From positions 1 through 46,399 of the forward strand of contig QPMI01000110.1 in NCBI GenBank assembly GCA_004431415.1: a DNA stretch of 46,399 nucleotides. Reading direction: 5' to 3'. Position 1 is the first letter of the stretch, and each line of letters starts with the position of its first letter. Source of the stretch: Cyanophora paradoxa CCMP329. Its lineage: Eukaryota > Plantae > Glaucophyta. Both the position numbers and the translations under genes were made by a program. Positions 1-46,399 of this stretch are shown piece after piece. The notes beneath the pieces were generated by a model. That model made no database searches and had not been told where the DNA came from. It worked only from the letters and a program-made list of their open reading frames with translations.

Positions 1-48
1 CGGCGCTTCGGAGGCATATATTGGACACGCGAAAAATTTACACGAGCT

Positions 49-868
49 TTACAGCGCGTCTCGTCGAGGGCCTCTACCGTCTTCGTAATGTACAGCGCAG
101 CAGATCCTTAAGGTTGCTCTGCGGCAGCAATTTTACGTCTACGTGCATCTGCCTGGCGGTTTCTCGCTTCCTGTAGCCCGTCTCCTCCGCCCCACTGCAT
201 GCCGAGGGCGTCCTTTCTCCGTATCGGCCGCACCGCCGTCTTCTGGTACTCCTCCCCGAACCAGTCGTCCTTGTAGAAATTCGGCAGGCCGCCCTGTCCC
301 TCCGTTTGCATGAACTTGATGAGGAAATCCGACGCCCGCTTGCCGTCGAATTGCACGCGCGAGTAGTGCACCAGCGTGAGCAGGATGTGCGCGTGGAGCC
401 GCCCCGACCGCGGCCCGTACTCGATGCCGATGTTCGCGTTACCCTTCTCCACGTGCGTGTCGTACTGGTCGGACTTGAAATCGAAGCCCTTGGGGTTCGC
501 CTTGTCGGGTACACCCCCATCTTATGCACCGCGCCAGCTGCCTGTCGTCGTAGAAGGGGCCTCCAGCCCCTGTGAAGGCGTCCTGCACCTTGGAGCCTTC
601 TCCCCTGCTCCGCGGCTTGTAGTTGGTCTGGATGGTGATCATGAAATTCGACTCGCGCTGGGCCGTCCTCTCCGTTCAGTTTCCTCACGGGCGCCGCGTC
701 CAGCACCTCTGGAACCACGTCTTGTCGGGCGCCAGCACCTTGTCGTTGATGTTGCCCACCACGATGTGAGTCTCTACCCGGGAGCGGCCGGAGGCGTCCA
801 TGGGAGGTGAGGGTTCGGTGCCGGGCTTGCCTGTTTGCTGCCACGCCCCTCGCGATGAGGTTGAGCAT
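49..868 (-). CDS. HUH-superfamily (rolling-circle Rep-like) endonuclease, frameshifted
   Basis: Joining minus-strand frames gives motif I-like SNFMITIQTN (~620-650), motif II EYGPRSGRLHAHILL (ORF 108..452) and motif III-like ALYITK (~81-98), in the canonical order. Exact ends uncertain. Confidence 0.75.
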
Positions 869-1096
869 GTCAGACCAAGGCCTAGAAAATTTTCCAGGCT
901 GGGGTGAGCTTCCACGTGGGCCCCGGGGTACGTCCGCACCTCACCTGAGCACCACCTGAGCCTCACATGAATCACCTGAGCAACGCCTTCTGTCACATCT
1001 GCGGCTCACCTGCGGCTGGGACCCACTCGATTGCGCGAAGCCCGTTTGCCACTTCTGCAAGGGAATAGCCCAGCTGCAGTACGAGGACTCGGAGGA

Positions 1097-1922
1097 ATGG
1101 CAGACTCTGGCGAAATCGATCTCCTCCTCCGAAACTTTGAGCAGATCCAGCGCTACGGAGCCATCCTTCACGACGAGGGGGACCCAGACTTCGACGCTCC
1201 GGCACCGTACCCCGCCGCCGCCGCCGCCATCGCCAACTCCTACCTCGGGGCCGGAGAGCGCCCCCGCAAGCGCAACCGCCGCACCCAAGGCCCCCAAGGC
1301 GAAGCCGCTGTCCCCTGCGGAAATTGCGGCTCTACCGCCCTCGTTGGTGTTCACCTGGATGGGGATCTGGTTTGCCAAAGCTGCGGTCTGGTCCTGGATC
1401 TTTATTATCCGGACCATCAACCCCTGGCTGTCAGCGAGCTCCACAGCAACTACCTGCGGAAGTACCACGTATCTGAGCGACTTAAGCAGCACTGCCTGGA
1501 GGATTCTCCGGTACCCGAGGACGTGCTGGCAGCTATTGCGAGGCGCATGGCGGGGAAGGAGTGGAGCAAAGACAATATCCGCCAAGTTCTCCGGGCTCTG
1601 AAGCAGCAGAAGTACATCGAGCGCTGGCGCAGATCAAGTGGCGCATCACGGGCGAGCGCCCGCCTCCGATGAGCGCGGAGGACATGGACCGGGTGCAGGA
1701 GATGTTCGCCTGGTGAGGTCCCCTTCAGCATGTTCAAGTCACAGGGCAGGAAGAACATGCTCAACTACAATTACGTATTCAGGCAGATTTTCGTGCTGCT
1801 AGATTTGCCCAGCACCTCCCCTTTTTCCCCTTGCTCAAGAGCAGGCAGAACTCTCGGAGTTAGATTCGATTTGGAACAGGATCTGCGAGTACAACGACTG
1901 GCATTTCTTTCCTACTCTTTAG
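1097..1922 (+). CDS. VLTF3-like viral late transcription factor with Zn ribbon, frameshifted
   Basis: Zn ribbon CGNC...VCQSCG, then YLRKYHVSERLKQ, LKQQKYIERW, GRKNMLNYNYVFRQIFVLL and FPLLKS..LDSIWNRICEYNDWHFFPTL*, which are typical VLTF3 C-terminal motifs. Confidence 0.88.
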
Positions 1923-2254
1923 TGATCGCGGCGGCCTTCCGCTCGAGCGCCTGCTTGATTCCGAAGCTAGCGCTGGTAGCCTTGATTAGCATGTTCGTCT
2001 GCCCGTGTGTGAATCCGAGGATGAACATAATTCCGCCGGTGGGTCGTCGTCGAAGAACTTGAGGTGAGCACGTACTTCGAGAGCAGGCCGAGGGAGAGGC
2101 CGTTGACGGCGACCTGCGCGGCGAGCTCGGCCGCGTGGCCCGCCCTGTTTTCGCCTTCGTGCGAGGAGAAGGCGGCGTCGATGAGGGAGCCGGATGCCAG
2201 GCCGAGGGCGTACTGCACGATAGCCTGGGAGAGCCCTAGGAGCACCTTTGACAT
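1912..2254 (-). CDS. Small hydrophobic, probably membrane/virion protein (frameshifted)
   Basis: ORF 1967..2254 continues in another frame as DPTGGIMFILGFTHGQTNMLIKA...KE*. Hydrophobic helices, upstream AAATTTCC motif. Confidence 0.55.
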
Positions 2255-2289
2255 TTTCCTAGCGCCTCGGAAATTTTTAAGGGGCGCGC

Positions 2290-2634
2290 CTAGGCGTCGG
2301 AGTCCTCGTCCTCGGTCTCTTCCTCCTCCGAGCTCGATTCCGAGGTTGCAAAGTCGTCCGGGTCGCGCACGTAAATAACCCTGTCTCCCTCTTCGTCTGT
2401 CATCTCTTCCGAGCTGGTGTCCTCGCTGCCCAGCGACTCGGCCGCGGCCTCGTCCGCCGCCTCCGACGTGAGGCGCTCCCAGTTAATTCCCAGCGCGTCG
2501 CAGATCCTCTCCAGGGCGCTGCTGACCTCGCCGTCGTTGAAGGGCGAGGAGGGGTCGAGGCTTGACTCCAGAAGGCAGTCGTAGACGATGGACTCGACGC
2601 GGAAGACGGAGGCGATGTGGGCGCTGGGCGACAT
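2290..2634 (-). CDS. Hypothetical protein with acidic C-terminus
   Basis: Clean ATG ORF that fills the gene gap, preceded by the ATTTTTTCTGA motif. Confidence 0.6.
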   Translation of the reverse strand: MSPSAHIASVFRVESIVYDCLLESSLDPSSPFNDGEVSSALERICDALGINWERLTSEAADEAAAESLGSEDTSSEEMTDEEGDRVIYVRDPDDFATSESSSEEEETEDEDSDA

Positions 2635-2660
2635 GCTTACGCACGAAGCCTCAGAAAAAA

Positions 2661-3728
2661 TCAGGCGAGGCCGCGGTGCTTCCTGAAATTATCTATCATG
2701 CCCAGGAGCGTCTTGTCCACCGTGCCGTCGTCCGGACCCACGAGATTTTCTCCGTTGACGGTTTCGCCCTCCCAGTACTCCTTGGATCCGATGCGGAAGG
2801 GGGGCGGCTCCTCGGCCTTGTAGACGTACAGAACGTCCAGAGGGTTCGTAGAGTTGTTGGAAGAATCGATGATAAGGCAGTGGTTATCCTGCGTGTACTT
2901 GTCGAGCAGGTAGTAGAAGGCGCGCTGGGATATGATGTCGCCCCACTCCTTTGCGAGGGCCTCGCGCTGCATCGCCTGCGAGCACTTGAAAATGACAGCC
3001 AGATCAGTATTGGAGCGCAGGACGGGATTGATGCCCTTGGCATACTGCGTCGTGATAAGGGTCATGATTTTGTAGTGGCGCCCCGCCACGAAGAGCTCGT
3101 TGAGGGCCTCGTCGTACCGCAGCCGAGCGTCGGAAATCACGTCGTCGAGCAGCACGAAAAATCGCGGGTCGACGGGATCCTCCTTTCCCGCGAGCACGTC
3201 TTCGGACTTGTTGTGCTGCATGATCGCCTGCTGCCTCCTGAATAAATGGAAGAGCACGCCCGGGTTGTACTTGGGCCAGATGAAGCGCTGGGGTATGTAC
3301 TGCTTCCAGTACCCGTTCAGGCGATCGGTCTGGCTGATCACGATACCCCCCGGGAAGGTGCCGGAGAGGTTGAACATGAGATCGCGGAGGAAGAAGGACT
3401 TGCCCGTGCGCCGCTTGCCGACGCAGACGACGGTGGCGTCGGACTTGACGGTGTTCACGTCGAACCACTTGAGCTCGGGCAGGCAGGCCATGCGCTCGAT
3501 GCCGCCCGTCTTCGAGTTGTCGAGGAAGGCGTTGACCTGCTCGGGCGTGAGCTGCTGGCCGTCCTCTGTCATGCCCATGGCGCAGCTGGCGCCGGCGGCG
3601 GGGGCGGTGCCCGAGCCCGATCCGGTGGCCTGGCCGGCGGGGGCGGGGGCCGGGGCCGCGCCGGCGGGCTGGGCGGCCTGGGGCTTGGCCGCCTTCGGCT
3701 TCTTCGGCTTCTTGGGGTCCTTGGCCAT
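2661..3728 (-). CDS. A32-like (FtsK/HerA superfamily) genome-packaging ATPase
   Basis: Walker A GKRRTGKS, Walker B FVLLDD, GRHYKI arginine motif, TTQY sensor. Likely start MAKDPKKPK at 3728. Confidence 0.93.
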   Translation of the reverse strand: MAKDPKKPKKPKAAKPQAAQPAGAAPAPAPAGQATGSGSGTAPAAGASCAMGMTEDGQQLTPEQVNAFLDNSKTGGIERMACLPELKWFDVNTVKSDATVVCVGKRRTGKSFFLRDLMFNLSGTFPGGIVISQTDRLNGYWKQYIPQRFIWPKYNPGVLFHLFRRQQAIMQHNKSEDVLAGKEDPVDPRFFVLLDDVISDARLRYDEALNELFVAGRHYKIMTLITTQYAKGINPVLRSNTDLAVIFKCSQAMQREALAKEWGDIISQRAFYYLLDKYTQDNHCLIIDSSNNSTNPLDVLYVYKAEEPPPFRIGSKEYWEGETVNGENLVGPDDGTVDKTLLGMIDNFRKHRGLA

Positions 3729-3765
3729 TTTACCCCCTTCATTCAGATTTTCTTGCGACCCTGGA

Positions 3766-4242
3766 ATGAAGATCCTCGGCGTGGATGTGGGGGTCATTAA
3801 TTTCGCCTGGTGCCTCATCGAATTCGATCCGCAGACAAAGGAATCCCAGATTCTCGACTGGCAGAAGATCGCCCTCTTCCCGTCTGCGCGCTGCTGTGGC
3901 CGCCTTGTGGCGCGCCTGGTGGAGGTTACTCGCGGCCATAGCGCCTTCGGCCTTCCCGACCAGATCGCGATCGAGGGCCAGAGGACGGGAATCAATCGCT
4001 GCATCGAGTGCACGCTCCACGCCCTCCTGTACGGGCGTGCGCGGATCGTGAGCCCGCGCGCCATCAAGCACTTCTTCAAGATCTCGAACCCGAGCTACAA
4101 GGAGCGCAAGCGGGGCGCGGTCGACAAGTGCCGCGACCTCGTACCCGCCGAGCTCGCCGACATCGCGGACCGAAACGGCAAGCTCGACGACCTCTGCGAC
4201 GCCTACCTGATCGCCCTCTACGCCGCCCTCAATCCGGTGTGA
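3766..4242 (+). CDS. RuvC-like Holliday junction resolvase (poxvirus A22-like)
   Basis: MKILGVDVGVINFAW, IAIEGQ, YKERKRGAV and KLDDLCDAYLIA give the catalytic D-E-D-D pattern. Confidence 0.9.
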   Translation: MKILGVDVGVINFAWCLIEFDPQTKESQILDWQKIALFPSARCCGRLVARLVEVTRGHSAFGLPDQIAIEGQRTGINRCIECTLHALLYGRARIVSPRAIKHFFKISNPSYKERKRGAVDKCRDLVPAELADIADRNGKLDDLCDAYLIALYAALNPV

Positions 4243-4272
4243 TTCCCGTTGCGATTTCTGGAGGACCCGCAG

Positions 4273-4434
4273 ATGGGATCCTCATGCCGTAAGCCGAGGC
4301 CCCTCTGCTGCGAAATCTGCCGCCTGCCCCAGACCAAGCGCGGCTGGGTGCTCAAGGCGGACGTCTACGTCTGCTGCCCCCGGTGCGCCGTCCGCTACTA
4401 CGCACTTTTTTCTGAAGGCTGTCTACACCCGTAG
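4273..4434 (+). CDS. Small Cys-rich zinc-finger protein
   Basis: CEIC...CPRC, with ATG preceded by ATTTCTG. Confidence 0.5.
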   Translation: MGSSCRKPRPLCCEICRLPQTKRGWVLKADVYVCCPRCAVRYYALFSEGCLHP

Positions 4435-4443
4435 CTAGATCCC

Positions 4444-4839
4444 ATGGAGCACGCCCACTACTGCTTCAAGTGCCGCTCCAACACCAAGCTCGCCAACGTC
4501 GAGGTGCGTACCAGCAAGAACAACCGCCAGGTGGCCGTCGGCTCCTGCACGCAATGCAGCGGCCGAGTCTCGCGCTTCATGCGCCGGGTTCAGGAGGAGG
4601 GGGCCCGGGAGACCAGCCCGCCGCCGCAGCGCCCGCAGGTGCCCGACGCCGCTGGCCCGGCCGCCGGCTCGAGCCAGGCACCGGCAGCCCCTACGGCCCC
4701 GAAGCCCCCCGCGGCGCCCCGGCAGAAGGCCAAGGCGGCCCCCGCGGAGGGCGACCCGAGCCCGCTCGAGGCCCAGCCCAAGCGCCAGCGCGCGCCGAGG
4801 AAGGCGGCGAGCGAGCCCGCGATTGCAATTCAGATGTGA
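4444..4839 (+). CDS. Zn-ribbon protein (DUF5679-like) with Pro/Ala/Lys-rich tail
   Basis: YCFKCR...SKNNR..AVGSCTQCSGRVSRFM pattern. Confidence 0.75.
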   Translation: MEHAHYCFKCRSNTKLANVEVRTSKNNRQVAVGSCTQCSGRVSRFMRRVQEEGARETSPPPQRPQVPDAAGPAAGSSQAPAAPTAPKPPAAPRQKAKAAPAEGDPSPLEAQPKRQRAPRKAASEPAIAIQM

Positions 4840-5084
4840 TTCGGCGGCGCAACTGCCCCTGCCACTGCTTCGTCTGCGACTACCCCCCCACCTGCTTCCC
4901 GGGCCACCTGCAGTTCGGCCACGAGATTTCGGTGGCGCGCGTGGGCGGGCGGGCCCGCCTCGTCTGCAGGCGCTGCGCGCGCGGGCTCTTCGCGGATTTT
5001 CGCAGGATCCGCGACAGGGAGCTCACGGGCAGTATTTCTAAGTCCCTCCCCAAATTGAGAAATGGCCTCCCTGCTGTTCGATAG
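4836..5084 (+). CDS. Small zinc-finger protein (start uncertain)
   Basis: CFVC...VCRRC in the 3' part of ORF 4470..5084. Confidence 0.45.
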   Translation: MIRRRNCPCHCFVCDYPPTCFPGHLQFGHEISVARVGGRARLVCRRCARGLFADFRRIRDRELTGSISKSLPKLRNGLPAVR

Positions 5085-5325
5085 GGACATGTACCAAATG
5101 CAGAACCGATTCGACGGCGTCTACCCCGAGCGCATGCCGCAGGAGCAGTTCCCGCGCCCGCACTGGGCGGACCACCGCACGCACGGCCTGCGCAGGCCCG
5201 GGGCGGGGCAGCTGATGGTGACGCCCGGGGGCGCGCCGGCGGAGCGCGACTGGTCGCCCCTCTGGATTATAGCGGGGATCCTGGTGGGGTACCTCCTCTT
5301 CCGACCCAGTGTAATTTCTCAGTGA
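5062..5325 (+). CDS. Small protein with C-terminal transmembrane helix
   Basis: LWIIAGILVGYLLF, with upstream ATTTCTAAG motif. Confidence 0.65.
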   Translation: MASLLFDRDMYQMQNRFDGVYPERMPQEQFPRPHWADHRTHGLRRPGAGQLMVTPGGAPAERDWSPLWIIAGILVGYLLFRPSVISQ

Positions 5326-5337
5326 CCCCGTACCCCG

Positions 5338-5676
5338 ATGTCTCGATCTATCCCTTATTGGGCCCCAATCGATACGCAAATTGAGATGCTGCGCGCTCGC
5401 ATGCAGAAGCTTACGCTCGAAGAGGATCCCACGGATGTACCCGAGATCAAGGCGGGGTTGGCCACGCTGCCGACGGATATCGTCGAGAACATTCGCGATT
5501 GGGTGTACAGACTGCAGGACGAGGTCCGTGCACGGCTCTGGCAAATCGTGATGGGGCAGAGGGCCGCGGCCTACCGTAGCTTCGACGACCAGAGGGACGC
5601 GGCCATGCGCAGGTGGGAGAGGCAGTTCCCCGAGACGTACGGGGGTGCCAACCCATATTTTTCTGGTGATGGGTAA
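5338..5676 (+). CDS. Hypothetical helical protein
   Basis: Clean ORF in a co-oriented array, with the upstream motif. Confidence 0.65.
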   Translation: MSRSIPYWAPIDTQIEMLRARMQKLTLEEDPTDVPEIKAGLATLPTDIVENIRDWVYRLQDEVRARLWQIVMGQRAAAYRSFDDQRDAAMRRWERQFPETYGGANPYFSGDG

Positions 5677-5678
5677 AC

Positions 5679-5957
5679 ATGCCGGAGGCACAAAAGAAGC
5701 CCGCGAAAAAGGCGCCCACGAACGGGCAGGAGCGGCCCACCAAGGCCGAGGTGAAGGAGGCGAAGGAGAAGCTGAAGGGGCCGCCCGAATTTCCTAAGGG
5801 GCCGAAGCCGCTGTACGAGGACGTCTCGCCCGGCGAAATATTCGTGGCGATGCGCCCGACGAAGCAGGGGAAGAAGGGGGCCGATAAGAAGGACGGGAAG
5901 GAAGACAAGGCCAAGACCGATAAAATTTCAAAGCCAGCCCCTAAGAAGAGCAAATGA
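5679..5957 (+). CDS. Lys-rich basic protein (possible DNA-condensing/core protein)
   Basis: Very high K content, upstream motif, ATGA overlap with the next gene. Confidence 0.6.
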   Translation: MPEAQKKPAKKAPTNGQERPTKAEVKEAKEKLKGPPEFPKGPKPLYEDVSPGEIFVAMRPTKQGKKGADKKDGKEDKAKTDKISKPAPKKSK

Positions 5958-7852
5958 GGGGGCTCGCCTCGCGTTTCGCGCCGCGCAACGTGCTGGCGGT
6001 CCCGGGGGGCGGGGACTCGCACATCACGCCCTTTGAGAGCGACAAGTACGCGCACTTTCAGCAGATGGCCAAAACCGCGCTGCACCGCTCCGACGGGATG
6101 CGCGTCGAGGATAGGGCGAAAACCGACAAGCTCGCAGAGGTGGAGGCGCAGGCCATCGCCAACGCCTACTACATCAACAAATTCAAGGAGATGGAGTCCG
6201 GGCTGGACGAGGAGTACGAGGAGGGCTTCCGCTCCTGGCTGATGGGCCAGTCCGCCTTTGCCATCGACGCCGTGACTCAAACGAACCGAAAGGCGCGGGG
6301 CGCGGGCGCGTGCGACGTGGACGGTAAGAATTTGACCATGCTCCCAGGCGTGCGCGATTTTTGCAAGTCGAAGGAAGACCAGATCACAGAGTTCTTGAAA
6401 CGCAAAAAGCGACTCGAGACCCTCGGGCCCATGAACTTGGATGACGCGTACTACTACTACAAGTACATCGTGAACGGCGAGGAGTTCAAACCGACGAGCA
6501 TTTATGCGCGCGAAAACCTACCGGAGGAGAAGAAGAGCTACGCGGATAGGAACACCTCGCAGCCGTTCACCCAGGCCGAGCCACCCGGATCGGACGACGA
6601 GGGCCCGGGCCCCGACGAGGGCCGGCTGAGGGACACGCGCGCCGAGATGCGGCGCCTGACGGCCGCGATGACCAAGCTCGTTACGATCGCCGAGAGCAAG
6701 GAGCAGGAGGCGCGGATCAGAAAGAGGGACAACGCGGCCATCGATGAAAACGGGGCCATCGCTCTGAGGCCGAATGCGCGGAGGGGCGCCAAGGAGGCGC
6801 TGATCCAGAAGGCGCTGCCGGGTAGGCGCGAACGGCCCGCAGAAGGCGACGGGGGCGGTGGCGGTGGCGGCGGGGGCGGTGGCGGCGGGGGCGGTGGCGG
6901 CGGGGGCGGTGGCGGCGGGGGCGGTGGCGGCGAACCACAGCCGCCGCCCCCTCCTAGTGCCCCTTCAACCCCGGCTCCATCGCCCGAAGCTTCCCCTCCG
7001 GCCGCCCCGGGCACATCCGTGGGAGCGCCCGCGGCCGGTCCTTCCGATGCCGAGATGGCGACGGTAGAGGCCGCGGTGAGGGGGGCGCTGGCTGCCGTGG
7101 GCGTTCCGACTGCGCCGCCGGCGACGTACGCCGCATCGTCCGCGAAGCCGAAAGACCGCAAGTTGAAGAAGGGCTTAGACGCGGACGAATCCCGGGAGGC
7201 GCGGCTGGGGTCGCTGGATGCGCTGCGTAACGCAAAAGGGGCGGCTCTCCTCGCCAAGGCGCGCAGACAGCTGATCACCGACGTGGCGGCCGATGCGGCC
7301 CCCGAAAGCGAGCTCGCGACCGTTTCGGAGTTCATCCAGACGGAGCGGCTGCAGGCGGACGTGATGGAGGCAGAGGCGACGCTTGAGGTACGTAAACGGG
7401 CACTCGAGGAGGCGGCCGAGCGCACACGCAGGCGCCGGTGGGACATTGGCCCCACGGGAGAGGTGATGCCGGCACCCGCCGCAGGGCCCAGTGCGCCCCC
7501 CAGCGTGCCCCCTCCCGCCCGCAAACAGCGATGGGACGTCGGCCCCGATGCAGCTCAGATTTCGGCGTTTCTCGCGGGCAACCCTGACGCGGAGGAGCGG
7601 CGCAGGTGGTTTGAGGATCAAAAGAGCGCGAAGATCCAGGGTGCCTACAGCAAGGCGCTCAAAGACATACAGAGGCGCTTCGGAAACAATGACGAGACCC
7701 TCGGGAGCTTCGCGGAAATTGCGATTTCCCGGTACCACACGGCCAAGGGCGTGCCCGGGCAGATTATTGCCAACGTGCCTGCGCAGCTGCTACGAGATTA
7801 TTTCTCGGGGGACGGACCCGACATCGATTTTTGGAGGTTTGTGGACGCATAG
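5954..7852 (+). CDS. Large hypothetical protein: globular N-domain, poly-Gly/Pro linker, two RWD motifs
   Basis: 632-aa intact ORF directly upstream of MCP, containing RRRRWDIGP and RKQRWDVGP. Confidence 0.75.
   Translation: MRGLASRFAPRNVLAVPGGGDSHITPFESDKYAHFQQMAKTALHRSDGMRVEDRAKTDKLAEVEAQAIANAYYINKFKEMESGLDEEYEEGFRSWLMGQSAFAIDAVTQTNRKARGAGACDVDGKNLTMLPGVRDFCKSKEDQITEFLKRKKRLETLGPMNLDDAYYYYKYIVNGEEFKPTSIYARENLPEEKKSYADRNTSQPFTQAEPPGSDDEGPGPDEGRLRDTRAEMRRLTAAMTKLVTIAESKEQEARIRKRDNAAIDENGAIALRPNARRGAKEALIQKALPGRRERPAEGDGGGGGGGGGGGGGGGGGGGGGGGGGGGEPQPPPPPSAPSTPAPSPEASPPAAPGTSVGAPAAGPSDAEMATVEAAVRGALAAVGVPTAPPATYAASSAKPKDRKLKKGLDADESREARLGSLDALRNAKGAALLAKARRQLITDVAADAAPESELATVSEFIQTERLQADVMEAEATLEVRKRALEEAAERTRRRRWDIGPTGEVMPAPAAGPSAPPSVPPPARKQRWDVGPDAAQISAFLAGNPDAEERRRWFEDQKSAKIQGAYSKALKDIQRRFGNNDETLGSFAEIAISRYHTAKGVPGQIIANVPAQLLRDYFSGDGPDIDFWRFVDA
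6851..6931 (+). repeat. GGC/GGT/GGG poly-glycine coding repeat
   Basis: (GGGGGCGGTGGCGGC)n-type 15-bp periodic run. Confidence 0.9.
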
Positions 7853-7863
7853 GCGCCCATCCA

Positions 7864-7876
7864 CAAAATTTTCTCA
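7864..7876 (+). promoter_or_regulatory. Representative copy of the ATTTTC(T) upstream motif (before MCP)
   Basis: The motif recurs about 10-40 nt upstream of more than 25 start codons on the coding strand. Confidence 0.75.
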
Positions 7877-7891
7877 ACGCACCCCTAAACC

Positions 7892-9260
7892 ATGGCTTCC
7901 GCGCTCATCTCCACCCCCTCGACCGCCCTGCACCACTCGCTGCGCAGCTCCGACGCGTCGGTGCACGTGCACGAGACCTTCGACACGGCGATGCCGTTCG
8001 TGGACGAGGTGCTCGAGGTGAGCCCCGTGCAGTCGGGCGTGAGCTTCAGCCAGACCGTCGACATCGTCATCCCGCACTCGGCGCCGATGTTCAACGACTC
8101 CTGGCTCAAGGTGACGCTGCCGGCGCTGACGAACGCGGACCACTTCTACATCCCGAAGGCCGGCTACGTGCTGCTCAAGAAGGTGAAGATCTTCGTGGGC
8201 GCGCAGCTGATCCACGAGTACGACGGCCATTACGACGCCATCTACGGCGAGTTCGAGGACGACAAGTCCGTCGTCCAGCACGTCGACATGGTGAACAACC
8301 TCTGGGCGCACCAGCCGCTGCGCCGCCGGGGCAAGGCCCCGAACACGCTGTACATACCGATTCGCATCGCGACGGGCCACGGTCGAAAGTTCGCCGTGCC
8401 GCTCCACAAGCTCCGCTGCTCCGGAAACGACATGAAGCTGCAGATCACGTACGCCTCGCAGAAGGAGGTGACGGCCTCCTTCGTGGACGGCGGCCTGCAC
8501 ACCAACACCAACCTGACGAGCACCGTCAGCCTGGACACCAAGCTCATCCTGCGCTACGTGCACATCGACTCGCGCGAGCTGGCGCTGCACCCGAACTCGT
8601 TCACGTGGGCCGGCAAGTACGTGCAGCACTACCACGTCTCGTTCGAGTCCGGCAAGGCCATCCGCCTGCCCTTCACCGGAATCTGCTACGAGCTGATCAT
8701 CGTGGTGCGCGACAAGCCGCACACCGACAACGGCGAGCACTTCTGGCGCTTCCGCCCGCTCGACAAGATCGAGCTGAAGTGCGACAACATCAAGGTGCTC
8801 GATAGCTCGAACCACGACGCGCACTTCTTGCGCACGGCCATCGCGCACAAGGAGCACACGCACGCCCCGCCCGCAAGCACCTCGAGCTGCTGCGGGCGTG
8901 ACCTCGATGGACGGGACGGCGGCGGCCGACGTGGCCGACGCGCTGCACCCGCACCCGTGGTCGGGCAACGACACGGCCCCCACGACCCTCGCGACCCACG
9001 ACGGGCACAGCAGCGACATCCAGCCCCGCAACGTGGGCCAGTTCGGGACGGAGTTCATCTACTCGCTCCCCTTCGGCACGGACGTGGCCGACAACACCAA
9101 GATGTTCGGCGGCCTCGACATGGGCGCCTTCAAGACCATCGAGCTCACGCTCACCACGCTCAAGACCTACGGCGCGGACAAGCCCGTGGCCGACATCTAC
9201 TGCCGCTACTACAACGAGATCACCTTCACCAACGGCGGCGCCTACCGCCGCTTCCATTAG
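7892..9260 (+). CDS. Major capsid protein (double jelly-roll, NCLDV-like), one frameshift near 8880-8900
   Basis: Beta-rich ~455 aa. Contains WLKVTLPAL, GYVLLKKVKIFVGAQLIHEYDG, LYIPI, LPFTGICYELIIVVR, FIYSLPFG, GGLDMG and YYNEITFTNGG, matching the NCLDV MCP layout. Confidence 0.88.
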
Positions 9261-9339
9261 ATTGCTTGTTAGCCAGGGTGTGCTTGGTAGGCCGATGTGA
9301 ACCAATAAATTTTCCCACTGGGATCCTAACCGAGGCACG

Positions 9340-10464
9340 ATGACGAAGGGCCACTCTATGATGGACATTGGGGAGGGCTCTAAGAAGCAGCGCCAGGCGC
9401 TGAAGAACGACCTGAAGGCCGACATGGACGGCATCGTGAACAAGTTCCTTCCGGGCACGATCATGCCCGAGGTGCCCGTCGTAGATGGAACGAAGGCAGA
9501 CGTCTACACGCCCGAGGACAAGGCGCGGGGCCTGGGGCTCAGCGGGGGGGAAACGAAGACCCTGCCCGCGATGAAGTACACGCCCTCGATGGAGAAGCTG
9601 ATGCGGATGGGCATCCGACAGCAGCTGCAGAACGCGAACCCCGGTCGCACGATCAACGAGGAGGACGTGGAGAACGCGTTCAGCCTGCGGAAGGAAATCA
9701 TGATTCGCGATTTCGACCAGTGGGCGATGACGGCCTTCGACCTGAAGCAGCCGGGCGTCGCCAAAATGCTCGAGGAATATTACCCCGAGCTGCTGGAGCG
9801 AATTACGAACATGATCGAGCAGGATATCGAAATTCAGCGCTTCGACAAGTACCAGAAGGTTTTCTTCCCGATGAACTACGATGATCTCGTCATGAAGTGG
9901 GCGCGCGAGCGCGGCTGGATCAAGACGATGGAAGAGATCGAGAAGGAGAACCTGCTCGGGCCGGCCGGCCGCTACGGGCAGACGGAGGCGAACCCCCAGG
10001 GGCTGCGCGCGGGCTACACCCCCGATCTATCGCCCATGTTCAACGCGCAGACGGCCAACATCAGCAGCGCCGTCAACAAGCCCTACGGCCGCAACGACGT
10101 GGACTTCAGCCGGGGCAATCCGTTTGGGGCGATGCTCCTCGATCAGCCGGGGACGCGCGGCCCGGCCCTGCCGACGGCCATGCCTTACGCGGACCAGAAC
10201 CTGCTGCCCCGCGTCGTCAACCCGCTCCCTGCGCTGCAGGGCAATCAACTTGCCACGCCGTTCCAGAAAGGACGCATGCTAGAGCTCCGCGCTAAAGGAA
10301 CGGTGGCAGGTATGTCCGCTGCATCGCAGACTGCAATTCAGACAGCCTTCCAGTCCATCGTCCGGAACACGGAGAACAACCAGATTGCCATGCTTGCGGA
10401 AACGAACGCCCGGAAGGCGGAGATGTTCGACCAAGCAGCCCAGGCGCTCCGACTCGGTCAGTAA
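9340..10464 (+). CDS. Hypothetical protein, probably virion structural
   Basis: 374-aa intact ORF directly downstream of MCP, with the upstream motif. Confidence 0.75.
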   Translation: MTKGHSMMDIGEGSKKQRQALKNDLKADMDGIVNKFLPGTIMPEVPVVDGTKADVYTPEDKARGLGLSGGETKTLPAMKYTPSMEKLMRMGIRQQLQNANPGRTINEEDVENAFSLRKEIMIRDFDQWAMTAFDLKQPGVAKMLEEYYPELLERITNMIEQDIEIQRFDKYQKVFFPMNYDDLVMKWARERGWIKTMEEIEKENLLGPAGRYGQTEANPQGLRAGYTPDLSPMFNAQTANISSAVNKPYGRNDVDFSRGNPFGAMLLDQPGTRGPALPTAMPYADQNLLPRVVNPLPALQGNQLATPFQKGRMLELRAKGTVAGMSAASQTAIQTAFQSIVRNTENNQIAMLAETNARKAEMFDQAAQALRLGQ

Positions 10465-10486
10465 TTTCTGAGGCCCACGCGAGCAC

Positions 10487-10816
10487 ATGGCTGCGACGGA
10501 GGCGACGCTGGGCGAGCAGATCGAGGCGCGCTGGGGCCGCTTCCTCGACCTGCTGGAGCCGGAGGCCAAGGAGCCCGGGGTGCGGGCGCAGATCCAGTCG
10601 CTGCGCGGCATAGGGGCCACGGCGGTCATCGTTCTGTTCAGGAGGCACATCAACGCGGAGGCGGAATTGATCAAGGCGAAGGACGACTCGGTTTTCGAGA
10701 GGCTGCCGCAGGAGTACGCCTCGGCCGTGCGCTCGCTATTCTACGGCAGCGGGCCCGAGCTGCGCGAAAAGCTCTGGCTTTACATCGAGCTCTTCGTCGA
10801 GCTGACCTCGGAGTGA
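10487..10816 (+). CDS. Small helical protein (C-terminal KLWLYIELFVEL, resembling small NCLDV conserved proteins)
   Basis: Intact ORF with upstream GTAATTTCTGA. Confidence 0.65.
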   Translation: MAATEATLGEQIEARWGRFLDLLEPEAKEPGVRAQIQSLRGIGATAVIVLFRRHINAEAELIKAKDDSVFERLPQEYASAVRSLFYGSGPELREKLWLYIELFVELTSE

Positions 10817-10858
10817 AAAATATTTCTAAGGGCAGGCGTAAAGGATGGACCCTCGGCG

Positions 10859-11645
10859 ATGCTTGGCTTCGAGGCGCTGGCCGTGGACGGGCCGAACCCC
10901 GTGGGAATCCCGCAGCCCCGGAAGAAGGGCCGCCCCGCGAAGGAGGGCAAGGAAAAGGGCGAGAAGGCGCCGAAGGCCGACAAGACGGCGCTGCCGGGCG
11001 ACGGGCCCACGGTGCCGCCGACGGCGCCGAGCAAGGGGCGAGCTTCAGCGTGCAGGAGCACATCGAAATGACGAAGAAGAAGGAGCAGAGCGTGAAGAAG
11101 GCGCTGGGGATCGACCTGCAGGAGAGGCCGCGCGACGAGGCGCAGGTGGACGTGGACGAGAAGAAGCAGGTTCTGCGGCAGATCGCGCAGTACAGGCGCT
11201 CGTTCGGGGCGAGCTTACGTCCACGAAGAAGCTGAGCCTGGCGACGCCGCTGGACGAGCTGAAGGAAGAGTACGAGGAGATTCAGCGCGAGCTGAGCACG
11301 CGGGGTTCGCTGGAGGCGGCGCGCCTCTTTCTGATCGCGGGCATGCACTCGCTGGAGCACCTGAACAAGGCGTACGATCCGATCGGCCTGAAGCTCGACG
11401 GGCTCGGGCAGGCGACGCTCTCTTCGATGGACCAGGTGCAGCCGATCTTAGAGGAGCTGGTGATTAAGTACTCGCGCTACGTGACCCTGGGGCCCGAGGC
11501 GCGCCTGGGGATGGCCCTGGTGCAGACGGTGCTGGCGGTGCACGCGGCGAACGCGAACCCGGAGGTGATGAAGGAGGTGACGGAGGCGGCGGCCTCGACG
11601 GCGGCGGAGCCCAAGGCGGTGGGCGGCAAGTTCAACGGCCTTTGA
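10859..11645 (+). CDS. Conserved NCLDV-type protein (DUF5767-like), two frameshifts
   Basis: YDPIGLKLDGL...LEELVIKY...GPEARL....VHAAN motif string. Confidence 0.7.
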
Positions 11646-11698
11646 GTGTAAAAGCTTGTAATCAATTGCACCAAAAATTCACAATTTATTCGTCCGAG

Positions 11699-12478
11699 CT
11701 ACTGCATGGGGGCTGCGTACATAGACTCGGGGTTTAGGTAGGGCTCGAAATCGGCCTCGTTGTCGTAGGGCTTGAAGGCCAGCTCGGGGCGCGCCCGGCG
11801 AAGCGAAAGGCGCCGACCTTGCACTGCTGCACGGCGAGGAAGGACCACTTGAGGCCGAACTTGCCCTCGGGATGGCGTAGGCGGTGTCGATTTTGACGAG
11901 GGCGGCCACCAGGTCGCCGGTGCCGATGGTGGCGCGCTCGGTGATGAGGTAGTTGGACATGTCGACGACGGGGATGGTCTTGCGCTTGCCCGCCATCGTC
12001 TGGGTGCGGATGCGCATGTTGAGGTACTTGTAGAAGGCCTGGCCCGACTCCTTGTCGACCTTGATGCGCACGCTGGGGGTCTGCAGCACCGAGATCTGGT
12101 CCTTGGAGAGGGAGCGGCCGGGCGAGACCTTGAGCTTGGCCTGGTTCTGCTGCACGAACTCGCAGAATTTCGCGTCCAGGGCCTCGAGCAGCTTGAGGAA
12201 CTCGTCCGCGCGGGGTTCGTCTGGCCGTCGACGGCGCTGAGATCGGTGAGGTCCAGCGTGTAGAATCCGCCGTTTTCTTCCATGACGAAGGCCTTCTTCT
12301 CGTCGCTCCACGCCTTGCCTTGCTCTGTGTTGATGCAGGGGTTGATGGTGACCATGGGCGGCGCGTACATCATGAGGCCCTGCAGGCCGTCGTACTTGGC
12401 CTTGATGCGGCCGGTGGCGTCGATCTCGAAGGCGAGCTTGGCGGGGTCGATCTCGTTGGCGTTGCGGACGGTGGCCAT
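11699..12478 (-). CDS. NCLDV-type ssDNA-binding protein (OB-fold), frameshifted
   Basis: YTLDL...FLKLLEALDAKFCEFV...LNMRIR...IGTGDLVAALVKIDTAY...KFGLKW plus acidic tail, typical of the viral SSB layout. Confidence 0.7.
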   Translation of the reverse strand: MATVRNANEIDPAKLAFEIDATGRIKAKYDGLQGLMMYAPPMVTINPCINTEQGKAWSDEKKAFVMEENGGFYTLDLTDLSAVDGQTNPARTSSSSCSRPWTRNSASSCSRTRPSSRSRPAAPSPRTRSRCCRPPACASRSTRSRARPSTSTSTCASAPRRWRASARPSPSSTCPTTSSPSAPPSAPATWWPPSSKSTPPTPSRGQVRPQVVLPRRAAVQGRRLSLRRARPELAFKPYDNEADFEPYLNPESMYAAPMQ

Positions 12479-12500
12479 GTTGTCTGAGCTTAGTGTGCGA

Positions 12501-12869
12501 TCAGCCTAGCGCTAGAAAATATTTAAAGGGCGCCCCACCTGACTTCAGCTGAGCGCTCGGGTGATTCAGGTAAAACACGTGTTCAATTCGTCTCACTGGG
12601 GGGGGAAGGGCTTCGATCGCGGCTACGCGAATATTCGAGAGTCTAAATCTGGCGCTGGGGCAGGCGACGGCGTACAGGGTGATCTCGTTCTTGGCGGGAT
12701 TGAGCATGATGTGCTGGAAGCAGTCGCCCTTGCGGCACTCCAGCGAGATGTTGCGCAGCAGCCTGCAGTAGTTGAAGCAGATCTCGCCGTTCTCGTCCAG
12801 ATCCTCTTCCATGGCCTCGTACTCGAAGATGCCGAAGGTCAGGCAGCAGGTGAAGTACTTGGGGCGCAC
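12501..12869 (-). CDS. Hypothetical protein
   Basis: ORF of plausible composition, start codon uncertain. Confidence 0.45.
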   Translation of the reverse strand: MRPKYFTCCLTFGIFEYEAMEEDLDENGEICFNYCRLLRNISLECRKGDCFQHIMLNPAKNEITLYAVACPSARFRLSNIRVAAIEALPPPVRRIEHVFYLNHPSAQLKSGGAPFKYFLALG

Positions 12870-13070
12870 ATTCTCTCGTTGGCTTACGGTTAAAGTGTGA
12901 GGAACCGAGGCCCCGTGCCCCTCTTAAGGCCCCGCGTCAGGTGAGCTTCAGACGAAGTCAGAAAACACGCGTTCAATTTCAGAGGGATACAGAGCCATCA
13001 AGATCAAAGGAAATCATCCTATCGTCAAGGCTAAAGGGGTAGCCGCACTGCTGGTGCAGCTGATCGACCT

Positions 13071-13451
13071 TCATCTGGGGGAGCCCATCTGCCTCCGCAA
13101 GACCCAGATGTTGCACTGATACCCCTCAAAGAATGTGTAGGCGAGGGAGCGGCCTGAGGGAGAGATCGCCGCGCAGAACGAGGCCCACTCGGGTACTTGA
13201 ACATGCGTGCAGTTCAGGCGCCCCGCGGAGAAGGTCACGATGTAGGCCGTCTGTCCGGTTTGGGTCTTGGCGCAGGAGACCAGGGTGAAGGAGAAGCCAT
13301 CGTCGGAGAGCTTCATGAGGAGGATCTTACCGGGGCAGTCCTTGCAGTCGTCTACTTTGCCGTCCTTGAGAACTTCCACCTCGCGGTCAATGGGCTCGCC
13401 GATCACGCGCACGGTGTATTCCTCGACGAAGAACTGGGCAACAAGGGCCAT
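13071..13451 (-). CDS. Beta-rich protein ending in a TolB/PD40-like repeat
   Basis: MALVAQFF... start, C-terminal AAISPSGRSLAYTFFEGYQCNIWVL. Confidence 0.55.
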   Translation of the reverse strand: MALVAQFFVEEYTVRVIGEPIDREVEVLKDGKVDDCKDCPGKILLMKLSDDGFSFTLVSCAKTQTGQTAYIVTFSAGRLNCTHVQVPEWASFCAAISPSGRSLAYTFFEGYQCNIWVLRRQMGSPR

Positions 13452-13555
13452 GTTGCTTGCTGGTTGCGTTGAGAGAGATTGAGAGTGTGAGGGAACGCCG
13501 CGTGCCGCGTGCTTATAGAGGCCGTTCAGGTGAGGTTCAGGTGAGCGCTCACCTG

Positions 13556-13680
13556 AGGAGGGGGGGGGGAGAAGTGACGCGGACGCGAAAGATTCCGTCA
13601 TGGGTTTTTCCGTCATGGGCTGGAACTTGGACCTGGGACTCGGGCCCAAACTCTCCCGGTAAAAAAATAGATTCGAACTT
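13556..13680 (+). repeat. Repeat copy A (TTCCGTCATGGG x2 + GGACTCG heptamers), outer left arm
   Basis: Direct repeat of ~14460-14526 and reverse complement of ~17657-17773. Confidence 0.9.
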
Positions 13681-13711
13681 GGCGCCATTTTCTGATGCTA
13701 GTCTACCCACC

Positions 13712-14377
13712 ATGGAGCCCGCCATCTCCCAGCTGGTCTCCCAGGGCGCCAAGCTCGACAAGGCCCTCAACATCTACCTTCAGCTGATCGAGCTGGCATG
13801 GCCCGAGCCAATGATTGCCCAGGCCTGCAAATCGCTCCACGTGGCGTTCGATGCGCCGTTCTCAGGTGACCCGGATCAGATGACATCCTGGTCCAAGGAG
13901 GAGATAAAGGCAGACTTTGAGGCGCTTTTCTCATTTATGAGCAAGAAGTATGCCGAAATCGAAGCAGCCAAGGATGCCGAAGCCCAAGGCGGTGAAGATG
14001 CAGAAGCCCCAGAAGCCCCAGCCCAAGGCCCTGCCGGCGACCAAGGCACCGAAGTTCAAGGCGCTGGGCCCCTGCAGAGGGCGAAGGCCAAGGCGGACCT
14101 GCGACCGCGTAGGCCCAAGGACATAGCCAAGGAGGCAAGCGGCCACAGGCCGGACTGGCCGGCGCCGGCGCCCTACCGCTACCTCAAGCTGGACAAGAGC
14201 AACGATACCGGCTTCACCAGGAGGAGGTGGCCTGAGCCTCTCAGGTGGCTGGAGCCAAGGGAGATCAAGGCCGGAGGCAGTATCGAGCTAGCGCTAGCGC
14301 TGGGAGGCGGTGGTGGTGCAGACTTGGAGGAGCAGGCCTTGCTAGATACCATCAACTTGGGCAAGGTAGAGCTGTGA
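13712..14377 (+). CDS. Hypothetical protein lying between repeat copies A and B
   Basis: MEPAISQLV... ORF preceded by CCATTTTCTGA. Confidence 0.55.
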   Translation: MEPAISQLVSQGAKLDKALNIYLQLIELAWPEPMIAQACKSLHVAFDAPFSGDPDQMTSWSKEEIKADFEALFSFMSKKYAEIEAAKDAEAQGGEDAEAPEAPAQGPAGDQGTEVQGAGPLQRAKAKADLRPRRPKDIAKEASGHRPDWPAPAPYRYLKLDKSNDTGFTRRRWPEPLRWLEPREIKAGGSIELALALGGGGGADLEEQALLDTINLGKVEL

Positions 14378-14526
14378 TATCTAGCTAGTGCTTGCTAGCG
14401 CTTGCTTAATTAATTAACCTGAAGTTACCTGACATTTACCTGAAAGGTTGCGGAGGTTGCGGACGCGTCACAATTCCGTCATGGGTTTTCCGTCATGGGC
14501 TGGAACTTGGACTCGGGACTCGGCCG
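14376..14526 (+). repeat. Repeat copy B, inner left arm
   Basis: Reverse complement of 17431-17560 (GATATC...TTAATTAA...CCGTCATGGG...CGGCCG). Confidence 0.9.
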
Positions 14527-14754
14527 CAAAACTCGGCGTAAAAAAATACACGTGTTTTTGTCAAGTCTAACGTACCGACTCTGTACCCCTCTATTCGACT
14601 TGAAGGTAATTTCAAGTTGCTATGACATCATACTGAAGTTGCTATGACATTATCGTTATTCACAATCAATGAATACTTTAATGTAGTATAGAACGGTCAT
14701 AGGAGGGGTACGTCGTTCTTGTTCAAGTCTCGAACTTACCAGGAGAATTCCCGG

Positions 14755-15097
14755 TGCGCTGAGCGGGATGCGCTAAGCAGTTGGCTAGGCCCAGAGGCGC
14801 CCCAAGCAGAGAGGGACAGGCCCGTACGGCACCGTAGGGCGGCGGCAAGCGGGTGCCATTACGTACACAGCAGGCGCAGAGCCAGCGTAAGACAGAGAGA
14901 ACAAGAGAACAAGGACGTCGACAGACAGCAAGCGAGCGCCGCGCAGGGCAAGCGAGGGCCCAGGGCTAAAATAAGCGGGCCAGTTGGCAACAACGTGGCA
15001 CCAGGAATAGCAGGCTACAAAGGGTACAAGGCAAGGCAAGCTGCCGGCTTAGAGCCGACGACCAGGGCTAGCTGGGAGTCGGAAAGTGGGCGGCACA
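14755..15097 (-). repeat. LTR (3' LTR in inferred orientation)
   Basis: 343 bp, two visible substitutions relative to 17087-17429. Confidence 0.92.
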
Positions 15098-17086
15098 CGC
15101 TTCCCGCTACAAAAAGCCGTCCTCGGCGCTACGAGCTAAAGGCTGAACTAAAGCTGCGTAGGCGAGGCTGAACGGACTACGAGCCAAAAGCCGGCTACCG
15201 TCCCTGCACAGAAAGCCGTCCTCGGCGCCACAGCGGGCGGGCCAGAGGGGCAAATTAAAATCCATCAGGCCGTCGGCACCAGTATGAGGAACTGGGCCCA
15301 ACAAGGGAAGTTGGGTGAGGGACCCACGACCTGACGCCAGAGCGCGCGGAGCGCCGCCAGCCAACCGGGGGCAAACCCTCTAAATCCCGCCGGAGGGGAA
15401 AACGAGTGCTAGCGCTAGCACTAAGCTCGAATTCGAAACCGGCGCCGCGCCGCAAGCCGCCGGGCTGCGGCGGCGCCGGGTCGAAAGTTCCACAGTGTAG
15501 AAGGTACTTGACGTAGAATGTAGGAGTGTAGGACCGCAGGCTCGATCAGCAGAGCCGCAGCGGCAGAGTACGCGTTGCGGGCCAAGCTCGGCGCAGCTTG
15601 CCGCATTGCGTTGCCAAGTGACTCGGCCAGCGGAGTCACGAGGCGGGGCGATCGGACAGCACAGTAGCGTGTGCAGCCGCGTAAGCGTAGAGCAGGCAAG
15701 CCATGAAGAGTAGAGGCGGCGGGCCAGTCGCACGGGGTCAGGCTCCACAGCAGCGGCAGGCCACTGGTTGCATCATACAGACCCATCGCCAAGGATCCTC
15801 CACGATCGGACGGGATGGCAAACCACGGATACAGCCATCGAGTCCGCCGGTGTACGCAGATGCAGTGCGTAGCCGGGGCTTAGGCAGGCCACCATCGCGG
15901 GACAGGAGACAGCATCAGCGCGGCCCGGAATGATCATCGGTGCTCGCGTGATAGTCGTAGGCAAGAAGACTGGTCGCGGGGCATCACCCAGTGCTGCTTG
16001 CTGACGCTCCTCAACAGACAGGTCCGCTGTCCGCCGTCCAACTTTAGCTATGGCTGCTCACGTCGTCGTAGGACGTCCCAGAGCGCATCCTGTACGCTTC
16101 TGTTGACCTTCGCCCGCCGGACAGGCCTCGGTCAGACCTCCGCCCGCTGAACAGGCCTCGGTCGCTGATCAAACGCCCACGACAGGAAAGAACGACAGTC
16201 CGCACACGCTGGAGATGTGCGTGAAGCGACTGACATCTGGCTTGACGAGCTGGACGTCCCGGAGAAGGGCAGCTACGTCGTCGGAGCCAGGGCAAGGTCT
16301 TGGCATCTTGTCTGCCTTCTCGGTGCGACAGCGCGCACGGTAGAATTGACAACAGATAGATGCGCTTCCTCGCATAGAGATCGCTGTCAAGTGGAGCTGC
16401 GCCGGCTTCCACTGACGCGTACGCAACCCGCAGAGCCGAGAGAGACGCGGAGCCGCACGTCCTCTGGATGCAGGGTGGAGTCAAGTGGAGTGATCCTCAC
16501 GAGGGATGCCACTCGCCGCCGCTGAGCGTGCCTCGGACGGTCCGCAGGCGCCACTGCAGCCGTCGTAGGTGAGACCTCGGGCGCGTACTGGGGCCTTGTT
16601 ATCCCAGGGGCTTTCACGTCGCAGCGGTTTGACTCCATGCGTTCTTCAGATACACTCGCCACCATTGCAATACATTTAGTAGTACGCTGTGGTGTCGTCT
16701 CTCGATACAATACAATACAGTTTCATTCGACATGCGCGCGGGCTGCATCAGCATCTGTTCTTGAGCGCAGCCACGGCACGTTTAGATGACTGTGAGCGCA
16801 TGCGGCTCAATAGACGGGTTGGCGGACGCTTCCCACTACCGAAAGAGTGGTGCGCCGGGGCCGTAAGCAAGAAAAGGCGCGCGCAGTGGCGGGTAGAAAG
16901 GCATGAACCATGCGGTTCGTATTGCTAAGCTCTGCCGCATAGGCGCTTCCCACTACAAGAGAGTGGAGGCCGTACGCGCAAGCCGAGGCAAACGATGGCG
17001 TGCTTGTCCAGGGGTTCGGGCAAGAGCGCAGCGTTCGTCCCCAGGCATACGAGCTAAAAAGTCGAAGCCCAACGCAGCAGCCCCCA

Positions 17087-17429
17087 TGCGCTGGGCGGGA
17101 TGCGCTAAGCAGTTGGCTAGGCCCAGAGGCGCCCCAAGCAGAGAGGGACAGGCCCGTACGGCACCGTAGGGCGGCGGCAAGCGGGTGCCATTACGTACAC
17201 GGCAGGCGCAGAGCCAGCGTAAGACAGAGAGAACAAGAGAACAAGGACGTCGACAGACAGCAAGCGAGCGCCGCGCAGGGCAAGCGAGGGCCCAGGGCTA
17301 AAATAAGCGGGCCAGTTGGCAACAACGTGGCACCAGGAATAGCAGGCTACAAAGGGTACAAGGCAAGGCAAGCTGCCGGCTTAGAGCCGACGACCAGGGC
17401 TAGCTGGGAGTCGGAAAGTGGGCGGCACA
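17087..17429 (-). repeat. LTR (5' LTR in inferred orientation)
   Basis: Followed on the minus strand by TGGGGGCTGCTG, which is PBS-like. Confidence 0.92.
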
Positions 17430-17430
17430 C

Positions 17431-17560
17431 CGGCCGAGTCCCGAGTCCAAGTTCCAGCCCATGACGGAAAACCCATGACGGAATTGTGACGCGTCCGCAA
17501 CCTCCGCAACCTTTCAGGTAATTAATTAAGCAAGCGCTAGCGCTAGCTAGCTAGATATCG
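17431..17560 (-). repeat. Repeat copy C, inner right arm (its other part, 14721-14754, is separated by the LTR element)
   Basis: Inverted copy of B. 14721-14754 plus 17434 onward reconstitutes the sequence seen intact at 17657-17740. Confidence 0.9.
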
Positions 17561-17656
17561 ATACCACCTACTTAGTACTACTTAGTACTACTAGGACACT
17601 AGGACACTAGGACTCTGGGACACTAGGGCATTTGGACATAGGGGGTACCCCGCCGA

Positions 17657-17773
17657 GTTCAAGTCTCGAACTTACCAGGAGAATTCCCGGCCGAGTCCCG
17701 AGTCCAAGTTCCAGCCCATGACGGAAAACCCATGACGGAATCTTTTGCGTCCGCGTCATTTCTCCCCCCTCCT
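17657..17773 (-). repeat. Repeat copy D, outer right arm
   Basis: Inverted copy of A, including GCGTCCGCGTCA.TTCTCCCCCC. Confidence 0.9.
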
Positions 17774-17825
17774 ACGTTCGCAATCTCCGGACGCCTCCCA
17801 CAATTTTCCAAGGTACCCAGCAAGC

Positions 17826-18111
17826 ATGGACTTTACTGACTGCGCAGGTATCAAGCAGGAGCCTGAGGACCTTCTCACCGCCGCCGCCTCGGCGCCCAAG
17901 CAGCGCCGCCGCCGTGGGCCCAAGTCCTCTGCTCCGAGCCGAGATCCTGGCGGCTCCGGCGCGCGGGCCGGAGACCGTGGACCTGACGCTGGAGGAGCCG
18001 GCGCGCGGCCCGCCGCGCCTGCTGATCCTTGCGGCGGCGGCGGCCGCGCTCTACTACGCCGCCCGGCGCCTGGGCCCGCAGCTCTCGGGCCTGGTCCGGA
18101 ACCTTTTCTAA
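17826..18111 (+). CDS. Small protein with basic patch and C-terminal TM helix (frameshifted)
   Basis: MDFTDCAGIKQEPE...KQRRRRG joined to ETVDLT...LLILAAAAAALYYAA, with upstream CAATTTTCCA. Confidence 0.55.
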
Positions 18112-18121
18112 GTCTTGCCCA

Positions 18122-18463
18122 ATGGAGGCCCTGCTAGATCTCATGGCCTTTGCCCTGCCCATCTTCTTCCTGGTGGGCCTCAGCCGCATGGAGCGCGAGG
18201 CGCGCCAGCCCGAGCGCGTCGAGCGCGGCCTCACCCCCGCAGAGCAGCGCAACCTCACCGAGTGGGACCTGGCGCTCATGGCCGGCCGCATGCTCGACGG
18301 CAACCGTCTCGAGCCGGGCCACCGCCTCAAGCTAGAGGACGGCGGCATGGCCCTCTGGGACGGCGAGGCCTGGAAGCACGATTCGACGGGCGAGCCGATG
18401 AAGCTGCTCGCCTCCGGCAACAAGTACTGGCGCGGCGACTCGATGGAGTTCCGGCGCCCGTGA
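18122..18463 (+). CDS. Hypothetical protein with N-terminal hydrophobic anchor
   Basis: MEALLDLMAFALPIFFLVGL, with upstream TTTTCTAAG. Confidence 0.6.
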   Translation: MEALLDLMAFALPIFFLVGLSRMEREARQPERVERGLTPAEQRNLTEWDLALMAGRMLDGNRLEPGHRLKLEDGGMALWDGEAWKHDSTGEPMKLLASGNKYWRGDSMEFRRP

Positions 18464-18511
18464 TTGCTAGTGATTTTCTGGTCCCTCTTCTAGCCCTTCT
18501 ACCAGCAAAGA

Positions 18512-18796
18512 ATGCCCGACCCCTCGCCCGACCCCGCCGCAGGTGCCGAGAGCGCGGGCAGCTCGGACGAGTACTCCGAGCTCACGGATCCCGACCCCGA
18601 CGAGCCCGGCGACGCCTTCGCGACGGAGAACGAGCGCTCCCTCATGCGCGTCTACGAGGCGCTGCGCGAGGCGATCTACTGGGAGGATCCCCGCCTGGGA
18701 ACCCTGATGAACTTTGCCAAGTTCGCCGAGTTCATGTTCGCTATGACCGTGCCCTTCACCCGAGTCGTGCTCTGGGATAGGAACAGGAACTGGTAA
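18512..18796 (+). CDS. Hypothetical acidic protein
   Basis: Clean ORF with upstream GATTTTCTGG. Confidence 0.6.
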   Translation: MPDPSPDPAAGAESAGSSDEYSELTDPDPDEPGDAFATENERSLMRVYEALREAIYWEDPRLGTLMNFAKFAEFMFAMTVPFTRVVLWDRNRNW

Positions 18797-18823
18797 AGGC
18801 ATTGAATACAACAGTACAGAGCC

Positions 18824-19196
18824 CTACGAGCTAGAGCTGCTATCGCCCGAGTCCAGGCGCGCCTTCTTGGCCTTGGAGCGGCGGAGGCGGGAGACGTACT
18901 GCAGGCGCAGGTTGCGCACTAGGAGCTCGCCGGCCGTGGTGCCCGGCAGCCCGGGAACCGAGTCCGTGGGCAGCAGCTGTCCCTCGCGTATCGCCTTGTA
19001 CGTCTTGCGCTTGTTGAATGCAACCTTCTCCGTATCCTCCGCGACCGGGACTTCCAGCGCCAGCGTGCGCTTGGCCTTCTTGACGGAGACTGCGTTCGCA
19101 CGCTCCAGCTTCACTCCGGGCTCCAGGGGGTAGGGGCGACTGCGTTCGCCACCGGGTTCTCAGCGAAGGAAACACGGGGGAAGAGCCGCCGCGCAT
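18824..19196 (-). CDS. Basic hypothetical protein (probable frameshift)
   Basis: ATG at 19196 follows the motif, and the frame joins the Lys/Arg-rich ORF 18824..19114. Confidence 0.5.
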
Positions 19197-19212
19197 GGTT
19201 CGCTCGGTTTAC

Positions 19213-19539
19213 CTAGCGTTTAGAAAATAGCGCGCGAGCCTCGAGCACCAGGAGACCCGCCACAACCGCTGCGGCGATGACAACGGCCACCTTGAGCCAG
19301 TGCCAGAAGCGCTCGGCCCCGTCCGTCAGCGCGCGGCCCGCCTTGCCCGGTGCGGTGAGCGCGGAGCCCAGGGCGCCCGCCGCAATGTCGGCCCACGCGC
19401 CTCCGTCGCCGCGCAGGACGTTCTCTCGGTTCTTCGTCTCCACCGTGGCGCCAATCGCCGCGTTGATCTCGCCGAACTGCAGGCGCGGCTGGCCCTTGGG
19501 GCCGAAGGTCTTCGTGAGCAGCGCATCGAGCCAGCTCAT
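19213..19539 (-). CDS. Small membrane protein
   Basis: C-terminal TM segment VAVVIAAAVVAGLLVL. Confidence 0.65.
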   Translation of the reverse strand: MSWLDALLTKTFGPKGQPRLQFGEINAAIGATVETKNRENVLRGDGGAWADIAAGALGSALTAPGKAGRALTDGAERFWHWLKVAVVIAAAVVAGLLVLEARALFSKR

Positions 19540-19576
19540 CCTTGGCTAGCTTCCAACCGGGGTTTCGAAAAACTAT

Positions 19577-20052
19577 CTAAATGACCAGGCCGCGCAGGTA
19601 CCAGACCATCAGGAGCGAGCCGCCCAGCGCCACCAGCAGCGGCAGGTGCCCGTCCACGGCGCGCCGCATGCGGTTGTCGCACAGCTCCTGGCAGCTCAGC
19701 CGGTTGGCCTCGTCGAAGTAGGCGCTCACGGCGTAGGGGCGGCCGGCCGGCGGGTGCAGCCCCGGCCCAGGCACGGGTAGGCCTCCGCCTGGCGCCGCGC
19801 GGCCAGCGCCGCCGTCGCCGCGTGCGCCGCCTCCCTCTGCCCCGGCGCGATCGCCACGAGGGGCAGCGCCCCACGCTCCTGCCCTTGCCCGCCCCTTGAT
19901 CGTTTTCAGCGACGGCGGCGCGGGATCCGCCGCCCTCACCCTGGGCCCCTCCGCCGCCGCCCACCCTTAGCCCTCGCCGCCTCGCCGATCTTGCTGCATC
20001 GCGAATCCGATTTGAACACGGTGCACAGCAGCTTCTCTACCGCGCTCGACAT
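19577..20052 (-). CDS. Membrane-anchored protein with Cys residues (frameshifted)
   Basis: MSSAVEKLLC... start after the motif, C-terminal LPLLVALGGSLLMVWYL. Confidence 0.5.
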
Positions 20053-20146
20053 CTTCGAACGTGTAACGAGAATGAAGAAAATTTAAAAGGGAACGCCAAC
20101 GGACTCGGAACTCGGAAAAGGGGAGGGGAGAATGAACTTTGAAAAG

Positions 20147-20334
20147 TTAGCGCCCGGCGGGGCGCATGCCGGCCGCCGCCTGCGAGGCGCAGCCGGGGGC
20201 GTAGAGGCTCTTGGCGGCGTAGCCAAAGCCCACGCCGATGACCGCCGAGGCCGTGGGGTGCCGCCGAGGAGCCAGGTGAGGGTCGCGGCGAGGGCTCCTA
20301 GCGAGTAGTGGGCAGGATAAGCTTCGAAGGCCAT
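20147..20334 (-). CDS. Small two-helix membrane protein (frameshifted)
   Basis: MAFEAYPAHYSLGALAATLTWLLG...AVIGVGFGYAAK, with upstream TATTTTTTCTC. Confidence 0.45.
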
Positions 20335-20381
20335 CGCGGACCGAATTGAGGGAGGGTTGAGAAAAAATACCGCCTCGGGCC

Positions 20382-21700
20382 TCAGTGGTGCAGGTGCCGG
20401 AAGCGCGCGTTGTCCTCGGCCTCCTCGCGCGCCGCCTGCTCCTCCGCCGCGTCGATCTTTGCCCGCGAGGCCTCGCGCGCCGCCCGCCTTGCGTACGAGG
20501 TGGGCACCGGCGCCCGCCGGTAGCTGTAGCCGAGGCCCTTCGCCAGCTCCACGGTCCCGTCCTCGAACGCCCGCCAGCTCTCCACGGCCTCCGCCGCGCT
20601 CATCCGCTCCGCGCGGAAGCCCGCCTCCAGCTCGGCGCGGAAGGCGGTGGCCTCCTGCAGGCGCTGGGCCCAGAGGCCCTGGCGCCGCGCCTCCGCCTCG
20701 CGCGCCTGGCGCGCCGCCAGCGCCCGCCGCTCGGCCCCCTGCTGGGCCCCGAAGCCCATGATCGCGCTGAGGATGGCGCCGGGGCCGGGGATGAACGCGT
20801 CCGGGTCGGGAGCGGCGGCGAAGGCGGCGGGGACGGGGCTGCGGTCGGCGAGGGAGAAGGGGACGGGGCTGGGGCCGGCGCCGTCGGAGGGGGCCGAGCT
20901 CCCGTAGCCGCTCGGGCCCGCGCCGCCGTTCGCCGGGGTACCCTGCCCTTGGATCAGGAGGGGGGCGAGGGGAGGGGGGGTACAGGGAAGGCGGGGGGTA
21001 CGCGGGGCCGGACCTGGCGCGGCAGCATCTCGTCGATGCGCTGCTGGCCGGCGTGCTGCTGGCCGGCGTGCTGCTGGCCGTGCGAGGAGGAGGGCGGCGG
21101 GGGCGGGACGAAGGCGGGGGCCGAGTTGCGGGTGCGCTTGCCCCTGCCGCGGATCGAGGCCTTGACGGGGAAGGGGCCGTTCTCCGGGTCCGCCGGCTCG
21201 AAGAACTGGATGGCCTGCAGCGCCGGCTGGCTCTCGCCGAGGGAGAGGGGGCCTTGGGGACGATGCCGCGGATGTAGGTCTGCCAGATGCCGCCGGCCCT
21301 GTAGGAGAAGAGGCGGCACCTGGGGCCGAAGGCGGCGATGGTCTCGTCCAGCTCGCCGTTCTCGACGTCGGCGGCGACGGCGGCGGCGGCGTCCGGGCCC
21401 TCCGTGCGCGAGATGTACTCGCAGATGCCCGCCACGCTCGTCATGCCGCCCTCCGTCTCCGAGCCGACGAGGTAGGTGGTGGGGTCGACGACGCAGTGGG
21501 TGATGACGAAGCGGGTGAGGGTGCAGGAGGCCGTCTCCTGCCAGAAGGCGAGGCGCTTCGCCCGCAGCCACACCGGCTCGAAGGACTGGATGCAGGAGGC
21601 CTGGCGGCCACCTGCGGCGCGGGCGACGTTAGCGCGTACGACGTCGGGACGGGCGGGAAGGTGCGCGGCTTCGAATCCAGCGGCTCCCCGCGAAGCTGCC
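20382..21700 (-). CDS. Hypothetical protein: globular N-part, Pro-rich middle, coiled-coil C-terminus (multiple frameshifts, start undefined)
   Basis: Coherent segments in ORFs 20083..21573, 20954..21571 and 20382..20759. Confidence 0.45.
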
Positions 21701-22753
21701 TGCGGCCCAGTGAGCGTGCTGCGAGCGGGAGGTGGGAGGGATTGGGCGGGCGGGCCTGCGTCCAGCGCTGAAACGTAGCTCCACTGATGCTATCCGCGAT
21801 GCGCGTAGCCCGCGACTGGCTGCGGACAAGGGAGGGCTTAGCTAGGACAAGAACGGGTGTGGGGCGCGGGCTGGAGGCGCGGGGAGGCGAGCCGGAGCCG
21901 CCGAATCGATGCGCGGGCTTGAGAACGAGATCTAGAAGCGTGCGCAAGTCGCCGCGAACGTCGGCTCGAGTTGCGGAAGGCGCGGCGGCCAATCTCGGCA
22001 CCTGCTCAGAGACCAAATGTCAGCGGACGCGGGCGAATCGAGCGCGAGGTTGCGGGACATGTTCTAGGTGCTAAATGCAAGGATAGAGCGGCAAGAGAGC
22101 GAGCTGGCACCTGCGGGATGCGGCGGAGTGCTCCGGCTCGGGCGCCATCGAGCTTTCGAAGGTCCGCGGCCGGCGCGAGCGACCCTGCGCGTGGCGGCGT
22201 GAGTGCGGCGTCGAGAGAGCTTTCCAGCGCCCAAAATCTGAGGTCCGGAGCTAGCCGTGGTGCGGAGAAAGAGGTTGCGAAGTGAGGCGCACCTCCGAAT
22301 CGAAAGGAGCGAGGCGGCGGCTCTCCGGGCTGAGCGGAATGCAAGCTAGTGCCTCTGGCAAGTGCTGCAAGGAGCGCTGGGCCCGGGCGCTGCGAGATGC
22401 GCTGCCCGGGCGCTTTTTTTCGGGTTGGGGTACTGTGTTTTGAGTCGAAACACGTGGAGCAACCGCGTGAGCCCAAAACTTTCTGAGCTTAGGAGCAAAG
22501 GCGGTCGAGCGCTCGGCCGCGCAAGCTAGCTCCGGCGCGCTCTGCCTTCTCTCTACACGTGTCGCATTCGCGTGCGCTCAAAACTTTCTAAGCTTCGGTC
22601 AAGCAAGGGGCTAGCGCTTCCGAAGTTCTACGCGCGCGCCTCCCCGTCCGCCGGGCCGACGGTCTGCGCGTCACATCGTCCGCTGCGCCAAGAAGGAGAG
22701 ATCAAGACGGTGTCAACCGGGTCTAGTTGAGCGCTTAAGGTCGGACCAAAGCC

Positions 22754-22803
22754 TGTCCCGACCCTCCCAGATCTTTAAATTAATATCTCAGAAGGTCGAG
22801 ACA
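22754..22803 (+). repeat. 50-bp palindrome with AT-rich centre (duplicate copy)
   Basis: TGTCCCGACCCTCCCAGAT-CTTTAAATTAAT-ATCTCAGAAGGTCGAGACA. Confidence 0.9.
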
Positions 22804-22893
22804 GCAGTCCAGACGTCGACTATAGCTAGCCAACAGACGTCGACTAGCCTAGTAGATCTAGAATTTTCCAAGCCTAGCTATAGAGAGACGACC

Positions 22894-24052
22894 ATGGCAA
22901 CCGGACGCGTGTCTCTCGACGTCGACGCCTTCCTGGCCCGTATGCCCGGGCCCGGGTACAGCAGATAGATCTGAGCGAGCAGGAGTGCAGCTTTTTCGTT
23001 CGATTCCCTCTCGTCGAAGTCCAGAAGGCCTGCAGCCCGACCCTGGGACGGCTTTCTGCGTCTTCCACCCGCCCTGCATCACCCCAGCCACTTCTCGGGT
23101 GCCGAGGATGAGACGAGCACTGCGGCAGCCTGCGCCTTTGCAACCAAGTTCGGAGGCTTCACTTTCTCTCGCCCCTTGGATAATGGATTCAAGGCTGCCT
23201 ACGTCCTACAGAGCCCGGAGGCTTGCGATCTCATGGCATGGTTCTTTGGGAGCTCGAGCGGCCTGGAGCTCGGTGTGGATGGCACCGGGGGCTACGTTCT
23301 GCGGGGGCCGGCGCCCGGGCCGCGAGCGGAGCTCCTCCCCACTCCATCCAGAAGCTCGGCGCCCCGCGCTAAGCCCATCCCGGAGCCGGGCGCTCTCCTG
23401 GATTCGAGCCCAAGCCTGCCGGCCTTGGAGCGGCTCCTGGACCGCCTACGCAAGAACAAGGCGGTGAGGGACGAGATCTGGAAGGCGGGGGCAGAGCTGC
23501 GCGCGGACCTTGGCCTGCACGACGCCCGCCGCGTTCAGCACCTTGGAGTCGAGCCCGACGGGTCCATCACCCTCGTCCTGGGCGGGAGTCAGCCGGGGGC
23601 GCCGGCGGCTCGAATCTCCATCCAGGCGCACGGTATTGAAGTCGAGCTCGAGGGGGAGGGGACCGGAGGGGAGTCGGGCAGCGTGGCACAGACCCGCTAT
23701 GTGACCGATCCCTCGCAGCCTGTCGCCTTCGACATTGCCCTCCCCTCCCTCCTGATCGCGCTCGAGTCGACGGGCCTGGAGGCTTGCGTCAATGCAGTGG
23801 ATGAACGCCACCTCTCGTGCAAGATCCTTACCTCCGCATTCGGGGCGCTGGAGCAGAACCCGAGATCCGCTCAGCCGCAGGTCGACGTCATCTGCTCGGG
23901 ACTCAACACGGGGAAGACGCAGGCGCTGATCGATGCGTACCTGGACCCGGCCCTTGCAGGCGGCTGGCGAGTGATCCTCGTGACTTGCCGCCGGGCCTTC
24001 TCCCGCGACCTCAAGCGTCGCATTGATGCTGCGGAGTTGTCAAAGGACGCCG
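22894..24052 (+). pseudogene. 5'-only duplicate of the helicase gene, truncated after motif Ia
   Basis: Same as 25373 onward up to ELSKDA, then runs into duplicated upstream sequence. Confidence 0.8.
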
Positions 24053-25232
24053 GCTCGAAGGACTGGATGCAGGAGGCCTGGCGGCCACCTGCGGCGCGGG
24101 CGACGTTAGCGCGTACGACGTCGGGACGGGCGGGGAAGGTGCGCGGCTTCGAATCCAGCGGCTCCCCGCGAAGCTGCCTGCGGCCCAGTGAGCGTGCTGC
24201 GAGCGGGAGGTGGGAGGGATTGGGCGGGCGGGCCTGCGTCCAGCGCTGAAACGTAGCTCCACTGATGCTATCCGCGATGCGCGTAGCCCGCGACTGGCTG
24301 CGGACAAGGGAGGGCTTAGCTAGGACAAGAACGGGTGTGGGGCGCGGGGCTGGAGGCGCGGGGAGGCGAGCCGGAGCCGCCGAATCGATGCGCGGGCTTG
24401 AGAACGAGATCTAGAAGCGTGCGCAAGTCGCCGCGAACGTCGGCTCGAGTTGCGGAAGGCGCGGCGGCCAATCTCGGCACCTGCTCAGAGACCAAATGTC
24501 AGCGGACGCGGGCGAATCGAGCGCGAGGTTGCGGGACATGTTCTAGGTGCTAAATGCAAGGGATAGAGCGGCAAGAGAGCGAGCTGGCACCTGCGGGATG
24601 CGGCGGAGTGCTCCGGCTCGGGCGCCATCGAGCTTTCGAAGGTCCGCGGCCGGCGCGAGCGACCCTGCGCGTGGCGGCGTGAGTGCGGCGTCGAGAGAGC
24701 TTTCCAGCGCCCAAAATCTGAGGTCCGGAGCTAGCCGTGGTGCGGAGAAAGAGGTTGCGAAGTGAGGCGCACCTCCGAATCGAAAGGAGCGAGGCGGCGG
24801 CTCTCCGGGCTGAGCGGAATGCAAGCTAGTGCCTCTGGCAAGTGCTGCAAGGAGCGCTGGGCCCGGGCGCTGCGAGATGCGCTGCCCGGGCGCTTTTTTT
24901 CGGGTTGGGGTACTGTGTTTTGAGTCGAAACACGTGGAGCAACCGCGTGAGCCCAAACTTTCTGAGCTTAGGAGCAAAGGCGGTCGAGCGCTCGGCCGCG
25001 CAAGCTAGCTCCGGCGCGCTCTGCCTTCTCTCTACACGTGTCGCATTCGCGTGCGCTCAAAACTTTCTAAGCTTCGGTCAAGCAAGGGGCTAGCGCTTCC
25101 GAAGTTCTACGCGCGCGCCTCCCCGTCCGCCGGGCCGACGGTCTGCGCGTCACATCGTCCGCTGCGCCAAGAAGGAGAGATCAAGACGGTGTCAACCGGG
25201 TCTAGTTGAGCGCTTAAGGTCGGACCAAAGCC

Positions 25233-25282
25233 TGTCCCGACCCTCCCAGATCTTTAAATTAATATCTCAGAAGGTCGAGACA
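25233..25282 (+). repeat. 50-bp palindrome upstream of the helicase gene
   Basis: Same element, 90 bp before the ATG. Confidence 0.9.
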
Positions 25283-25372
25283 GCAGTCCAGACGTCGACT
25301 ATAGCTAGCCAACAGACGTCGACTAGCCTAGTAGATCTAGAATTTTCCAAGCCTAGCTATAGAGAGACGACC

Positions 25373-28300
25373 ATGGCAACCGGACGCGTGTCTCTCGACG
25401 TCGACGCCTTCCTGGCCCGTATGCCCGGGCCCGGGGTACAGCAGATAGATCTGAGCGAGCAGGAGTGCAGCTTTTTCGTTCGATTCCCTCTCGTCGAAGT
25501 CCAGAAGGCCTGCAGCCCGACCCTGGGGACGGCTTTCTGCGTCTTCCACCCGCCCTGCATCACCCCAGCCACTTCTCGGGTGCCGAGGATGAGACGAGCA
25601 CTGCGGCAGCCTGCGCCTTTGCAACCAAGTTCGGAGGCTTCACTTTCTCTCGCCCCTTGGATAATGGATTCAAGGCTGCCTACGTCCTACAGAGCCCGGA
25701 GGCTTGCGATCTCATGGCATGGTTCTTTGGGAGCTCGAGCGGCCTGGAGCTCGGTGTGGATGGCACCGGGGCTACGTTCTGCGGGGGCCGGCGCCCGGGC
25801 CGCGAGCGGAGCTCCTCCCCACTCCATCCAGAAGCTCGGCGCCCCGCGCTAAGCCCATCCCGGAGCCGGGCGCTCTCCTGGATTCGAGCCCAAGCCTGCC
25901 GGCCTTGGAGCGGCTCCTGGACCGCCTACGCAAGAACAAGGCGGTGAGGGACGAGATCTGGAAGGCGGGGGCAGAGCTGCGCGCGGACCTTGGCCTGCAC
26001 GACGCCCGCCGCGTTCAGCACCTTGGAGTCGAGCCCGACGGGTCCATCACCCTCGTCCTGGGCGGGAGTCAGCCGGGGCGCCGGCGGCTCGAATCTCCAT
26101 CCAGGCGCACGGTATTGAAGTCGAGCTCGAGGGGAGGGACCGGAGGGGAGTCGGGCAGCGTGGCACAGACCCGCTATGTGACCGATCCCTCGCAGCCTGT
26201 CGCCTTCGACATTGCCCTCCCCTCCCTCCTGATCGCGCTCGAGTCGACGGGCCTGGAGGCTTGCGTCAATGCAGTGGATGAACGCCACCTCTCGTGCAAG
26301 ATCCTTACCTCCGCATTCGGGCGCTGGAGCAGAACCCGAGATCCGCTCAGCCGCAGGTCGACGTCATCTGCTCGGGACTCAACACGGGGAAGACGCAGGC
26401 GCTGATCGATGCGTACCTGGACCCGGCCCTTGCAGGCGGCTGGCGAGTGATCCTCGTGACTTGCCGCCGGCCTTCTCCCGCGACCTCAAGCGTCGCATTG
26501 ATGCTGCGGAGTTGTCAAAGGACGCCGTGCTTTACATGGACATCAAGAAGCCACCGGAGAGCTCAAAGGGATCGCATGGCAAGTGGGGCTTCCGCCATGA
26601 GGAGTGCAGGTGCGTCGTCATCACATGGGACTCGCTGCACAAGGTGCTCGAGGACTGGGAGGGCTGGTCGACGGCGCCGCTACTGGTCGTGCTGGACGAG
26701 CTCTCCTCCCTCACGAAGCACCTCACCTCGAGCGGCACCCTCGAGCCCACCGGCCTGCACCTAGGTATGCGGTCAGTGCCTCGAAACGCGCGCTGCGTGG
26801 GCCTATGGCGCGGCGTGATGAAGGCATCGCGCATCGTGGCGATGGACGGCTTCGTTCGGTCGGTCGATCTCGCGTACCTGGCAGAGTCGGCGCAGGAGGT
26901 CGGGGCGCGCCTGGGGCTCCTGTACAACTCGCATCGCACCTGCGACTGGAAGATGCGCGTGTCAGACAGCCCGGCGCACGTCGAGGCGGACATCATGGCG
27001 CTGTGCAGACCGGGGCGCTGCCGGGCGATGATCATTGCAGAGACGCCGGCCAAGGCGATCGAGATGCAGGAGAAGATTGCGAAGCAGGCGCTGGAGCAGC
27101 TCAGCCTGGGCGGCGCTCAGTACGTGACTCAGCTCGAGGCAGGGCCCGAGGACGGCAGCGGCGCACCGTTCACGATCGGGCTCATCGTTGGGCAGGCCAA
27201 GGAGAAGAGCGTGCGCTTCACGAACGACGGCCCAGTGCGCATCGTGTCGATCGATGTGTCTGAGGAGGGCGCGTACAAGGCCTGCGACGTGCTCATCGCA
27301 ACTTCCGCGCTCGGGGCAGGCGTGGACTTTTCGGACGCGCACTTTGACAAGGTCTACGGCGTGTTCCAGGCAGAGCCCGCGCAGCTGGAGGCGGACGACA
27401 TCGTGCAGCTGCTGTTTCGAGTCAGAAGGCTGCGCAAACGCAGCACGCCCGACGGAGAGCACCTGCTCGTCGCCGTGCGCAAGAACCGGACGCCCTCGGT
27501 TGCGGTCGGCGCGGCGGCTGCGCACTGGCGTGAGAGCGACGACGACGAGAGCTCGGACGACATGCAGCGCTACCTGGACCTGAAGGCTAGCCACCGCGGG
27601 AGCCGCCGCGCCGGCATGCCCACTCGGCGCCTCGCAGTGGCAGCGCGCCTGCGGCTGATGTCGACCTGCGCGCTGATGAACGTGCAAGTCACGGAGGATC
27701 AAAACCGAGCGGACCGAAGCAGGAGAAGGAGCAGCGGCTGCGCGAGATCAGGAGCGTGCTGGAGGCGGGCGCGCTGGAGCCCGTCGATCTGTGGAGCACG
27801 GTGCTGGCCTGGAGGCAGTCCCGCGAGTCTCTCGCTAAGCTGGACATCGAGAAGGTTGCTTCGCTTGCTCGCACGTCGATCGCCGCGTTCCTGGCCAAGG
27901 ATCCGAGCGAGCTGACCGAAGGAGACGTCGCCTGGATGTGGGATTCGTTCTACTCCATCCCGCTCACTGCCGTGGTCACGCTGGTGCTGAAGCATGGCGC
28001 GGACGTTGCCGAGATCGTGCCTACTGCTGAGCGCCTCAAGGTATCGAAGGTCGTCGCGCTGTTCAAGAAACTCTTCGGCTGGCGGGGTATGGAAAGCTCG
28101 CGGGGCGTGCTCTGTGGTCGGACGAAGCCTACGCGGCCCTGGCGTCGCCGGAGGGTCGGGAGGCGTACGCGGCTCTGCAGAGTCTGGACGAGCGCGCGCC
28201 CCGCTTCGATGCAGCGGACGGTGAGAAGAAGCGGCTCTCGCAGCAGTCTTGGCAAGTCATCAAGTACCTGCTGGAGAAGTACCTCGGAGTGAGACGCGCT

Positions 28301-28540
28301 TTCTCCGACGCGGACGGAGGGCAAATGGGCAGCCGAAAGCGACGCTACATCACGTGGGAGGAAGACATGCTCGACGACGCAGTAGAGCGCCAGGCTAAGC
28401 AGGCAAGGGCAGGCATGGCGCCAAGCTTCCCAGAGGTTTACAACGTTTCTCCGACTGCTATGCTCTCATTCACAGGCGCGTGTGATTGTCGGATGTCACA
28501 GTGTGGACTTCGCGAACGGGATGCGCGTGCCAGTGTGTAA
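25373..28540 (+). CDS. UL9/origin-binding-protein-like SF2 helicase with long N-terminal domain (several frameshifts)
   Basis: SGLNTGKT (I), VILVTCRRAFS (Ia), VVITWDSLHK (Ib), VVLDEL (II), IVAMDG (III), VLIATSALGAGVDF..HFDKVY (V) and QLLFRVR (VI), a pattern typical of UL9-like helicases. Confidence 0.8.
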
Positions 28541-28586
28541 ATACGAACGTGCGAATTCAAGTGACGTCATGCATATGATCAATGAA

Positions 28587-28636
28587 TGTCTCGACCTTTT
28601 GAGATATTAATTTAAAGATCTGGGAGGGTCGGGACA
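28587..28636 (-). repeat. 50-bp palindrome downstream of the helicase gene, inverted orientation
   Basis: Reverse complement matches 25233-25282 with one mismatch. Confidence 0.9.
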
Positions 28637-28920
28637 TTGCGAGGGCGGACGAGAGTGAGGGCATGCACTCTCTATGTGTCCCGACCTTTTCTGAACAACT
28701 CATGATTGCCGTATCATCGATCTGCATTTACTCACTTCGTTCTCTGTCGCTTGCACATGCGCGGTGTGGGATTACTAATTAGATCTAGTCTCCCTAGCCC
28801 TCTGCGGCCGCCTTCCTGCCCCCCTGCAAAGAGCAGCTCAACCAAATCCTGTGGGGTCTGATTCATTGCAGACTCGCCTTCCCCGCCTGGGCCTGAGCTA
28901 CACCAAGCTACGGTGAGTCC

Positions 28921-29268
28921 GACCAAGAGACGTGTCCGGACCCTCCCTACTTTCTTTATAGATTATTGGAAAGGTCCGGACACTAGAGGAGGGAGGGCGT
29001 ACATAAGTAGTCTGACCAAGAGACGTGTCCCGACCCTCCCAGATCTTTAAATTAATATCTGAGAGGGTCGAGACACTAGAGGAGGGCGTACATAAGTAGT
29101 CTGACCAAGAGACGTGTCCCGACCCTCCAGATCTTTAAATTAATATCTGAGAGGGTCGAGACACTAGAGGAGGGCGTACATAAGTAGTCTGACCAAGAGA
29201 CGTGTCCCGACCCTCCCAGATCTTTAAATTAATATCTGAGAGGGTCGGGACACTAGAGGAGGGCGTAC
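28921..29268 (+). repeat. Tandem array of four ~89-bp units, each carrying the 50-bp palindrome
   Basis: Palindromes at 28933-28982 (divergent), 29026-29075, 29115-29163 and 29203-29252, with near-identical spacers. Confidence 0.93.
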
Positions 29269-29887
29269 GACTTAAACTCGCGCAGCGCCGCCTGCTCCTC
29301 GCTGAGGTTCTCTGACTTCATTCGATCGCTGTAGGGCTCGGGCGGAGTTCCAGCCTTCACGTGCATCCAAAATAGATGTAAGCACCGCCGCATGAGCTCG
29401 ATGTACCTCTCGTCCCGTCTGACGTACCACGTTTGCACGCGCAGAGGCGTGAAACAGAAAAGTTCGGCCCAGTCGCGGCCCGTTATGTCCAGCAGGCCCT
29501 GAAGTTGAGTCATGTAATAGGTAGGAACGCTATCGTAAAGTTCGCCCTTGTAAGGGCATTTCACCTCTAAAATCCTATCATTTCCTATCAGTCCGTCGGG
29601 GCTCCCGGCGAGGAACGGCATTTCTTTGTGTTCGTGCAGTCCAGTGTGTTGAATGTCCACGTTATCGTTCAGTGCCTTGTAGATAGAGACCGCGAGGGGC
29701 TCGTAGTCGTGCCCGTAGGTTAGGGCAGGGTTGTCAAAGTTGTTTTCCTCCGCGATCCGCTCAGCTCCGCCCAGAGGCGGGCCCTGGATTTCCACGGGTT
29801 GATGCCGCACGCGGCGGCAAAGTTCGAGGCGGTTAGCTTTTCGCGGCGCGCAGCGTGCCACGCCGCGCTCCCCTGTTGTAGGTCCAT
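29253..29887 (-). CDS. YqaJ/lambda-type PD-(D/E)XK exonuclease (one frameshift)
   Basis: QGSAAWHAARREKLTASNF, YGHDYEPLA, FLAGSPDGL, LEVKCPY and YYMTQLQGLLDI. Confidence 0.93.
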
Positions 29888-29939
29888 AGCTCGTAGCCTC
29901 GCAGTAGCGTTTAGAATTTCTCGTTGTGTGCAATTGCAA

Positions 29940-30625
29940 ATGTCGGATGACGAAGATTCGAGCCCGGTCCCGCAGATGGACGAAGATTCGAGCCCCGAAG
30001 AGTTCCTGACTCGCGTTAGGGGCCTGGCCCATTGGATACGAGATAAGTTCAAGGAGGGGATGCGAAATCGGATAGGAACGTCGTCCTTTCCGCTGAGGGG
30101 GCTAGCCCCTGTTGCAGCCCAGGGGCTGCGGGATACCGTGAGGCTCGCCCCCCATCCTATGATCGGAACTGGGACTTCAGCAGTGTGCTTACGTCCCTGT
30201 ACGTGGCGCTGATGTCGCCTAGAAGCCGCGTGGCCCGTCTGCCGAACGAGGCCAGATTGAAGATCATGAACTTCTTACTCGCAGGTAGAGACGGGCGCGA
30301 AGGCGATGTGATCAATGGGCTTCGAAATGAGATACAGTGGTACATGCGTACAGGCGAAGGCGGTGTCCGACAGTACGACGGCTCACGGTACACAGAGCTC
30401 GAGATTCCACGCGAGCTCGTACCCCGGAGCTGGCAAGAGCTTCCGCCCGCCCCACCCCCGCCCCCCGCCTACGTATCCCCCTTTGACTCGAGGCCCCCCA
30501 TCAACGAGCGCAAGCGACTGCGCGACTGGCTGCAGGACGATCGAAACCGTCTGCCGGTGAGGCAAAGGTCGGCACTATACCCCCAGAGGAGGAGGCGTAC
30601 CCCGTTTTCGAGAACAATCGCCTGA
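29940..30625 (+). CDS. Hypothetical protein, paralogue family member 1 (F-box-like LP motif), frameshifted
   Basis: EEFLTRVRGLAHWIRDKF and SRVARLPNEARLKIMNFL. Confidence 0.6.
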
Positions 30626-30680
30626 CGTGGAGGTGGACGTGATAGGGGGTACGGGTAGATATTCTCAGCGAGCCGCGAGC

Positions 30681-31432
30681 ATGGCGCGGACACGCGAGTC
30701 CGACGTGCTGTACAACAACGGCCCCATCATCGTGAGATCCTACAGCGGACCGTGGACTTGGACGACGCACAATCCGATCTGCACCGGCGGCGATGGGCGA
30801 TGGGCCCCGATTCGGGGAGCGGATCGCCCGGGGAGAACTTTATGGAACGCGTGCTGTACCTCGTGCGCTGGATACGAGATAAGTTTAACGACGATCAAGA
30901 GTTTCCAGATCAAAACACCATCGGCGCAGCACGTTTCATGGGTATGACGATCAATCCACGCAATCATGGCAGGCGAGAACGCAGGGATCTGAACGGCGAT
31001 TGGGCGGACCTACAAGCACTGTGGATGGCCTTTGCGAACCGCAAGAGCCAGATCCTCGCTCTGCCCGCGCGGGTGCAGGAGCGTATCATTGACTTTGTGG
31101 CACCGTGGCGCTTCGAGAGCCTTGACCCGCAGACTGTGCAGCCCCGCTTCCTCAGACGACTGCGAAACGCCTTCTACCACCTGGCGCTGAGCGACGGCCA
31201 GTACTTCACGCCTCAGAGAATCGATCACGGTGAATTCGGTATACCCCCCGAGTGGGCAAACTTTGGCATGGTACCCCCGCCGCGGCCCCTCCTCTACGGC
31301 CCCCCCTCCCCCTCACCTGAGCAGCGTGAGTCACTCAAGCGTCAGAGGGAGGTACGCGAATGGATGGACGACACCAGTCACTGGGTACAGGGCGAGGCCG
31401 AGTTACGCAAGTTCGCTAGGCTCGGGCAGTAA
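30681..31432 (+). CDS. Hypothetical protein, paralogue family member 2, frameshifted
   Basis: ENFMERVLYLVRWIRDKF and SQILALPARVQERIIDFV. Confidence 0.6.
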
Positions 31433-31544
31433 CCGCAGGGGGTACAGCATTCAGTTAGAGTCCGAGCCTAGTTAGAGGCCGGGAGGCCCCCGGGGGGTAC
31501 ATTGGACGTGTTAGTCCCCCTGCCTCCCCGAATGCAATATAACA

Positions 31545-31814
31545 ATGCAACCTCCGCAACGCGTGACTCATCAACCTCCGAGGGTTAACAATGCATTGAC
31601 AGCGAAGGGGCAAGCTCGAGAGCTCGACCCTTGGCAAGAGCCCACCTATATACGCTTCAACTCTGTGCCGTTGCGCAACCCGGAACCGACTGCCATTTAT
31701 ATAGAACTGGATGGCCGGCCCCGGTCCCGGACGCACCGACGTGTTCTGGGTCTAGATGCTGGCCATCCCGTGAACAGGGTGCAACCTGCACGTCAGCACC
31801 GGCGCGAATCGTGA
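31545..31814 (+). CDS. Small hypothetical protein
   Basis: ATG ORF after an AT-rich leader. Confidence 0.4.
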   Translation: MQPPQRVTHQPPRVNNALTAKGQARELDPWQEPTYIRFNSVPLRNPEPTAIYIELDGRPRSRTHRRVLGLDAGHPVNRVQPARQHRRES

Positions 31815-31882
31815 GAAACGAGCTAAAGGTGCAATTGCACAGCGGTTGCAGCCCTAAAGGTGCTCTGCGCGCGCGCGTACCT

Positions 31883-32741
31883 CTACGCGGATGGATCCGT
31901 CCTTCTTTCCCCTGTGGTCAACGATCGGCAGCGTCTCCGCAATGTCTGCGGCGGCGCGCGGCGCGCGGCACGTGTCAGGGCCGGACACGAGCTCGAGCTC
32001 GCGGCAGCTGGCGGCGGCGCAGGCACCGAATAGGTACGAAAGCGGCTCCAGGAAGAGGTGCGCCCGTCCGATCTGCGTGTCTTCCGGCGGGTCCCAGAAC
32101 GGCTGCCGGCCGATCGCGAAAGTGAGGGGGGGATGGGGGGGGGGGGGGGGGGGGGGAAGGGATGCACGTTTTCGTCACGGGGAATGGCGAATGGCCCCTC
32201 TTCGGTCCAGCGGTTGTAGAGGTCGCGTGCAATGTGGAGCCGCAAATCGAACTTGTCGGGAGACCACGTCCACACCTGCGATTAATTCAAACAAATTAAT
32301 CAAAGTCACGAAGTGTCATGCAGGTGCCACGGTGCAGCTGCTGTCCCGGTATCTAGGAGCGCATGCGCGCGCATGCACGGACCGCCTTTGTGAGCAAGTT
32401 GGTGACACGCAACTGGACGTCCTTCAGTTCGAAGAGCTTCAGCTCGAACACCGTCCGCTGCCGCATTTCCTCCGCCAGCGTGTTCAACTCGTTCACCTGT
32501 TCGGTGCGCCCGTGTTCAAGTGGCGAATCTCTGCTTTTGTCTTAAATAAAATTACCTCTGGAATGAGGCGGCTCAGTTGGTACTCCATGAGCGCCAGCTC
32601 CCGCTTCCGCTTCATGGCTTCCTCCTCGCGCTCCTCCTTGAGTTGCTTCTGCAGCTCCAGCTCCGCTTCGAGCTCGAGGATGCGCGCCGCCATCGCGTCG
32701 CCGCCCTTCGCCTCCTTCAGCTCGGCTTGCAGCTTCTGAAC
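31883..32741 (-). CDS. Intron-containing coiled-coil/Pro-rich protein (exons 32741-32556, 32496-32383, 32275-~31883)
   Basis: Removing GT..AG segments 32555-32497 and 32382-32276 joins three reading segments in phase 0. Confidence 0.6.
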
Positions 32742-32852
32742 CTGTACGTATATATACGAGGGCCAACAATGGGCCAAACGCGAAAAGTCAACTCCGAGAG
32801 CTCGAGACTCGGAAGTGACGCTTGGATTGCGGAGGTTCTTATAACCGCCGGG

Positions 32853-32990
32853 TCACAGCTGGGGGGTACCGTAGACGAGGCTGGTGATCGCCATGATCGC
32901 GACGATCGCGATGACGATTCCGATCACGACGATCGCGAAAACGAGACGATCGCGACCATTTTCGATCGCGATTTCGGGGAGGGGGTCCAT
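32853..32990 (-). CDS. 45-aa single-pass membrane micro-protein
   Basis: MDPLPEIAIENGRDRLVFAIVVIGIVIAIVAIMAITSLVYGTPQL*, with upstream TATTTTCT. Below the ORF-track cut-off. Confidence 0.55.
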   Translation of the reverse strand: MDPLPEIAIENGRDRLVFAIVVIGIVIAIVAIMAITSLVYGTPQL

Positions 32991-33063
32991 TTTGGGCCGG
33001 GGTAGAGAAAATAAATGCGAAAAGGCCGAAAAGTGCGTTTTTCACGCGTGAAATCGATCGAAA

Positions 33064-33112
33064 ACTTGGGACTTGGGACTTGGGACTTGGGACTTGGGAC
33101 TTGGGACTTGGG
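33064..33112 (+). repeat. (ACTTGGG)7 heptamer array in a divergent promoter region
   Basis: Seven perfect units. Confidence 0.95.
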
Positions 33113-33170
33113 AAGAGTTAAAATCAGAGTCTGGACCCAAAAGCGGGGAAATTTTCGGACGGGGAGAAAA

Positions 33171-33641
33171 ATGTCAGGCAATCTCTATTACGATTTTCCC
33201 TTTGAGTTGAATATGGCATTCGAAAGGTTGCGCGAGTTCTGGCGTTGGCACCTCACGGGACATGACATCCCCGACGTAACACCAGAGCCCAACTTACAGG
33301 GCGTGCTTGAAGTCATCCGTCAATATCCGCGTCGATTCAATGAATGGATTGAGTTCCACGCGACGAGCCGTTTCCAGAGCCTCCCCGAGGCCATACGCGA
33401 AAATTTCGTGAGGCTGGTGGGACCAGGCTACGACAACCCTAACAATCATAGACCACGCCCAGCTGGCGTGACACGCGAAGCTCGAGAAGACCGTAGACTT
33501 TTCCGCAGGGAATTGAGAGAGGATAGACGGAGGCTTTCAATGGGGCTCCCGCAGATTGTGAGGGGGTACAGCCCGGATTACGAGACTTACCAAGAATTGT
33601 ACGGCTTCGAAAATCCCTTTGAGAGGGCACTACCAGGGTGA
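33171..33641 (+). CDS. Hypothetical protein, possible distant member of the LP-motif family
   Basis: SRFQSLPEAIRENFVRLV, with upstream AAATTTTCGG. Confidence 0.6.
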   Translation: MSGNLYYDFPFELNMAFERLREFWRWHLTGHDIPDVTPEPNLQGVLEVIRQYPRRFNEWIEFHATSRFQSLPEAIRENFVRLVGPGYDNPNNHRPRPAGVTREAREDRRLFRRELREDRRRLSMGLPQIVRGYSPDYETYQELYGFENPFERALPG

Positions 33642-33980
33642 GGGGCCAGGGGGGCCCCTGAGGGTGTACCCCCCATCCGAGACTCGACCTTCGGCGGACG
33701 CACTCGGGCGATTTCCGTCAGGCCGGCTCCCTTTTTCTGCCTTCGGTCCAACGCTAAATTTGGCTTTTTTCAGGCCAGTTGGCAACGTTTTCCGTTGCGA
33801 ACTAGACCGCGAAAAAAATCGCCCACAAAACCGCGGTCCGCCGCCATTTTGGCTCACTCTTGAAACGGGTTCGCCGCCTTCTCTCAGCCCAAGGAATCCC
33901 CGCCTCTCCGAATTTTCACAAGTCCGCTCTCTCAGTCACCTCACGTTTTGCCTTTGCTGATCTCTCTTCCCTTTGCGCAG

Positions 33981-35028
33981 ATGTCGATTCCCTCTGAGCT
34001 TGTCGAGGACCTTGCCAAGGCCCGTGAGATGTGGCTAAGTCCCGCGATTGGCCTACCCGTGAAATGGAGAAGCGTGCCCGCAAGCTGGGGTACCTCTACC
34101 AAGCTCACAGCGGAGAAGGCTTCCATACCATCAACCTCAACTTTGTATCCTCCCTTCTGCCCAAGTCCAAGCAACCCAAGCCCGAGCCCAAGCCCGAGCC
34201 CGTCGACGTGCCCCCGTCCCCGGCTGGGTCAAGACTCCCACTGGCTGGGCGACCCCAAGCTTTTCGCCGAGTCTGCCGCCGAGACGCTCGCCTGGGCCTA
34301 TCCCCTCAAGTCTTCACGAATTACCCCCTCCGTCATCGTCGTCATCTGCCCCTCAGCCCGTCGCCGAGCCCGCTCCCGAGCCAGTCGATGACGCCGAGTC
34401 CGAGGCCTCTGACGCCGAGTCTGACATCAACGACTTTATCGACTTTGACGTGCCGATTCCATACGACTCTGAGTCCTCTTCCGACTCTGAAGGCGACAAC
34501 GAAAACCCGACTCGCAAGCGCCGCATTATCAAGACCAAGTCAATCGTCAAGAAGAAGTTCATGGAGACCACGTCATTCACCGACAACTCCGAGCGAGTCA
34601 AGAATCCCGCCAAGGAACACGAAAAAGACTTGAAGATCGGCGCTGGCATTGCCCGTTCTCGCGTGACGTCACACTTCAGCAAGCGCCTGACTCAGCACGT
34701 CAAGACCATTGAGAAGCGCATCATCGCCAAGCGCGAAATGGCCGAACTCCGACGCAAGTTGCGTCACGAGCGCCTTCTTCGTCGCGAGATGACGCTGGCC
34801 AAGATTGCCGAGCGCAAGAAGAAGGAGTCAGCGGAACTTAGGGCGCGCGTCGAGGCTCAGCAGCGGCGCGAGGCAGAGGCGGCAGCGGCCTTGGCGGCGC
34901 AGCGCGAGCAGGAGCGGCAGGACTTAGTGCAGGCAGCGCAGGCCCTTCCCCGCATTCCCCTTAAGTCCGCGCCCGAGGCCCCGATTGACTTGGTTTCCGA
35001 CGATGACTCTGATTTTGAGATGCTGTAA
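33981..35028 (+). CDS. Acidic/basic coiled-coil nuclear-type protein (frameshifted)
   Basis: MSIPSELVEDL... joins ORFs 34031 and 34450. Contains RKRR and ends in PIDLVSDDDSD. Confidence 0.55.
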
Positions 35029-35086
35029 ATAGTATTGCGTCATTCCATTGTACATACTTGTAAAAATTGGCCGACTATTTTTACTT

Positions 35087-35577
35087 GACCTTGGTGCTCG
35101 GACCTTGGGGCTTGGTGCTTGGGCTTGGGCTTGGTGCTTTGGAAGCGTTACTCTCAGAGTCTGGGTCCAGACTTTCTCTGGATCTGCGAGTTTGCCGCGC
35201 CAAGTCATTAACCATCGGGCAGACTTAGAAAGGGGTACTGCATTTTGCATACGACGTTTCCGGTGACATTCCAGGTGAGATTTCGAGAGAGGTAGAGTCT
35301 GAAATGTCGACAGAGTTTTCGAGAGCGATTTCAAGCGAGATGTCAAGAGACAGAGGGTACGAGAAGTCGTAAGAGTAAAAAAGACTACGAGTAAAAAAGA
35401 GTATGAGGGGTGGTACGACTAAAAAAGACTACGAGTAAAAAAAGTCCGTAGAAAAACTCACCTGACTTGTCTGACAAATTTCTGATCCTGGAGAAAGTCT
35501 GGGCCGGGACCCTGAGAGAAACGCTTCCAAAGCACCAAGCACCAAGCACCAAGGTCCGAGCACCAAGGTCCAAGGTC
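35087..35577. repeat. ~95-bp inverted repeats (35087-35186 / 35484-35577) around a ~300-bp spacer with direct repeats
   Basis: GACCTTGGTGCTCGGACCTTGG..TTGGAAGCGTT.CTCTCAG and its reverse complement. AAAAAAGACTACGAGTAAAAAA occurs twice in the spacer. Confidence 0.88.
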
Positions 35578-35609
35578 CCCGGTCGAACATTTTCTGAGCC
35601 TAGGGCAAA

Positions 35610-35973
35610 ATGGCCCTGCTCAAGTGCACCGACTCCCGCGACCTGCCCTACAACGTCCTGGTCAACTCGGACGTGCCCGGAGTGCGATGGAGTTTCCCTG
35701 GCGACTGGACAGGGGCAGGGTGACCAAGACCTTCGGGAGGCGCAAGCACTACCTCTCCCAGCTCATCCTCGGAAGCCGCCACGTGGACTGTACGTGGAGC
35801 ACATCAACGGCAACCCGCTGGACTACAGGAGGGAGAACCTGCGCTGGGTATCGATGTCGGAGATCCAGAAGAAGAGGAGGGAGGGTACGAGCCTGCAGCA
35901 GAAGAGCGAGGAGATTGCGGAGATGATGGAGGCAGCGCAGGCGCTGGTGCAGCTCAGCCAGTCTAGACGCTAG
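35610..35973 (+). CDS. HNH endonuclease (frameshifted)
   Basis: YVEHINGNPLDYRRENLRWV, with upstream ACATTTTCTGAG. Confidence 0.75.
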
Positions 35974-37439
35974 TGGTGTGAATCTTAGTGTCGTACTCGC
36001 GACCGATCGTGGCCCAGGATACGTAGTTTGTAGACGTGCCGTTTGCAGGGTTGGTGGTGGCAGTCGTGTAGTCGGCCTCTGCTTCTATCAACTCGGCCAT
36101 GAGGGTAGAACCCACGACCATTCCAGAGGTAGGCATACCCGCAATGTTGTTGTACAATTTGAAAGTGAATTTCGTGAAGAGGAGCCGGGCCAGAGCTGGC
36201 ACGGGGATTCGAGGAATCATAGGAAAACGAGGTACCCGAGACTCCACCCGTGGTGGCATTCGTCATCATTTCCTTTGCGGTCATCTTCCAGAGATTGTAC
36301 ATCTCAAAGGGACGGCCTGCGTGGTCTTGTGAGTGGCATCGATGGCGGTGCCGTCTATGTGGGTCTTGGAGCCGCCGTTAAAGGTGCGAGTGAGGGCGGT
36401 GTTCGCAGTGAACTTGAGCTCGAGCACTCGGATTGCGGGCCGATCCGGCACGGAGGGCTCTATCTTTTTCAGGAGGCCAGAGAGCCAGAGGGCCTCCGCC
36501 TCGTCCGCGCTCACACCCGAGTCGATGTCAAAGTACACGTACACGGAGCAGGAGGCGGGATTCTCGAAATCGTTGGAGGTGACGCGCAGCATGATCGGAT
36601 TCTGGATCTTCACGGTCAGCATGGAGGCGTAGCTGCCGTCCCAGACCACGGAATCCGTCCCGGCGTTGGCCGCTGCGACATCGCCGTAGAAATCGGGGTG
36701 GGCAGCACGGTCTTCACGATGGTGCTCGAGGTGGAAGGCATTTTGCGACCTCGGATGAGAAAGATTATCCGTAGAAGAGGGCGATGTCGTTGCCGATGCC
36801 GAGAGGCGGGCCGCGGGCTGCACGGCGTCGGAGCCGGTGGTGTGCCTGTAGGAAATCGAGCACTCGCGCAGCTCCGCGCAGAGGCTGGCGCCCGTGCTGA
36901 AGTGGGCTGGTCGGCGGCGTAGGGCAGGGGAAGACCTGGAACTTGAAGAAGGTGAAGGGGAAGCGGGGTAGCCCGGAAGCGCGCGGGTTGCCGCCCGTGT
37001 AGAGGGCTCCCAGGGTGGCGGGACTCGGATTGAATTTCGTGAAGAGCACGTCGCCCTTGAGCGTACCCCGCGCAGTAAACGCACCCGTACCCGGCAGCGC
37101 GGTATCGGTGTACTGGTTCACGGTGGGGCCGTACCCCGTCTCCCTGAACTTAACCTCGAGACAGCGCAGGACGTTGGCCGTGGCCGTGGCGGGCGCCACC
37201 CTTTTCACGAGGCCGGATTCGTGGAGCAGCTCAATGACCTCTGCGCTGAGAGTGGACGGGTCGAAGAAGAGCTGGTAGGAGTAGATCTTGGGCGTGGCGT
37301 AGGCGTTCTGAACGGCTTGAATCACGACGGGATTCTGCAGGAAGACGTCGACGTAGCTGCCGGAGGGGATGCGCGCGAAGTTTGAGTTGTTGTTGCCGGC
37401 GTCGAGGGAGTTGAGAGTCTGGTACCAGTTGGAAGTCAT
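35963..37439 (-). CDS. Beta-rich probable structural protein (minor capsid candidate), frameshifted
   Basis: ORFs 36765..37439, 36281..37084 and 35963..36259 form a consecutive T/N/S/V-rich chain. Confidence 0.5.
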
Positions 37440-37477
37440 TTACCCGGGGCAGATATTTTTTCGGATCGTAGAGGAAA

Positions 37478-39558
37478 ATGCCCCGCTTTGTATTCGTGAA
37501 GAAACAGGTGGTGCAGGCTCCGCAGTACGGCGTGGAGCCGATCTCGCTCACTGTGGGCAGGCCCCAGGTGCGATCGGGCTCCGTGCTCAACAACGGGGCG
37601 GTACCTACGGATTTCGACTGAACTGGGGTGCTGTCACCAACGCCGTCAAGTACAAGGTGTACAGGGCGACGAGCCTCAATGGCACCTGGACGCTGGTGAA
37701 CACTGTGAACGCCCCCACGCTCACGTACACGGACACGCCCTTTAATTTTGGCGAGCTACGTCTCTACCGGGTGGCCGCGGTTCGCGAGCAGGGCAGCAGC
37801 AGCACGGGCTCCGATGGCAAAGCCCCACCCACAACCTACGCACAGTCGCTTCTCTACACGCACGAGGGCACTACAAGCAATTACATTCTCTTCCAAGGCC
37901 TGAGCGGCTTCAACCCTCAGATCGAGGCGTACACCACGCTCACAACCGCCACGGCCCAGACCTACGGCGATTTTATTGCCGGGGGCGGCCCCGCGTCTTC
38001 CGGCTTCCCGAAACCCGCCATCGTCGTCACAATCAATTGGGTGGCCATGGAGGGCGCGGACTCGATTCGAATTTACAGAGACGGCACCCCTATCGGATTC
38101 GCAAGCAGCGCCCTAGCTACCTCGTACATCGACGATAGCACTGCCCTTGCGTGGGGTACGGAGTACTCCTACCAGGTGGCCGGCATCGTGGGCGGGGTCG
38201 AATACGAAAAGTCCGATCCGCTCCCGGTCTGGACGACGCCGAACGCGCCCACGAACGTGACGACGACTGCGCCCGACGACATAGAGCAGCCCGTCAGCCT
38301 CAGCTGGACGGCGCCAACGGGGGCGACGGGGTACAAGATCTACAGGGACGGGGCCTACCTCGCAGACTCCGCGACCAACTCCTATAGCGACGCGACCACG
38401 ATCTGGGGTACGGGGTACGAGTACCAGGTCTCCGCGACGAACTCGGGAGGGGAGGGACCGAAGAGCATTGTGGCGTATGTCACCACGGATCCGGCGGCGC
38501 CCACGGAGCTCACCGCGACTCCGACGGCGGGGGCCGCCCAGCCAGTGGTGCTTGCCTGGTCGGCGCCGGCGACGGGCGTCACCGTCTCCTACAACATTTA
38601 CAGGGACGGCGTCTTTCTCGCGAACGACGTCAGCAGCCCTATTCGGACGCGACGACCGCGTTCGGGACGACCGCGTTCGGGACGACCTACACTTACACCG
38701 TCAAGGGCGTTAACCAGATTGGCGAGGAGGGCCTGCCTCCAGCAGTGCCTTTGCGACGACAATTGACAGTTTTATGGACAGCGCCACCATTTCAACGGCC
38801 ACCAAGAATGCACTGGTGGCCGCATACTCAACCCGAAGGGTTCGGCCCTCTTATGTCGGACCCACGCTCCGTCTGCGTCGCAGCGATGGAATTACCGCCG
38901 ATTGGTACGCTGACTATTCAGGCGTCTTGAATTCTGCGTACGATCGGTCTGGAACAAGTTACACGACTTGGGTGACGGGGTACACGGCAACTGTTCAGAC
39001 AATGTACGATCAGACGGGGGGTGGGAGGCACGCGACCCAGGATACAGCATCTTTGCAACCTCGCTATACGAGTGGCCGGGTGACATTCGATGTCGGCAGC
39101 TCCCATTATCTGCAAGTTCCCTACTCTGCAGCCCTCAATACCTCGACGTACTCGGTACTTTGCTCCTGCCTTTTCACCGCTACGACAACAGGAACTTATT
39201 GGACCCCTGTAGCATCCCGCGGCATGTTCACGGGCTACTCGTTGTACAGGAACAATGGCGTGTTTCTGTCCTACACGGGCAATGGCTCTGCGTGGACTGA
39301 TTTCGGAACGAGTGCAGCGAATGCAGGTACGCAGTATAAGATTGCCGTAGGGTACAATGGCACGACACACTCCATTCGCGTGGGCTCAACCGTAGAAACA
39401 AGGACAGCCGGCTACGCTCCAAACACGCAGTATCCCCTGCGCATTGGAGCGGGTGTCACCGAGTCATCCCCGCGCACCTCTGGAACGGCTGGGTCGACGA
39501 TGTGCTCTTCTTTAACACGTTTATTACGGACGCCAGTGCCGTTCACGCGCTCATGTAA
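37478..39558 (+). CDS. Surface/fibre protein: several FN3 repeats plus C-terminal LamG/concanavalin-like domain (frameshifted)
   Basis: LSWTAPTGATGYKIYRDG...YEYQVSATNSGGEG repeats, then AAYSTRRVRPSYVGPTLRLRR, then PLRIGAG...WNGWVDDVLFF. Confidence 0.8.
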
Positions 39559-39616
39559 AATCTTATGTGGAAGAACAACAATCAGGGTATTATTGTATTT
39601 GTGCGGTAATCGCTCA

Positions 39617-40819
39617 TCAGACAACCTTCACGATAATTAGCGCCTGCGTATCTGAAACGACTCGAATGATTCTACCGACGGCGACCCTGTACTGGTCGAA
39701 GGATGGGGCGGCCACGGCCTGGGCGGCGATTGCTCCGTTGGGTCCTGGGGTGGGTACCACGTAATCTCCCGGGCCCCCACCGCTGACGTTCACGGGGACC
39801 TGTCCACAGAATGCAATCCGATCGACCAGCTGCCGATTCGCCTCTGCCGCTGACTCCCAGGCGGCGCGGGCGGCTTCGTAGGTTGCGAGGGCGGTGGGGT
39901 CGTCCGTTTCCGGCTTCAGGGGGGCCATTCCAAGGGACTGGCCCCAGGTATCGCCCCCTACGAAGGATGGGTTGGTGCTCTTCACCACGAACGTGACGGC
40001 CTCCGTAAATTGATTGGTTAGGAGTCCTGAGCCGTTCACCCCACAGATATCGCCCTTGTTGAAGGCAAAGTCGTTGGATTTCTTTAGCATGTACTCTGCG
40101 TAATCGCTTCCTGCGGTGTTGACCGTGCCCCCGGCTGCGATGGAGCGACCTGTCGTAGACCCGAGGGCAGCAACAAAGAAAGGGCAGGCCGCTGTATCGT
40201 TCCATAAGGTCACGGTGGCTTGATCGGCCACTTTGTAGTTTTTCACGCCCATGTAGTGTCGGTTGTCGAAATCCCACCACAGGCTTGCCCATTGTCCGCT
40301 TCCGACGTCTTTGCTTTTAACGTTCAAGACGGAAGTTGCGATGGATGTCGGCGCACCGATAGTTGCATTGGACAGATTAGCGGTTCCGGTTATGTTAGGG
40401 GAGTTGAGCTCCGAGACTGCGTTGACGACGCCGGTAACCGTCGCAGCCCCGTTGACTCTCAATCCCCCGACCACGTTAGCGCCCCCTCCCTGCACGTACA
40501 AGGCCGCATTCGCCTCCCCATCTGCGTTGTTGAACGTCAGGGCGTTTGTGGTGTGACCACTCCCGTCCCAGGAGCCGTTCGTGACGGTGAGCCTCTGCGT
40601 CTTCACGCGCCCCGGCACGGCCGATCCGCCCTCCCGCGTGCGCATCTTATCGCAGCGCAGCTCGCCGACTCGCACGAGATCGGCCTCGGAGAAGGGGACG
40701 GCCGTGGCGTTGTAGGGGGTCTCGGTGGCCTGGTCCCCGAGGGTGGTCTCCTTAATCGTGTGATCGCCCTTGTGATTCACGCTGGCAGCGTAGGTGAATA
40801 GAGGGACGGCGACAGACAT
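39617..40819 (-). CDS. Fibre/spike protein with C-terminal phage-type autoproteolytic/chaperone-like (Peptidase G2-like) domain
   Basis: GSDYAEYM, STNPSFVGGD, RIAFCGQVPVNV and PGDYVVP, after a beta-helix-like G/N/T-rich N-part. Confidence 0.7.
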   Translation of the reverse strand: MSVAVPLFTYAASVNHKGDHTIKETTLGDQATETPYNATAVPFSEADLVRVGELRCDKMRTREGGSAVPGRVKTQRLTVTNGSWDGSGHTTNALTFNNADGEANAALYVQGGGANVVGGLRVNGAATVTGVVNAVSELNSPNITGTANLSNATIGAPTSIATSVLNVKSKDVGSGQWASLWWDFDNRHYMGVKNYKVADQATVTLWNDTAACPFFVAALGSTTGRSIAAGGTVNTAGSDYAEYMLKKSNDFAFNKGDICGVNGSGLLTNQFTEAVTFVVKSTNPSFVGGDTWGQSLGMAPLKPETDDPTALATYEAARAAWESAAEANRQLVDRIAFCGQVPVNVSGGGPGDYVVPTPGPNGAIAAQAVAAPSFDQYRVAVGRIIRVVSDTQALIIVKVV

Positions 40820-40843
40820 TTTTGGATTGCATCAGAAAATCGA

Positions 40844-43800
40844 TTACATAAGCAGCTTGCCGATCGCGGTCCAGTGAATGAAAAGCTGGACAATTTGGGT
40901 GGGTGTGACCGTCATTCTGGGCTGGAATCTCACTTTAACTGTAAAGCCAGTATGACTCACCGCCGTGACGTTGGTCCCGTAGAAATCGACATCCGTGCTG
41001 CCGCCAGGATTGATGTCGAACGAGGGGGTTACGTTAATAACCGGCGTCGGGTTTGCTGGGGTCCCCAATCCGCCTCCAGTGTCGTACGCCTGTCCGAATG
41101 TAATGTTGAACGTCACCGTGTATGTTGAATTGATGTTAAACTCCGTGTACGCAGCGTACGAGTGGAAGGACGTGCCGTGCGTTATGTACGCATCCATGTT
41201 CACGTTTCTGTGCCCGTGGCCGGTGAGCGAGTACTCTGCGTGACTGTGCGTAGAGGGGGGGAAGGTGAGAGGCTTCCCCGTAACTTGAGTTTCCCAGTCC
41301 ACGTTGTGGCTGTGAGTCGAGGGGGGGAAGGTGGCTGGCCTGCCCGTAACTTGGGTTTCCCAGTCCACGGTGATGTTCGACAAGTCGGGGGCCGTCCAGT
41401 CGCTGATTTCGGAGAGGGTGTGCCTGTGACTGGCGTGGGGGTATGTACTCGGCTTCCCCGTGATGCTATCCCACGCCCACGTCGTTGGCTTTCCGCTCAG
41501 ATCCGCATAAGCACCCGTGTGCGCCACCGTCGCCAGCCAGGGCTGCACGACGCCAACGGTGCTGACGGGCTGGTTGACGGGGTACTCGAGCAGCGATGCG
41601 TTCACTTCCGTTGGCTTCCCCTTCAGATCCGCGTACTCGCCGTATGGGCCACGGCCGCCAGCTGGGGCTGCACGACGCCCACGGTGCTGATGGCCTGGCT
41701 GGGCCCGAGGGCACGTGCCACTCGTAGTTCTGCGCCGCAAACACGGGCTGGCCGGGCGAGGGTGCCCAGTACTCGACGCCTTGGCCACCTCTTTCCTGTA
41801 CGGCGCCGCCGGCCTGTCCATCAATTTATCGACGTACGCCTTGGGTACCAGCCAGTTGGCCTTGGGACTCTGCGAATTAATCCGTTGTCTATGAAGGCCC
41901 CGTAATTCCTGAAGCCTCGGCCTCCCACCAATCCTGCATGCGGAAGGTACCCGGAATCTCGAGGCGCGAGTTGGCGTCGGCCAGGCGGGCCACCTGCGCC
42001 CTCCGTTCGACGAGACGCCGAGTGTCGGATGGCCGAGCCGAATTCGCGCCTTAGGGCCTCGATGTGATTGATCCTGTTGAGGCCTCCTGGTAGACGGCAA
42101 TTAACACGCGCTTCCTGTTCTTGGCCTCCGCCGTCACCATTTCCTTCAGATCCAGCATCACCTGCTTTAGGCCGATGTTCAGGGCCAGCAGCCCATCTGC
42201 ATTGTTTCCGTGAGCTGCGATAGGTAAAGCACCGTCGCGCGATCGATTTCGAGCAGAGTCTTCTGGTCCTTGGGGTACGGTAATCGTTGATTGCGTTGTC
42301 AAGCGCGTGGATGAACTTCTGCAGGCTTTCGGGCTGCTTTTGGTTTCCCGCATCCATCTTCAGCATTTCGATCTCCATGATGAGTCTCATTGCCCCGTTG
42401 TCGCCGCCCCTTCCGGTGAAAACGCCCATGGGGTTGTCGCCTAACTCACCCTCGATTCGCCGAATTCGCATCCTCAGTTGCTCGGCCTCGGAGCCAAAGG
42501 TCTCGATGCCCCACTCGACCATGTCCTGTGCGATCTTACCAATGAACTGAATCGTATCGGCCGCCCAGTTGATGGGGTACATAAAAAAGTTTTTGATGAT
42601 GGTACCCACGTCCCTCTTGTTCAGGATGTCCACGAAGACGCCGGCGATCATTCCTGCGAGAATCGACAGGCCCATGCCACCCACGAACCCGATTTTCATT
42701 CCGGGCTTCAGGAATTGGAGACGGAGGTGAGCCCCTGCTGAATGCCAAACGAGCCCACGGTCATGATCATGCTGTCGCGGAAGTTGTCCATGAACTGCGC
42801 TTGCGTGATCTGTCCGCTCTCCAGGGCTTGGTACGACGAGAAGCAGCCCGCCAGCGCCGTCAGCCGAGGCGGCCGCCCCGCCCCAGTCGTCTGCCGAACT
42901 CGAGCCCGTACCCCGAGCCCGGCGCCCACCAGGTCGATGCCCGCCCTGAAAGAGGTCGGCCATGCGAAGGGCATGCCGTCGTTGTTCGCCGTACCGCCGC
43001 CGAGAAGAGGGTCTCTGCGCTGAGGGCTCCTTTGCCACCCCGGCCGCCTTGCCCTCGGGCGCCCCAGGTAGGCGTCGCGCTGCTCTTTGGTGGTGAATCG
43101 CTCGAGGTCGAAATCGGCAAGGGCGTCGGCGGTGGCGCGTTCCAGTCGCCGTAGGCATGAGGCGTGCGCAGAATAACGTCCGAGTCGCCCATCACGCGCC
43201 TGTCGAGCGTCTGGAATACGCCCTCGGAGGGCAGGCGAGCTGTGCCCGGGCGCATTTCCTCCACGGAAACGTCGTCCCTCTCCGCGAGCGTGATATCGTC
43301 CGGGCTGGCCGAGCCCACGCCGCGCCCTCGTCGGCGTAGGCCCTTCCTCCTTTTTAACAGTTGATTGGCCTCCCGTTTCAATGCTTGGTACTCTGTCTCT
43401 ACCTTGGTCTTCTTGCCTCTTCCTCTGCCGCCTTGCGCTCTGCGATCTTCCGCCTCTGCTCTTCTATCTCGGCGTTGCGTCTCGCCGCGTCTCCTTGGCT
43501 TGCTGCTTCGCTCTTCGATCACCCTGTTTGCGTACTCCTTGTCCGCTTGGGCCTTTCTGTAGCGCTCCTCGATCTGACTCTTGGCCTCGTCTCCTCTCTT
43601 CTTAGATCGCCTATGAACGCCGTTGTATCTATGTAAAGCTTGTATTTGGCGGTGATGCTCACGTTTAAAGGCCTCCAGATCGCGCACCATGGCGTCGTAC
43701 TGTGCAAGCCCCTCGCTGGAATGACGGCTCTTCGCTTTTCCCAAAACTTGCTCAGCTCTCCACGTAATTGATCATGCCGACGTACGCGCTCTGTGCGCCG

Positions 43801-46120
43801 ATGCTCACCGTTTTCGGATTGGCTCGCAGCTCTGCCACAAACTTTCCCTTTTGCATCCGGTACAGTGACCATTCCAGGCTCCCCGCCATAGGCTCACTTC
43901 CGTCCGCAGTTCGCGGTGCATCTCCTCCACGTCGCCGTATGCTATCCAGATGGCATCGCTGATGGCCTCTGAACAGCCTGACGCTCAAAGTTTTTCCACT
44001 TCTCATCGGCCATCTTTCTCCTCAGTTCTTCGGCGTCTTTCTGACCCTTCCGTCAGCTGATCCATAACGTAGCTAAAGTCGCGCATGTTCTCTTCCATGG
44101 CGCGGACCCTGTCCCCTGATGCTTTTCCATCTGCGAGTTTTTTGAGCTCCGAGCGGTAAAAATCCATCTGCGCCCCCCTGAACGTCTCCATCGTCGCTTA
44201 CGCTCCGCTACCTTCGGCTCCTCCAGCCGTGCAAATTCCTCGTCTGATGCAGTTTGCATTGCCTTCAGTCGTTCCTTTCTGTCTTGGCAGCTGCCTCCTC
44301 GTCCGCCCTGCGCGCTGCTCTAACGCGTCGAAGAGGGCCCTCTGATCCTCGAGCGTGAGGCCAATGAGCTCTTCCACCTGGTCGCTCCTACCCAGCCGCG
44401 CGAAGGCAGCCTCTCGGCGGCCGGCCTCGGATCGGGCCTCGGCGTCGTCTGCGTCTCGCCGTCCCATGGCGAGCGTGCTCTGCGGTGGCCGCGTACTTGA
44501 GCAGCCTCTGTGCCAGCCCGTCCGCGTTGGCCTTGAATTTTTTCGACTGCTGGTCGCGCGCTCGGCGGCCTCCTTTAAATTTTTGATTTCCTCCCGGAGC
44601 CTGTTCGCCTCCTGCACCGCCCCCGTTTGCAGCTCTCCTGCCTTTCTCCTCGTTTCTCTTCCTCTTCCAGCAGCTGCCTTCTCGTTTCTGCCTCCTTTTC
44701 CAATTTCTTCTTCCTATCCTCGATCTCTTTCCTCTGCGCCTCAAGCAGCTCGGTGCCTGCGGTCAGCGCTTCAATTTCCTGCAGCTTTTTCGCCTTGCGG
44801 CTTCCCTTTGCTCGTTATCTCTTCAGCTCCTCCTCGGCATCGAGTATCATTTTTGTGCGCTCTTCCGCGACCTGGCGCTCTGCCGACCTTAGCGCCGTGA
44901 GGCGCTCTCTTCTTCCTTTGCGCGTCTGTCATCAGCTTGTTCGCTTCCGCCTTCTTCTCCGCGACCTCTGTCATTTCCTTGTCTTTCAGCTCGCTCCATT
45001 GCTTCTTTTCGTTCTCGAGTTTGTAGTACTCGCGCTGCGCGTCCTCGGTATCGAATTTAATGGGGGGTCTCGCGTTCAGCTCGTCGATTTGCCTCACGAA
45101 CCCCTTCCGATCCTTGTAGTATTGATGCCGCCTACGATGAGGCGCCCCCGAAGATGGCCGTTGAAGTGGCGAGGCTGCTACCTTATCCATGCCCTCCCCG
45201 CCTGAGCCGCCGCCACCCGAGCCGCTGCTGCCCCGCCCCCGCCCACTGGCGTGCCGCTGGAGCCCCCTCCGCCCCCGTGCCTGTACCCCCACCCCGTGCC
45301 TGTACCCCCACCCCGGTGCCTGTACCCCCACCCCCGTGCCTGTACCCCCACCTCCCGGCTTCCACCACCGTACCCCCACCCGGAATCGCACCCGGCACCT
45401 TGGGCCGCCGATGATGTCGTCGTACAGGTGGCGGTGCGCCCAGTCCGTGATGTCGCCTTCACGTGCGGGTGCTTGACGAGGCGTACCTCTCGTCGTGGAA
45501 GTGGTCCTTCAGCGCCCAGTTCTGCGTCTTCGCCAGTCCGAGCGATCGGGGAGCACGTCGGGCGCCGTCGGGATGCGGCCCCCGCCGTCGTCTCCGGCGT
45601 CTCGCCCGTCCTGTCGGCGCTCAGGGCGCGGATGTTGACTTGAAGTGGTCGAACCACGCGAAAAACTCCTCCCTGTCGCGCCTGTACTGCTCGGGCTCCA
45701 TGCTCGGCAGCGCCTGTCGGCTCCAGTAGATGTGGCGCAATGGGCCGCGATGCGCTCGAGGGCGTTGTACCCGGCTCACGTCCCCTCTGCGCCCTTTAGA
45801 GTCAGTTTTACGAGGTTGAGGGTGGCATCCTTTGCGGTGACGGAGTTTGCGATTTTCACGTCGGCCGCCCTCTTAATAATGTTCCAGTCCACGCCCGTCT
45901 CGGTCGTGACCCCCAGAGCCCTTGATAATTGCGGTGAGGTCCCGTAGTCGCCAGCGAGCCTATGGTCGTCAGGAAATCGTTGTACGTGGATCCCTCCGCA
46001 GCCGAATCTCGTCCGCGTAAATTCCCCTCACGCTCAGGCTCCGTCTATCGCGAAGGCGCCGTTCAGCACCTCGTCGGGATTCGGGATGGCCATGCGCCAG
46101 GGGTCTGCAAGCATCGACAT
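40844..46120 (-). CDS. Very large (~1700 aa if single) coiled-coil protein ending in phage tail-fibre repeats and an H-lectin/gp53-like tip; heavily frameshifted, may be two genes
   Basis: ATG 46120 follows TTTTTCTC. Long E/K/R coiled-coil segments, hydrophobic helices near 42600-42750, WETQVTGKP.TFPPSTHSH repeats, and terminal GFTVK...FIHWTAIGK. Confidence 0.5.
45274..45352. repeat. Four ~18-bp tandem units (CCCGTGCCTGTACCCCCA), coding GGGTGT-like linker on the minus strand
   Basis: Seen directly. Confidence 0.85.
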
Positions 46121-46146
46121 TTCTGTTCGCGAGAGAGAAAAATTAA

Positions 46147-46399
46147 CTAGCGCTTCCGCTCCCAGGTCCACTTCAGCTTGCCGCTCACCTCGCCCGTCGT
46201 CCACTGGCCCGCGGCACCTGCCAGAAAACGTCGGCGTAGGGGTAATCGGGCCTGACAACGATCTGCTCGTCGGCAGCCAGCGGTAGGCCTCGGAGGCGTC
46301 GCGTATTTTTCGGCTCCCAGTATTCCCCGCCCGTGCCGTTCGCAGCGAGTACCCCTCCCTTGCTACCCGTACCCTGTAGAAGTGCTCGCCCGTGAGCGT
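46147..46399 (-). CDS. 3' part of a small gene entering from the right edge
   Basis: ...IVVRPDYPYADVFWQ...GKLKWTWERKR* ends just before the next gene's motif. Confidence 0.4.

Follow-up and report, generated by a model that had tools for sequence, protein, structure and literature searches.

A mriyavirus-related virus family in Cyanophora paradoxa, represented by a copy of at least 41 kb

The window (the whole stretch of 46,399 nucleotides that was analysed) appears to contain at least 41 kb of one member of a virus family related to mriyaviruses. Capsid and ATPase genes of this family are found on 35 or more contigs of Cyanophora paradoxa, and the family is likely integrated in the nucleus; a probability of roughly three in four is given to this reading. 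The gene set is real and is confirmed as that of a small giant-virus relative, of which the window may represent nearly the whole genome, near-completeness as such being unproven given that both window ends cut through genes.

Gene content and extent of the window

All 252 stop-to-stop segments of at least 90 aa in the window were searched with Pfam profiles and with HMMs built from gamadvirus loci, the E-values of the latter referring only to the window's segments. Taken together, the searches bear out the gene set proposed by an earlier, sequence-only reading of this DNA: a major capsid protein (MCP), A32 ATPase, VLTF3, RuvC, HUH endonuclease, PDDEXK/YqaJ nuclease and UL9-like SF2 helicase. 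Also present are Mriya_1, Mriya_48, Mriya_51 and ssb, with PEV_20 weakly matched. The three Mriya names come from a comparison of gene order with Yutin Table S1, and ssb corresponds to PEV_26, also by gene order. The viral features are:

1..17, minus strand: start of an open reading frame running off the left end, with a T-rich motif upstream, as at other open reading frames
75..868, minus strand: HUH endonuclease, split by small indels in the assembly (gamadvirus HUH HMM, E 4e-15)
1097..1915, plus strand: late transcription factor VLTF3, its frame broken by one-base gaps (gamadvirus HMM, E 1e-21)
1967..2254, minus strand: small hydrophobic open reading frame (E 0.005 to an unnamed family of gamadviruses, a weak match)
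2661..3728, minus strand: A32 packaging ATPase, intact, as is its Walker A (Pox_A32, E 1e-4; gamadvirus HMM, E 6e-101)
3766..4242, plus strand: RuvC/A22 Holliday junction resolvase, intact (Pox_A22/RuvC, E 7e-7; gamadvirus HMM, E 2e-15)
4444..4839, plus strand: DUF5679 protein (Pfam)
5954..7852, plus strand: Mriya_1 homologue (HMM, E 2e-8)
7892..9260, plus strand: double jelly-roll MCP (Pfam Capsid_N, E 1e-7)
9340..10464, plus strand: Mriya_51 homologue (HMM, E 2e-9)
10487..10816, plus strand: PEV_20 homologue, weak (E 1.5e-4; its place before Mriya_48 agrees)
10845..11645, plus strand: Mriya_48 (DUF5767 in Pfam), putative envelope protein (HMM, E 2e-25)
11680..12478, minus strand: ssDNA-binding protein ssb (HMM, E 4e-15), homologue of a gamadvirus gene adjoining the ATPase
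21570..26527: tandem 2.48-kb duplication of 1.3 kb of DNA without assignment and the 5′ part of the helicase gene
25373..28483, plus strand: UL9-like SF2 helicase, split by small indels (Herpes_ori_bp, E 2e-4; CyRepA1, E 5e-11)
28587..29268: 50-bp AT-centred DNA hairpins, one inverted at 28587 and four more within a tandem array of 89 bp
29253..29890, minus strand: PDDEXK/YqaJ-like nuclease (Pfam YqaJ, E 2e-14; gamadvirus HMM, E 3e-33)
35609..35970, plus strand: HNH endonuclease (Pfam HNH_3 among the segment matches)
37357..41821: likely virion fibre module, an fn3 repeat protein (plus strand) and tail-fibre-like proteins (minus strand)
41824..46399, minus strand: long unannotated coding region from beyond the right end, with no family match

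None of the 252 window segments matches a polB, RNA polymerase, integrase, recombinase or reverse transcriptase family in Pfam, in agreement with the earlier claim that DNA polymerase, RNA polymerase and integrase are absent. The window also gives no tRNA, tmRNA or Rfam match. Without the LTR element described below and one duplicate copy the net length is 41,243 bp, close to the ~41 kb previously estimated, and the true length is larger because both ends cut viral genes. The open reading frame at 1..17 has the common upstream T-rich motif, thus the window is cut inside viral sequence; this motif, a pattern picked after inspection of the data, precedes 20 of 24 ORF starts vs 10.7% of random windows. 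Since both ends are viral, no host junction is shown for the window copy, and the two ends have no terminal overlap.

In the HUH endonuclease, motif II (H-A-H) is invariant and the YxxK motif III lies in the adjacent frame. The HUH_long profile matches this single HUH gene and no separate gene in the window, and the long right-hand gene was rejected as HUH_long. The helicase has its top Atlas match (0.94) to the Herpes_ori_bp cluster, and the best E-value of the SF3 helicase family HMM in the window is 0.97. The N-terminal piece of the helicase has no Pfam match at E up to 5; motifs hint tentatively at an AEP domain on the helicase. A further copy of the 50-bp hairpin is at 25233, directly upstream of the helicase, and these hairpins are a candidate replication origin. 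The duplicates at 21570-24046 and 24047-26527 are one substitution and 12 one-base homopolymer indels apart, and the duplication is either very recent or an assembly artefact.

VLTF3 displays a TFIIB-type zinc ribbon and a weak Pox_VLTF3 match (E 0.009) in Pfam, and its gene is convergent with that of the ATPase, the same arrangement as in gamadviruses. Ten gamadvirus-specific proteins were searched for (HUH_long, PEV_8, 12, 14, 15, 20, 22, 26, 27, 34/35): ssb is a strong match, PEV_20 a weak one, another is marginal (ORF 18512, E 0.003), and the remainder were not detected in the window, itself cut at both ends. In the same incomplete window the best E-value for Mriya_50 is 1.1 and VLTF2 gives no match to its presumed family (many Yaraviridae are without VLTF2); candidate segments for a minor capsid protein gave no match.

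Passenger DNA, host and copy number

The window has two kinds of passenger DNA and one likely cryptic splice site:

14376-14526 and 17431-17559: inverted repeat arms, target of the LTR insertion
14755..17429: non-autonomous LTR element with 343-bp LTRs (14755-15097, 17087-17429), TG...CA ends and a CCGG target duplication
18470..18542, plus strand: GT-AG segment of 73 nt that a single contig from a single run skips
31854..32741, minus strand: captured eukaryotic kinesin-3 gene fragment, 5 exons and 4 GT-AG introns

The LTR insert is genuine and young. Its two LTRs differ at 2 of 343 sites, a paralogous empty site is present at 17681, and in one contig the end of the LTR continues into a flank that the window does not have. 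Thus the insert noted previously is borne out by the LTRs, the CCGG target duplication and the empty site. Related copies of the inverted repeat arms lie near 13560-13660 and 17660-17770. The element gives no gag or pol match, and its interior has GT-AG introns at 16022-16071, 16131-16185 and 16323-16433.

The kinesin fragment has introns of 59, about 107, 65 and 81 nt, and the reading frame is kept throughout. Alone and in the correct frame, the region has no Pfam or PDB match, so its identity is recognised only via homologues; on alignment with spliced homologues a 27-aa gap corresponds to the 81-nt intron at five of six loci, the sixth alignment stopping before it. Removal of 18470..18542 deletes the start codon of ORF 18512-18796, which suggests that this is likely cryptic splicing of a viral transcript. 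The introns of the sequence-only reading therefore exist (in the LTR interior, the kinesin fragment and one cryptic site), although it is passengers that carry them, not the core viral genes; introns in the MCP or ATPase were rejected. A jumping gene and an intron-bearing piece of a cellular gene indicate that the virus likely resided in the C. paradoxa nucleus. Persistence there, as had been proposed, is backed by the LTR element with its CCGG duplication, the empty site and the captured kinesin fragment.

The host can be named. A search with the window MCP gave 14 matches, 13 of them EukProt models (41-100% identity), and the models looked up carry the accession EP00741_Cyanophora_paradoxa. 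Identical and paralogous viral proteins are found on at least 35 C. paradoxa contigs in EukProt (MCP on at least 31, ATPase on at least 21, both on at least 17; lower bounds, among the clusters listed). At least 17 MCP models are full-length, and 13 of these have 86-100% identity. Together with the T-rich motif and an MCP that short-read contigs span without substitutions, these models point to possible recent activity. In addition, MCPs of 55-63% identity sit five gene numbers from ATPases that are 91-99% identical, an apparent sign of capsid swapping. All 20 runs that contain the stretch share one coded organism label (11 studies, 2012-2024).

An identifiable host was predicted, and that part stands. 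The host link is less new than was supposed, for a preprint (bioRxiv 10.1101/2025.04.19.649669) already describes, in its available part, a glaucophyte assembly with embedded regions of Mriyaviricetes. The class-level link is therefore not new, and Phaeocystis elements are also known. Neither of the two supplementary files of Yutin lists Cyanophora or any glaucophyte, and no earlier description of the anatomy, family size or apparent capsid swapping was found in the literature searched.

Read evidence covers the window up to position 19,990, a range that ends before the duplication, the kinesin fragment and the window's right end. Short-read contigs merge many copies and cannot prove the intactness of the window's own copy. 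Within this range, the best-supported indels are bases that 3-4 of 4 runs have and the window lacks. The checkable frameshifts look like assembly errors and were rejected as proof of decay.

Affinity, alternative readings and proposed mechanism

The MCP is spanned by short-read contigs with no substitutions and two small gaps, and has no close relatives outside C. paradoxa. The gamadvirus MCP profile barely recognises it (E 0.008), and after the alga's own proteins the MCP profile matches mostly NCLDV-like MCPs. A PDB sequence search with an alignment of 16 close MCP sequences gave no match, and a first structure model from these 16 (pLDDT 36) was discarded. The model used (pLDDT 80) has Z 37.2 to PBCV-1 (rmsd 2.7, 359 aligned) vs Z 21.3 to Sputnik and 20.5 to mavirus, a comparison biased by an alignment dominated by NCLDV-like MCPs. 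With this bias, the structure prediction that the sequence-only reading had suggested places the modelled fold as NCLDV-like and far closer to NCLDV than to virophage MCPs.

The ATPase is about 50% identical to those of Gamadviridae and groups with gamadviruses against NCLDVs with support of 100/100, in trees without Yaraviridae, PLV or Zora-group sequences. An LG+G4 tree places the window clade as sister to gamadviruses (98). With a mixture model, gamadviruses form one group without the window clade in 21% of bootstrap trees, a value that fits either a nested or a sister position of this clade. The MCP falls outside the NCLDV-like clade (support 99) and outside the gamadvirus clade (97 and 100 in two quick trees), on a very long branch. 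Thus neither protein is inside the sampled NCLDV-like clades (PLV being absent from the trees), a placement that would have spoken against the sequence-only reading, and the suspected mriyavirus affinity is upheld by the gamadvirus HMM matches and the ATPase grouping. Single-protein scans of viral contigs with the MCP or ATPase gave nothing.

An unlikely alternative is that the family consists mainly of nuclear episomes or concatemers from a chronic infection of the culture, with only part of the copies integrated, the window being a cut circularly permuted molecule. A gapped, permuted circle would agree with the two ends of the window, the left at the start of a minus-strand gene and the right within a long gene on the same strand; no integrase was found in it, its genes look intact in short reads, and an episome could likewise take an LTR insertion. 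Against this are the missing terminal overlap, the many distinct variants side by side, and the embedded copies in the available part of the preprint. Moreover, one MCP model is on contig tig00000342, the contig name under which a host DNA polymerase A orthologue has been placed (10.1101/674762).

Still less probable is a dead relic, i.e. one or a few old insertions multiplied by segmental duplication, silenced and no longer replicating. An LTR insertion, a fragment of a host gene and a tandem duplication are what erosion typically leaves, viral-origin genes of C. paradoxa are enriched among methylated genes (PMC12344493), and one ATPase model among the copies has an altered Walker A. However, MCP frames are open across types of 55-63% identity, the apparent capsid swaps point to selection on virions, and both the scarcely diverged LTRs and the bases missing from the window argue against decay.

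The least probable alternative is that the window belongs to one of the PLV-like groups next to mriyaviruses (Zora, VC134, VC218) or comes from a larger NCLDV as a fragment. It draws on the Mriya48 and occasional HUH of those groups (10.64898/2026.06.19.733378), on the NCLDV-like MCP profile matches and on the naming of C. paradoxa viral regions as GEVEs by Sarre et al. Against it, VLTF3, RuvC, Mriya_1, Mriya_51 and ssb all have their matches in gamadvirus families, and synteny is partly kept. An integrase, not found here, occurs in about 60% of the PLV-like groups (10.64898/2026.06.19.733378), and both trees speak against this reading.

For the preferred reading, a nuclear-integrated family, a mechanism can be proposed, its origin, nicking and integration steps being inferred. 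Replication would take place in the nucleus by host DNA and RNA polymerases. The HUH endonuclease may nick a hairpin origin, for which the 50-bp hairpins around the helicase gene are the candidate. Rolling-circle synthesis would depend on the UL9-like helicase together with ssb, concatemers would be resolved by RuvC, and packaging into the double jelly-roll capsid would be the task of the A32 ATPase. In the absence of an integrase, chromosome entry would likely be by HUH strand transfer or by recombination with the aid of the YqaJ-like nuclease. Recombination between co-resident copies is likely and may account for three capsid types on a near-identical ATPase backbone. A tentative extension, rather doubtful at present, is that this is an active integrase-less provirus family forming a third Mriyaviricetes lineage, with HUH rolling-circle spread, capsid swapping, carriage of host DNA and inducible particles.

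Significance and comparison with known systems

Among living viruses, mriyaviruses are the proposed nearest kin of the ancestor of giant viruses; the majority are known as contigs from metagenomes, and rolling-circle replication has only been predicted for them (PMC11253617). C. paradoxa can be grown axenically and has methylome data (PMC12344493), so that a large and young family in this alga would make testable HUH nicking of a defined origin, chromosome entry of an integrase-less virus of this size, and reactivation of silenced copies. If the active provirus reading is true, the small viruses closest to giant viruses could be studied in the laboratory in this alga. The activity is putative, and the significance is tempered by the class-level host link already in the available part of the preprint. 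How Mriyaviricetes should be divided is a further question to which the mixture of genes and the isolated MCP are relevant.

Retrotransposon-invaded endogenous PLVs (PMC10120064) are alike in having retroelements inside and apparent stop codons that are assembly errors; they carry integrases and PLV-type MCPs, unlike the window. Six C. paradoxa MCPs in Table S2 of that paper look, by eye only, unrelated to the window family. The gamadvirus/yaravirus-like elements of Phaeocystis (10.1101/2022.07.28.501842; PMC12480563) are likewise small (25-54 kb), NCLDV-like and in algal assemblies. As far as the available parts of these sources go, there is one element per genome, in haptophytes, vs at least 35 contigs and three capsid types here.

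The embedded Glaucocystophyceae regions (10.1101/2025.04.19.649669) have the same viral class and host class and are probably the window's own family. In its available part, the preprint covers them in two sentences and a figure, without species, copy number, gene content, LTR or host-gene capture.

Gamadviridae (Pleurochrysis endemic viruses, Phaglo-G; PMC11253617) have in common with the window HUH, VLTF3, RuvC, PDDEXK, Mriya_1, Mriya_48, Mriya_51, ssb and PEV_20, the lack of polymerases and integrase, the order Mriya_51-PEV_20-Mriya_48 and the convergent ATPase and VLTF3. They differ in host (haptophyte vs glaucophyte), in an MCP clade that excludes the window MCP (a long branch in quick trees), and in VLTF2, Mriya_50, minor capsid and HUH_long, not detected in the window. 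They also have an SF3_hel2 helicase; SF2 and SF3_hel2 helicases are mutually exclusive (PMC11253617), so the SF2 helicase of the window is of the wrong class for Gamadviridae. A subset of Yaraviridae with SF2_hel (PMC11253617) has, like the window, a UL9-like SF2 helicase and HUH; the 35-45 kb class of these viruses also takes in the net length of the window. Unlike them, the window has ssb and PEV_20, listed as gamadvirus-specific, a comparison made without Yaraviridae sequences. Set against gamadvirus and NCLDV sequences, the window virus is a distinct mriyavirus-related lineage.

Gene content and extent of the genome

The window carries a real and apparently near-whole mriyavirus-related genome, whose family is large, young and probably resident in a glaucophyte. 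A Pfam scan of all 252 stop-to-stop segments of at least 90 aa gave matches to Capsid_N, Pox_A32, Pox_A22, Herpes_ori_bp, YqaJ, HNH_3, fn3, DUF5767 and DUF5679, a TFIIB-type zinc ribbon and a weak match to Pox_VLTF3. None of the 252 segments matched a DNA polymerase, RNA polymerase, integrase, recombinase or reverse transcriptase. Further scans (NCBIfam on 53 segments, PHROGs on 50) link the helicase to CyRepA1 and place tail-fibre-like matches at 37–42 kb. The gene list of the sequence-only reading (MCP, A32 ATPase, VLTF3, RuvC, SSB, HUH, SF2 helicase, YqaJ) was recovered by Pfam together with gamadvirus HMMs, and its statement that polymerases and integrase are absent agrees with the Pfam result. 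Its estimate of about 41 kb is also close, as 41,243 bp remain once the LTR element and one copy of the duplication are subtracted. The description “near-complete” should be read with caution, because the left end interrupts an open reading frame just past its start codon, the right end falls within a long coding region, and no terminal overlap was found between the two. Thus the copy is incomplete, and the window includes no host junction.

Replication would follow the model of Yutin et al. (PMC11253617), with host polymerases, a rolling circle initiated by HUH, resolution by RuvC and packaging by A32. A 50-bp AT-centred hairpin is present upstream of the helicase gene (~25373–28483, + strand), inverted downstream of it, and also in an 89-bp array. 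Folding gives the best copy a z of −6.2 (0 of 200 shuffles were as stable) and three other copies z of −2.4 to −4.0. By analogy with the UL9-bound origins of herpesviruses, this hairpin is a candidate origin. Of 24 open reading frame starts, 20 have a T-rich motif before them, compared with 10.7% of random windows, a pattern recognized post hoc.

To the eye, several short open reading frames at 30047–31432 and 33170–33641 have much the same N-terminal motif and look like a paralogous family; they gave no family match. Inverted repeats of short CTTGG-containing units flank small regions at 13560–13660, 14376–14526, 17431–17770 and 35087–35577.

Contigs of four sequencing runs were compared with window positions 1–19,990. 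All 12 indel rows listed (77 further rows exist) are bases absent from the window, 10 of them single bases; every one of the 12 recurs in three or four of the four runs. The MCP gene is covered end to end by one contig, with no substitutions and two gaps. The copies of the tandem duplication (21570–24046 and 24047–26527) are distinguished by one substitution and 12 homopolymer indels of one base each. These patterns fit assembly error, an artefact also described by Bellas et al. (PMC10120064). The contigs merge copies, and therefore point to intact family members, not to the intactness of the window copy.

Inserted element, captured fragment and introns

One LTR insertion is evident:

14755–17429, LTR element bounded by TG...CA and flanked by a CCGG duplication, with a paralogous site that lacks the insert

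This confirms the insertion first read from the sequence. The LTRs differ at 2 of 343 sites, and the element has no recognisable encoded protein. In one contig an end of the element is joined to a flank absent from the window, thus another insertion elsewhere is implied. Among 15 of the 58 joint rows, GT-AG joints in the LTR interior occur in runs X1 and X17 and are absent from X10 and X14; they may derive from another locus with this sequence. Positions 15966–16700 match spliced contigs of high coverage, with divergence at ~15965 and ~16668, and this segment may therefore have been captured from another transcribed locus.

Positions 31854–32741 display five exons and four GT-AG introns, with a single frame kept across the joins. 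Homologues of the product are encoded on six metagenome contigs, and all four homologues tested have KIF1B and Kinesin_assoc domains. In alignments to the homologues, a gap of 27 residues coincides precisely with the 81-nt intron, and the intron sizes agree with the C. paradoxa mean of 86 bp (PMC6704402). The segment is eukaryote genomic DNA, a kinesin-3 fragment captured with its introns. The source is likely the host, although the corresponding host locus was not found. The 1.3 kb at 21570–22750, which has no recognisable gene and whose minus strand contains several acceptor-like CAG sites, lies upstream of an unannotated frameshifted gene (20380–21700) and is possibly another captured host fragment.

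The spliceosomal introns claimed earlier are thus located in the LTR interior and the kinesin fragment, and none were seen in MCP and ATPase. One 73-nt GT-AG skip (18470–18542, single contig) is weak evidence of a spliced viral transcript. The LTR insertion with its CCGG duplication and the intron-bearing fragment are signs of the nuclear persistence that had been proposed.

Family copies and their host

EukProt gene models make up 13 of 14 MCP matches and, among the ten best ATPase matches, eight. Those looked up belong to EP00741_Cyanophora_paradoxa, and the family's models are spread over at least 35 contigs; the expectation that the assembly could identify the host is borne out. One coded organism label is common to all 20 sequencing runs that contain 7.8–17.8 kb of the sequence (11 studies, 2012–2024). 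Copies would integrate, as a best guess, by HUH strand transfer or recombination.

Among 17 full-length MCP models, 13 have 86–100% identity to protein P0001, two 62–63% and two 55%. Four contigs carry a divergent MCP, and on these the ATPase is five gene numbers away and 91–99% identical to the common type. The presence of three MCP types, with 55–63% identity between types, beside such similar ATPases (EukProt models P0006, P0007, P0152 and P0153) suggests capsid-gene exchange among resident copies.

The link between Mriyaviricetes and a glaucophyte is partly in print already. A preprint describes a Glaucocystophyceae assembly with embedded regions related to Mriyaviricetes and suggests accidental insertion (bioRxiv 10.1101/2025.04.19.649669). 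Also reported are methylated giant-virus-like regions in C. paradoxa, in text that, as far as consulted, does not name mriyaviruses (PMC12344493), and endogenous relatives in Phaeocystis (10.1101/2022.07.28.501842; PMC12480563). Bellas et al. (PMC10120064) counted 366 C. paradoxa MCP hits; those among them that are shown look to be of another kind than the MCP of the window family. The family MCP and ATPase occur under the contig name tig00020936, for which these authors also list a PLV-type MCP; the two elements may be neighbours or nested. The supplements of Yutin et al. (PMC11253617) have no Cyanophora entry, and no gene-level description of the family was found in the literature searched.

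Affinity to mriyaviruses

An MCP profile search of 1.84 billion representatives yielded 106 matches, the top seven being EukProt models of the window's virus family and the next at 7.5e-12. In trees the window MCP sits on a long branch and joins neither the gamadvirus nor the NCLDV-like clade; by sequence it is isolated. The structure prediction that had been proposed (pLDDT 80) gives Z of 29–37 with NCLDV MCPs and 20–21 with virophage MCPs, to be read with the caveat that NCLDV-like sequences dominate the folding alignment. A BFVD comparison agrees with an NCLDV-side fold.

A position of MCP and ATPase inside a large NCLDV family, a case that would have spoken against the sequence-only reading, is not what the trees show for the NCLDV-like clades sampled. 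In an 18-row ATPase tree with five NCLDV rows and without Yaraviridae, the window ATPase forms one clade with metagenomic P0016 and P0021 (99/100), and this clade sides with the gamadviruses against the NCLDV rows (100/100); the tree is compatible with either a nested or a sister position to gamadviruses. P0016, on a 3.35-kb ENA contig, and P0021, on a Logan contig of 8.2 kb, are ATPases 90% and 80% identical to that of the window, and possibly represent free-living or other-host relatives. The ATPase match list includes the cluster containing the Pleurochrysis endemic virus 2 ATPase. In GTDB, gamadvirus-type ATPase contigs are present within bacterial MAGs at five loci (L250–L254), where they are probably mis-binned; at least two appear in the table of Yutin et al. 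(PMC11253617).

The window's helicase is of the SF2 type, which Yutin et al. (PMC11253617) saw only in some Yaraviridae, and in helicase type and MCP position the lineage departs from Gamadviridae. Because the sequences compared were those of gamadviruses and NCLDVs, with no Yaraviridae, the term “mriyavirus-related lineage” is used rather than a family placement.

For comparison, 80 IMG/VR loci were retrieved with the ATPase alignment, two of them NCLDV-type. HMMs built from these loci match HUH, VLTF3, ATPase, RuvC, PDDEXK, Mriya_1, Mriya_51, Mriya_48 and ssb in the window, and match PEV_20 and MCP weakly; the Mriya and PEV family names were assigned through gene order relative to Table S1 of Yutin et al. 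(PMC11253617). The window has the same order Mriya_51, PEV_20, Mriya_48 as Gamadviridae, and the same convergent ATPase/VLTF3 pair.

Follow-up and report, generated by a model that had tools for sequence, protein, structure and literature searches.

Mriyaviruses (Mriyaviricetes, comprising Gamadviridae and Yaraviridae), which are known mostly from metagenomic genomes, some of them with direct terminal repeats, all conserve a HUH endonuclease that is described as a likely rolling-circle initiator, with the Rep protein of SIRV1 as its best structural match (Yutin et al., 2024, PMC11253617). In the same account, a HUH_long gene beside the HUH gene is described for gamadviruses, and an UL9-like SF2 helicase is assigned only to a subset of Yaraviridae. 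SIRV1 Rep introduces a nick at the end of the genome and primes replication (PMC5062984), while TnpA of the IS200/IS605 elements binds subterminal hairpins (PMC6006769). Integration genes are reported to be absent from mriyaviruses, whereas related virus groups encode HUH plus RVE or YR integrases (bioRxiv 10.64898/2026.06.19.733378). A mriyavirus-like element in an algal assembly has been described among the Phaeocystis NCLDV-like dwarf viruses (Phaglo-G), its origin being called unclear by the authors (bioRxiv 10.1101/2022.07.28.501842).

A HUH endonuclease gene of the mriyavirus type is located at positions 38-868 on the minus strand of the window, the whole analysed stretch of 46,399 nucleotides of the glaucophyte Cyanophora paradoxa CCMP329. 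By homology to the intact gene model P0022, it would encode approximately 280 aa if intact and is interrupted by 10 indel breaks in the assembly. The initial annotation had proposed a HUH Rep-like endonuclease at 49-868 with three motifs falling in order across frameshifts; the end at 868 holds, while the gene reaches down to 38, and all three motifs occur in order on the minus strand. Motif I (FMITIQTN, 622-645) lies on a strand that is conserved in the family alignment, motif II (RLHAHILL, 378-401) contains His167 and His169 and motif III (YITK, 81-92) contains Tyr269 and Lys272 (P0012 numbering), with a stop and a change of frame between the latter two motifs. The four residues are invariant in 18/18 family members, and among 92 sequences both histidines are invariant and Tyr269 and Lys272 are conserved in at least 90%. 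As a HUH-like regular expression occurs only once in the six frames of the whole window and the pieces of the gene match the family profile in the correct order (E 8.5e-27, 1.7e-14 and 7.8e-6), a chance origin of the motif set is excluded. Downstream of the gene, a next frame truncated by the window edge would start at 1-17 on the minus strand (MPPKR).

The gene is present in multiple copies. A search with the longest HUH piece retrieved 11 gene models, all with EukProt 'tig' identifiers, and a profile search retrieved 21 proteins, one of them a 285-aa form whose cluster has 12 members, with accessions labelled Cyanophora paradoxa; 29 distinct HUH gene models are listed on 29 differently named contigs of C. 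paradoxa. The full-length copies (n=11, 276-285 aa) are mutually 92.9-99.6% identical and all carry HxH and LYITK, while motif I is exact in 10 of the 11 and conservatively changed in one. The catalytic tyrosine, the absence of which from the frame would have spoken against the enzyme, is thus in frame in every full-length copy, and the gap counts of short-read contigs restore the frame in the window as well. The protein is stand-alone with a single conserved tyrosine; longer fused HUH forms did not appear in a search among longer proteins, a weak form of evidence. HUH chemistry is shared with AAV Rep, Helitron RepHel and IS91. Of these, AAV Rep and RepHel are fused to helicases, and the enzymes of IS91 and Helitron are of the Y2 type, whereas the HUH family of the window shows neither a fused helicase nor two catalytic tyrosines.

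Judged from the sequences, the breaks in the HUH gene are likely long-read or assembly errors. In a frameshift-aware alignment with P0022 (280 aa), 261 of 270 residues are identical, with 10 breaks and a net of 12 bases missing from the window. Logan contigs of four short-read runs from four studies were compared, with 12 of 25 indel rows listed; among these, an extra base is present in all four runs at 506, 521, 556, 566 and 707. Contig X17 over 32-729 shows 12 gaps with a net of +10 and contig X15 over 97-895 shows 12 gaps with a net of +12, in both cases exactly the deficit of the window against P0022 in the respective interval, which is what argues for assembly errors. A true pseudogene, with the breaks as decay, is highly improbable, since almost all breaks are missing bases, many of them adjoining short base runs, with only 9 amino-acid differences in 270, and since the same pattern is found in other genes and in an internal 2.48-kb duplicate, where 12 gap positions against only 2 substitutions constitute a signature of long-read indel error; the other broken copies skip at different places. 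What can be said for decay is that an LTR-like element has inserted into this copy and part of it is duplicated in tandem, and that the short-read contigs merge all copies, so that intactness is demonstrated for the family and not for a single locus.

Its motifs and its homology to a family already published identify the protein as the HUH endonuclease that the initial annotation had suspected, and the gene is the known mriyavirus HUH gene of Yutin et al. (2024), the discovery of which is in itself no surprise. Like the mriyavirus proteins, it is a stand-alone HUH enzyme with motifs I-III. Identity to the HUH genes of mriyavirus-like IMG/VR contigs amounts to 21-30%, and three environmental homologues, P0016, P0017 and P0018, possibly free-living relatives, are 71, 58 and 42% identical to the algal protein. 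In distinction to the described mriyaviruses, these three and the algal copies form a clade of their own (support 0.95) with a shared 40-aa insertion before motif III. A profile of an intact copy and the three environmental homologues finds matches in 11 IMG/VR contigs of 15-44 kb, in most of which a HUH gene of 240-300 aa adjoins a gene of 1,600-2,100 aa with a homologous C-terminal domain, which is the HUH plus HUH_long layout of Yutin et al. (2024), with L009 among the loci that possess HUH_long. A library-wide search retrieved 431 representatives at E ≤1e-3, and in the HUH tree, for which 153 of 166 domains were used, placement outside the local clade is poorly supported (0.68, 0.64 and 0.32). 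Scans of viral contigs with a single piece or with the copies of one genome, as well as a metagenome scan, gave no match, and an atlas comparison yielded only scores of 0.77, no more than a lead.

The family was not recognisable from fold searches alone. A model from a deeper alignment (mean pLDDT 77) has a strand-helix core, with motif II on strand E166-176 (pLDDT >90) and motif III on helix 262-271. With this model, Foldseek lists ISDra2 TnpA (2xm3, 2xma) and SIRV1 ORF119 (2x3g) at probabilities of 0.75-0.89 and E 0.016-0.031 among unrelated folds. The first model found no HUH entry among PDB folds and, elsewhere, one strong unnamed viral match and weak Rep matches; a wide fold search returned generic ferredoxin-like folds (best Z 6.8) with HUH absent from the top 50. 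Pfam gave no useful family for the HUH pieces and 18 family members, the best being Rep_1 in a single member (E 0.18), two profiles searched against PDB sequences gave no match, and a homodimer prediction, run without an alignment and on an uncertain fold, speaks with its score of 0.00 neither for nor against a dimer. SIRV1 Rep, the top Foldseek match by probability (0.89), is likewise a small helicase-less HUH protein of a double-stranded DNA virus, but its E value is only 0.031, its virus is an archaeal linear one with hairpin ends, and the account in PMC5062984 speaks of no integration role. TnpA, a weak fold match, shares the Y1 HUH core, the lack of a helicase and hairpin recognition (PMC6006769), but has approximately 150 aa and moves short elements via their subterminal hairpins, in contrast to a protein of 280 aa in a virus of at least 41 kb whose ends are not seen.

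The neighbourhood of the gene is viral. A frameshifted VLTF3 late transcription factor gene (1097-1922, plus strand; PF04947 E 0.0085, with a zinc ribbon) is 35% identical to viral loci (E 1e-13), and an A32-like packaging ATPase gene (2661-3735, minus strand; PF04665) is 50% identical to its counterpart in locus L005 (E 1e-71). On the plus strand follow an A22/RuvC-like Holliday junction resolvase gene (3772-4242; PF04848 E 6.7e-7, above the cut-off), the gene of an NCLDV-type major capsid protein (7889-9060, limits approximate; PF16903 E 1.2e-7), a gene of a DUF5767 protein common to mriyavirus loci (10842-11645, by Pfam and viral-locus matches) and an UL9-like SF2 helicase gene (22930-28290; PF02399 E 1.7e-4), the 5' part of which lies within a tandem duplication. 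A YqaJ-like (PD-(D/E)XK) nuclease gene is found at 29270-29887 on the minus strand (PF09588 E 1.6e-14 and 1.4e-8) and an HNH endonuclease gene at 35452-35973 on the plus strand (PF13392 E 1.5e-7); a protein with fn3 and beta-sheet domains encoded at 37357-38763 is possibly a virion surface or fibre component. AAAATTTT-like motifs at gene boundaries (886, 2271, 7865, 9307 and 31-38) are possible late promoters or terminators.

With capsid, A32 ATPase, VLTF3, RuvC, HUH, PD-(D/E)XK nuclease and SF2 helicase, the mriyavirus core set is present, the company of genes is that of the described mriyaviruses, several genes of the window match mriyavirus-like loci, and no match to a DNA polymerase was found among 453 stop-free fragments of an element whose two ends lie outside the window. 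The signals for the family diverge. The helicase found is UL9-like SF2 and not the SF3_hel2 of Gamadviridae, and thus points to the subset of Yaraviridae, whereas a second HUH-like domain that follows the HUH gene on two other contigs, in P0019 (residues 248-294) and P0021 (residues 96-147), points to gamadviruses, a pairing that sets the algal elements apart from the described families. This domain was detected in a four-sequence search (domain E 6e-5 and 1e-4) without a visible Tyr motif; the window does not contain it, and P0019 and P0021 do not match the N-terminal region of HUH_long. On the gamadvirus-like contig L007, a 208-base AT-rich near-perfect palindrome at 16127-16334 resembles a hairpin end or concatemer junction. 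A further difference is that the algal elements are present in multiple copies in the gene set of a glaucophyte; Cyanophora does not occur in the supplement text of PMC11253617. From the Phaeocystis elements, for which one or two scaffolds are given (bioRxiv 10.1101/2022.07.28.501842), they differ by their 29 contigs and 11 distinct full-length HUH copies.

Several repeats mark the element. Nested inverted repeats at 13561-17772 (13561-13662/17672-17772 and 14376-14526/17431-17559) surround an AT-rich centre and are a candidate origin or unit junction. In 13561-14548 and 17431-17772, four iteron-like units (TTCCGTCATGGG doublet) lie around this centre, two in direct and two in inverted orientation, an origin-like layout alongside the UL9-like helicase. 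An array at 28916-29253 consists of four units of approximately 88 bp, each with an imperfect palindrome of approximately 50 bp and an AT-rich loop, and may provide origin or nick hairpins. Seven such palindromes exist in all, the other three being single copies at 22754, 25233 and 28587 (inverted); in four copies that were folded, the z-scores are -3.3 to -4.7 and none of 200 shuffles folds as well, and the loop has 6 exact matches against 0 expected. None of 13 partial viral loci showed a hairpin array of this kind. Near the HNH gene, inverted repeats with short CTTGGTG units are located at 35087-35178/35491-35570, with a related stretch at 33072-33134. The tandem duplication of the helicase 5' region (21570-24052/24047-26527; 2.48 kb) could have arisen in the assembly or be confined to this copy, since contig depth is split between its halves and not doubled. 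Stretches 29944-30645 and 30722-30971 are skipped by short-read contigs in some copies, that is, there is structural variation among copies. A circularly permuted window was considered but finds no support, as its two ends do not match each other.

In line with the initial annotation, which spoke of endogenisation, the viral element is likely endogenous. A non-coding LTR-retroelement-like insertion at 14755-17429 (minus strand), with 343-bp repeats of 99.4% identity, TG...CA ends and a 4-bp CCGG target duplication, sits inside this copy, which indicates residence in the nucleus and likely in a chromosome; the 29 gene models on 29 contigs and their 92.9-99.6% identity agree with it. The insertion, within which Pfam found no match, shows a primer-site-like TGG start together with a minus-strand purine tract and interrupts the centre of the viral inverted repeat. 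Numerous differences between it and the short-read contigs suggest a family of such insertions. Unique viral sequence in the window amounts to approximately 41 kb, with both ends of the element outside, close to the 35-45 kb of mriyaviruses. No host gene was recognised in the 46 kb and no host-virus junction was found, either in the window or among the short-read rows listed, beyond which 41 joints and 784 loose ends exist. It is very unlikely that the copies lie outside the chromosomes, in a virus population that persists in the culture as episomes or concatemers and for which no integration enzyme would be needed. The lack of host sequence and of a listed junction would fit such a population, as would a contig word depth in the thousands, a value uncalibrated to a single-copy gene that gives no copy number, but the diverged copies across 29 contigs and the retroelement insertion with its target duplication oppose it. 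Opposed to it are also the methylated giant-virus-like gene clusters reported from C. paradoxa without a family name (Sarre et al., 2025, PMC12344493), with the restriction that they could not be tied to the mriyavirus family of the window.

Pfam families of tyrosine recombinases, rve, DDE and serine recombinases have no match in 453 stop-free fragments of at least 60 aa (92 searched at E 0.1 and 361 at E 0.01), a search of low sensitivity on genes shattered by roughly one indel per 65 bases that nevertheless bears out the earlier observation that the window lacks integrases and tyrosine recombinases. The further claim that HUH is the only candidate integration enzyme fails, because the element extends beyond the window, whose left edge cuts it 37 bp past the end of the HUH gene and whose right edge also falls within genes, because other copies possess a second HUH-like domain, and because the YqaJ, RuvC and HNH nucleases are present. 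As related HUH-bearing groups have RVE or YR integrases in addition, HUH would not normally be the integrase. We consider it probable that the mriyavirus HUH is a rolling-circle initiator and that viral entry is a by-product of replication with no dedicated integrase. The replication role of the mriyavirus HUH is itself a prediction, and several observations weigh against a by-product: the nearly identical and seemingly intact copies, approximately 30 in number, speak for insertion that was recent or happened repeatedly, and an active mechanism would account for this more readily than rare accidents, the reported absence of integration genes from mriyaviruses (bioRxiv 10.64898/2026.06.19.733378) leaves a real gap, and the HUH structures among the Foldseek rows listed include a Y1 transposase, as a weak model-based match (E 0.016-0.03).

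These same observations would favour a HUH enzyme, or the second HUH domain, which replicates and also integrates by strand transfer in the manner of IS200/IS605 TnpA, Helitron RepHel or AAV Rep, with the palindromes as recognition hairpins, a mechanism that we regard as unlikely. Many intact copies with no integrase in the 453 fragments, mriyaviruses described without integration genes, the listing of TnpA and SIRV1 ORF119 by Foldseek (0.75-0.89), the stable repeated hairpins of the window next to the subterminal hairpins bound by TnpA (PMC6006769) and the second HUH-like domain of two copies are consistent with it. The fold matches, however, have E values of 0.016-0.03, are mixed with unrelated folds and are missing for the first model and from the top 50 of the wide search, the hairpins as seen are internal to the element, and most HUH-bearing mriyaviruses are metagenomic, while HUH-bearing sister groups possess separate integrases (bioRxiv 10.64898/2026.06.19.733378). 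It is equally doubtful that a 40-kb capsid-encoding mriyavirus lineage has spread to approximately 30 glaucophyte sites by a single-strand transposition in which HUH, or the second HUH domain, recognises the 50-bp hairpins; if true, a relative of giant viruses would integrate like IS200/IS605, which would explain endogenous mriyaviruses without integrases. A dedicated integrase might have escaped notice outside the window, broken by indels, or acting in trans from Polinton-like viruses (PLVs) or retroelements, which we consider quite improbable. The element continues past position 1, the right end of the window likewise falls within genes, this copy has already received an LTR-like element, and 366 PLV-type capsid genes of C. 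paradoxa are among those listed in the supplement of Bellas et al. (2023, PMC10120064), which makes integrases in trans plausible, as PLVs usually possess YR or rve. Against an overlooked enzyme stand the approximately 41 kb of unique viral sequence, near the size of a mriyavirus genome, without an integrase and the lack of integrases in published mriyaviruses (bioRxiv 10.64898/2026.06.19.733378). Literature on integrase-free integration was not found.

If entry is a by-product of rolling-circle replication, as we favour, HUH chemistry and the account of Yutin et al. (2024) would suggest that His167 and His169 bind the metal and that Tyr269 attacks single-stranded DNA at an origin hairpin, upon which the freed 3'-OH would serve as primer for a host polymerase, the UL9-like helicase would unwind and the RuvC-like enzyme would resolve the concatemers. 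As a guess, the origin might lie in the 50-bp palindromes or in the central inverted repeat, and integration might, as a further guess, proceed via the capture of nicked or branched intermediates by host repair or recombination.

A published report of mriyaviruses in Cyanophora was not found, though supplements or Fig. 3 of Sarre et al. (2025) may already show such elements. The elements described here likely extend the host range of mriyaviruses, which have been proposed as the closest living relatives of the ancestors of giant viruses, to glaucophytes, and a culturable glaucophyte with approximately 30 near-identical, apparently intact copies makes the replication of mriyaviruses and their entry into genomes testable.

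Follow-up and report, generated by a model that had tools for sequence, protein, structure and literature searches.

A short motif, WWWTTCYRA, lies just upstream of start codons in a mriyavirus-like element; it is real, strand-specific, and wider than the ATTTTC(T) consensus under which it had been described from the letters alone. The element was found in a 46,399-nt stretch of Cyanophora paradoxa CCMP329 DNA (contig QPMI01000110.1), which is referred to as the window. On balance, we take the motif to be the upstream one of two parts of a giant-virus late-type promoter, at which RNA would start at a YA dinucleotide and which would probably be read by the host's own RNA polymerase II (Pol II) together with VLTF3.

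The window is a mriyavirus-like element

The sequence of this mriyavirus-like element contains long-read indel errors. Pfam matches to Capsid_N, Pox_A32, Pox_VLTF3, Pox_A22, and YqaJ, together with family profiles, revealed the Mriyaviricetes gene set, i.e., the major capsid protein, A32 ATPase, VLTF3, RuvC/A22, and PDDEXK nuclease, and in gene set and size the window and its related loci resemble the proposed family Gamadviridae of Mriyaviricetes (PMC11253617). The genome criterion of Mriyaviricetes is 35 to 45 kb; the window measures 46.4 kb, including a 2.5-kb duplication and a 3.4-kb noncoding block. Its capsid is highly divergent, and its helicase looks to be of the SF2 type, which has been given for a subset of Yaraviridae (PMC11253617). 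A candidate HUH endonuclease with an HAH motif (frame 175-509, minus strand) had homologs in two related loci and no Pfam match. VLTF2, a trait of all Gamadviridae and some Yaraviridae, was not identified in the window; neither of its candidate families among the relatives, F16 and F17, was matched there. No tRNA genes were found. No RNA or DNA polymerase was matched by the 231 window frames of at least 95 aa, and the window may be shorter than the whole element; mriyaviruses lack both polymerases and have been inferred to be nuclear (PMC11253617).

Indels in the window VLTF3 gene were evident against short-read contigs in a comparison over positions 1-14400, and the element was found to be multicopy in a eukaryote proteome. 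The window capsid protein alone as a query found no locus in viral contigs, and a helicase query had no match among longer proteins. Two single-protein scans for Yaraviridae-type loci returned only distant loci (23 to 32% identity), which were kept out of the analysis; the motif result covers the gamadvirus-like loci and the window only.

The motif marks start codons in the window

The scoring matrix was trained only on 47 related viral loci, with 6 bits as the main cut-off. It reached at least 6 bits upstream of 31 of 42 hand-curated window starts, which is an upper estimate because the starts, one per gene, were partly picked with the motif in view, compared with 95 of 3,000 random positions and a mean of 2.3 (maximum, 8) in 1,000 shuffles of the curated start regions. 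At 3.5 bits, 37 of the 42 were positive, and on the opposite strand, the motif was present at 2 of 30 nondivergent curated starts. In a motif-blind test, in which a coding model alone assigned the ATGs to classes, WTTTC lay 8 to 45 nt upstream of 26/57 start-like ATGs (a class that frameshift artefacts and second ATGs of the same genes dilute), 8/135 internal in-frame ATGs, and 58/765 other ATGs; the matrix gave 20/57, 4/135, and 30/765, respectively. The raw genome-wide count was only mildly raised (101 matches versus 68 ± 10 in shuffles), the signal being positional. About a dozen units of the coding model, mainly in the minus-strand block at 41.9 to 46.0 kb and at 31.4 to 35.0 kb, were omitted from curation, as no start could be settled for them, and the claim that the motif precedes most start codons stands for the core viral genes but not for these two blocks.

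At all 28 sites listed in the sequence-only reading, a word of the form W-TTT(T)-C was present on the assigned strand, with an ATG 19 to 42 nt past its first base, and the matrix from other viruses alone scored 24 of them at 6 bits or more and all 28 at 3.8 bits or more. The consensus was too narrow, because the exact hexamer ATTTTC occurred at only 15 of the 28 listed sites and 16 of the 42 curated starts.

At the left end of the window, the core ATTTTCTAG (882..890, minus strand) precedes ATG 868 of an HUH-like endonuclease gene in pieces, assigned by homology and its HAH motif, and stands back-to-back with ATTTTCCAG (889..897, plus), which faces the VLTF3 locus. Further minus-strand cores are AATTTCCGA (2267..2275) before ATG 2254 and TTTTTCTGA (2651..2659) before ATG 2634. 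Two overlapping cores precede a divergent pair: the A32 packaging ATPase (ATG 3728) has AAAATCTGA (3743..3751, minus), which the earlier reading missed, and the A22/RuvC resolvase (ATG 3766) has ATTTTCTTG (3747..3755, plus). A plus-strand series follows, with GATTTCTGG (4253..4261) before a 53-aa Cys-rich ORF (ATG 4273), TTTTTCTGA again (4407..4415) before a DUF5679 gene (ATG 4444), and TATTTCTAA (5033..5041) before ATG 5062; the next three, AATTTCTCA (5313..5321) before ATG 5338, TTTTTCTGG (5658..5666) before ATG 5679, and AATTTCAAA (5924..5932) before ATG 5954 (632 aa), each lie inside the end of the preceding ORF. The major capsid protein gene (ATG 7892) is preceded by ATTTTCTCA (7868..7876, plus), with TA at +13 from the C, as is also seen with ATTTTCCCA (9309..9317, plus) before ATG 9340 and with a second TATTTCTAA (10821..10829, plus) before a DUF5767 gene (ATG 10845). 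Between them lies AATTTCTGA (10463..10471, plus) before ATG 10487, and ATTTTCTAG recurs on the minus strand (12512..12520) before a homolog of family F5 (ATG 12478), putatively SSB-like.

In the right part, plus-strand cores are ATTTTCTGA (13687..13695; TA at +12) before ATG 13712, ATTTTCCAA (17803..17811) before ATG 17826, CTTTTCTAA (18103..18111) before ATG 18122, which had been missed, and ATTTTCTGG (18473..18481; TA at +13) before ATG 18512. Four minus-strand cores come next: ATTTTCTAA (19220..19228; TA at +12) before ATG 19196, a weaker TTTTTCGAA (19564..19572; 5.8 bits) before ATG 19539, a weak ATTTTCTTC (20074..20082; 3.8 bits) before ATG 20052, and TTTTTCTCA (20358..20366) before ATG 20334. 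A second ATTTTCCAA (25342..25350, plus), with TATA at +11, precedes a helicase-like gene (ATG 25373); its duplicate at 22863-22871 was counted with it once. The YqaJ/PDDEXK nuclease (ATG 29887) has AAATTCTAA (29911..29919, minus), missed earlier, which overlaps AATTTCTCG (29915..29923, plus) before ATG 29940, and ATATTCTCA (30659..30667, plus) before ATG 30681 had likewise been missed. A weaker core, ATTTTCTCT (33004..33012, minus; 4.6 bits), precedes ATG 32990, and plus-strand cores ATTTTCGGA (33151..33159) and ATTTTCTGA (35589..35597) precede ATG 33171 and an HNH gene (ATG 35610), respectively. Beyond TCTTTCTCA (36756..36764, minus) before ATG 36741, a weak AATATCTGC (37449..37457, minus; 3.7 bits) before ATG 37439 is opposed to TTTTTCGGA (37457..37465, plus; 5.7 bits) before an fn3-domain gene (ATG 37478). 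The last minus-strand cores are a third ATTTTCTGA (40832..40840) before ATG 40819, a possible core, AATTCCTGA (42708..42716; 6.7 bits), before ATG 42699, whose start is uncertain, and a weak TTTTTCTCT (46134..46142; 3.8 bits) before ATG 46120.

The motif is conserved in related loci

When EM was run de novo on the 47 dereplicated related loci, WWWTTCYRA was recovered in 73% of their 777 upstream regions, with a log-likelihood of 1,319 versus 22 to 23 for shuffles, and its first base peaked 23 nt upstream of the ATG. WTTCYRA was enriched 19-fold, compared with 1.8-fold for TCTA alone. Conservation in related genomes, which had been proposed as a check, was confirmed: the motif preceded 428 of the 464 members of 15 core gene families versus 210 of 3,298 internal ATGs, counts that are not independent because the loci share ancestry. 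The first ATG past the core was in frame for nearly all genes of 14 families, and the expectation that the motif predicts true starts and unannotated small genes was borne out in these relatives.

By context, the motif was present in the relatives at 123 of 182 divergent starts and 260 of 337 tandem ones, compared with 86 of 4,034 internal ATGs. These contexts largely refute the idea that it is a 3′-end signal of the upstream gene (a terminator or polyadenylation signal) or simply arises from stop codons and spacers rich in AT, since no gene ends at a divergent start and composition shuffles yielded 16 motifs versus 309 observed. The motif does often overlap the end of the preceding gene, as had been remarked, with the upstream stop beginning at or after YRA in 115 of the 260 tandem cases, but YRA is itself that stop in only 11. 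Some sites read TTTTTCT and resemble the poxvirus early terminator, T5NT. Matches at 20 to 29 of 172 apparent convergent ends in the relatives would also suit such a signal; however, these mostly reflect a missed conserved gene of 113 to 130 aa after the ATPase (35 of 36 junctions), and 43 of 52 convergent matches were followed by an ORF of at least 30 aa. The motif is thus present at divergent starts and absent from true convergent ends, and in the window it was found at 7 of 12 divergent starts at 6 bits (10 of 12 at 3.5 bits) and at none of 8 convergent ends. AATAAA was not enriched at convergent ends of the relatives (0/186).

No second motif was enriched in the 146 core-less upstream regions of the relatives, from which TCACCTGA was also absent. 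An apparent early/late split (SSB-like F5, 4/33; F8, 0/30) was gone when a longer upstream range was scored, the core lying 46 to 67 nt upstream in both families.

A YA dinucleotide lies 12 to 13 nt past the C of the core

A second element was found at a fixed distance. YA occurred at +12 or +13 from the invariant C at 334 of 588 sites in the relatives (shuffle mean, 165; maximum, 194) and, among the 37 window sites, at 19 (shuffle mean, 8.8; maximum, 18), and a permutation test of the TA spacing gave 0/1,000 and 1/1,000, respectively. TA peaked at 120 for +12 and 80 for +13, compared with about 40 elsewhere. The YA peak was present in every bin of C-to-ATG distance, and distances below 14 nt were rare; YA was weak in the VLTF3 (3/29) and RuvC (6/25) families. 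The term promoter/initiator used earlier needs dividing: promoter is supported by position, strand, divergent starts, conservation in relatives, and the spacing of the mimivirus late promoter, whereas for initiator, the word more probably makes up the upstream half, with the likely start at YA 12 to 13 nt past the C.

An RNA-level signal, such as a U-rich element in the 5′ leader or a splice acceptor, in cis or in trans, ahead of the ATG, seems very improbable, because both the constancy of YA at +12/+13 and the lower bound of 14 nt on the distance to the ATG fit a start downstream of the core. The T-run is often followed by NAG, and the first AG begins 2 nt past the T in 118 of 516 sites, but AG positions are scattered, 64 of the 516 have no AG before the ATG, and the commonest endings are TGA (174), TAA (155 together with TAG), and CAA (90). 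Moreover, the relatives contain 95 pairs of overlapping back-to-back cores, with the two Cs 6 to 10 nt apart, which would require mutually antisense leaders.

VLTF3 and host polymerase as candidate readers

In the two-part promoter that we favor, the WWWTTCYRA word would form the upstream half, transcription is predicted to begin at YA 12 to 13 bases past the C, and the messages would have leaders of about 0 to 15 nt. As their W-rich halves overlap, a single element may serve both genes of a divergent pair. As no RNA polymerase gene was found in the virus, a host polymerase with a viral factor is the probable reader: host Pol II in the nucleus, directed by the putatively TFIIB-like VLTF3, plus VLTF2 where present.

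The dependence of the motif on VLTF3, raised in the sequence-only reading, is plausible. In the window, the VLTF3-like gene (1097..1919, plus), with a zinc ribbon and a Pox_VLTF3 domain, is split over three frames in the assembly; the first ATG past the core at 889 is at 967, 78 nt on, ahead of the VLTF3-frame ATG at 1097. An open frame at 960..1601 (plus), in the +1 frame of VLTF3, is homologous (E = 2e-5) to a conserved out-of-frame ORF that overlaps VLTF3 in 43/43 relatives and was exposed by the motif; an ESM Atlas search with the overlapping ORF gave only matches of at most 0.80. The zinc ribbon of a relative's VLTF3 bears a weak likeness to TFIIB/Brf2 ribbons (E = 0.04), and its cyclin-type helical domain aligned with Brf2 and TFIIB (Z, 4.3 to 4.4; rmsd, 3.4 to 3.7; about 100 residues), a fold match that ties with cyclins and pocket proteins and is below the tool's reliability level. 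Foldseek with VLTF3 gave no match at an E of 0.001. In the relatives, VLTF3 lies behind the core in 40/43, and the SSB-like and nuclease genes likewise carry it, so by gene identity the motif extends beyond structural genes and does not look late-specific here, and VLTF3 needs another first trigger.

Such a first transcription of VLTF3 would be explained if the motif were a core element of the host kind, close to the start, that the host basal machinery alone could read, VLTF3 being unneeded for recognition, although we consider this unlikely. YA, the generic Pol II start dinucleotide, would suit it. An oomycete FPR element, MWTTTNC, is also known. That string occurs in PMC3599244 and fits AATTTTC, but YCAYTYY, the initiator of oomycetes, lies ahead of the core at just 10/516 sites. 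Moreover, giant viruses of a class that transcribes with its own polymerase show this core and spacing too, and the starts that look like a host-read class are instead three core-less ones in the window, which bear CACCTGA repeats, one of them with a TATA-like box.

The main rival, to which we give a lesser though appreciable chance, keeps the same promoter in a virophage-like setting, in which the late machinery of a coinfecting giant virus would read the motif and switch on integrated copies. The multicopy state of the element in a eukaryote proteome and the presence of one motif at nearly every gene, VLTF3 and replication genes included, would fit, but these viruses retain their own VLTF3, which virophages, to our knowledge, lack. 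Yaravirus was isolated in Acanthamoeba culture, and we know of no helper in that isolation. Virophages and their giant viruses have common late promoters (PMC8547959, PMC11464507), and ATTTCTWAWA and ATTTTCRAWWKAA, the late motifs of two Mesomimiviridae bins, match virophages, including mavirus (PMC11502894, supplementary file 6); against this, the giant-virus TATA half is reduced to YA in our loci (TATA, 18/291; bipartite pattern, 8/777 versus 4.3 expected), and the early motif AAAATTGA was found at 0/777 upstream regions of the relatives.

Returning to VLTF3 and Pol II, we propose more tentatively that the giant-virus late core predates giant viruses and is read by VLTF3 whatever the polymerase, mriyaviruses possibly keeping core and spacing with host Pol II and tuning VLTF3 through the overlapping ORF, which would come first on the message. 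If true, the minimal system for late-promoter recognition across Nucleocytoviricota would be a virus of 40 kb whose transcription factors number one or two. With this core and its 12-nt spacing present in a near-basal lineage that has VLTF3 and no polymerase, fewer candidates are left as readers of the mimivirus/virophage late promoter. Either VLTF3 with host Pol II or a giant-virus helper would read it here, and a helper would change the picture of autonomous nuclear mriyaviruses. In practice, the motif sets start codons and reveals missed genes in a group whose genes are mostly unannotated.

Comparison with known promoters

We found no description of the motif for mriyaviruses in the literature, and the word "promoter" does not occur in PMC11253617. 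Against the favored reading, two relatives that lack an RNA polymerase have been reported without such a motif, yaravirus having no enriched intergenic motif and medusavirus no late-associated one.

Judged by sequence, the motif appears to work like a Megamimivirinae-type late promoter without being a member of that consensus. As quoted in PMC11464507, the latter reads [AT]8T[AC]TN4[AT]5[AG]TA[TG]A, with TA at +12/+13 from the C. Both have a W-rich run ending in T-C-T, TA at +12/+13, and a position directly before the start codon, but the W-run is 8 there and 5 here, and our motif has an extra RA after TCY, a spacer that is not AT-rich, and YA in place of TATA. Over 588 relative and 37 window sites, the first block was matched in 76 to 100% at -5 to +1 and in only 51 to 78% at -9 to -6, and the positions of the second block, [AT]5[AG]TA[TG]A, in 11 to 65%. 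About 90% of core genes use the motif here, in a virus without an RNA polymerase, versus a quarter of late genes in mimivirus (24.2%; PMC5294985). Among 50 Megaviricetes-type capsid genes, 29 had a core of at least 6 bits upstream (shuffle mean, 7), and, with the core as sole anchor, TATA lay at +12 in 26 of these 50 giant-virus promoters. Only the capsid genes showed the TCT-12-TATA spacing clearly, the profile being flat for 293 genes of other kinds that have a proximal TATA, and TTCTRA was only 1.6-fold enriched over all 820 starts of the giant-virus loci.

The CroV/mavirus late motif TCTA, common only to CroV and ChlorV according to PMC13196603, is the commonest form of the center of our core (TTCTAA); its distance to the ATG is similar, and as in mavirus, the motif is common to nearly all genes. 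Unlike TCTA, which is AT-rich on both sides, our core has TCTG and TCCA as often, TAA/TAG endings making up 155/516, and its downstream flank is not AT-rich. The post-replicative promoters of poxviruses and asfarviruses (a T-rich core followed, after a short spacer, by a TAAAT or TATA initiator; PMC5294985) differ in sequence and are served by the viruses' own polymerase in the cytoplasm, but they share the two-part layout, with the start element roughly a helical turn downstream of a T-rich core, very short leaders, and encoded factors of the VLTF2/VLTF3 family.

The core motif precedes most curated starts in the window and most starts in its relatives

The sequence-only reading had claimed an ATTTTC(T) island before most start codons as a probable viral promoter/initiator. 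At all 28 of its sites the claimed strand bears a W-TTT(T)-C word, with an ATG 19 to 42 nt downstream. After sorting 973 window ATGs by a coding model that did not consult the motif, we found WTTTC 8 to 45 nt 5′ of 26/57 start-like, 4/16 ambiguous, 8/135 internal, and 58/765 other ATGs, and its reverse complement at 8/57, 2/16, 7/135, and 57/765, respectively. A weight matrix of the core, trained on other viruses only, scored at least 6 bits at 31 and at least 3.5 bits at 37 of 42 curated starts, a handmade list selected partly with the motif in view and omitting about a dozen coding units with unfixable starts. The controls gave 95 of 3,000 random positions, a maximum of 8 in 1,000 shuffles of the same windows, and 2/30 on the opposite strand.

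The core is lacking at five curated starts: 967 (+), 12871 (−), 13451 (−), 41821 (−), and 38774 (+). The VLTF3 frame begins at 1097 rather than 967, and no core was found within 45 nt 5′ of its ATG. CACCTGA repeats lie 5′ of three core-less starts, at 941-979 (+), 12937-12944 (−), and 13512-13556, which hold 7 of the 13 window copies, and start 13451 (−) has CTATAAG about 65 nt upstream. These starts possibly represent a host-read early promoter class, which was not found in the relatives.

An ATPase alignment yielded 160 loci at 37 to 54% identity, and the relatives set comprised 47 dereplicated loci of at least 8 kb with 777 called genes of at least 90 aa. Expectation maximization from random seeds recovered WWWTTCYRA in 73% of the upstream regions (log-likelihood 1319 vs 22 to 23 for shuffles), with the C invariant, the preceding T at 98%, the last A at 84%, and the first base peaking at −23. 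The core reached 6 bits at 516/777 starts vs 86/4034 internal ATGs, and, between −70 and +15, was present at 428/464 genes of 15 core families vs 210/3298 controls. In two families it lies farther upstream at a family-specific fixed distance, within the upstream gene in at least one of them. Where the core falls in coding ends, the frame making TRA a stop is avoided (5/160). The motif is clade-wide.

A second element and the orientation of the core

Counted from the C at 588 relative sites, TA peaks at +12 (120) and +13 (80), with about 40 elsewhere. The peak holds in every C-to-ATG distance bin, and distances below 14 nt are rare. YA occupies +12/+13 at 334/588 relative sites (shuffles: mean 165, maximum 194) and 19/37 window sites (mean 8.8, maximum 18), and its rate is above shuffle in 45/47 loci; it was not raised in VLTF3 (3/29) and RuvC (6/25) genes. 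We infer that transcription starts at the A of YA, so that leaders would be very short.

A terminator reading, in which the core would end the upstream gene, draws on the 52/172 apparent convergent ends of the relatives with a match in a wide window. However, most of these adjoin a conserved gene of 113 to 130 aa dropped by the gene caller (35/36 junctions after the ATPase), and 43/52 are followed by an ORF of at least 30 aa. The core also stands at 123/182 divergent starts of the relatives, where no gene terminates, and in the window at 7/12 divergent starts (10/12 at 3.5 bits) but 0/8 convergent ends, and YRA is the stop of the upstream gene in only 11/260 tandem cases. We rejected the terminator, which is extremely improbable given a core present at divergent starts and absent from true convergent ends. 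A signal acting at the RNA level is very unlikely as well; a splice site was rejected since no AG holds a fixed place after the core. The core is very probably a promoter of some kind.

The easily overlooked post-ATPase gene (e.g., in the fetched loci L144, L069, and L119) overlaps the VLTF3 3′ end on the opposite strand, and 1967-2254 (−) of the window is likely its homolog. Opposed cores can share their W-runs, as at 882-897, 3743-3755, and 29911-29923 on both strands, where a stretch of about 16 bp holds two overlapped cores, one for each of the divergent genes. Many related loci show the same, with 95 pairs whose Cs are 6 to 10 nt apart, 27 flanked by called genes on both sides and 31 by none; many of the latter adjoin uncalled ORFs.

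An ORF overlapping VLTF3

In 14 families, the first ATG 3′ of the core shares the reading frame of nearly every gene. VLTF3 is the exception: 33/41 of its genes have this ATG in the +1 frame, mostly 5 nt 5′ of the VLTF3 ATG. This frame is open for at least 120 codons in 43/43 genes, where synonymous redrawing predicts 7.1; some control families show an excess as well, but a far smaller one (13/31 vs 3.5 and 9/28 vs 0.8). The ORF, of about 128 to 176 aa (mostly 132 to 144), covers the VLTF3 5′ half, e.g., at 6483-6899 (−) of the relative L091 and in 42 other loci. Its window counterpart, 960-1601 (+), matches the relatives' ORF at E 2e-5 with the same end. Because its protein is poorly conserved and unrecognised, the ORF is a candidate for either an overprinted gene or an element that slows VLTF3 translation.

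Nature of the window

The window (46.4 kb, 62% GC) encodes Capsid_N, A32 packaging ATPase, A22/RuvC resolvase, VLTF3, DUF5767, YqaJ nuclease, and HNH domains, with a weak Herpes_ori_bp helicase match, a gene set that is that of Mriyaviricetes (PMC11253617). A multi-copy endogenous element is the most likely reading, since EukProt, under one naming style, is the source of all 13 close homologs of the capsid protein and of 8 among the 10 best ATPase homologs. Mriyavirus regions are present in a Glaucocystophyceae assembly, according to a preprint (10.1101/2025.04.19.649669).

Many window genes carry frameshifts. Since short-read contigs differ from the window by several gaps and never by substitutions (e.g., 7 gaps and no differing letter over 2404 nt), most gene breaks in 1-14400 are, on this comparison, long-read errors. 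A near-identical 2.48-kb tandem duplication (21570-24050/24047-26470), whose copies differ chiefly by single-base indels, spans the helicase 5′ part. A 3.4-kb block without coding (14375-17790), possibly an insertion or the termini of the element, contains a 300-nt direct repeat and has inverted arms at 14436-14526/17431-17521 and 13561-13662/17672-17772. Tandem repeats of about 89 nt (28587-29268, also 22754-22803 and 25233-25282), with an AT-rich near-palindromic center and imperfect inverted arms, are a candidate replication origin. Pyrimidine-rich tracts ending in CAG at 5′ edges of coding segments (about 33950-33981 [+], 32280-32310 [−], and 21805-21835 [−]) resemble intron acceptors, which would point to splicing by the host or to genes derived from it. 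AATAAA soon follows stop codons at 9303-9308 (+), overlapping the core of the next gene, and just past 11699 (−); it was not enriched in the relatives.

Reading of the motif

VLTF3 is encoded in the window, whereas none of the 231 frames of at least 95 aa gave a polymerase match. Reading by host Pol II with VLTF3 is, on balance, probable. A predicted model of a relative's VLTF3 (pLDDT 72.9) combines a zinc ribbon with a cyclin-type domain; its likeness to TFIIB/Brf2 is weak (E 0.04; structure Z 4.3 to 4.4, tied with cyclins), and Foldseek returned no match for it. In poxviruses, late transcription depends on A1, A2, and G8, and host TBP also takes part (PMC8400408). The main difficulty for host Pol II with VLTF3 is that the VLTF3 gene itself lies behind a core in 40/43 relatives. 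We regard reading by a helper giant virus as rather unlikely, and by the host machinery alone as more doubtful still.

Relation to giant-virus late promoters

The outgroup consisted of 55 loci, retained from 80 that carry capsid genes of the Megaviricetes type, with 50 recognisable capsid genes. Upstream of these lies AAATTWTTTTCT, a spacer, and TATA, an arrangement very uniform across 20 to 56% GC; 46/50 match this bipartite pattern, and the C-to-TATA distance is 12 nt in 38 of these 46. With the mriyavirus matrix as sole anchor, TATA stands at +12 in 26/50. Two results count against generality: among 293 giant-virus genes other than capsid genes that have a proximal TATA, the TCT peak at 12 is absent, and across all 820 giant-virus starts the enrichment of TTCTRA is only 1.6-fold.

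We conclude that the core is real and promoter-like, a variant of the late promoter known from giant viruses, and, as far as searched, new for Mriyaviricetes. The openly accessible literature searched gave no account of a mriyavirus promoter: the word promoter is absent from PMC11253617, and the passages searched in PMC12344493, PMC6401483, and PMC11998528 say nothing on it. Yaravirus is reported to have no enriched intergenic motif (10.1101/2020.01.28.923185), medusavirus motifs are reported as early or unassociated (PMC8557863), and no middle or late motif was reported for PgV (Gezel-14T preprint). Published motifs include TCTA in an AT-rich context for CroV, mavirus, and ChlorV (PMC5294985, PMC8547959, PMC13196603) and ATTTCTWAWA and ATTTTCRAWWKAA for two mesomimivirus bins (PMC11502894, supplementary file 6). 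The Megamimivirinae late consensus, [AT]8T[AC]TN4[AT]5[AG]TA[TG]A (PMC11464507), has the same geometry as the giant-virus capsid element and as the mriyavirus core with its TA.

Follow-up and report, generated by a model that had tools for sequence, protein, structure and literature searches.

Nuclear DNA viruses such as baculoviruses and herpesviruses carry internal imperfect palindromes (hr elements and oriS/oriL, respectively) with AT-rich centres and iterated factor-binding sites, which serve as both enhancer and origin, and herpes origins are bound by UL9. Mriyaviruses encode no polymerases and are predicted, from gene content alone, to replicate in the nucleus by HUH-dependent rolling circles; some also have a UL9-like helicase, a trait of the Yaraviridae (accessible sections of PMC11253617). 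Those sections describe no origin, repeat element or other cis-acting site for mriyaviruses. Endogenous Mriyaviricetes have been reported in a glaucophyte assembly (bioRxiv 10.1101/2025.04.19.649669, section 10); they are embedded in host sequence and probably belong to the same virus family and host group as the genome described here, and the available portion of that text mentions no repeats, subtypes or copy number.

We analysed a locus of four repeat arms (A> B> <C <D) in the window, that is, the whole 46,399-nucleotide stretch of contig QPMI01000110.1 from Cyanophora paradoxa CCMP329. Judged from its sequence, the locus is likely a control site that activates adjacent genes, and it may help to start viral DNA copying. 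Our preferred explanation, held with about evenly balanced confidence, is an internal control locus of the enhancer/origin type whose arms are kept alike by recombination.

The viral genome and its copies in the host

By its gene content, the window is a mriyavirus-like genome resident in the glaucophyte C. paradoxa. Its complement comprises an HUH endonuclease, a UL9-like helicase and, as in Mriyaviricetes, capsid, A32 ATPase, VLTF3, A22/RuvC and YqaJ/PDDEXK proteins; the genome size (approximately 41–42 kb, with a circular map) lies within the 35–45 kb of that class. Pfam scans of 41 open reading frames (ORFs) matched Capsid_N, Pox_A32, Pox_A22 (E = 6.5e-07), YqaJ and a TFIIB zinc ribbon, and detected no DNA or RNA polymerase. 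HUH motifs I–III are present as the pieces ITIQT, HAHIL and YITK, which are spread over different frames of positions 1–900. In tblastn searches of 80 related loci, HUH matched three (best E = 3e-07) and the window capsid none; the gene at 980–2059, which we take to be VLTF3 from its position, has a match in 73. Matches to 'RuvC' in these loci were antisense overlaps with the ATPase and were left out of the counts. The ATPase has gamadvirus-like neighbours, and relatives with gamadvirus-like gene order have at most ten proteins in common per locus. No close loci were found in IMG/VR for the ORF between arms A and B or for the capsid.

The C. paradoxa gene set contains approximately 25–27 copies of the virus. 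All four named contigs with genes from both window ends show a permuted order in which the two ends are adjacent, a full-length contig has its break between genes 30800 and 36281, and the break points of other copies appear to fall at window positions 31.4–36.3 kb; the window ends themselves do not overlap. The initial annotation had proposed fused genome termini as one of several possibilities for the locus, which fails for the host-borne copies: gene order is continuous through the locus in 12 of them. In 12 of 27 cases, one or two accession numbers separate a member of the 13712 gene family from the 18122 gene. Virion ends could possibly lie inside the provirus, in the manner of a phage cos site. 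A candidate 1-kb inverted repeat, each arm of which would hold the A–B ORF, was rejected because the 27 accessions include only one close pair.

Anatomy of the four-arm locus

The four arms are real (Table 1; with tighter limits, A 13561–13669 and D 17657–17772), and the longest perfect arm (91 bp) compares with 15–22 bp in 20 dinucleotide shuffles. Once the LTR element is removed, all four repeat copies that had been proposed are present, with a 54-bp core that is the same in B, C and D and different in A. Likewise borne out were inverted arms B and C around an AT-rich spacer with a direct repeat: the two are 100% complementary over 91 bp (14436–14526 and 17431–17521), plus 41 bp at 88%, and GC content is 38% at 14527–14720. 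Arms A and D do have an extension of their own, as claimed, but this description is incomplete. The layout is two by two, with outer extensions common to A/D and to B/C and inner extensions common to A/B and to C/D (A versus D, 88% inverted match over 102 bp; A versus B, 85% direct match over 92 bp; C identical to D over 34 bp and 55 bp, one stretch on each side of the insertion).

Table 1 Features of the four-arm locus (window coordinates)
Feature	Position	Strand	Description
Leftward viral gene	13071–13451	−	126 aa; confined to the window's subtype; covered by RNA-type contig 12548–13592
Promoter-like block of leftward gene	13470–13556	−	CACCTGA repeats, TATAAG, CTCACAC; putative promoter
Arm A	13556–13669	+	G-run, three TGACG/CGTCA boxes, CTYGG heptamers, A-rich inner box
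A–B gene region	13712–14377	+	221 aa as assembled; RNA-type contig 13563–14423
Arm B	14376–14548	+	AT-rich outer part (also the 3' flank of the gene region), then core
AT-rich spacer	14549–14720		Degenerate palindrome centred near 14665; 10-bp hairpin at 14597–14620; 14-bp direct repeat
Arm C, inner piece	14721–14754	−	Identical to D 17657–17690; ends in left target duplication CCGG
LTR element	14755–17429	− (probable)	2,675 bp, non-coding host element; LTRs 14755–15097 and 17087–17429
Arm C, outer piece	17434–17559	−	Preceded by right target duplication 17430–17433
C–D gap	17560–17656		97 bp, short tandem repeats, no ORF; bridged by X15 contig 17455–17741
Arm D	17657–17773	−	Followed, after 54 bp, by the start codon of the rightward gene (17826)

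CTYGG heptamers and three TGACG boxes are present in each arm. Of the five places in the window where three such boxes fall within 45 bp, four are the arms, and all eight occurrences of CCGTCATGGG in the window are within the arms. Another arm motif, TTGCGGAGGTT, has four occurrences (none expected) in other intergenic regions, and CTYGG arrays lie beyond the arms at 33064 and 35087–35578.

Without the LTR element, B–spacer–C forms an imperfect palindrome of 505 bp whose AT-rich centre is self-complementary, and, owing to its complementary arms, it folds far more stably than shuffled sequence (−195.5 versus −57.8 ± 3.4 kcal/mol in 40 shuffles). The spacer, in which the 14-bp repeat AGTTGCTATGACAT starts at 14615 and 14637, itself folds well (z = −4.0 to −4.3; 0 of 300 shuffles equally stable; rank 5 of 257 180-bp windows). 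Palindrome, AT-rich centre and iterated sites together give the anatomy of an hr/ori-type element. The iteron-origin reading of the initial annotation suits this structure as a candidate origin-like or control locus. At the centre, a 6-bp stem with a 7-nt loop sits inside a 228-bp stretch of imperfect pairing between the perfect arms, and the gene region that separates A from B, which the initial annotation had not mentioned, is set against only 97 bp between C and D; equal arms about a perfect centre, as joined terminal inverted repeats would have, were thus not found. The hairpin at 14597–14620 may resemble a phage nick site; two CRESS-virus nick nonamers are absent from the window. Gene orientation diverges here locally, as had been noted (11.7–13.5 kb minus, 17.8–18.8 kb plus), but the cumulative GC skew has no turning point at the locus. 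Rfam gave one sub-threshold match, outside the arms, and a promoter scan of the locus with a bacterial model, not apt for this genome, found nothing.

A second hairpin family, of 89-bp tandem units at 28916–29268 with further copies at 28587, 22754 and 25233, folds better (z = −7.0 and −5.8) and adjoins the UL9-like helicase gene. For these two reasons it is an equally good origin candidate, and the origin may be there.

Arm C is split by a host element with the properties of a non-autonomous LTR retroelement—343-bp LTRs with two differences and TG...CA ends, a 4-bp target duplication (CCGG, 14751–14754 and 17430–17433) and no pol—which we take to be TRIM/LARD-like. The minus strand is suggested by a TGG stretch next to the right LTR that looks like a primer site, 18 scanned frames of 61 listed gave no Pfam match, and RNA-type contigs run from the LTR end into other flanks. 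The insertion postdates the palindrome, which it breaks in this single copy.

That a host element did land here, that the ends of the two nested inverted pairs are related and that a 4-bp GATA direct repeat loosely borders B–C would also suit an insertion into the provirus of nested host elements of foldback or MITE-like type. We consider this highly improbable. The initial annotation had tied such a family to repeats abundant in the host, and the contigs of run X4 show no such abundance: only 61 contigs and 19 loose ends fall on 14280–14900. The depths track one subtype, with values of 934 for the A variant, 1,047 for the spacer and 1,098 for the B junction that agree with one another and approximately with the 1,415 of the adjacent viral gene. 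Moreover, A–D has no bordering target duplication, and the outer part of B is native to the ORF in other subtypes.

The nested inverted pairs could alternatively make A–D or B–C an invertible segment that flips as a switch, and X4 and X14 contigs indeed join the ORF end to a C-type arm (14386 to 17532). The depth of this joint (1,497; 284) equals that of a 3-bp deletion marking another subtype; the joint is therefore a subtype allele, not an isoform, with the proviso that contig words (31 letters) are shorter than the arms and would hide flips. No recombinase family was detected among the 41 ORFs scanned, a B–C flip would move only a near-symmetric non-coding spacer, and host models P0003, P0007 and P0008 link the A–B gene to sequence right of D in the window orientation, all of which makes a switch very unlikely.

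Transcripts and subtypes

The X15 contigs were treated as RNA-type, a guess backed by GT..AG joints, since none of the listed runs is recorded as RNA; they are unstranded and come from a single run. They flank A on both sides, overlapping within A with no clean starts outside it. The leftward gene has approximately six host gene models, each adjoining the A–B gene, and its promoter-like block has counterparts at 12880–12975 and 930–1030. The A–B region likely consists of two overlapping ORFs, a helical one from 13712 and a basic 134-aa one from 13974: all X4 depth has one extra base at 14071–14072 relative to the window, and the frame from 13974 is the N terminus of host model P0004. The A–B protein has no Pfam or Atlas match; its N-terminal 93 aa, which have seven unnamed relatives, were modelled as four helices (pLDDT 76) with no PDB match at E ≤ 0.001. 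The RNA-type contig of this region ends at 14423, inside the outer part of B, and X15 has no RNA-type cover over the spacer (14453–14886) or the gene next to D (17925–18141).

At least three haplotypes occur in the alga, and the core of the window accounts for about one-third of copies by contig depth (approximately 1,050 versus 3,200–3,900). Two sister haplotypes appear, from their contig ends, to have different TGACG-containing cores that are likewise repeated in the same places: loose ends after B (14458) and before the end of D (17772) have the inverted 14-mer GCGTCATTTACGTC in common, and a direct 15-mer containing CGTCA is common to the loose ends at 13589 (within A) and 14482 (within B); these comparisons were made by eye and assume both ends of a pair to be in one haplotype. 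Repeats that are identical within a subtype and changed between subtypes, with TGACG always kept, point to selection on a host-factor site.

Beyond the alga, the arm pattern had no match in IMG/VR, and five metagenome matches were rejected as unrelated tandem duplicates without a protein match. The A–D region had no blastn match in the 80 related loci, only six of which (the loci being partial) have a comparable repeat. L062 and L067 have an unchanged 40-bp inverted repeat around unrelated ORFs, with flanking genes pointing outward, and L071 has two arm–iteron–AT-core palindromes between divergent genes. Distant mriyavirus relatives possess inverted repeats of their own, internal and placed where divergent genes meet.

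These observations bear on a simpler explanation, in which the arms are no more than promoter and terminator modules that template switching or recombination has duplicated and inverted, with B and C as by-products and no role in replication. Arm A sits between two transcribed units, the outer part of B coincides with a transcript 3' end, arm motifs recur before other genes and a better hairpin family exists elsewhere in the window; one sister haplotype (depth 1,812) even keeps the outer part of B without the core. This explanation, which would make the value of the locus modest, leaves unaccounted for the self-complementary spacer, the exact match among B, C and D next to flanks that have diverged, and the inverted cores of another sequence that a sister haplotype seems to have at these positions; we regard it as fairly unlikely.

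Proposed control locus, possible resolution site and known systems

In the enhancer/origin-type locus that we prefer, TGACG triplets would bind host bZIP (ATF/CREB/TGA-type) factors in the nucleus, and A and D would drive the genes pointing away from each. B–spacer–C would provide an easily melted AT-rich centre and, when single-stranded, a long hairpin; it could be the loading or priming place for the viral helicase or for HUH-started rolling-circle replication. Recombination between arms would maintain their likeness within one subtype, while the subtypes diverge from each other.

Alternatively, B–C might be a concatemer-resolution site at which the A22-like resolvase cuts circular or head-to-tail DNA into linear, hairpin-ended virion genomes, placing virion ends at B–C and provirus ends elsewhere. 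The virus encodes both Pox_A22 and HUH, its map is circular and genes point outward from the locus; the closest structural match of mriyavirus HUH is SIRV1 Rep, and ITR is among the labels of the Fig. 2 legend (both from the accessible part of PMC11253617). In SIRV1, which relies on a resolvase as well, Rep nicks at the terminal hairpins (PMC5062984). The stem-loop centre within its mismatched surroundings is nevertheless poor for cruciform extrusion, the arms are unequal, host-borne copies continue through the locus, and reported mriyavirus assemblies are circular or have direct repeats (PMC11253617, same part; 6 of 7 in PMC13768754), so we judge such a site improbable. More speculative, and likewise improbable, is that B–C turns HUH-made rolling-circle concatemers into unit genomes with hairpin-ended virion DNA through the A22-like resolvase, with the TGACG cores of the subtypes defining replication-specificity groups among the approximately 25 copies; in these viruses, the smallest relatives of giant viruses, this would be a rudivirus- or poxvirus-like step hidden inside a circular map.

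Since the host is cultured and has approximately 25–27 viral copies, with RNA-type contigs on viral genes, the palindrome, the 89-bp hairpins and the viral HUH, helicase and resolvase are directly testable. The enhancer/origin-type locus resembles hr elements and oriS/oriL in palindrome architecture, with no sequence relation expected; it differs in its gene-enclosing set of four nested arms and in having a core specific to the subtype. The genome as a whole resembles Mriyaviricetes (Yaraviridae and 'Gamadviridae'; available sections of PMC11253617) in gene set, size and circular map, and differs in that the present copy is carried by the host, is spliced and has taken up an LTR insertion. Retrotransposons nested in endogenous DNA viruses of protists are known (PMC10120064, accessible part), whereas the element here is non-coding and placed in a repeat arm. 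Rudivirus and poxvirus hairpin termini and concatemer junctions likewise combine an HUH Rep, a Holliday-junction resolvase and an imperfect AT-rich palindrome at the junction, but their inverted repeats are long, identical and genome-ending (PMC5062984), in contrast to arms that here are short, unequal and internal in host-borne copies.

Anatomy and haplotypes of the four-arm repeat

The four-arm locus (arms A–D) is real and, in the available parts of the literature on mriyavirus and yaravirus repeats or origins and on Cyanophora endogenous viruses (including 10.64898/2026.06.19.733378, 10.1101/2022.07.28.501842, PMC10120064 and PMC13768754), previously undescribed, viral control elements as such being already known; the genome maps of PMC11253617, bioRxiv supplements, the yaravirus paper and most subscription papers could describe such repeats. 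All parts proposed in the initial annotation (four arms, spacer repeat and LTR element) were present where it had placed them. The longest perfect inverted match was 91 bp (versus 15–22 bp in shuffled sequence; n = 20 shuffles), and with the LTR element removed A–D spans ~1.55 kb and B–C 505 bp. The order is X-core-P, gene region, Y-core-P′, spacer, Q-core-Y, 97 bp, Q-core-X (X and Y, outer extensions of A/D and B/C; P/P′ and Q, inner parts of A/B and C/D), and all four arms carry three TGACG boxes (the core of bZIP sites) and one CTYGG array. The B–C spacer (38% GC) is self-complementary (z about −4), its fold coming fifth when 257 windows were scanned coarsely, each against 8 shuffles.

The element inserted in arm C, flanked by duplicated CCGG, has TG...CA termini and 343-bp LTRs that differ at two sites. 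The arm sequence on either side of it matches arm D; the arms are therefore older than the insertion. Unlike the arms, the element continues into other flanks in contigs. This non-coding element is matched at 15690–16590 by abundant spliced RNA-type contigs, which have GT..AG joints and differ in sequence from the window copy.

In sequencing run X4, seen as assembled contigs, 14280–14900 is matched by only 61 contigs, with 19 loose ends (contigs leaving the window sequence). Single-contig depths, which are not copy numbers, came to 1,047 over the spacer and 1,098 at the B junction; the A variant stood at 934, the 13071 gene (genes are named by window position) at 1,415 and genes right of D at 3,217–3,884. 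The repeats track one virus subtype with roughly a third of copies. A host MITE family, which the initial annotation had named, along with absence of the repeats from related viral genomes, as what would overturn its reading of the locus, is most improbable given the few X4 contigs and this subtype-level depth. At the 3′ end of the ORF between A and B, X4 divides into three branches: B-type (depth 1,456), Y without core (1,812) and C-like Y (1,497). By-eye comparison showed one 14-mer, GCGTCATTTACGTC, at both the 14458 and the 17772 loose end, inverted between the two; the ends at 13589 and 14482 have in common a 15-mer containing CGTCA, in direct orientation. If each pair represents one haplotype, the core would change between haplotypes while positions and the TGACG motif are kept. 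An invertible switch appears improbable. CAACTTGAAA is common to the minus strand of the spacer hairpin (14597–14620) and the sister-haplotype sequence replacing A (loose end 13557), possibly by chance.

Carrier virus and its host copies

Pfam searches of 41 ORFs identified Pox_A32, Pox_A22, Capsid_N, YqaJ, DUF5767 and Herpes_ori_bp, with HUH motifs within 1–900, and this gene content corresponds to the mriyavirus core in the available parts of PMC11253617. Near-identical proteins occur under Cyanophora paradoxa accessions (at least 27 for the A–B gene, at least 24 for the 18122 gene and at least about 25 for the ATPase), and the stretch is present in 20 sequencing runs of one organism from 16 studies. 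The carrier virus itself is not new, because a glaucophyte assembly with embedded Mriyaviricetes regions was previously reported (bioRxiv 10.1101/2025.04.19.649669, available in part). The many window frameshifts look like assembly errors, since short-read contigs carry different indels, one of which turns the 221-aa ORF between A and B into two overlapping frames. Contigs of X15, another run, skip a GT..AG intron (18469–18543) in a viral gene. The fibre-like gene has internal direct repeats (66 bp and about 125 bp), and the helicase 5′ region a 2.48-kb tandem duplication (99.4%), either real or an assembly artefact.

The suggestion that provirus ends are joined at the four-arm locus did not hold: when gene-model numbers stand in for position, the A–B and 18122 genes lie 1–2 numbers apart in 12 of the 27 cases listed, and the 13071 gene adjoins the A–B gene in five loci. 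Genes from 36–41 kb lie beyond the ATPase in all four named contigs with genes from both window ends (tig00021036, 20824, 20941 and 20734), and the window therefore represents a circular map in permuted form. Contig tig00021036 carries the 30800 gene at one end and the 36281 gene at the other, 40 genes apart, and in none of six accessions was the 36281 gene within 12 numbers of the 30800 gene. Window 31400–36300 is likely the end region of other host copies, the break at 31.4–36.3 kb being placed directly by this single contig only; that region also contains another set of inverted repeats, bearing related heptamers. The window ends (1–16 and 46147–46399) are both inside minus-strand reading frames and are adjacent on four other contigs, as in a circular or tandem form of the virus. 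Mriyaviruses are not known to have an integrase.

Coordinates of repeats and related features
Feature	Position	Remark
Arm A	13556..13669	+
Arm B	14376..14548	+
Arm C		−, split by LTR element
Arm D	17657..17773	−
LTR-element GT..AG joints	near 16019–16070, 16129–16185, 16321–16433	RNA-type contigs
(ACTTGGG)x7	33064	31.4–36.3 kb region
TTGCGGAGGTT	31559(−), 32827(+)	31.4–36.3 kb region
Inverted pair	35087–35178 / 35491–35577	around A-rich spacer
50-bp hairpin family	28916–29268, 28587–28636, 22754–22803, 25233–25282	first range, about four in 89-bp tandem
Helicase duplication	21570–26527	
Fibre-like gene repeats	41240–41391, 41483–41701	
40-bp inverted repeat	L062 431–472 / 1583–1624; L067 271–314 / 1201–1244	
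L071 palindromes	4518–4721, 11989–12199	
L075 hairpin	540–690	

Possible transcription, candidate functions and related loci

X15, tentatively read as RNA with its GT..AG joints in support, is a single unstranded run; its contigs cover 12548–13592 and 13563–14423, with a C–D depth of about 9, and none covers 14453–14886. The pattern in this one run agrees with A being a divergent promoter region and the outer part of B a 3′ end. Duplicated promoters only would be a doubtful reading of the arms. A virus that lacks polymerases has to rely on the host nucleus (PMC11253617).

With about even confidence, we regard the four-arm locus as an enhancer/origin-type control site, each functional step of which we infer: A and D would serve genes pointing outward, B–spacer–C might melt, or fold on the displaced strand, leading to replication loading or priming, and recombination would homogenise the arms. 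Counting against this reading, 50-bp hairpins with AT-rich loops flank the UL9-like helicase gene on both sides and are the strongest folds in the window; the family is a rival origin candidate, and its members in 89-bp units fold better. A resolvase site yielding hairpin-ended virion DNA, for which the available parts of PMC5062984 offer a rudivirus analogy, seems unlikely.

Among 80 related IMG/VR loci around the ATPase (33–52% identity), none contained the A–D sequence, and eight had inverted arms of at least 22 bp (six after setting aside L078, a TA microsatellite, and the distant L080). Two divergent marine mriyavirus-like contigs (L062 and L067), to which the motif is confined, carry the same 40-bp inverted repeat, which encloses unrelated ORFs, with outward-pointing genes on both sides and coding sequence further out. 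L071 has, between divergent genes, two 200-bp palindromes in which arms and 8-bp iterons accompany an AT core. Inverted repeats lying internally at divergent junctions are thus a recurring feature of this virus group. L075 has a long near-perfect hairpin with repeats alongside. Nuclear DNA viruses often build an enhancer-origin from an AT-rich palindrome together with iterons and factor sites, as in baculovirus hr and herpes ori.

Follow-up and report, generated by a model that had tools for sequence, protein, structure and literature searches.

An intergenic repeat of an endogenous virus in the genome of Cyanophora paradoxa CCMP329 is interrupted by a sequence with long terminal repeats (LTRs) at both ends. 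This raises the question whether the virus captured the element and spreads it, or whether a host retrotransposon landed in one virus copy by chance. We addressed the question in a window of 46,399 nucleotides, the whole stretch of DNA analysed (contig QPMI01000110.1 of assembly GCA_004431415.1, positions 1–46,399), together with sequencing runs and the gene models of the host, Cyanophora paradoxa as named in the EukProt accession text. The answer we favour, with a probability of about 0.8, is a multi-copy host LTR family lacking recognisable gag and pol, one member of which inserted by chance into one integrated virus copy, likely using the enzymes of another element. Our verdict is a new family of non-autonomous LTR elements, of which one copy became nested, by chance, in a single provirus copy.

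The element has two complete LTRs and exact boundaries

Two direct repeats of 343 bp (14755–15097 and 17087–17429), each with TG...CA ends, enclose an interior of 1989 bp (15098–17086), giving an element of 2675 bp. These LTRs are 99.4% identical and differ by two substitutions, both A/G (14762/17094 and 14869/17201), as the preliminary description had stated. One contig of run X15 consists of exactly the 343 bp of 14755–15097, at a depth of 326. The element is flanked by a 4-bp target-site duplication, CCGG, at 14751–14754 and 17430–17433 (p ~0.005 for a chance 4-bp flank match), which is also borne out by the empty path among the contigs of the DNA runs, described below. When the element and one CCGG are taken out, the flanks are identical on both sides to viral repeat copy D (17657–17772, minus strand), an uninterrupted paralogue of the target. 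The identity extends over 34 bp on the left (14721–14754 = 17657–17690) and 55 bp on the right (17430–17484 = 17687–17741). Because copy D is identical to both flanks, the element boundaries are exact; the duplication and uninterrupted site proposed earlier match base for base, and no ORF is interrupted, in agreement with the claim that the insertion breaks no gene.

The orientation of the element is suggested by the signals at the LTR borders. On the minus strand, TGG, a triplet with a frequency of 2.3% among interior positions, is found at +1 after the LTR. The interior ends on this strand in a 13-mer (15098–15110) with 10 purines, which is in the top 1.8% of interior 13-mers. The purine tract before the 3' LTR is therefore present, though short and imperfect. 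At the LTR borders of the plus strand there is neither a TGG at +1 nor a purine tract. In the inferred retro-sense, the minus strand, 17087–17429 would be the 5' LTR, followed directly by a primer-binding-site-like 8-mer that starts with TGG (17079–17086), and 14755–15097 would be the 3' LTR, abutted by the polypurine-tract-like 13-mer. The earlier proposal of primer-site and purine-rich signals on this strand is consistent with these counts; the resemblance of the 8-mer to a tRNA-Pro primer site is a putative likeness over 8 nt. Sequences closely similar to the purine tract recur twice, at 16827–16839 and 16944–16956, towards the end of the interior that bears the primer-like site.

The surrounding DNA resembles a mriyavirus

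A scan of 46 window ORFs gave matches to Capsid_N, Pox_A32, Pox_A22, a TFIIB zinc ribbon, YqaJ, DUF5767, Herpes_ori_bp and an fn3-domain protein, and none to a DNA polymerase among these ORFs, the window ends possibly cutting the viral genome. In a frameshifted stretch on the minus strand (60–870), an HxH motif like that of HUH endonucleases can be seen by eye; the mixed-frame ORF had no match in Pfam or in Atlas. The major capsid protein gene (7892–9257, plus strand, identified by its Capsid_N match) is frameshifted near 8860. All 13 capsid relatives found come from one EukProt proteome, that of Cyanophora paradoxa. Many of the paralogous host models are full length (456–457 aa), with 93–100% identity over the first 326 aa, and this abundance of near-identical full-length paralogues argues that the virus family is large and recent. 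Viral gene models form 39 clusters along the host gene set. By its gene set, the virus resembles a multi-copy endogenous mriyavirus-like element. Mriyaviruses measure 35–45 kb (PMC11253617), and endogenous Mriyaviricetes-related regions have been reported in a Glaucocystophyceae assembly (10.1101/2025.04.19.649669). The viral genes and repeats of Cyanophora paradoxa are described as methylated and mostly silent (PMC12344493).

The element lies in the third of four viral repeats: copy A (13561–13662, plus strand), copy B (14376–14526, plus strand), copy C (minus strand, inverted relative to copy B), whose left part at 14721–14754 resumes as the right part at 17434–17559, and copy D. Between 13561 and 17772 they are ordered A> B> <C <D with swapped arms, the outer arms being common to A/D and B/C and the inner arms to A/B and C/D. 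In three DNA runs a contig changes strand between 14386 and 17532. The arrangement could be an invertible segment or a genome-end junction. By depth, the path into copy D (17541–17690) amounts to ~18 copies in X2 and ~8 in X14, and the spacer before copy C to ~17 and ~15; the difference at copy D possibly means that virus copies or cultures differ in structure, or that the libraries are biased.

Other features of the viral DNA were also observed. An array of 88–89 bp units with an AT-rich imperfect palindrome (28916–29268; dispersed copies at 28587–28636, 22754–22803 and 25233–25282) would be a better replication-origin candidate than repeats A–D. A tandem 2.48-kb duplication covers the helicase region (21570–26527), with 1 substitution and 13 indels between the copies; the indels are probably long-read errors on a recent or collapsed duplication. 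Nested inverted repeats of 36–50 bp, built of 7-nt units, surround a 310-bp core at 35087–35577. A viral ORF at 37369–38766 with fibronectin-III and RGI_lyase-like domains is a possible attachment protein.

The element belongs to a mobile host family

The window region was found in 20 of the 24 listed runs, all 20 from one organism; the four runs from organisms B–D contained next to no words of it, which is no proof of absence. In the two DNA runs X14 and X2 the LTR end joins contigs with unrelated flanks, of 3278 bp (depth 17.6) and 950 bp (depth 11.1) in X14 and of 3283 bp (depth 56.1) and 2494 bp (depth 63.4) in X2. There are at least four such loose-ended flank contigs in X14 and at least three in X2, those listed matching by at least 31 letters. 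The visible flanks of these other copies do not end in CCGG, indicating that CCGG is not a fixed target. LTR starts correspond by depth to ~71 copies in X14 and ~78 in X2, and interiors to ~28 and ~37; these values are rough, since single-copy depth was estimated from few long contigs and contig depth is not a copy number. Element-derived host gene models form 13 clusters at 25 loci; these occupy 20 different contigs identified by name, and a further four loci were positioned by interpolation. These counts derive from gene models and run contigs, so that copies of the element without a model are missed. The 25 gene-model loci and the unrelated flank contigs speak for a family with copies at other flanks rather than a local duplication. 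We conclude that the element belongs to a genuine mobile host family; LTR elements as a whole make up 1.77% of the Cyanophora paradoxa genome (PMC6704402).

The members of the family are not uniform. At least two interior variants exist, differing by a few percent, mostly by transitions. Other copies carry at least 330 more bases at 15965/15966 (contig 5 of X1, loose ends in X14 and X15), where the window copy lacks them, and gene models P0015 and P0044 read this extra segment. At 16667/16668, other copies contain a second, diverged unit of 16542–16667 that is absent here, as seen from a joint 16667>16542 in X2, X14 and X1. A more distant relative, a 2785-bp contig, has in common with the window element the 3' region at 15150–15400 (minus strand), while its other 2.3 kb do not match the window element. 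Its depth, 110.8 in X2 and 34.7 in X14, corresponds to about two copies, and this low-copy relative is a candidate for the autonomous partner.

Could the window copy instead be a deletion derivative of an autonomous family, whose full-length members hold gag-pol at the 16667/16668 gap, before the antisense gene described below? The window copy does lack two segments that other copies possess, in the minus sense the gap is placed where gag-pol would begin, and other elements, such as Retand and Grande, do have antisense genes located between pol and the 3' LTR (PMC7264820). Against this, the 67 and 40–90 nt seen at the two edges of the gap appear to resemble a short diverged repeat of the neighbouring intron–exon unit, and the element-derived models contain no Pfam domain and none exceeds 201 aa (within length limits of 80–2000 and 42–259 aa). 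We consider an autonomous family very unlikely, and favour a family that has no recognisable gag or pol.

The interior lacks gag and pol

The longest ATG ORFs of the interior encode 121 aa on the minus strand and 76 aa on the plus strand. Among 24 frame segments, none matched a gag or pol Pfam family at E<=1, and the one weak Pfam match was to Vwaint (E 0.11). A motif scan found only GPY, twice, both within the LTRs. The ~2-kb interior therefore has no recognisable gag or pol, as first described.

We then compared the element with known classes of non-autonomous elements. ARAGORN detected no tRNA in the element and no Rfam family matched at E<=1. Retrozymes carry a hammerhead ribozyme within the LTR; here a single hammerhead core-like word was found, in the interior and not in the LTR. 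Helenus, Ajax and Cassandra are LTR elements with tRNA- or 5S-derived sequence (PMC10886601). An LTR derived from a tRNA, 5S RNA or ribozyme, as in these elements or in retrozymes, is ruled out by the ARAGORN and Rfam results. TRIMs have a total length of up to 1–1.5 kb and LARDs exceed 4 kb (PMC13570524). At 2675 bp, the window copy is excluded from both by length, the other copies being longer than a TRIM as well. Ngaro and DIRS elements, defined by split direct repeats and a tyrosine recombinase (PMC8547959), are excluded by the two complete LTRs and the target duplication. The element is thus a non-autonomous LTR retrotransposon of a size between TRIM and LARD, and its LTRs, its target duplication, the lack of gag and pol and the copies at other flanks uphold the initial view of a non-autonomous LTR retroelement inside a viral repeat. 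Animal Helenus elements linked to Gypsy have a 4-bp duplication and those linked to Copia one of 5 bp (PMC10886601). By this analogy, the 4-bp duplication leans toward a Gypsy-type integrase, and is the sole pointer to a dependence on Gypsy.

The target site is empty in nearly all virus copies

The depth entering the target, summed over the copy C and copy D sides, is 415 in X14 and 2147 in X2, and the depth leaving by the empty path is 387 and 2033, respectively, or 93–95%. Depth is flat over 14724–14747, and at 14751 only the empty path continues. No contig of X14 or X2 crosses the filled junction, and none starts within 14725–14751 except the empty path. The spacer before the site represents ~15–17 close virus copies by depth, and on one contig the models of the two viral genes that flank the site, g830 and g829, directly follow each other. 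The filled insertion is seen in the window sequence alone; contigs drop rare links. Given the depth deficit of 1.6–1.9 single-copy units, one or two filled copies could be hidden, and many filled copies are excluded.

That no contig crosses the filled junction would also be expected if a repeat had been misjoined into viral sequence or duplicated locally, and the window does contain errors of the long-read type, such as the excess of indels in the 2.48-kb duplication and the capsid frameshift. A misjoin, however, would not produce two LTRs of full length with an exact 4-bp duplication around them, nor flanks that join up as an empty site without a single base of difference, and a local duplication is excluded by the presence of the family at many other flanks. 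We regard an artefact as most improbable, and take the insertion to be real and confined to very few virus copies.

To assess target preference, we counted element loci near viral genes. Of the 24 other element loci, 1 has one of the 74 viral models at a distance of 10 gene models or fewer (0.96 expected), and 3 have one at 40 or fewer (3.0 expected). This test is coarse because it uses gene-model numbers; four element loci were interpolated, and g770 was left out as possibly the window's own locus. When just four other loci were known, two of them had a viral gene no more than 40 models away (p 0.04), which gave an impression of virus targeting; with 24 loci it was gone. A second element copy, g17365, is four models from the capsid gene model g17369, whose capsid is 98% identical over the first 326 aa, and is probably inside another virus copy. 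Its interior reads as a different variant (P0018 as against P0014), and it is most simply a separate insertion.

These data bear on the proposal that the element was captured once and then copied or moved by the virus as a vector. The ~15–17 close virus copies and the 39 viral clusters indicate a mobile virus family, a second element copy adjoins a capsid gene, the insertion leaves all ORFs intact, the depth deficit permits one or two filled copies, and there is a precedent in Gypsy-4_cRei within a punuivirus (10.1101/2024.09.03.611062). On the other side, the empty path takes nearly all of the depth with a filled-junction contig in neither run, the second copy is a different variant, the family is not enriched near viral genes, and the viral flanks lack depth in the probable RNA run. 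In addition, neither the IMG/VR viral contigs nor the JGI metagenome contigs contain an exact match to a 23-nt word of the LTR. The depth of the window-type interior at first seemed to track virus copy number (857 versus 1047 in X2; 245 versus 272 in X14), as if it travelled with the virus, a reading that was rejected on account of the empty path. We therefore find hitch-hiking very unlikely; with the site empty in nearly all virus copies and no enrichment near viral genes, the role of horizontal-transfer vector suggested at first is not supported. The more elaborate scenario in which a reactivatable mriyavirus-like provirus twice captured a host element that has a spliced antisense gene of its own, and takes this element along in its particles from cell to cell or from one species to another, is no more credible. 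Chance insertion of a host element remains the preferred reading. The other suggestion made at first, that the insertion disables replication, supposes that the viral repeat is a replication signal; it is speculative, and any such effect could concern no more than one copy.

The insertion is likely recent

A G at LTR position 8, one of the two differences between the LTRs, accounts for about a fifth of the depth (265/1246 in X14 and 894/4656 in X2) and is also seen at other outer LTR junctions. It is a family variant, so that the 0.6% LTR divergence is only an upper bound on change after insertion. Dating by LTR divergence was dropped for this reason, at least one of the two differences being a common family variant. 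The insertion is likely recent, as the word "young" had implied, although the two LTR differences are no reliable measure of its age.

The family apparently makes a spliced antisense RNA

Run X15, which we guess to be RNA (no run containing the region is on record as such), has a depth of 200–1500 across the interior and none over the viral flanks at 14421–14662 and 17446–17808. It contains two joints with zero depth in three DNA runs and two loose ends, which together fit four GT-AG introns on the plus strand, opposite to the retro-sense. Intron A (16022–16071, 50 nt) corresponds to a loose end at 16070 and to a gene-model exon break at 16021/16072. Intron B (16131–16185, 55 nt) corresponds to a joint of depth 159. 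Intron C (16323–16433, 111 nt) corresponds to a joint 16316>16432 of depth 143, its boundaries being inferred from that joint in a variant copy. Intron D (16569–16649, 81 nt) corresponds to a loose end at 16568 that resumes at 16650. Host gene models share some exon breaks with these introns, and all gene-model matches to the window that passed the filter are on plus frames. On the evidence of one run, X15, the family apparently makes a spliced antisense RNA. The preliminary description of the element as non-coding thus stands as far as gag and pol are concerned, and missed a multi-intron antisense transcript.

Models of different element copies read the exons in different frames. The antisense peptide gave seven matches, six host models and one weak match to a 4900-aa repetitive protein; there was no convincing relative outside the host among 1.84 billion representatives, and no usable match in Atlas. 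The differing frames, together with the lack of relatives outside the host, make a conserved protein doubtful. Most likely, the transcript acts as an RNA or through a short accessory peptide.

A model for the insertion and its implications

We propose that an RNA of the minus strand, running from LTR to LTR, would use a host tRNA, presumably tRNA-Pro, as primer at the TGG site. An autonomous partner would then copy and integrate it in trans; to judge from the 4-bp duplication this partner is probably Gypsy-like, and the low-copy relative that has only the 3' end in common is a candidate. One product would have landed in an already integrated virus, in intergenic repeat C of a single provirus copy. 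A second RNA, spliced, would be made from the opposite strand; as it is antisense to the primer-site orientation, its introns would persist in each DNA copy. We expect the insertion to be neutral, or else to disable this provirus copy and no other.

The analysis defines a glaucophyte family of non-autonomous LTR elements that is apparently both transcribed and recently active. Its peptides explain 25 or more gene models, which probably do not represent host genes of the ordinary kind. As a filled/empty marker, the site orders two events, the spread of the provirus and then the insertion. The four-intron antisense RNA may be viewed as a natural counterpart of the intron-marked retrotransposition reporter, and the family offers a test of the roles of antisense transcripts in LTR elements. 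Should the virus prove able to reactivate while bearing the insertion, it would provide a compact model of virus-mediated transposon transfer; if particle carriage were true, the smallest of the viruses related to giant viruses would have a retroelement as cargo.

Comparison with known systems

Intermediate-length non-autonomous LTR elements (PMC13570524) resemble the element in having two LTRs, a primer-site-like signal, a purine tract and a target-site duplication, and also in lacking coding domains, in their internal duplications and in often being partnerless: 61 of 115 beet non-autonomous families are reported there to have no traceable partner. Relative to that description, the element differs in its glaucophyte host, its 4-bp duplication and its four-intron antisense transcript.

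The virus is like Mriyaviricetes, as characterised in PMC11253617, in its capsid, A32 ATPase, A22 resolvase, nuclease, UL9-like helicase and HxH motif, with no polymerase match; it is placed by gene set, its capsid relatives being found only in the host's own gene set. A literature search returned no paper on a retrotransposon inserted in a mriyavirus, and the supplements of the survey of endogenous regions (10.1101/2025.04.19.649669) may list such loci. Retroelement nesting in endogenous viruses of protists is already known. Gypsy-4_cRei is likewise a multi-site host LTR family with one copy inside an endogenous Nucleocytoviricota genome, the Chlamydomonas punuivirus (10.1101/2024.09.03.611062). 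As reported there, it encodes Gag, makes 5-bp duplications and resides in a 617-kb virus shown to make particles, whereas the element here lacks gag and pol and its virus is small and multi-copy. Ngaro elements in the endogenous virophages of Cafeteria are also retroelements within a multi-copy endogenous DNA virus of a protist (PMC8547959). They have a tyrosine recombinase and split repeats, and type 1 prefers viral DNA (91%; PMC8547959); the element here, in contrast, has true LTRs and no viral preference (1/24), and serves as a counter-example to virus-targeted nesting of the Ngaro kind.

Of the findings, it is the spliced antisense RNA that deserves further study. LTR elements with ORFs or non-coding RNAs in antisense are known, and a review of such transcripts asks for a search for spliced ones (PMC7264820). 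Retand, Grande, RIRE2 and micropia, as presented in that review, similarly have an opposite-strand transcript in the 3' interior with no protein homologue (PMC7264820). Those elements carry gag-pol, whereas the family described here combines an interior without gag or pol with an antisense transcript from which four introns are apparently spliced.

Follow-up and report, generated by a model that had tools for sequence, protein, structure and literature searches.

A palindromic element on both sides of a UL9-like helicase gene and its spliced antisense RNA in a mriyavirus-like element of Cyanophora paradoxa

Background

Two nearly identical 50-bp palindromes stand on either side of a helicase gene in a contig of the glaucophyte Cyanophora paradoxa (QPMI01000110.1, 46,399 nt; this whole stretch is called the window below), and the question they raise is what they do there. 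A preliminary description of the locus, drawing on herpesvirus oriS, took them for replication origins served by the adjoining helicase; a role in transcription is another candidate, since a spliced RNA, on the evidence below, is transcribed antisense across the interval that the palindromes bracket.

Both kinds of role have a background in other viruses. The quiescence of integrated protist DNA viruses is mostly ascribed to host methylation, and spliced antisense latency transcripts are represented by LAT of HSV and HBZ of HTLV-1. In C. paradoxa, according to the available part of PMC12344493, giant-virus-derived regions are methylated and methylated genes are mostly silent. The oriS of herpesviruses has two boxes with an 18-bp AT spacer (PMC13261067, available portion), and the hrs of baculoviruses are described in the accessible text of PMC4535591 as 64-bp repeats with imperfect palindromes that act as origin and enhancer. 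Within the Mriyaviricetes, a subset of the Yaraviridae carries a UL9-related SF2_hel, and the main text of the mriyavirus study, in the part available, has no mention of 'palindrom' or 'inverted repeat' (PMC11253617).

Results

Judged by its genes, the window is a mriyavirus-like element. It contains an NCLDV-type major capsid protein gene (7889-9340; PF16903, E 1.2e-7), an A32 ATPase (PF04665 at E 1.2e-4, narrowly below the cut-off), an A22/RuvC resolvase (PF04848, E 6.7e-7) and, in adjacent frames, a VLTF3-like gene with a TFIIB zinc ribbon (E 1.7e-6) and a PF04947 match under the cut-off (E 0.008); no DNA polymerase family was found among the 37 frames scanned. A HUH-motif endonuclease gene lies in the same element, on the minus strand at 108-868 (frame broken) and about 25 kb from the helicase gene. 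It is identified by motif, with no profile match, the motifs in its homologues (17 from EukProt, one from ENA) being FMITIQT, LHAH and YITK. A YqaJ-type (lambda) exonuclease gene (29253-29890, minus strand, start approximate, frame broken; PF09588, E 1.6e-14) is convergent with the helicase gene and ends, at its stop codon, directly against the last palindrome. With the Mriyaviricetes, as set out in the accessible part of PMC11253617, the element shares genes for a capsid, an A32 ATPase, an A22 resolvase, VLTF3-like and HUH-motif proteins and an SF2 helicase; in line with that group no DNA polymerase was found, and the size is about 46 kb. Differences are that the helicase is too diverged to match any mriyavirus protein and that the element is multi-copy in a glaucophyte proteome.

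The helicase gene occupies 25373-28495 of the plus strand (end approximate; about 1040 codons) and encodes an SF2 helicase with a Walker A motif GLNTGKT and a Walker B motif VVLDE. Its frame is broken at nine places in the window; with an X at each, it reads through 1040 codons starting at 25373. Most of the nine breaks are sites where short-read contigs carry one extra letter. Its description as UL9-like survives for the SF2 core motifs, and no UL9-type C-terminal origin-binding domain was detected. The Pfam profile PF02399 matches with E 1.7e-4 over 57 residues and is above the cut-off for the window frame and for three of the six homologues scanned; the likeness covers the first helicase motifs (profile positions 47-161 of 820). 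A faint UL9 likeness is also seen in the motif V-VI stretch, and the only PDB matches were herpes UL9 chains (E 0.011-0.015). The C-terminal part had neither a profile match nor a fold match, the latter with models of poor confidence (two structure models of the helicase, pLDDT 36.6 and 39.3, whose fold searches gave generic helicase matches or none), and there was no primase match in the N-terminal part. Because the likeness is limited to helicase motifs and the C-terminal part is unmatched, the protein can be called UL9-like as a helicase only, and origin binding remains hypothetical.

Twelve true homologues of the helicase were found, all of them C. paradoxa proteins in EukProt, lying on 12 contigs, with identities at about 99%, 73% and 53%; a further candidate, P0007, was discarded as spurious (25% identity, repetitive, 2516 aa). 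From these 12 contigs and the HUH homologues we infer a multi-copy endogenous element in C. paradoxa or close kin. Searches with the helicase protein gave only glaucophyte homologues and matched no mriyavirus protein; no related helicase loci were found in viral or metagenome contigs, nor relatives of the ATPase and HUH proteins in viral contigs or of the HUH protein in metagenome contigs, and a palindrome-pattern search of viral contigs likewise found no relatives.

All six palindromes previously described are present, and a seventh, identical to the leftmost, was found at 22754-22803. The left palindrome, L, lies at 25233-25282 on the plus strand, with a TTTAAA at 25253, 120 nt upstream of the helicase ATG; the right one, R, lies inverted at 28587-28636 on the minus strand, with its TTTAAA at 28616-28611. 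L and R agree at 49 of 50 positions and share 37 identical bases in the arms. The remaining four form an array on the plus strand (28916-29268), at 28933-28982, 29026-29075, 29115-29163 and 29203-29252, each with a related GTC(C/T)GACC box before it. The array had been given as four 89-bp units; the period of about 89 holds, with 3.9 copies, spacings of 93, 88 and 89 and a third unit of 49 rather than 50 nt.

The geometry thus far resembles that of oriS, inverted GC-rich arms of 19 bp around an AT-rich core, although the pairing is imperfect: 14 to 18 of the 19 arm positions form Watson-Crick pairs (L 15, R 14, further copies 14, 17 and 18). Only 11 of 46,349 windows of 50 nt reach at least 14 arm pairs, six of them being these palindromes, and the fold z-scores range from -2.1 to -8.9 (10 strands folded), so that chance does not account for them. 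Three sub-threshold Rfam matches of the array to miRNA families were put down to hairpin chance. In the divergent array unit, whose arms had been said to still pair under selection, the outer 10 bp do pair perfectly, but relative to the unit at 29203 only one pair (positions 6/45) is compensated. Arm co-variation is also present in other genomic copies, known from contig loose ends, where positions 8-10 are altered in both left and right arms, which makes three compensated pairs if both loose ends come from one unit; in the loose ends the canonical unit also occurs in an 86-bp array, next to an L-type flank. Among copies the unit length of about 50 and the TGTCC..GGACA/AGACA ends are maintained, and the AT cores vary between units. 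The element appears directional, since left-arm positions 11-15 are constant and the right arm varies. The hairpin is more stable on one strand in all four copies folded both ways. Among the copies in the window, transition-type mismatches occur at five distinct positions, and every one of these yields a G-T on one and the same strand. TATA-like hexamers also lie 45-62 nt upstream of three further start codons, at 12522, 12923 and 13512.

The seventh palindrome belongs to a tandem duplication of about 2.48 kb (21570-26531; copies 21570-24055 and 24047-26531), which also holds a truncated 5' copy of the helicase gene, and the left bracket is therefore part of a larger repeated block. The copies are 99.4% identical, with one substitution and 13 single-base gaps, and no contig among those listed bridges the junction at 24047; the duplication may be a recent event or an assembly artefact. 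That the palindromes delimit a self-contained, exchangeable cassette is not supported, because DNA contig depth is level across both brackets: 628 vs 669 and 2258 vs 2373 at L, and, inside vs outside, 838 vs 915 and 2402 vs 2392 at R, in two DNA runs. No copy excess or alternative flanks of the bracketed part were found among the loose ends listed, and no target duplication was seen, on which ground a MITE reading was rejected.

For the helicase gene we used the assembled contigs of two RNA-type runs, from two studies, and of two DNA runs; the RNA status is a guess, none of the runs being on record as RNA. The contigs carry neither strand, start nor level, and the strand of the RNA was assigned from its splice signals. 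On these data a spliced antisense RNA covers the gene on the minus strand from about 28590 to about 25240, with a main 3' end that may be near 25650. Its GT..AG introns, taken from contig joints, lie on the minus strand at 25926-25988, 26058-26110, 26253-26308, 26368-26416, 26504-26554, 26761-26877, 26946-27010, 27106-27166, 27282-27342, 27412-27462, 27518-27573 and 27666-27714. Among the 15 joints listed of 26, ten are labelled CT..AC, two more resolve to CT..AC and none is GT..AG; of the remaining three, two are pieces of paralogues and one repeats, in shifted form, an intron already counted. Eleven of the 12 introns are listed in both RNA-type runs and one in a single run, while their depth is 0 in the contigs of both DNA runs. 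Lengths of 49-65 nt are found in 11 of the 12, as is a branch-point-like pentamer. In neither run does an RNA contig cover the listed intronic positions 25928, 26074, 26999 and 27704; the contigs thus include no unspliced RNA that would encode the helicase.

Strong intron-like signals are concentrated in this antisense strand: six in 1.79 kb (leave-one-out), compared with three in the 19.1 kb antisense to 17 other genes of the window and none on the sense strands of those genes. The enrichment is about 20-fold relative to genes with a comparable GC3 (0.80-0.97 vs 0.86; binomial p 2.7e-5) and is partly circular, as the intron model and its threshold were derived from these introns. Of the 16 strong intron sites on the entire minus strand, 13 lie inside helicase copies. 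The model also gives a score of 8.0 to a held-out joint on the plus strand, a GT..AG intron at 29378-29444 antisense to YqaJ, seen in a paralogous-copy contig of one of two further RNA-type runs. A loose end at 23962 in both RNA-type runs, X15 and X18, reads by eye as the intron-4 junction with seven of 21 letters different, which would mean that intron 4 is likewise spliced from a diverged paralogue.

The RNA is likely non-coding: once spliced, it has 13-22 stops in each frame, and its longest ATG frame, of 235 aa, is preceded by no fewer than seven upstream ATGs; an antisense protein gene is disfavoured on the same grounds. At several letters the RNA contigs disagree with the window, and at 27372 they disagree with the DNA contigs as well; the source of the RNA may therefore be a different copy of the element, perhaps one with a favourable host neighbourhood. 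The stretch 29952-30600, which is without RNA contig cover, is not treated as a finding.

At R the RNA contig depth falls in all four RNA-type runs while DNA depth is flat, a weak hint of a start there: inside vs outside, it is 614 vs 4.7 in X15, 1744 vs 6.5 in X18, 254 vs 37 in X17 and 1194 vs 27-208 in X19. One X17 contig ends at 28590, which on the minus strand is 26 nt beyond the TTTAAA of R, counted from its first T; the three remaining ends, at 28620, 28629 and 28629, may be breaks in the assembly graph. The main fall in X19, near 28500-28530, is what thinning 5' cover would produce, though it also fits a start deeper inside. Towards the left, depth drops at L in X15 and in X18 is high only down to about 25650.

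Discussion

As the bracketed interval is the template of the spliced antisense RNA, we favour a promoter role for the palindrome, with a probability of roughly 0.55: the element would be a directional TATA-core promoter, of which L drives the helicase and R fires the antisense RNA that keeps the helicase off. L would thus serve to produce helicase mRNA, and at R host RNA polymerase II would start about 25 nt past TTTAAA on the minus strand; the host polymerase and spliceosome are suggested by the introns and by the fact that mriyaviruses have no RNA polymerase of their own. The helicase could then be repressed through convergent transcription or through RNA-directed silencing. Several observations speak against a promoter. 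L and R are nearly identical, yet only the product of R is seen. A plus-strand spliced RNA of a paralogue seems to start upstream of the array and to splice the array out (a loose end at 29334 matches 28896-28910), so that a promoter function is not required of the units in the array. The compensated arms and the hairpin's bias to one strand call for a structural or binding role, which a TATA promoter would not need.

An origin role, alone or combined with that of a promoter, is conceivable but falls short of even odds. By analogy with the baculovirus hrs, the arms might also bind a viral replication protein, making promoter and origin one. That the palindromes are in the main origins, bound oriS-fashion by the UL9-like helicase or dispersed like hrs, with transcription a by-product or second function, seems to us rather doubtful. 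Two GC-rich arms with an AT core between them, the adjacency to the sole helicase found in the element, the preserved length and ends, the recurrence of arrays in other copies and the hr precedent of imperfect palindromes as origin and enhancer all point that way. On the other side stand the confinement of the UL9 likeness to the helicase motifs, the C-terminal part being unmatched by profiles and by the low-confidence models; the variation of arm positions 8-10 in other copies, unlike a fixed binding box; the lack of a skew switch in 1-kb windows; and rival repeat-rich candidates at 13561-14526 and 17431-17772. Compared with oriS and UL9 of HSV-1 (PMC13261067, in its available part), the locus is alike in its inverted arms and AT core by a UL9-like SF2 helicase and in a third related box beside the left arm, and differs in that no UL9 C-terminal domain was detected, the arms vary between copies, and there are at least seven copies, some arrayed and one facing the gene from downstream. 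With the hrs (PMC4535591, accessible text) it has in common imperfect palindromes, here in tandem 86-89-bp units, and a possible role in both replication and transcription; here, however, they gather around a single gene pair, lone copies standing in mirror orientation, and a sequence relation is not expected.

The bias of the hairpin to one strand suits another explanation, which we consider unlikely, namely a strand-specific DNA hairpin for the HUH protein (a rolling-circle origin, or a REP-like repeat spread by that enzyme) or an RNA hairpin marking 3' ends. For it speak the G-T mismatches lying on the same strand, the three further compensated pairs if the loose ends are from one unit, and the position on the G-T strand of R after the helicase stop and of the array against the YqaJ stop; in mimiviruses, polyadenylation reportedly takes place at palindromes (PMC4402537). 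Yet one variant from other copies has a G-T on the opposite strand, other genes of the window lack such hairpins past their stops, X18 RNA depth mostly stops near 25650 before reaching L, and co-varying arms could arise by conversion between arms, with no selection. The proposed nicking of an AT-rich loop by the HUH protein, whose gene is 25 kb distant, has less behind it than the origin role discussed above: the AT cores differ between units and contain no conserved nicking nonamer, leaving no fixed nick site. The antisense RNA might also be noise, cryptic read-through of one integrated copy whose GC-rich RNA is spliced by an intron-dense host, the palindromes being unrelated. The RNA contig letter at 27372 that is absent from the DNA contigs, the abundance of antisense GT/AG words in GC3-rich genes (223 minus vs 195 plus raw pairs) and the reported methylation of viral regions in this alga, where methylated genes are mostly silent (PMC12344493, available part), are in keeping with noise, but the roughly 20-fold overrepresentation of strong intron signals relative to comparable genes, the apparent splicing of the same intron in a diverged paralogue and the depth shift at R in four of four RNA-type runs make it very improbable.

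Under the promoter reading the locus recalls LAT and HBZ, where likewise a spliced RNA lies antisense to a key viral gene and the virus is apparently quiet. It departs from them in having twelve short introns opposite one coding sequence, a replication helicase as target, a candidate promoter that mirrors the element upstream of the gene, and an algal host. Each part has a precedent, in mriyavirus SF2 helicases, oriS and hr palindromes and antisense latency RNAs; in the literature searched, which included few subscription papers and no supplements, we found no report of the combination or of twelve introns opposite one viral coding sequence.

Conclusions

Put together, the parts would make a latency switch: a multi-copy endogenous mriyavirus with a dozen host-type introns opposite its helicase, and one 50-bp element acting as origin, helicase promoter and antisense promoter, a whole that we offer tentatively and regard as a long way from probable. 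If it is true, quiescence in this cultured alga would be under viral control rather than host methylation, through an extensively spliced RNA that the virus encodes antisense to its replication helicase. The palindromes give the mriyaviruses, whose mode of replication has so far been inferred from gene content, a concrete candidate for an origin or a promoter.

Additional features of the element

On the strand antisense to the gene for the YqaJ-type exonuclease, three strong intron-like sites lie within 29253-29975, one of which is seen to be spliced in a paralogue. Antisense RNAs for both convergent genes, those of the SF2 helicase and YqaJ, may arise from their common gap. In sequencing run X2, a second element family with equal contig depth matches the window from 28809 onward, including the four-unit palindrome array, and has a different sequence upstream of that point. 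The tandem duplication at 21570-26531 has 9 bp of microhomology at its junction, and because the same letters differ from the short-read contigs in both copies, the two come from one haplotype.

The segments 30047-31432 and 33015-33641 hold several open reading frames lacking a Pfam match that look similar to one another and have phrases in common (e.g. LPARVQERII and LPEAIRENFV). Ahead of an HNH_3 gene (35593-35970), at 33064-33113, 35087-35184 and 35484-35574, lie seven copies of ACTTGGG together with an inverted pair of degenerate 7-mer repeats.

Three minus-strand genes are preceded by TATA-like hexamers (12515-12560, 12915-12985 and 13505-13560) with CAGGTGAG-type motifs close by, a combination that is likely to represent a promoter type common to the three. 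The segments 13561-14526 and 17431-17772 carry inverted repeats (91 bp perfect, ~150 bp overall), within which the 12-mer TTCCGTCATGGG is doubled, giving four copies, and they enclose 2.9 kb of sequence that lacks codon bias and contains 344-bp direct repeats at 14755 and 17087. This repeat region possibly represents the genome ends, an insertion, or an origin of replication rivalling the palindromes.

What the first reader, a model, noticed from the sequence alone, without database searches (positions are those of the whole stretch)
32276..32742. Spliceosomal introns inside a viral gene
Minus strand: ...LIPE|gtaatt..59 nt..aacag|VNELNTLAEEMRQRTVFELKLFELKDVQLRVTNLLTKA|gtccgt..107 nt..atcgcag|VWTWSPDKF... 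Both introns are GT-AG and phase 0, and removing them eliminates stops and restores one helical protein. A further acceptor (tacgtacag|GTT) lies at 32742. This indicates host Pol II transcription and splicing, or recent capture of a host gene.
Basis: partly seen in the sequence, partly recalled or inferred. Interest (0 to 1): 0.7.

Follow-up and report, generated by a model that had tools for sequence, protein, structure and literature searches.

The report
Host kinesin fragment inside endogenous virus
A small virus genome that is likely integrated in an alga's chromosomes carries a cut-off piece of a kinesin motor gene split by five introns, likely copied from host DNA, so it is likely captured cargo rather than a native viral gene.

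Summary
Six exons (32741-31737, minus) give 199 stop-free codons: the CC2 helix, the whole MBS domain and a stub of the MATH domain of a kinesin-3, without motor or FHA. The window is a Mriyavirus-like element; its capsid gene sits on at least 23 contigs labelled Cyanophora paradoxa, whereas this protein was found once. A diverged host kinesin gene (about 86% identical in aligned exons) is spliced in RNA at introns 3, 4 and 5 exactly, and compatibly at intron 2, so these came with captured genomic DNA. Intron 1 is absent from that host gene's DNA and RNA and sits at an AG|GT site: gained in this copy, or lost in the host gene. Whether this copy is expressed is open. The acceptor at 32742 is likely only the cassette border. 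In passing: RNA contigs show a spliced antisense transcript over the viral nuclease gene, direct evidence that this virus family's RNA is spliced. The scan noted a similar spliced host-style gene in another algal virus.

The parts
32556..32741 (-). Exon 1 (62 codons): CC2-like helix and start of the MBS domain; first in-frame ATG at 32693-32691
   Evidence: host mRNA aligns 32574-32697 and, read by eye, runs on in register beyond it (tables 7-8)
32497..32555 (-). Intron 1, 59 nt, phase 0, 44% GC, no CTRAY branch motif, at an AG|GT site (AGGT on both sides); absent from the host gene's DNA and mRNA
   Evidence: joint 32498-32574: 16 letters where the window has 75, in DNA run X2 and RNA runs X21, X24
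32383..32496 (-). Exon 2 (38 codons); 54 nt (18 codons) shorter than the host mRNA over this interval
   Evidence: record 27; loop of 12 residues; 1 of 72 homologues as short
32276..32382 (-). Intron 2, 107 nt, phase 0; the host gene has 120 nt of intron in this interval and its RNA match stops at this acceptor (shared position inferred)
32168..32275 (-). Exon 3 (36 codons); carries N at a position that is D in 99% of homologues
32103..32167 (-).
   Evidence: host mRNA has 4 letters where the window has 69
32027..32102 (-). Exon 4 (76 nt), PFWDP motif; end of MBS, start of MATH
31946..32026 (-). Intron 4, 81 nt, phase 1, CTGAC branch motif
   Evidence: RNA joint 31945-32027 skips 81 in X21 and X24, not in X1 or X2
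31881..31945 (-). Exon 5 (65 nt)
31786..31880 (-). Intron 5, 95 nt, phase 0, CTGAC branch motif; read through in the database model P0001
   Evidence: RNA loose end at 31881 continues with exon-6-like codons; 101 of 154 homologue alignments extend into exon 6
31737..31785 (-). Exon 6 (49 nt), last kinesin-like exon
31655..31736 (-). Donor GTGCGT of a cut-off sixth intron plus filler; stop at about 31661-31659 if read through
   Evidence: that the capture ends inside this intron is inferred
32750..32869 (.). Right flanking module (TATA-like end, GTGACGC, AACCTCCGCAA, GGGGGGTAC); other contigs carry it next to different DNA
   Evidence: loose ends at 32749 and 32750
31493..31654 (.). Left flanking module with the same short motifs facing inward; other contigs carry it next to different DNA
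   Evidence: loose ends at 31645 and 31654
7892..9257 (+). Context: major capsid protein (one frameshift in the window)
2667..4239 (.). Context: A32-type packaging ATPase (minus) and A22-type resolvase (plus, 3742-4239)
29256..29900 (-). Context: YqaJ/PDDEXK nuclease, overlapped by a spliced plus-strand RNA (intron 29378-29444)

Best explanation
This is a both-ends-truncated piece of a kinesin-3 gene (six exons, five GT-AG introns) lying between two repeated modules of a Mriyavirus-like element, likely captured as host genomic DNA into one integrated copy and likely a passenger. Shown: exon-intron anatomy, kinesin-3 identity, a diverged host gene spliced at the same places, different DNA beside the same modules in other contigs. 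Inferred mechanism: the virus lives in the nucleus (no DNA or RNA polymerase found), and during replication or repair about 1.1 kb of a host kinesin gene was joined into a variable cassette slot at the TATA-like ends of the modules. Inferred donor: a paralogue, or the orthologue of a related earlier host, that was under selection as a full-length kinesin, which would explain the intact frame at 14% divergence; introns 2-5 came with it, and intron 1 either came with it too or was gained at an AG|GT site.
For: Spliced product = kinesin-3 CC2-MBS-MATH stub: 7wrg E 4e-11; residues 33-127 on KLP-6 590-695, Z 13.3, rmsd 1.6, 95 aligned, and on the KIF13B MBS, Z 10.8, rmsd 2.1, 96 aligned; 8 of 12 scanned homologues (of 149 non-self hits listed) carry a motor domain. 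DNA-level capture: introns 3, 4, 5 are removed at the same places in host mRNA contigs of two studies, and a host genomic contig covers introns 3-4; a sixth donor is cut off. One copy among many: P0001 is a one-member cluster and the only hit among 83 candidates, while the capsid gene is on 23 named contigs among 24 members read; other contigs continue from both modules into other DNA. Contig depth points the same way (insert 82-96, host gene 67, viral neighbours 920-1369 in X2) but is only a hint. Passenger: only about 55 residues follow the MBS, against about 145 modelled after it in KLP-6, so the MATH sandwich is cut; a 99%-conserved D is N and a loop is shortened. 20 of 24 listed runs, 18 studies of one organism, 2012-2024, hold the stretch at 0.91-0.93 (one may be the window's own source).
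Against: The donor itself was not found: the host gene seen differs at 43 of 305 aligned exon bases, by one intron and by 18 codons. The copy shows two frame-keeping changes (a 54-nt shortening, a spliceable insertion at one of only 2 AGGT sites in 598 nt), keeps 18 of 19 strongly conserved columns, has an in-frame ATG about 55 nt after a TATA-like motif and a whole MBS domain; neutral decay at 5-10% would keep frame and splice sites with probability 0.14 to 0.0008 in my simulation. All of this also fits selection inside the virus. Integration is inferred; no host junction lies in the window and the genome was not held.
Confidence: 0.62

Rival explanations
1. Domesticated viral gene: the fragment was captured long ago, kept under selection in the virus, transcribed from the right-hand module by host Pol II, spliced, and gained intron 1 there. 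The free CC2-MBS domain would bind host kinesin-3 motors or cargo adaptors as a brake or decoy.
For: Open frame over 199 codons and 10 intact splice sites at about 14% divergence; 9 of 14 listed exon differences are at third positions and 8 of 10 GC/AT changes leave the copy AT-richer; no CpG-decay signal (1 of 14; CpG o/e 1.12); whole MBS fold; in KLP-6 the MBS packs on the motor and binds adaptors (PMC9314371 passages); this family's RNA is spliced elsewhere.
Against: Found once against at least 23 capsid-bearing contigs; MATH cut short; D to N at a near-invariant site; intron 1 has no branch motif and, if retained, ends the frame at 32493; the changes cannot be assigned to a branch without an outgroup.
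Confidence: 0.2
2. Pack-type transposon cargo: a non-autonomous host transposon (the two modules being its ends) picked up the kinesin fragment and jumped into the viral element after integration.
For: Both modules occur beside different DNA and end at TA-rich points; a 9-bp direct repeat GGGGGGTAC flanks the unit; another inverted-repeat-bounded insert lies at 14436-17521. Capture of intron-bearing fragments by Pack-MULEs and Helitrons is recalled, not from a call.
Against: The modules are not inverted repeats (score 28 against a shuffled mean of 30.5); GGGGGTAC occurs 8 times on the plus strand, several at viral gene ends; the modules' motifs recur in other viral intergenic regions; an RNA contig carries the right module followed by the next viral stretch 32947-33050 (record 23).
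Confidence: 0.13
3. Assembly chimera or sequencing artefact: a host contig misjoined into the viral one, or indels that mimic introns.
For: The window has many frameshifts; short-read contigs add single bases at 30147, 30555 and 30731.
Against: Short-read contigs of two runs match the insert with no difference and reach about 30 nt into both modules (31625 and 32779/32787); a separate host gene contig exists.
Confidence: 0.05

Closest known systems
Mriyaviricetes (Yutin et al., 10.1101/2024.02.29.582850; parts 1-3 of 6 read, plus a term search) and their endogenous copies in a glaucophyte assembly (10.1101/2025.04.19.649669; passages and section 10)
   Same: About 46 kb; capsid, A32 ATPase, A22 resolvase, VLTF3-like gene, HUH motif, UL9-like helicase, PDDEXK nuclease; no polymerase found; predicted nuclear life. 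Endogenous Mriya-like regions in Glaucocystophyceae are already reported.
   Different: The first paper has 0 occurrences of 'intron', 'integrat' or 'endogen'; the second states that introns were not considered. No captured intron-bearing host DNA in the passages seen; their supplements were not seen.
Intron-bearing genes of punuivirus, the latent giant virus of Chlamydomonas (10.64898/2026.10.09.758095; passages)
   Same: Host-like GT-AG introns in an integrated algal DNA virus.
   Different: There 61 of 506 genes, checked against RNA, some tied to latency; here one truncated host fragment in a 46-kb virus, expression open, and a host gene with the same intron positions in view.
Intron-rich mirusviruses (PMC12768974; passages)
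   Same: Spliceosomal introns in a virus without its own transcription machinery; intron gain discussed.
   Different: Their introns interrupt core virion genes; here core genes show frameshifts but no intron was established in them, and the introns are in host cargo.
Kinesin-3 KLP-6/KIF13B CC2-MBS-MATH tail (PMC9314371 passages; PDB 7wrg, 5b64)
   Same: MBS fold and sequence, start of MATH.
   Different: No motor, neck or FHA; MATH cut; cannot be a motor.
Pack-MULE / Helitron gene-fragment capture (recalled)
   Same: Intron-bearing, both-ends-truncated host gene piece between repeated ends.
   Different: No terminal inverted repeats; the carrier appears to be a virus with an HUH motif rather than a transposon.

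Membership tests
U2-type spliceosomal introns | GT...AG ends whose removal restores a homologous frame | tested here: met
   5 of 5; 199 codons, 0 stops; six-exon product scores above P0001 in 132, equal in 19, lower in 3 of 154 homologues
U2-type spliceosomal introns | Branch-point motif | tested here: inconclusive
   CTGAC in introns 4 and 5, TTRAT in intron 2, none in introns 1 and 3
U2-type spliceosomal introns | Removed from RNA | tested here: inconclusive
   Shown for the host gene at positions 3, 4, 5; open for this copy
Kinesin-3 | N-terminal motor domain and FHA | tested here: not met
   P0001 hits only KIF1B PF12423 (E 2e-4, just under cut-off) and a weak DUF; host-like sequence stops at 32741
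Kinesin-3 | MBS domain | tested here: met
   Z 13.3, rmsd 1.6, 95 aligned to 7wrg; Z 10.8, rmsd 2.1, 96 aligned to 5b64
Kinesin-3 | Complete eight-stranded MATH domain | tested here: not met
   Two long strands after residue 127 in the model; sequence match ends at KLP-6 734, modelled chain runs to 841
Mriyaviricetes | Nucleocytoviricota-type double jelly-roll capsid, A32 ATPase, RuvC/A22 | tested here: met
   Capsid_N 1e-7, Pox_A32 1e-4 (22.1 bits, cut-off 22.8), Pox_A22 8e-8; low-confidence capsid model (pLDDT 47) matches NCLDV capsids
Mriyaviricetes | VLTF3 and VLTF2 | tested here: inconclusive
   Zn ribbon at 980-1669 and Pox_VLTF3 E 0.023 on the next frame; VLTF2 not identified
Mriyaviricetes | HUH endonuclease | tested here: inconclusive
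   Motif LHAHILL near 404 minus; no Pfam or PDB hit for that 99-aa piece
Mriyaviricetes | SF2 or SF3 helicase and PDDEXK nuclease | tested here: met
   Herpes_ori_bp E 2e-4, YqaJ E 2e-14
Mriyaviricetes | No DNA or RNA polymerase; 35-45 kb | tested here: inconclusive
   None among 36 + 7 window frames scanned, but frames are broken and element ends unknown; 46.4 kb includes a 2.5-kb duplication
Mriyaviricetes | Falls in the Mriya clade of capsid/ATPase trees | not tested
   No reference Mriya sequences were fetched; one search found no locus in viral contigs
Pack-MULE | Long terminal inverted repeats | tested here: not met
Pack-MULE | 9-11-bp target-site duplication | tested here: inconclusive
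   GGGGGGTAC on both sides, but the motif recurs in the element
Introner (intron 1) | Insertion at a proto-splice site with duplicated AGGT | tested here: met
   equally the pattern left by precise intron loss in the host gene
Introner (intron 1) | Family of similar introns | tested here: inconclusive
   No match at E<=1 elsewhere in the window; genome not held

The most novel reading that the evidence does not exclude
A 46-kb nuclear virus domesticated the brake-and-cargo (CC2-MBS) domain of its host's kinesin-3 as a five-intron gene behind a viral promoter, kept it in frame under selection, and gained a new spliceosomal intron at an AG|GT site after capture: a motor-less kinesin decoy, and an intron gain with the intron-free host gene still in the same genome.
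Probability: 0.17. Interest if true: 0.72.

Novelty: new member of a known kind. Interest (0 to 1): 0.4.

Why it matters
It is a clear, datable case of host genomic DNA, introns included, entering a small Nucleocytoviricota relative, which supports the predicted but unshown nuclear life of mriyaviruses and shows one route by which such viruses pick up cytoskeletal genes. The pair (insert with intron 1, host gene without) makes an intron gain-or-loss event directly testable in a cultured alga. The spliced antisense RNA over the nuclease gene is RNA evidence that the host spliceosome handles transcripts of this virus family.

Tried and rejected
No RNA holder listed for 31700-32760 (4 RNA-guess runs at 0.00), and no RNA contig identical to the insert among the pieces shown for X21 and X24 (316 pieces not shown): a blank, used neither for nor against expression. 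The host gene's protein was not found: 1 hit, the locus's own model; 0 of 1457 candidates; best full-length non-self hits about 40%; the labelled Cyanophora kinesin P0008 is 37%, a paralogue; 0 of 204 stretches in metagenome contigs. No sister locus in viral contigs. No genome held. Single exons and the exon 4-5 frame gave no Pfam hit and no real PDB hit. Inverted-repeat ends rejected. CpG-methylation decay as the source of divergence rejected on 14 listed differences. Tandem duplication as the origin of intron 1 rejected: only a 9-mer is shared with exon 2, and it occurs twice more in the window. Motif scan for other introns gave 43 candidates, untested apart from those named. Atlas search for the neighbouring ORF: best score 0.89, a lead only. 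No complex prediction was run: it would likely pass by likeness to 7wrg. Literature searches; none listed this insert by title or abstract start, and bioRxiv supplements were not seen.

Full report
Observation. Reading on shows three more (65, 81 and 95 nt; phases 0, 1, 0) and a sixth donor at 31736. Joining the six exons 32741-31737 gives 199 codons without a stop. The protein collection holds a model of this very locus, P0001, 175 aa, labelled Cyanophora paradoxa; it splices introns 1-4 as I do and reads through intron 5. It is a prediction from the same DNA, not independent proof. Short-read contigs of two runs match 31625-32120 and 32169-32779/32787 with no differences, so polishing does not remove the introns, although the same contigs do correct single-base errors at 30147, 30555 and 30731.

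Identity. P0001 matches KLP-6 588-734 at E 4e-11, Pfam KIF1B at E 2e-4 and 486 proteins at E<=0.001. Of 12 of the 149 listed non-self hits scanned, 8 have a kinesin motor, 11 KIF1B and 9 FHA. The six-exon product scores above P0001 for 132 of 154 homologues, equal for 19, lower for 3, and 101 alignments run into exon 6. The model (pLDDT 95) lays residues 33-127 on the whole MBS domain of KLP-6 (Z 13.3, rmsd 1.6, 95 aligned) and KIF13B (Z 10.8, rmsd 2.1, 96 aligned). What follows is only the start of the eight-stranded MATH domain (PMC9314371 passages). There is no motor and no FHA.

Context. The window holds a Nucleocytoviricota-type capsid, A32 ATPase, A22 resolvase, a VLTF3-like gene, a UL9-like helicase, a YqaJ nuclease and an HUH motif, and no polymerase among the frames scanned: the gene set of Mriyaviricetes (10.1101/2024.02.29.582850, parts 1-3 of 6 read). 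Tree placement was not tested. 13 of 14 capsid hits are EukProt contig models; 23 of 24 members read from five clusters are labelled C. paradoxa, each on a different contig. Mriya-like regions embedded in a glaucophyte assembly (10.1101/2025.04.19.649669, section 10) and methylated, mostly silent viral genes in C. paradoxa (PMC12344493 passages) are in print. The stretch is held at 0.91-0.93 by 20 of 24 listed runs from 18 studies of one organism. Integration is therefore likely but inferred.

The host gene. Laying four runs on 29300-33050 at 80% likeness shows a second, diverged sequence: a genomic contig in X2 and contigs in X21 and X24 that behave as mRNA. The mRNA skips intron 4 exactly (81 nt), has 4 letters where the window has 69 at intron 3, and after exon 5 continues with codons that, read by eye, give 5 of 10 residues identical to exon 6, so intron 5 is shared. 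Its match stops at the acceptor of intron 2, and the genomic contig is 120 nt longer than the mRNA there, so intron 2 is likely shared. Three aligned exon pieces differ at 43 of 305 bases; the unaligned ends differ more, so 14% is a floor. Two larger differences: the mRNA is 54 nt longer in exon 2, and both the host DNA and the mRNA have 16 letters where the window has 75 across intron 1, so the host gene has no intron there.

Intron 1. It is the odd one: 44% GC against 53-81%, donor GTAATT against GC-rich donors, no branch motif. It sits at AG|GT, one of 2 AGGT sites in the 598-nt coding sequence, so any insertion with a 4-bp duplication there would end GT-AG. A random insertion would rarely hit such a site; so either it is an old intron that the host gene lost, or a gain that survived because it can be spliced. 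If retained it ends the frame at 32493. Polarity needs an outgroup.

Borders. The insert (about 31655-32749) lies between two modules that share short motifs facing inward but are not inverted repeats. Other contigs carry each module beside different DNA, breaking at the TATA-like ends, and the motifs recur in other viral intergenic regions. The neighbours are paralogous orphan ORFs with GGGGGTAC at their junctions, one of which sister copies skip. This reads as a variable cassette slot. The AG at 32742 is 7 nt from the module end and has no partner exon. P0001 was found once. Contig depth (X2: insert 82-96, host gene 67, neighbours 920-1369; X1: 14-18 against 115-147) agrees but is no copy number.

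Passenger or tool? For function: open frame, 10 intact splice sites, 18 of 19 columns conserved at >=80% kept (73-sequence alignment, 72 of 149 hits used, chosen among the stronger, longer ones), a whole MBS domain, an ATG about 55 nt after a TATA-like motif, 9 of 14 listed differences at third positions (one more exon row, 32171, seen only in DNA, and two intron rows were left out; 163 rows were not shown), and simulated neutral decay of 5-10% keeping all this with probability 0.14-0.0008. Against: one copy, MATH cut, D to N at a 99% column, loop shortened. The signs of selection are explained as well if the donor was a paralogue or the orthologue of a related host that was not seen; I rate that higher because it needs no new function. 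Expression is open.

Comparison. Spliceosomal introns in integrated or nuclear algal viruses are known: punuivirus (passages), mirusviruses, pandoraviruses, chloroviruses and decaying endogenous elements (PMC12768974 passages). Kinesin is mentioned in giant-virus papers (search listing only). The founding Mriya paper has no occurrence of 'intron'. Verdict: a real, well-resolved capture of host DNA by a Mriya-like endogenous virus; a new member of a known kind, interest 0.4, with a 0.17 chance of the more striking reading.

Noticed in passing
window 28880-29700, plus strand: Spliced antisense RNA over the YqaJ gene: RNA contigs of two studies skip 29378-29444 (67 nt, GTAAGC...CTGAC...CAG), a joint not listed in the two other runs, and their loose end matches 28882-28911, implying a 422-nt intron (donor 28913) that removes the 89-bp hairpin array. 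No long open frame in the stretch tested. Strand is inferred from the splice signals.
   Followed up: partly
window 29946-31429 and 33173-33640: Paralogous orphan ORFs with GGGGGTAC at their junctions; sister copies skip 29945-30644, as in a cassette array.
   Followed up: partly
window 14436-17521: 91-nt perfect inverted repeats around 344-nt direct repeats (14755-15098, 17087-17430) and about 2 kb without clear genes; arm sequence recurs at 13561-13662 and 17672-17772.
   Followed up: no
window 21573-26527: Near-perfect 2.48-kb tandem duplication of the front of the UL9-like helicase block; real or assembly error not tested.
   Followed up: no
window 22754, 25233, 28587 and 28916-29268: A 50-nt near-palindrome flanks the helicase block and forms an 89-bp array of about four copies; candidate replication origin for the HUH protein.
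   Followed up: no
window 142-900, minus: Frameshifted frame with an HUH motif.
   Followed up: partly
P0157-P0189 (database): Capsid genes of this family on about 30 contigs of one host, many full-length and 93-99% alike: a recent expansion.
   Followed up: partly
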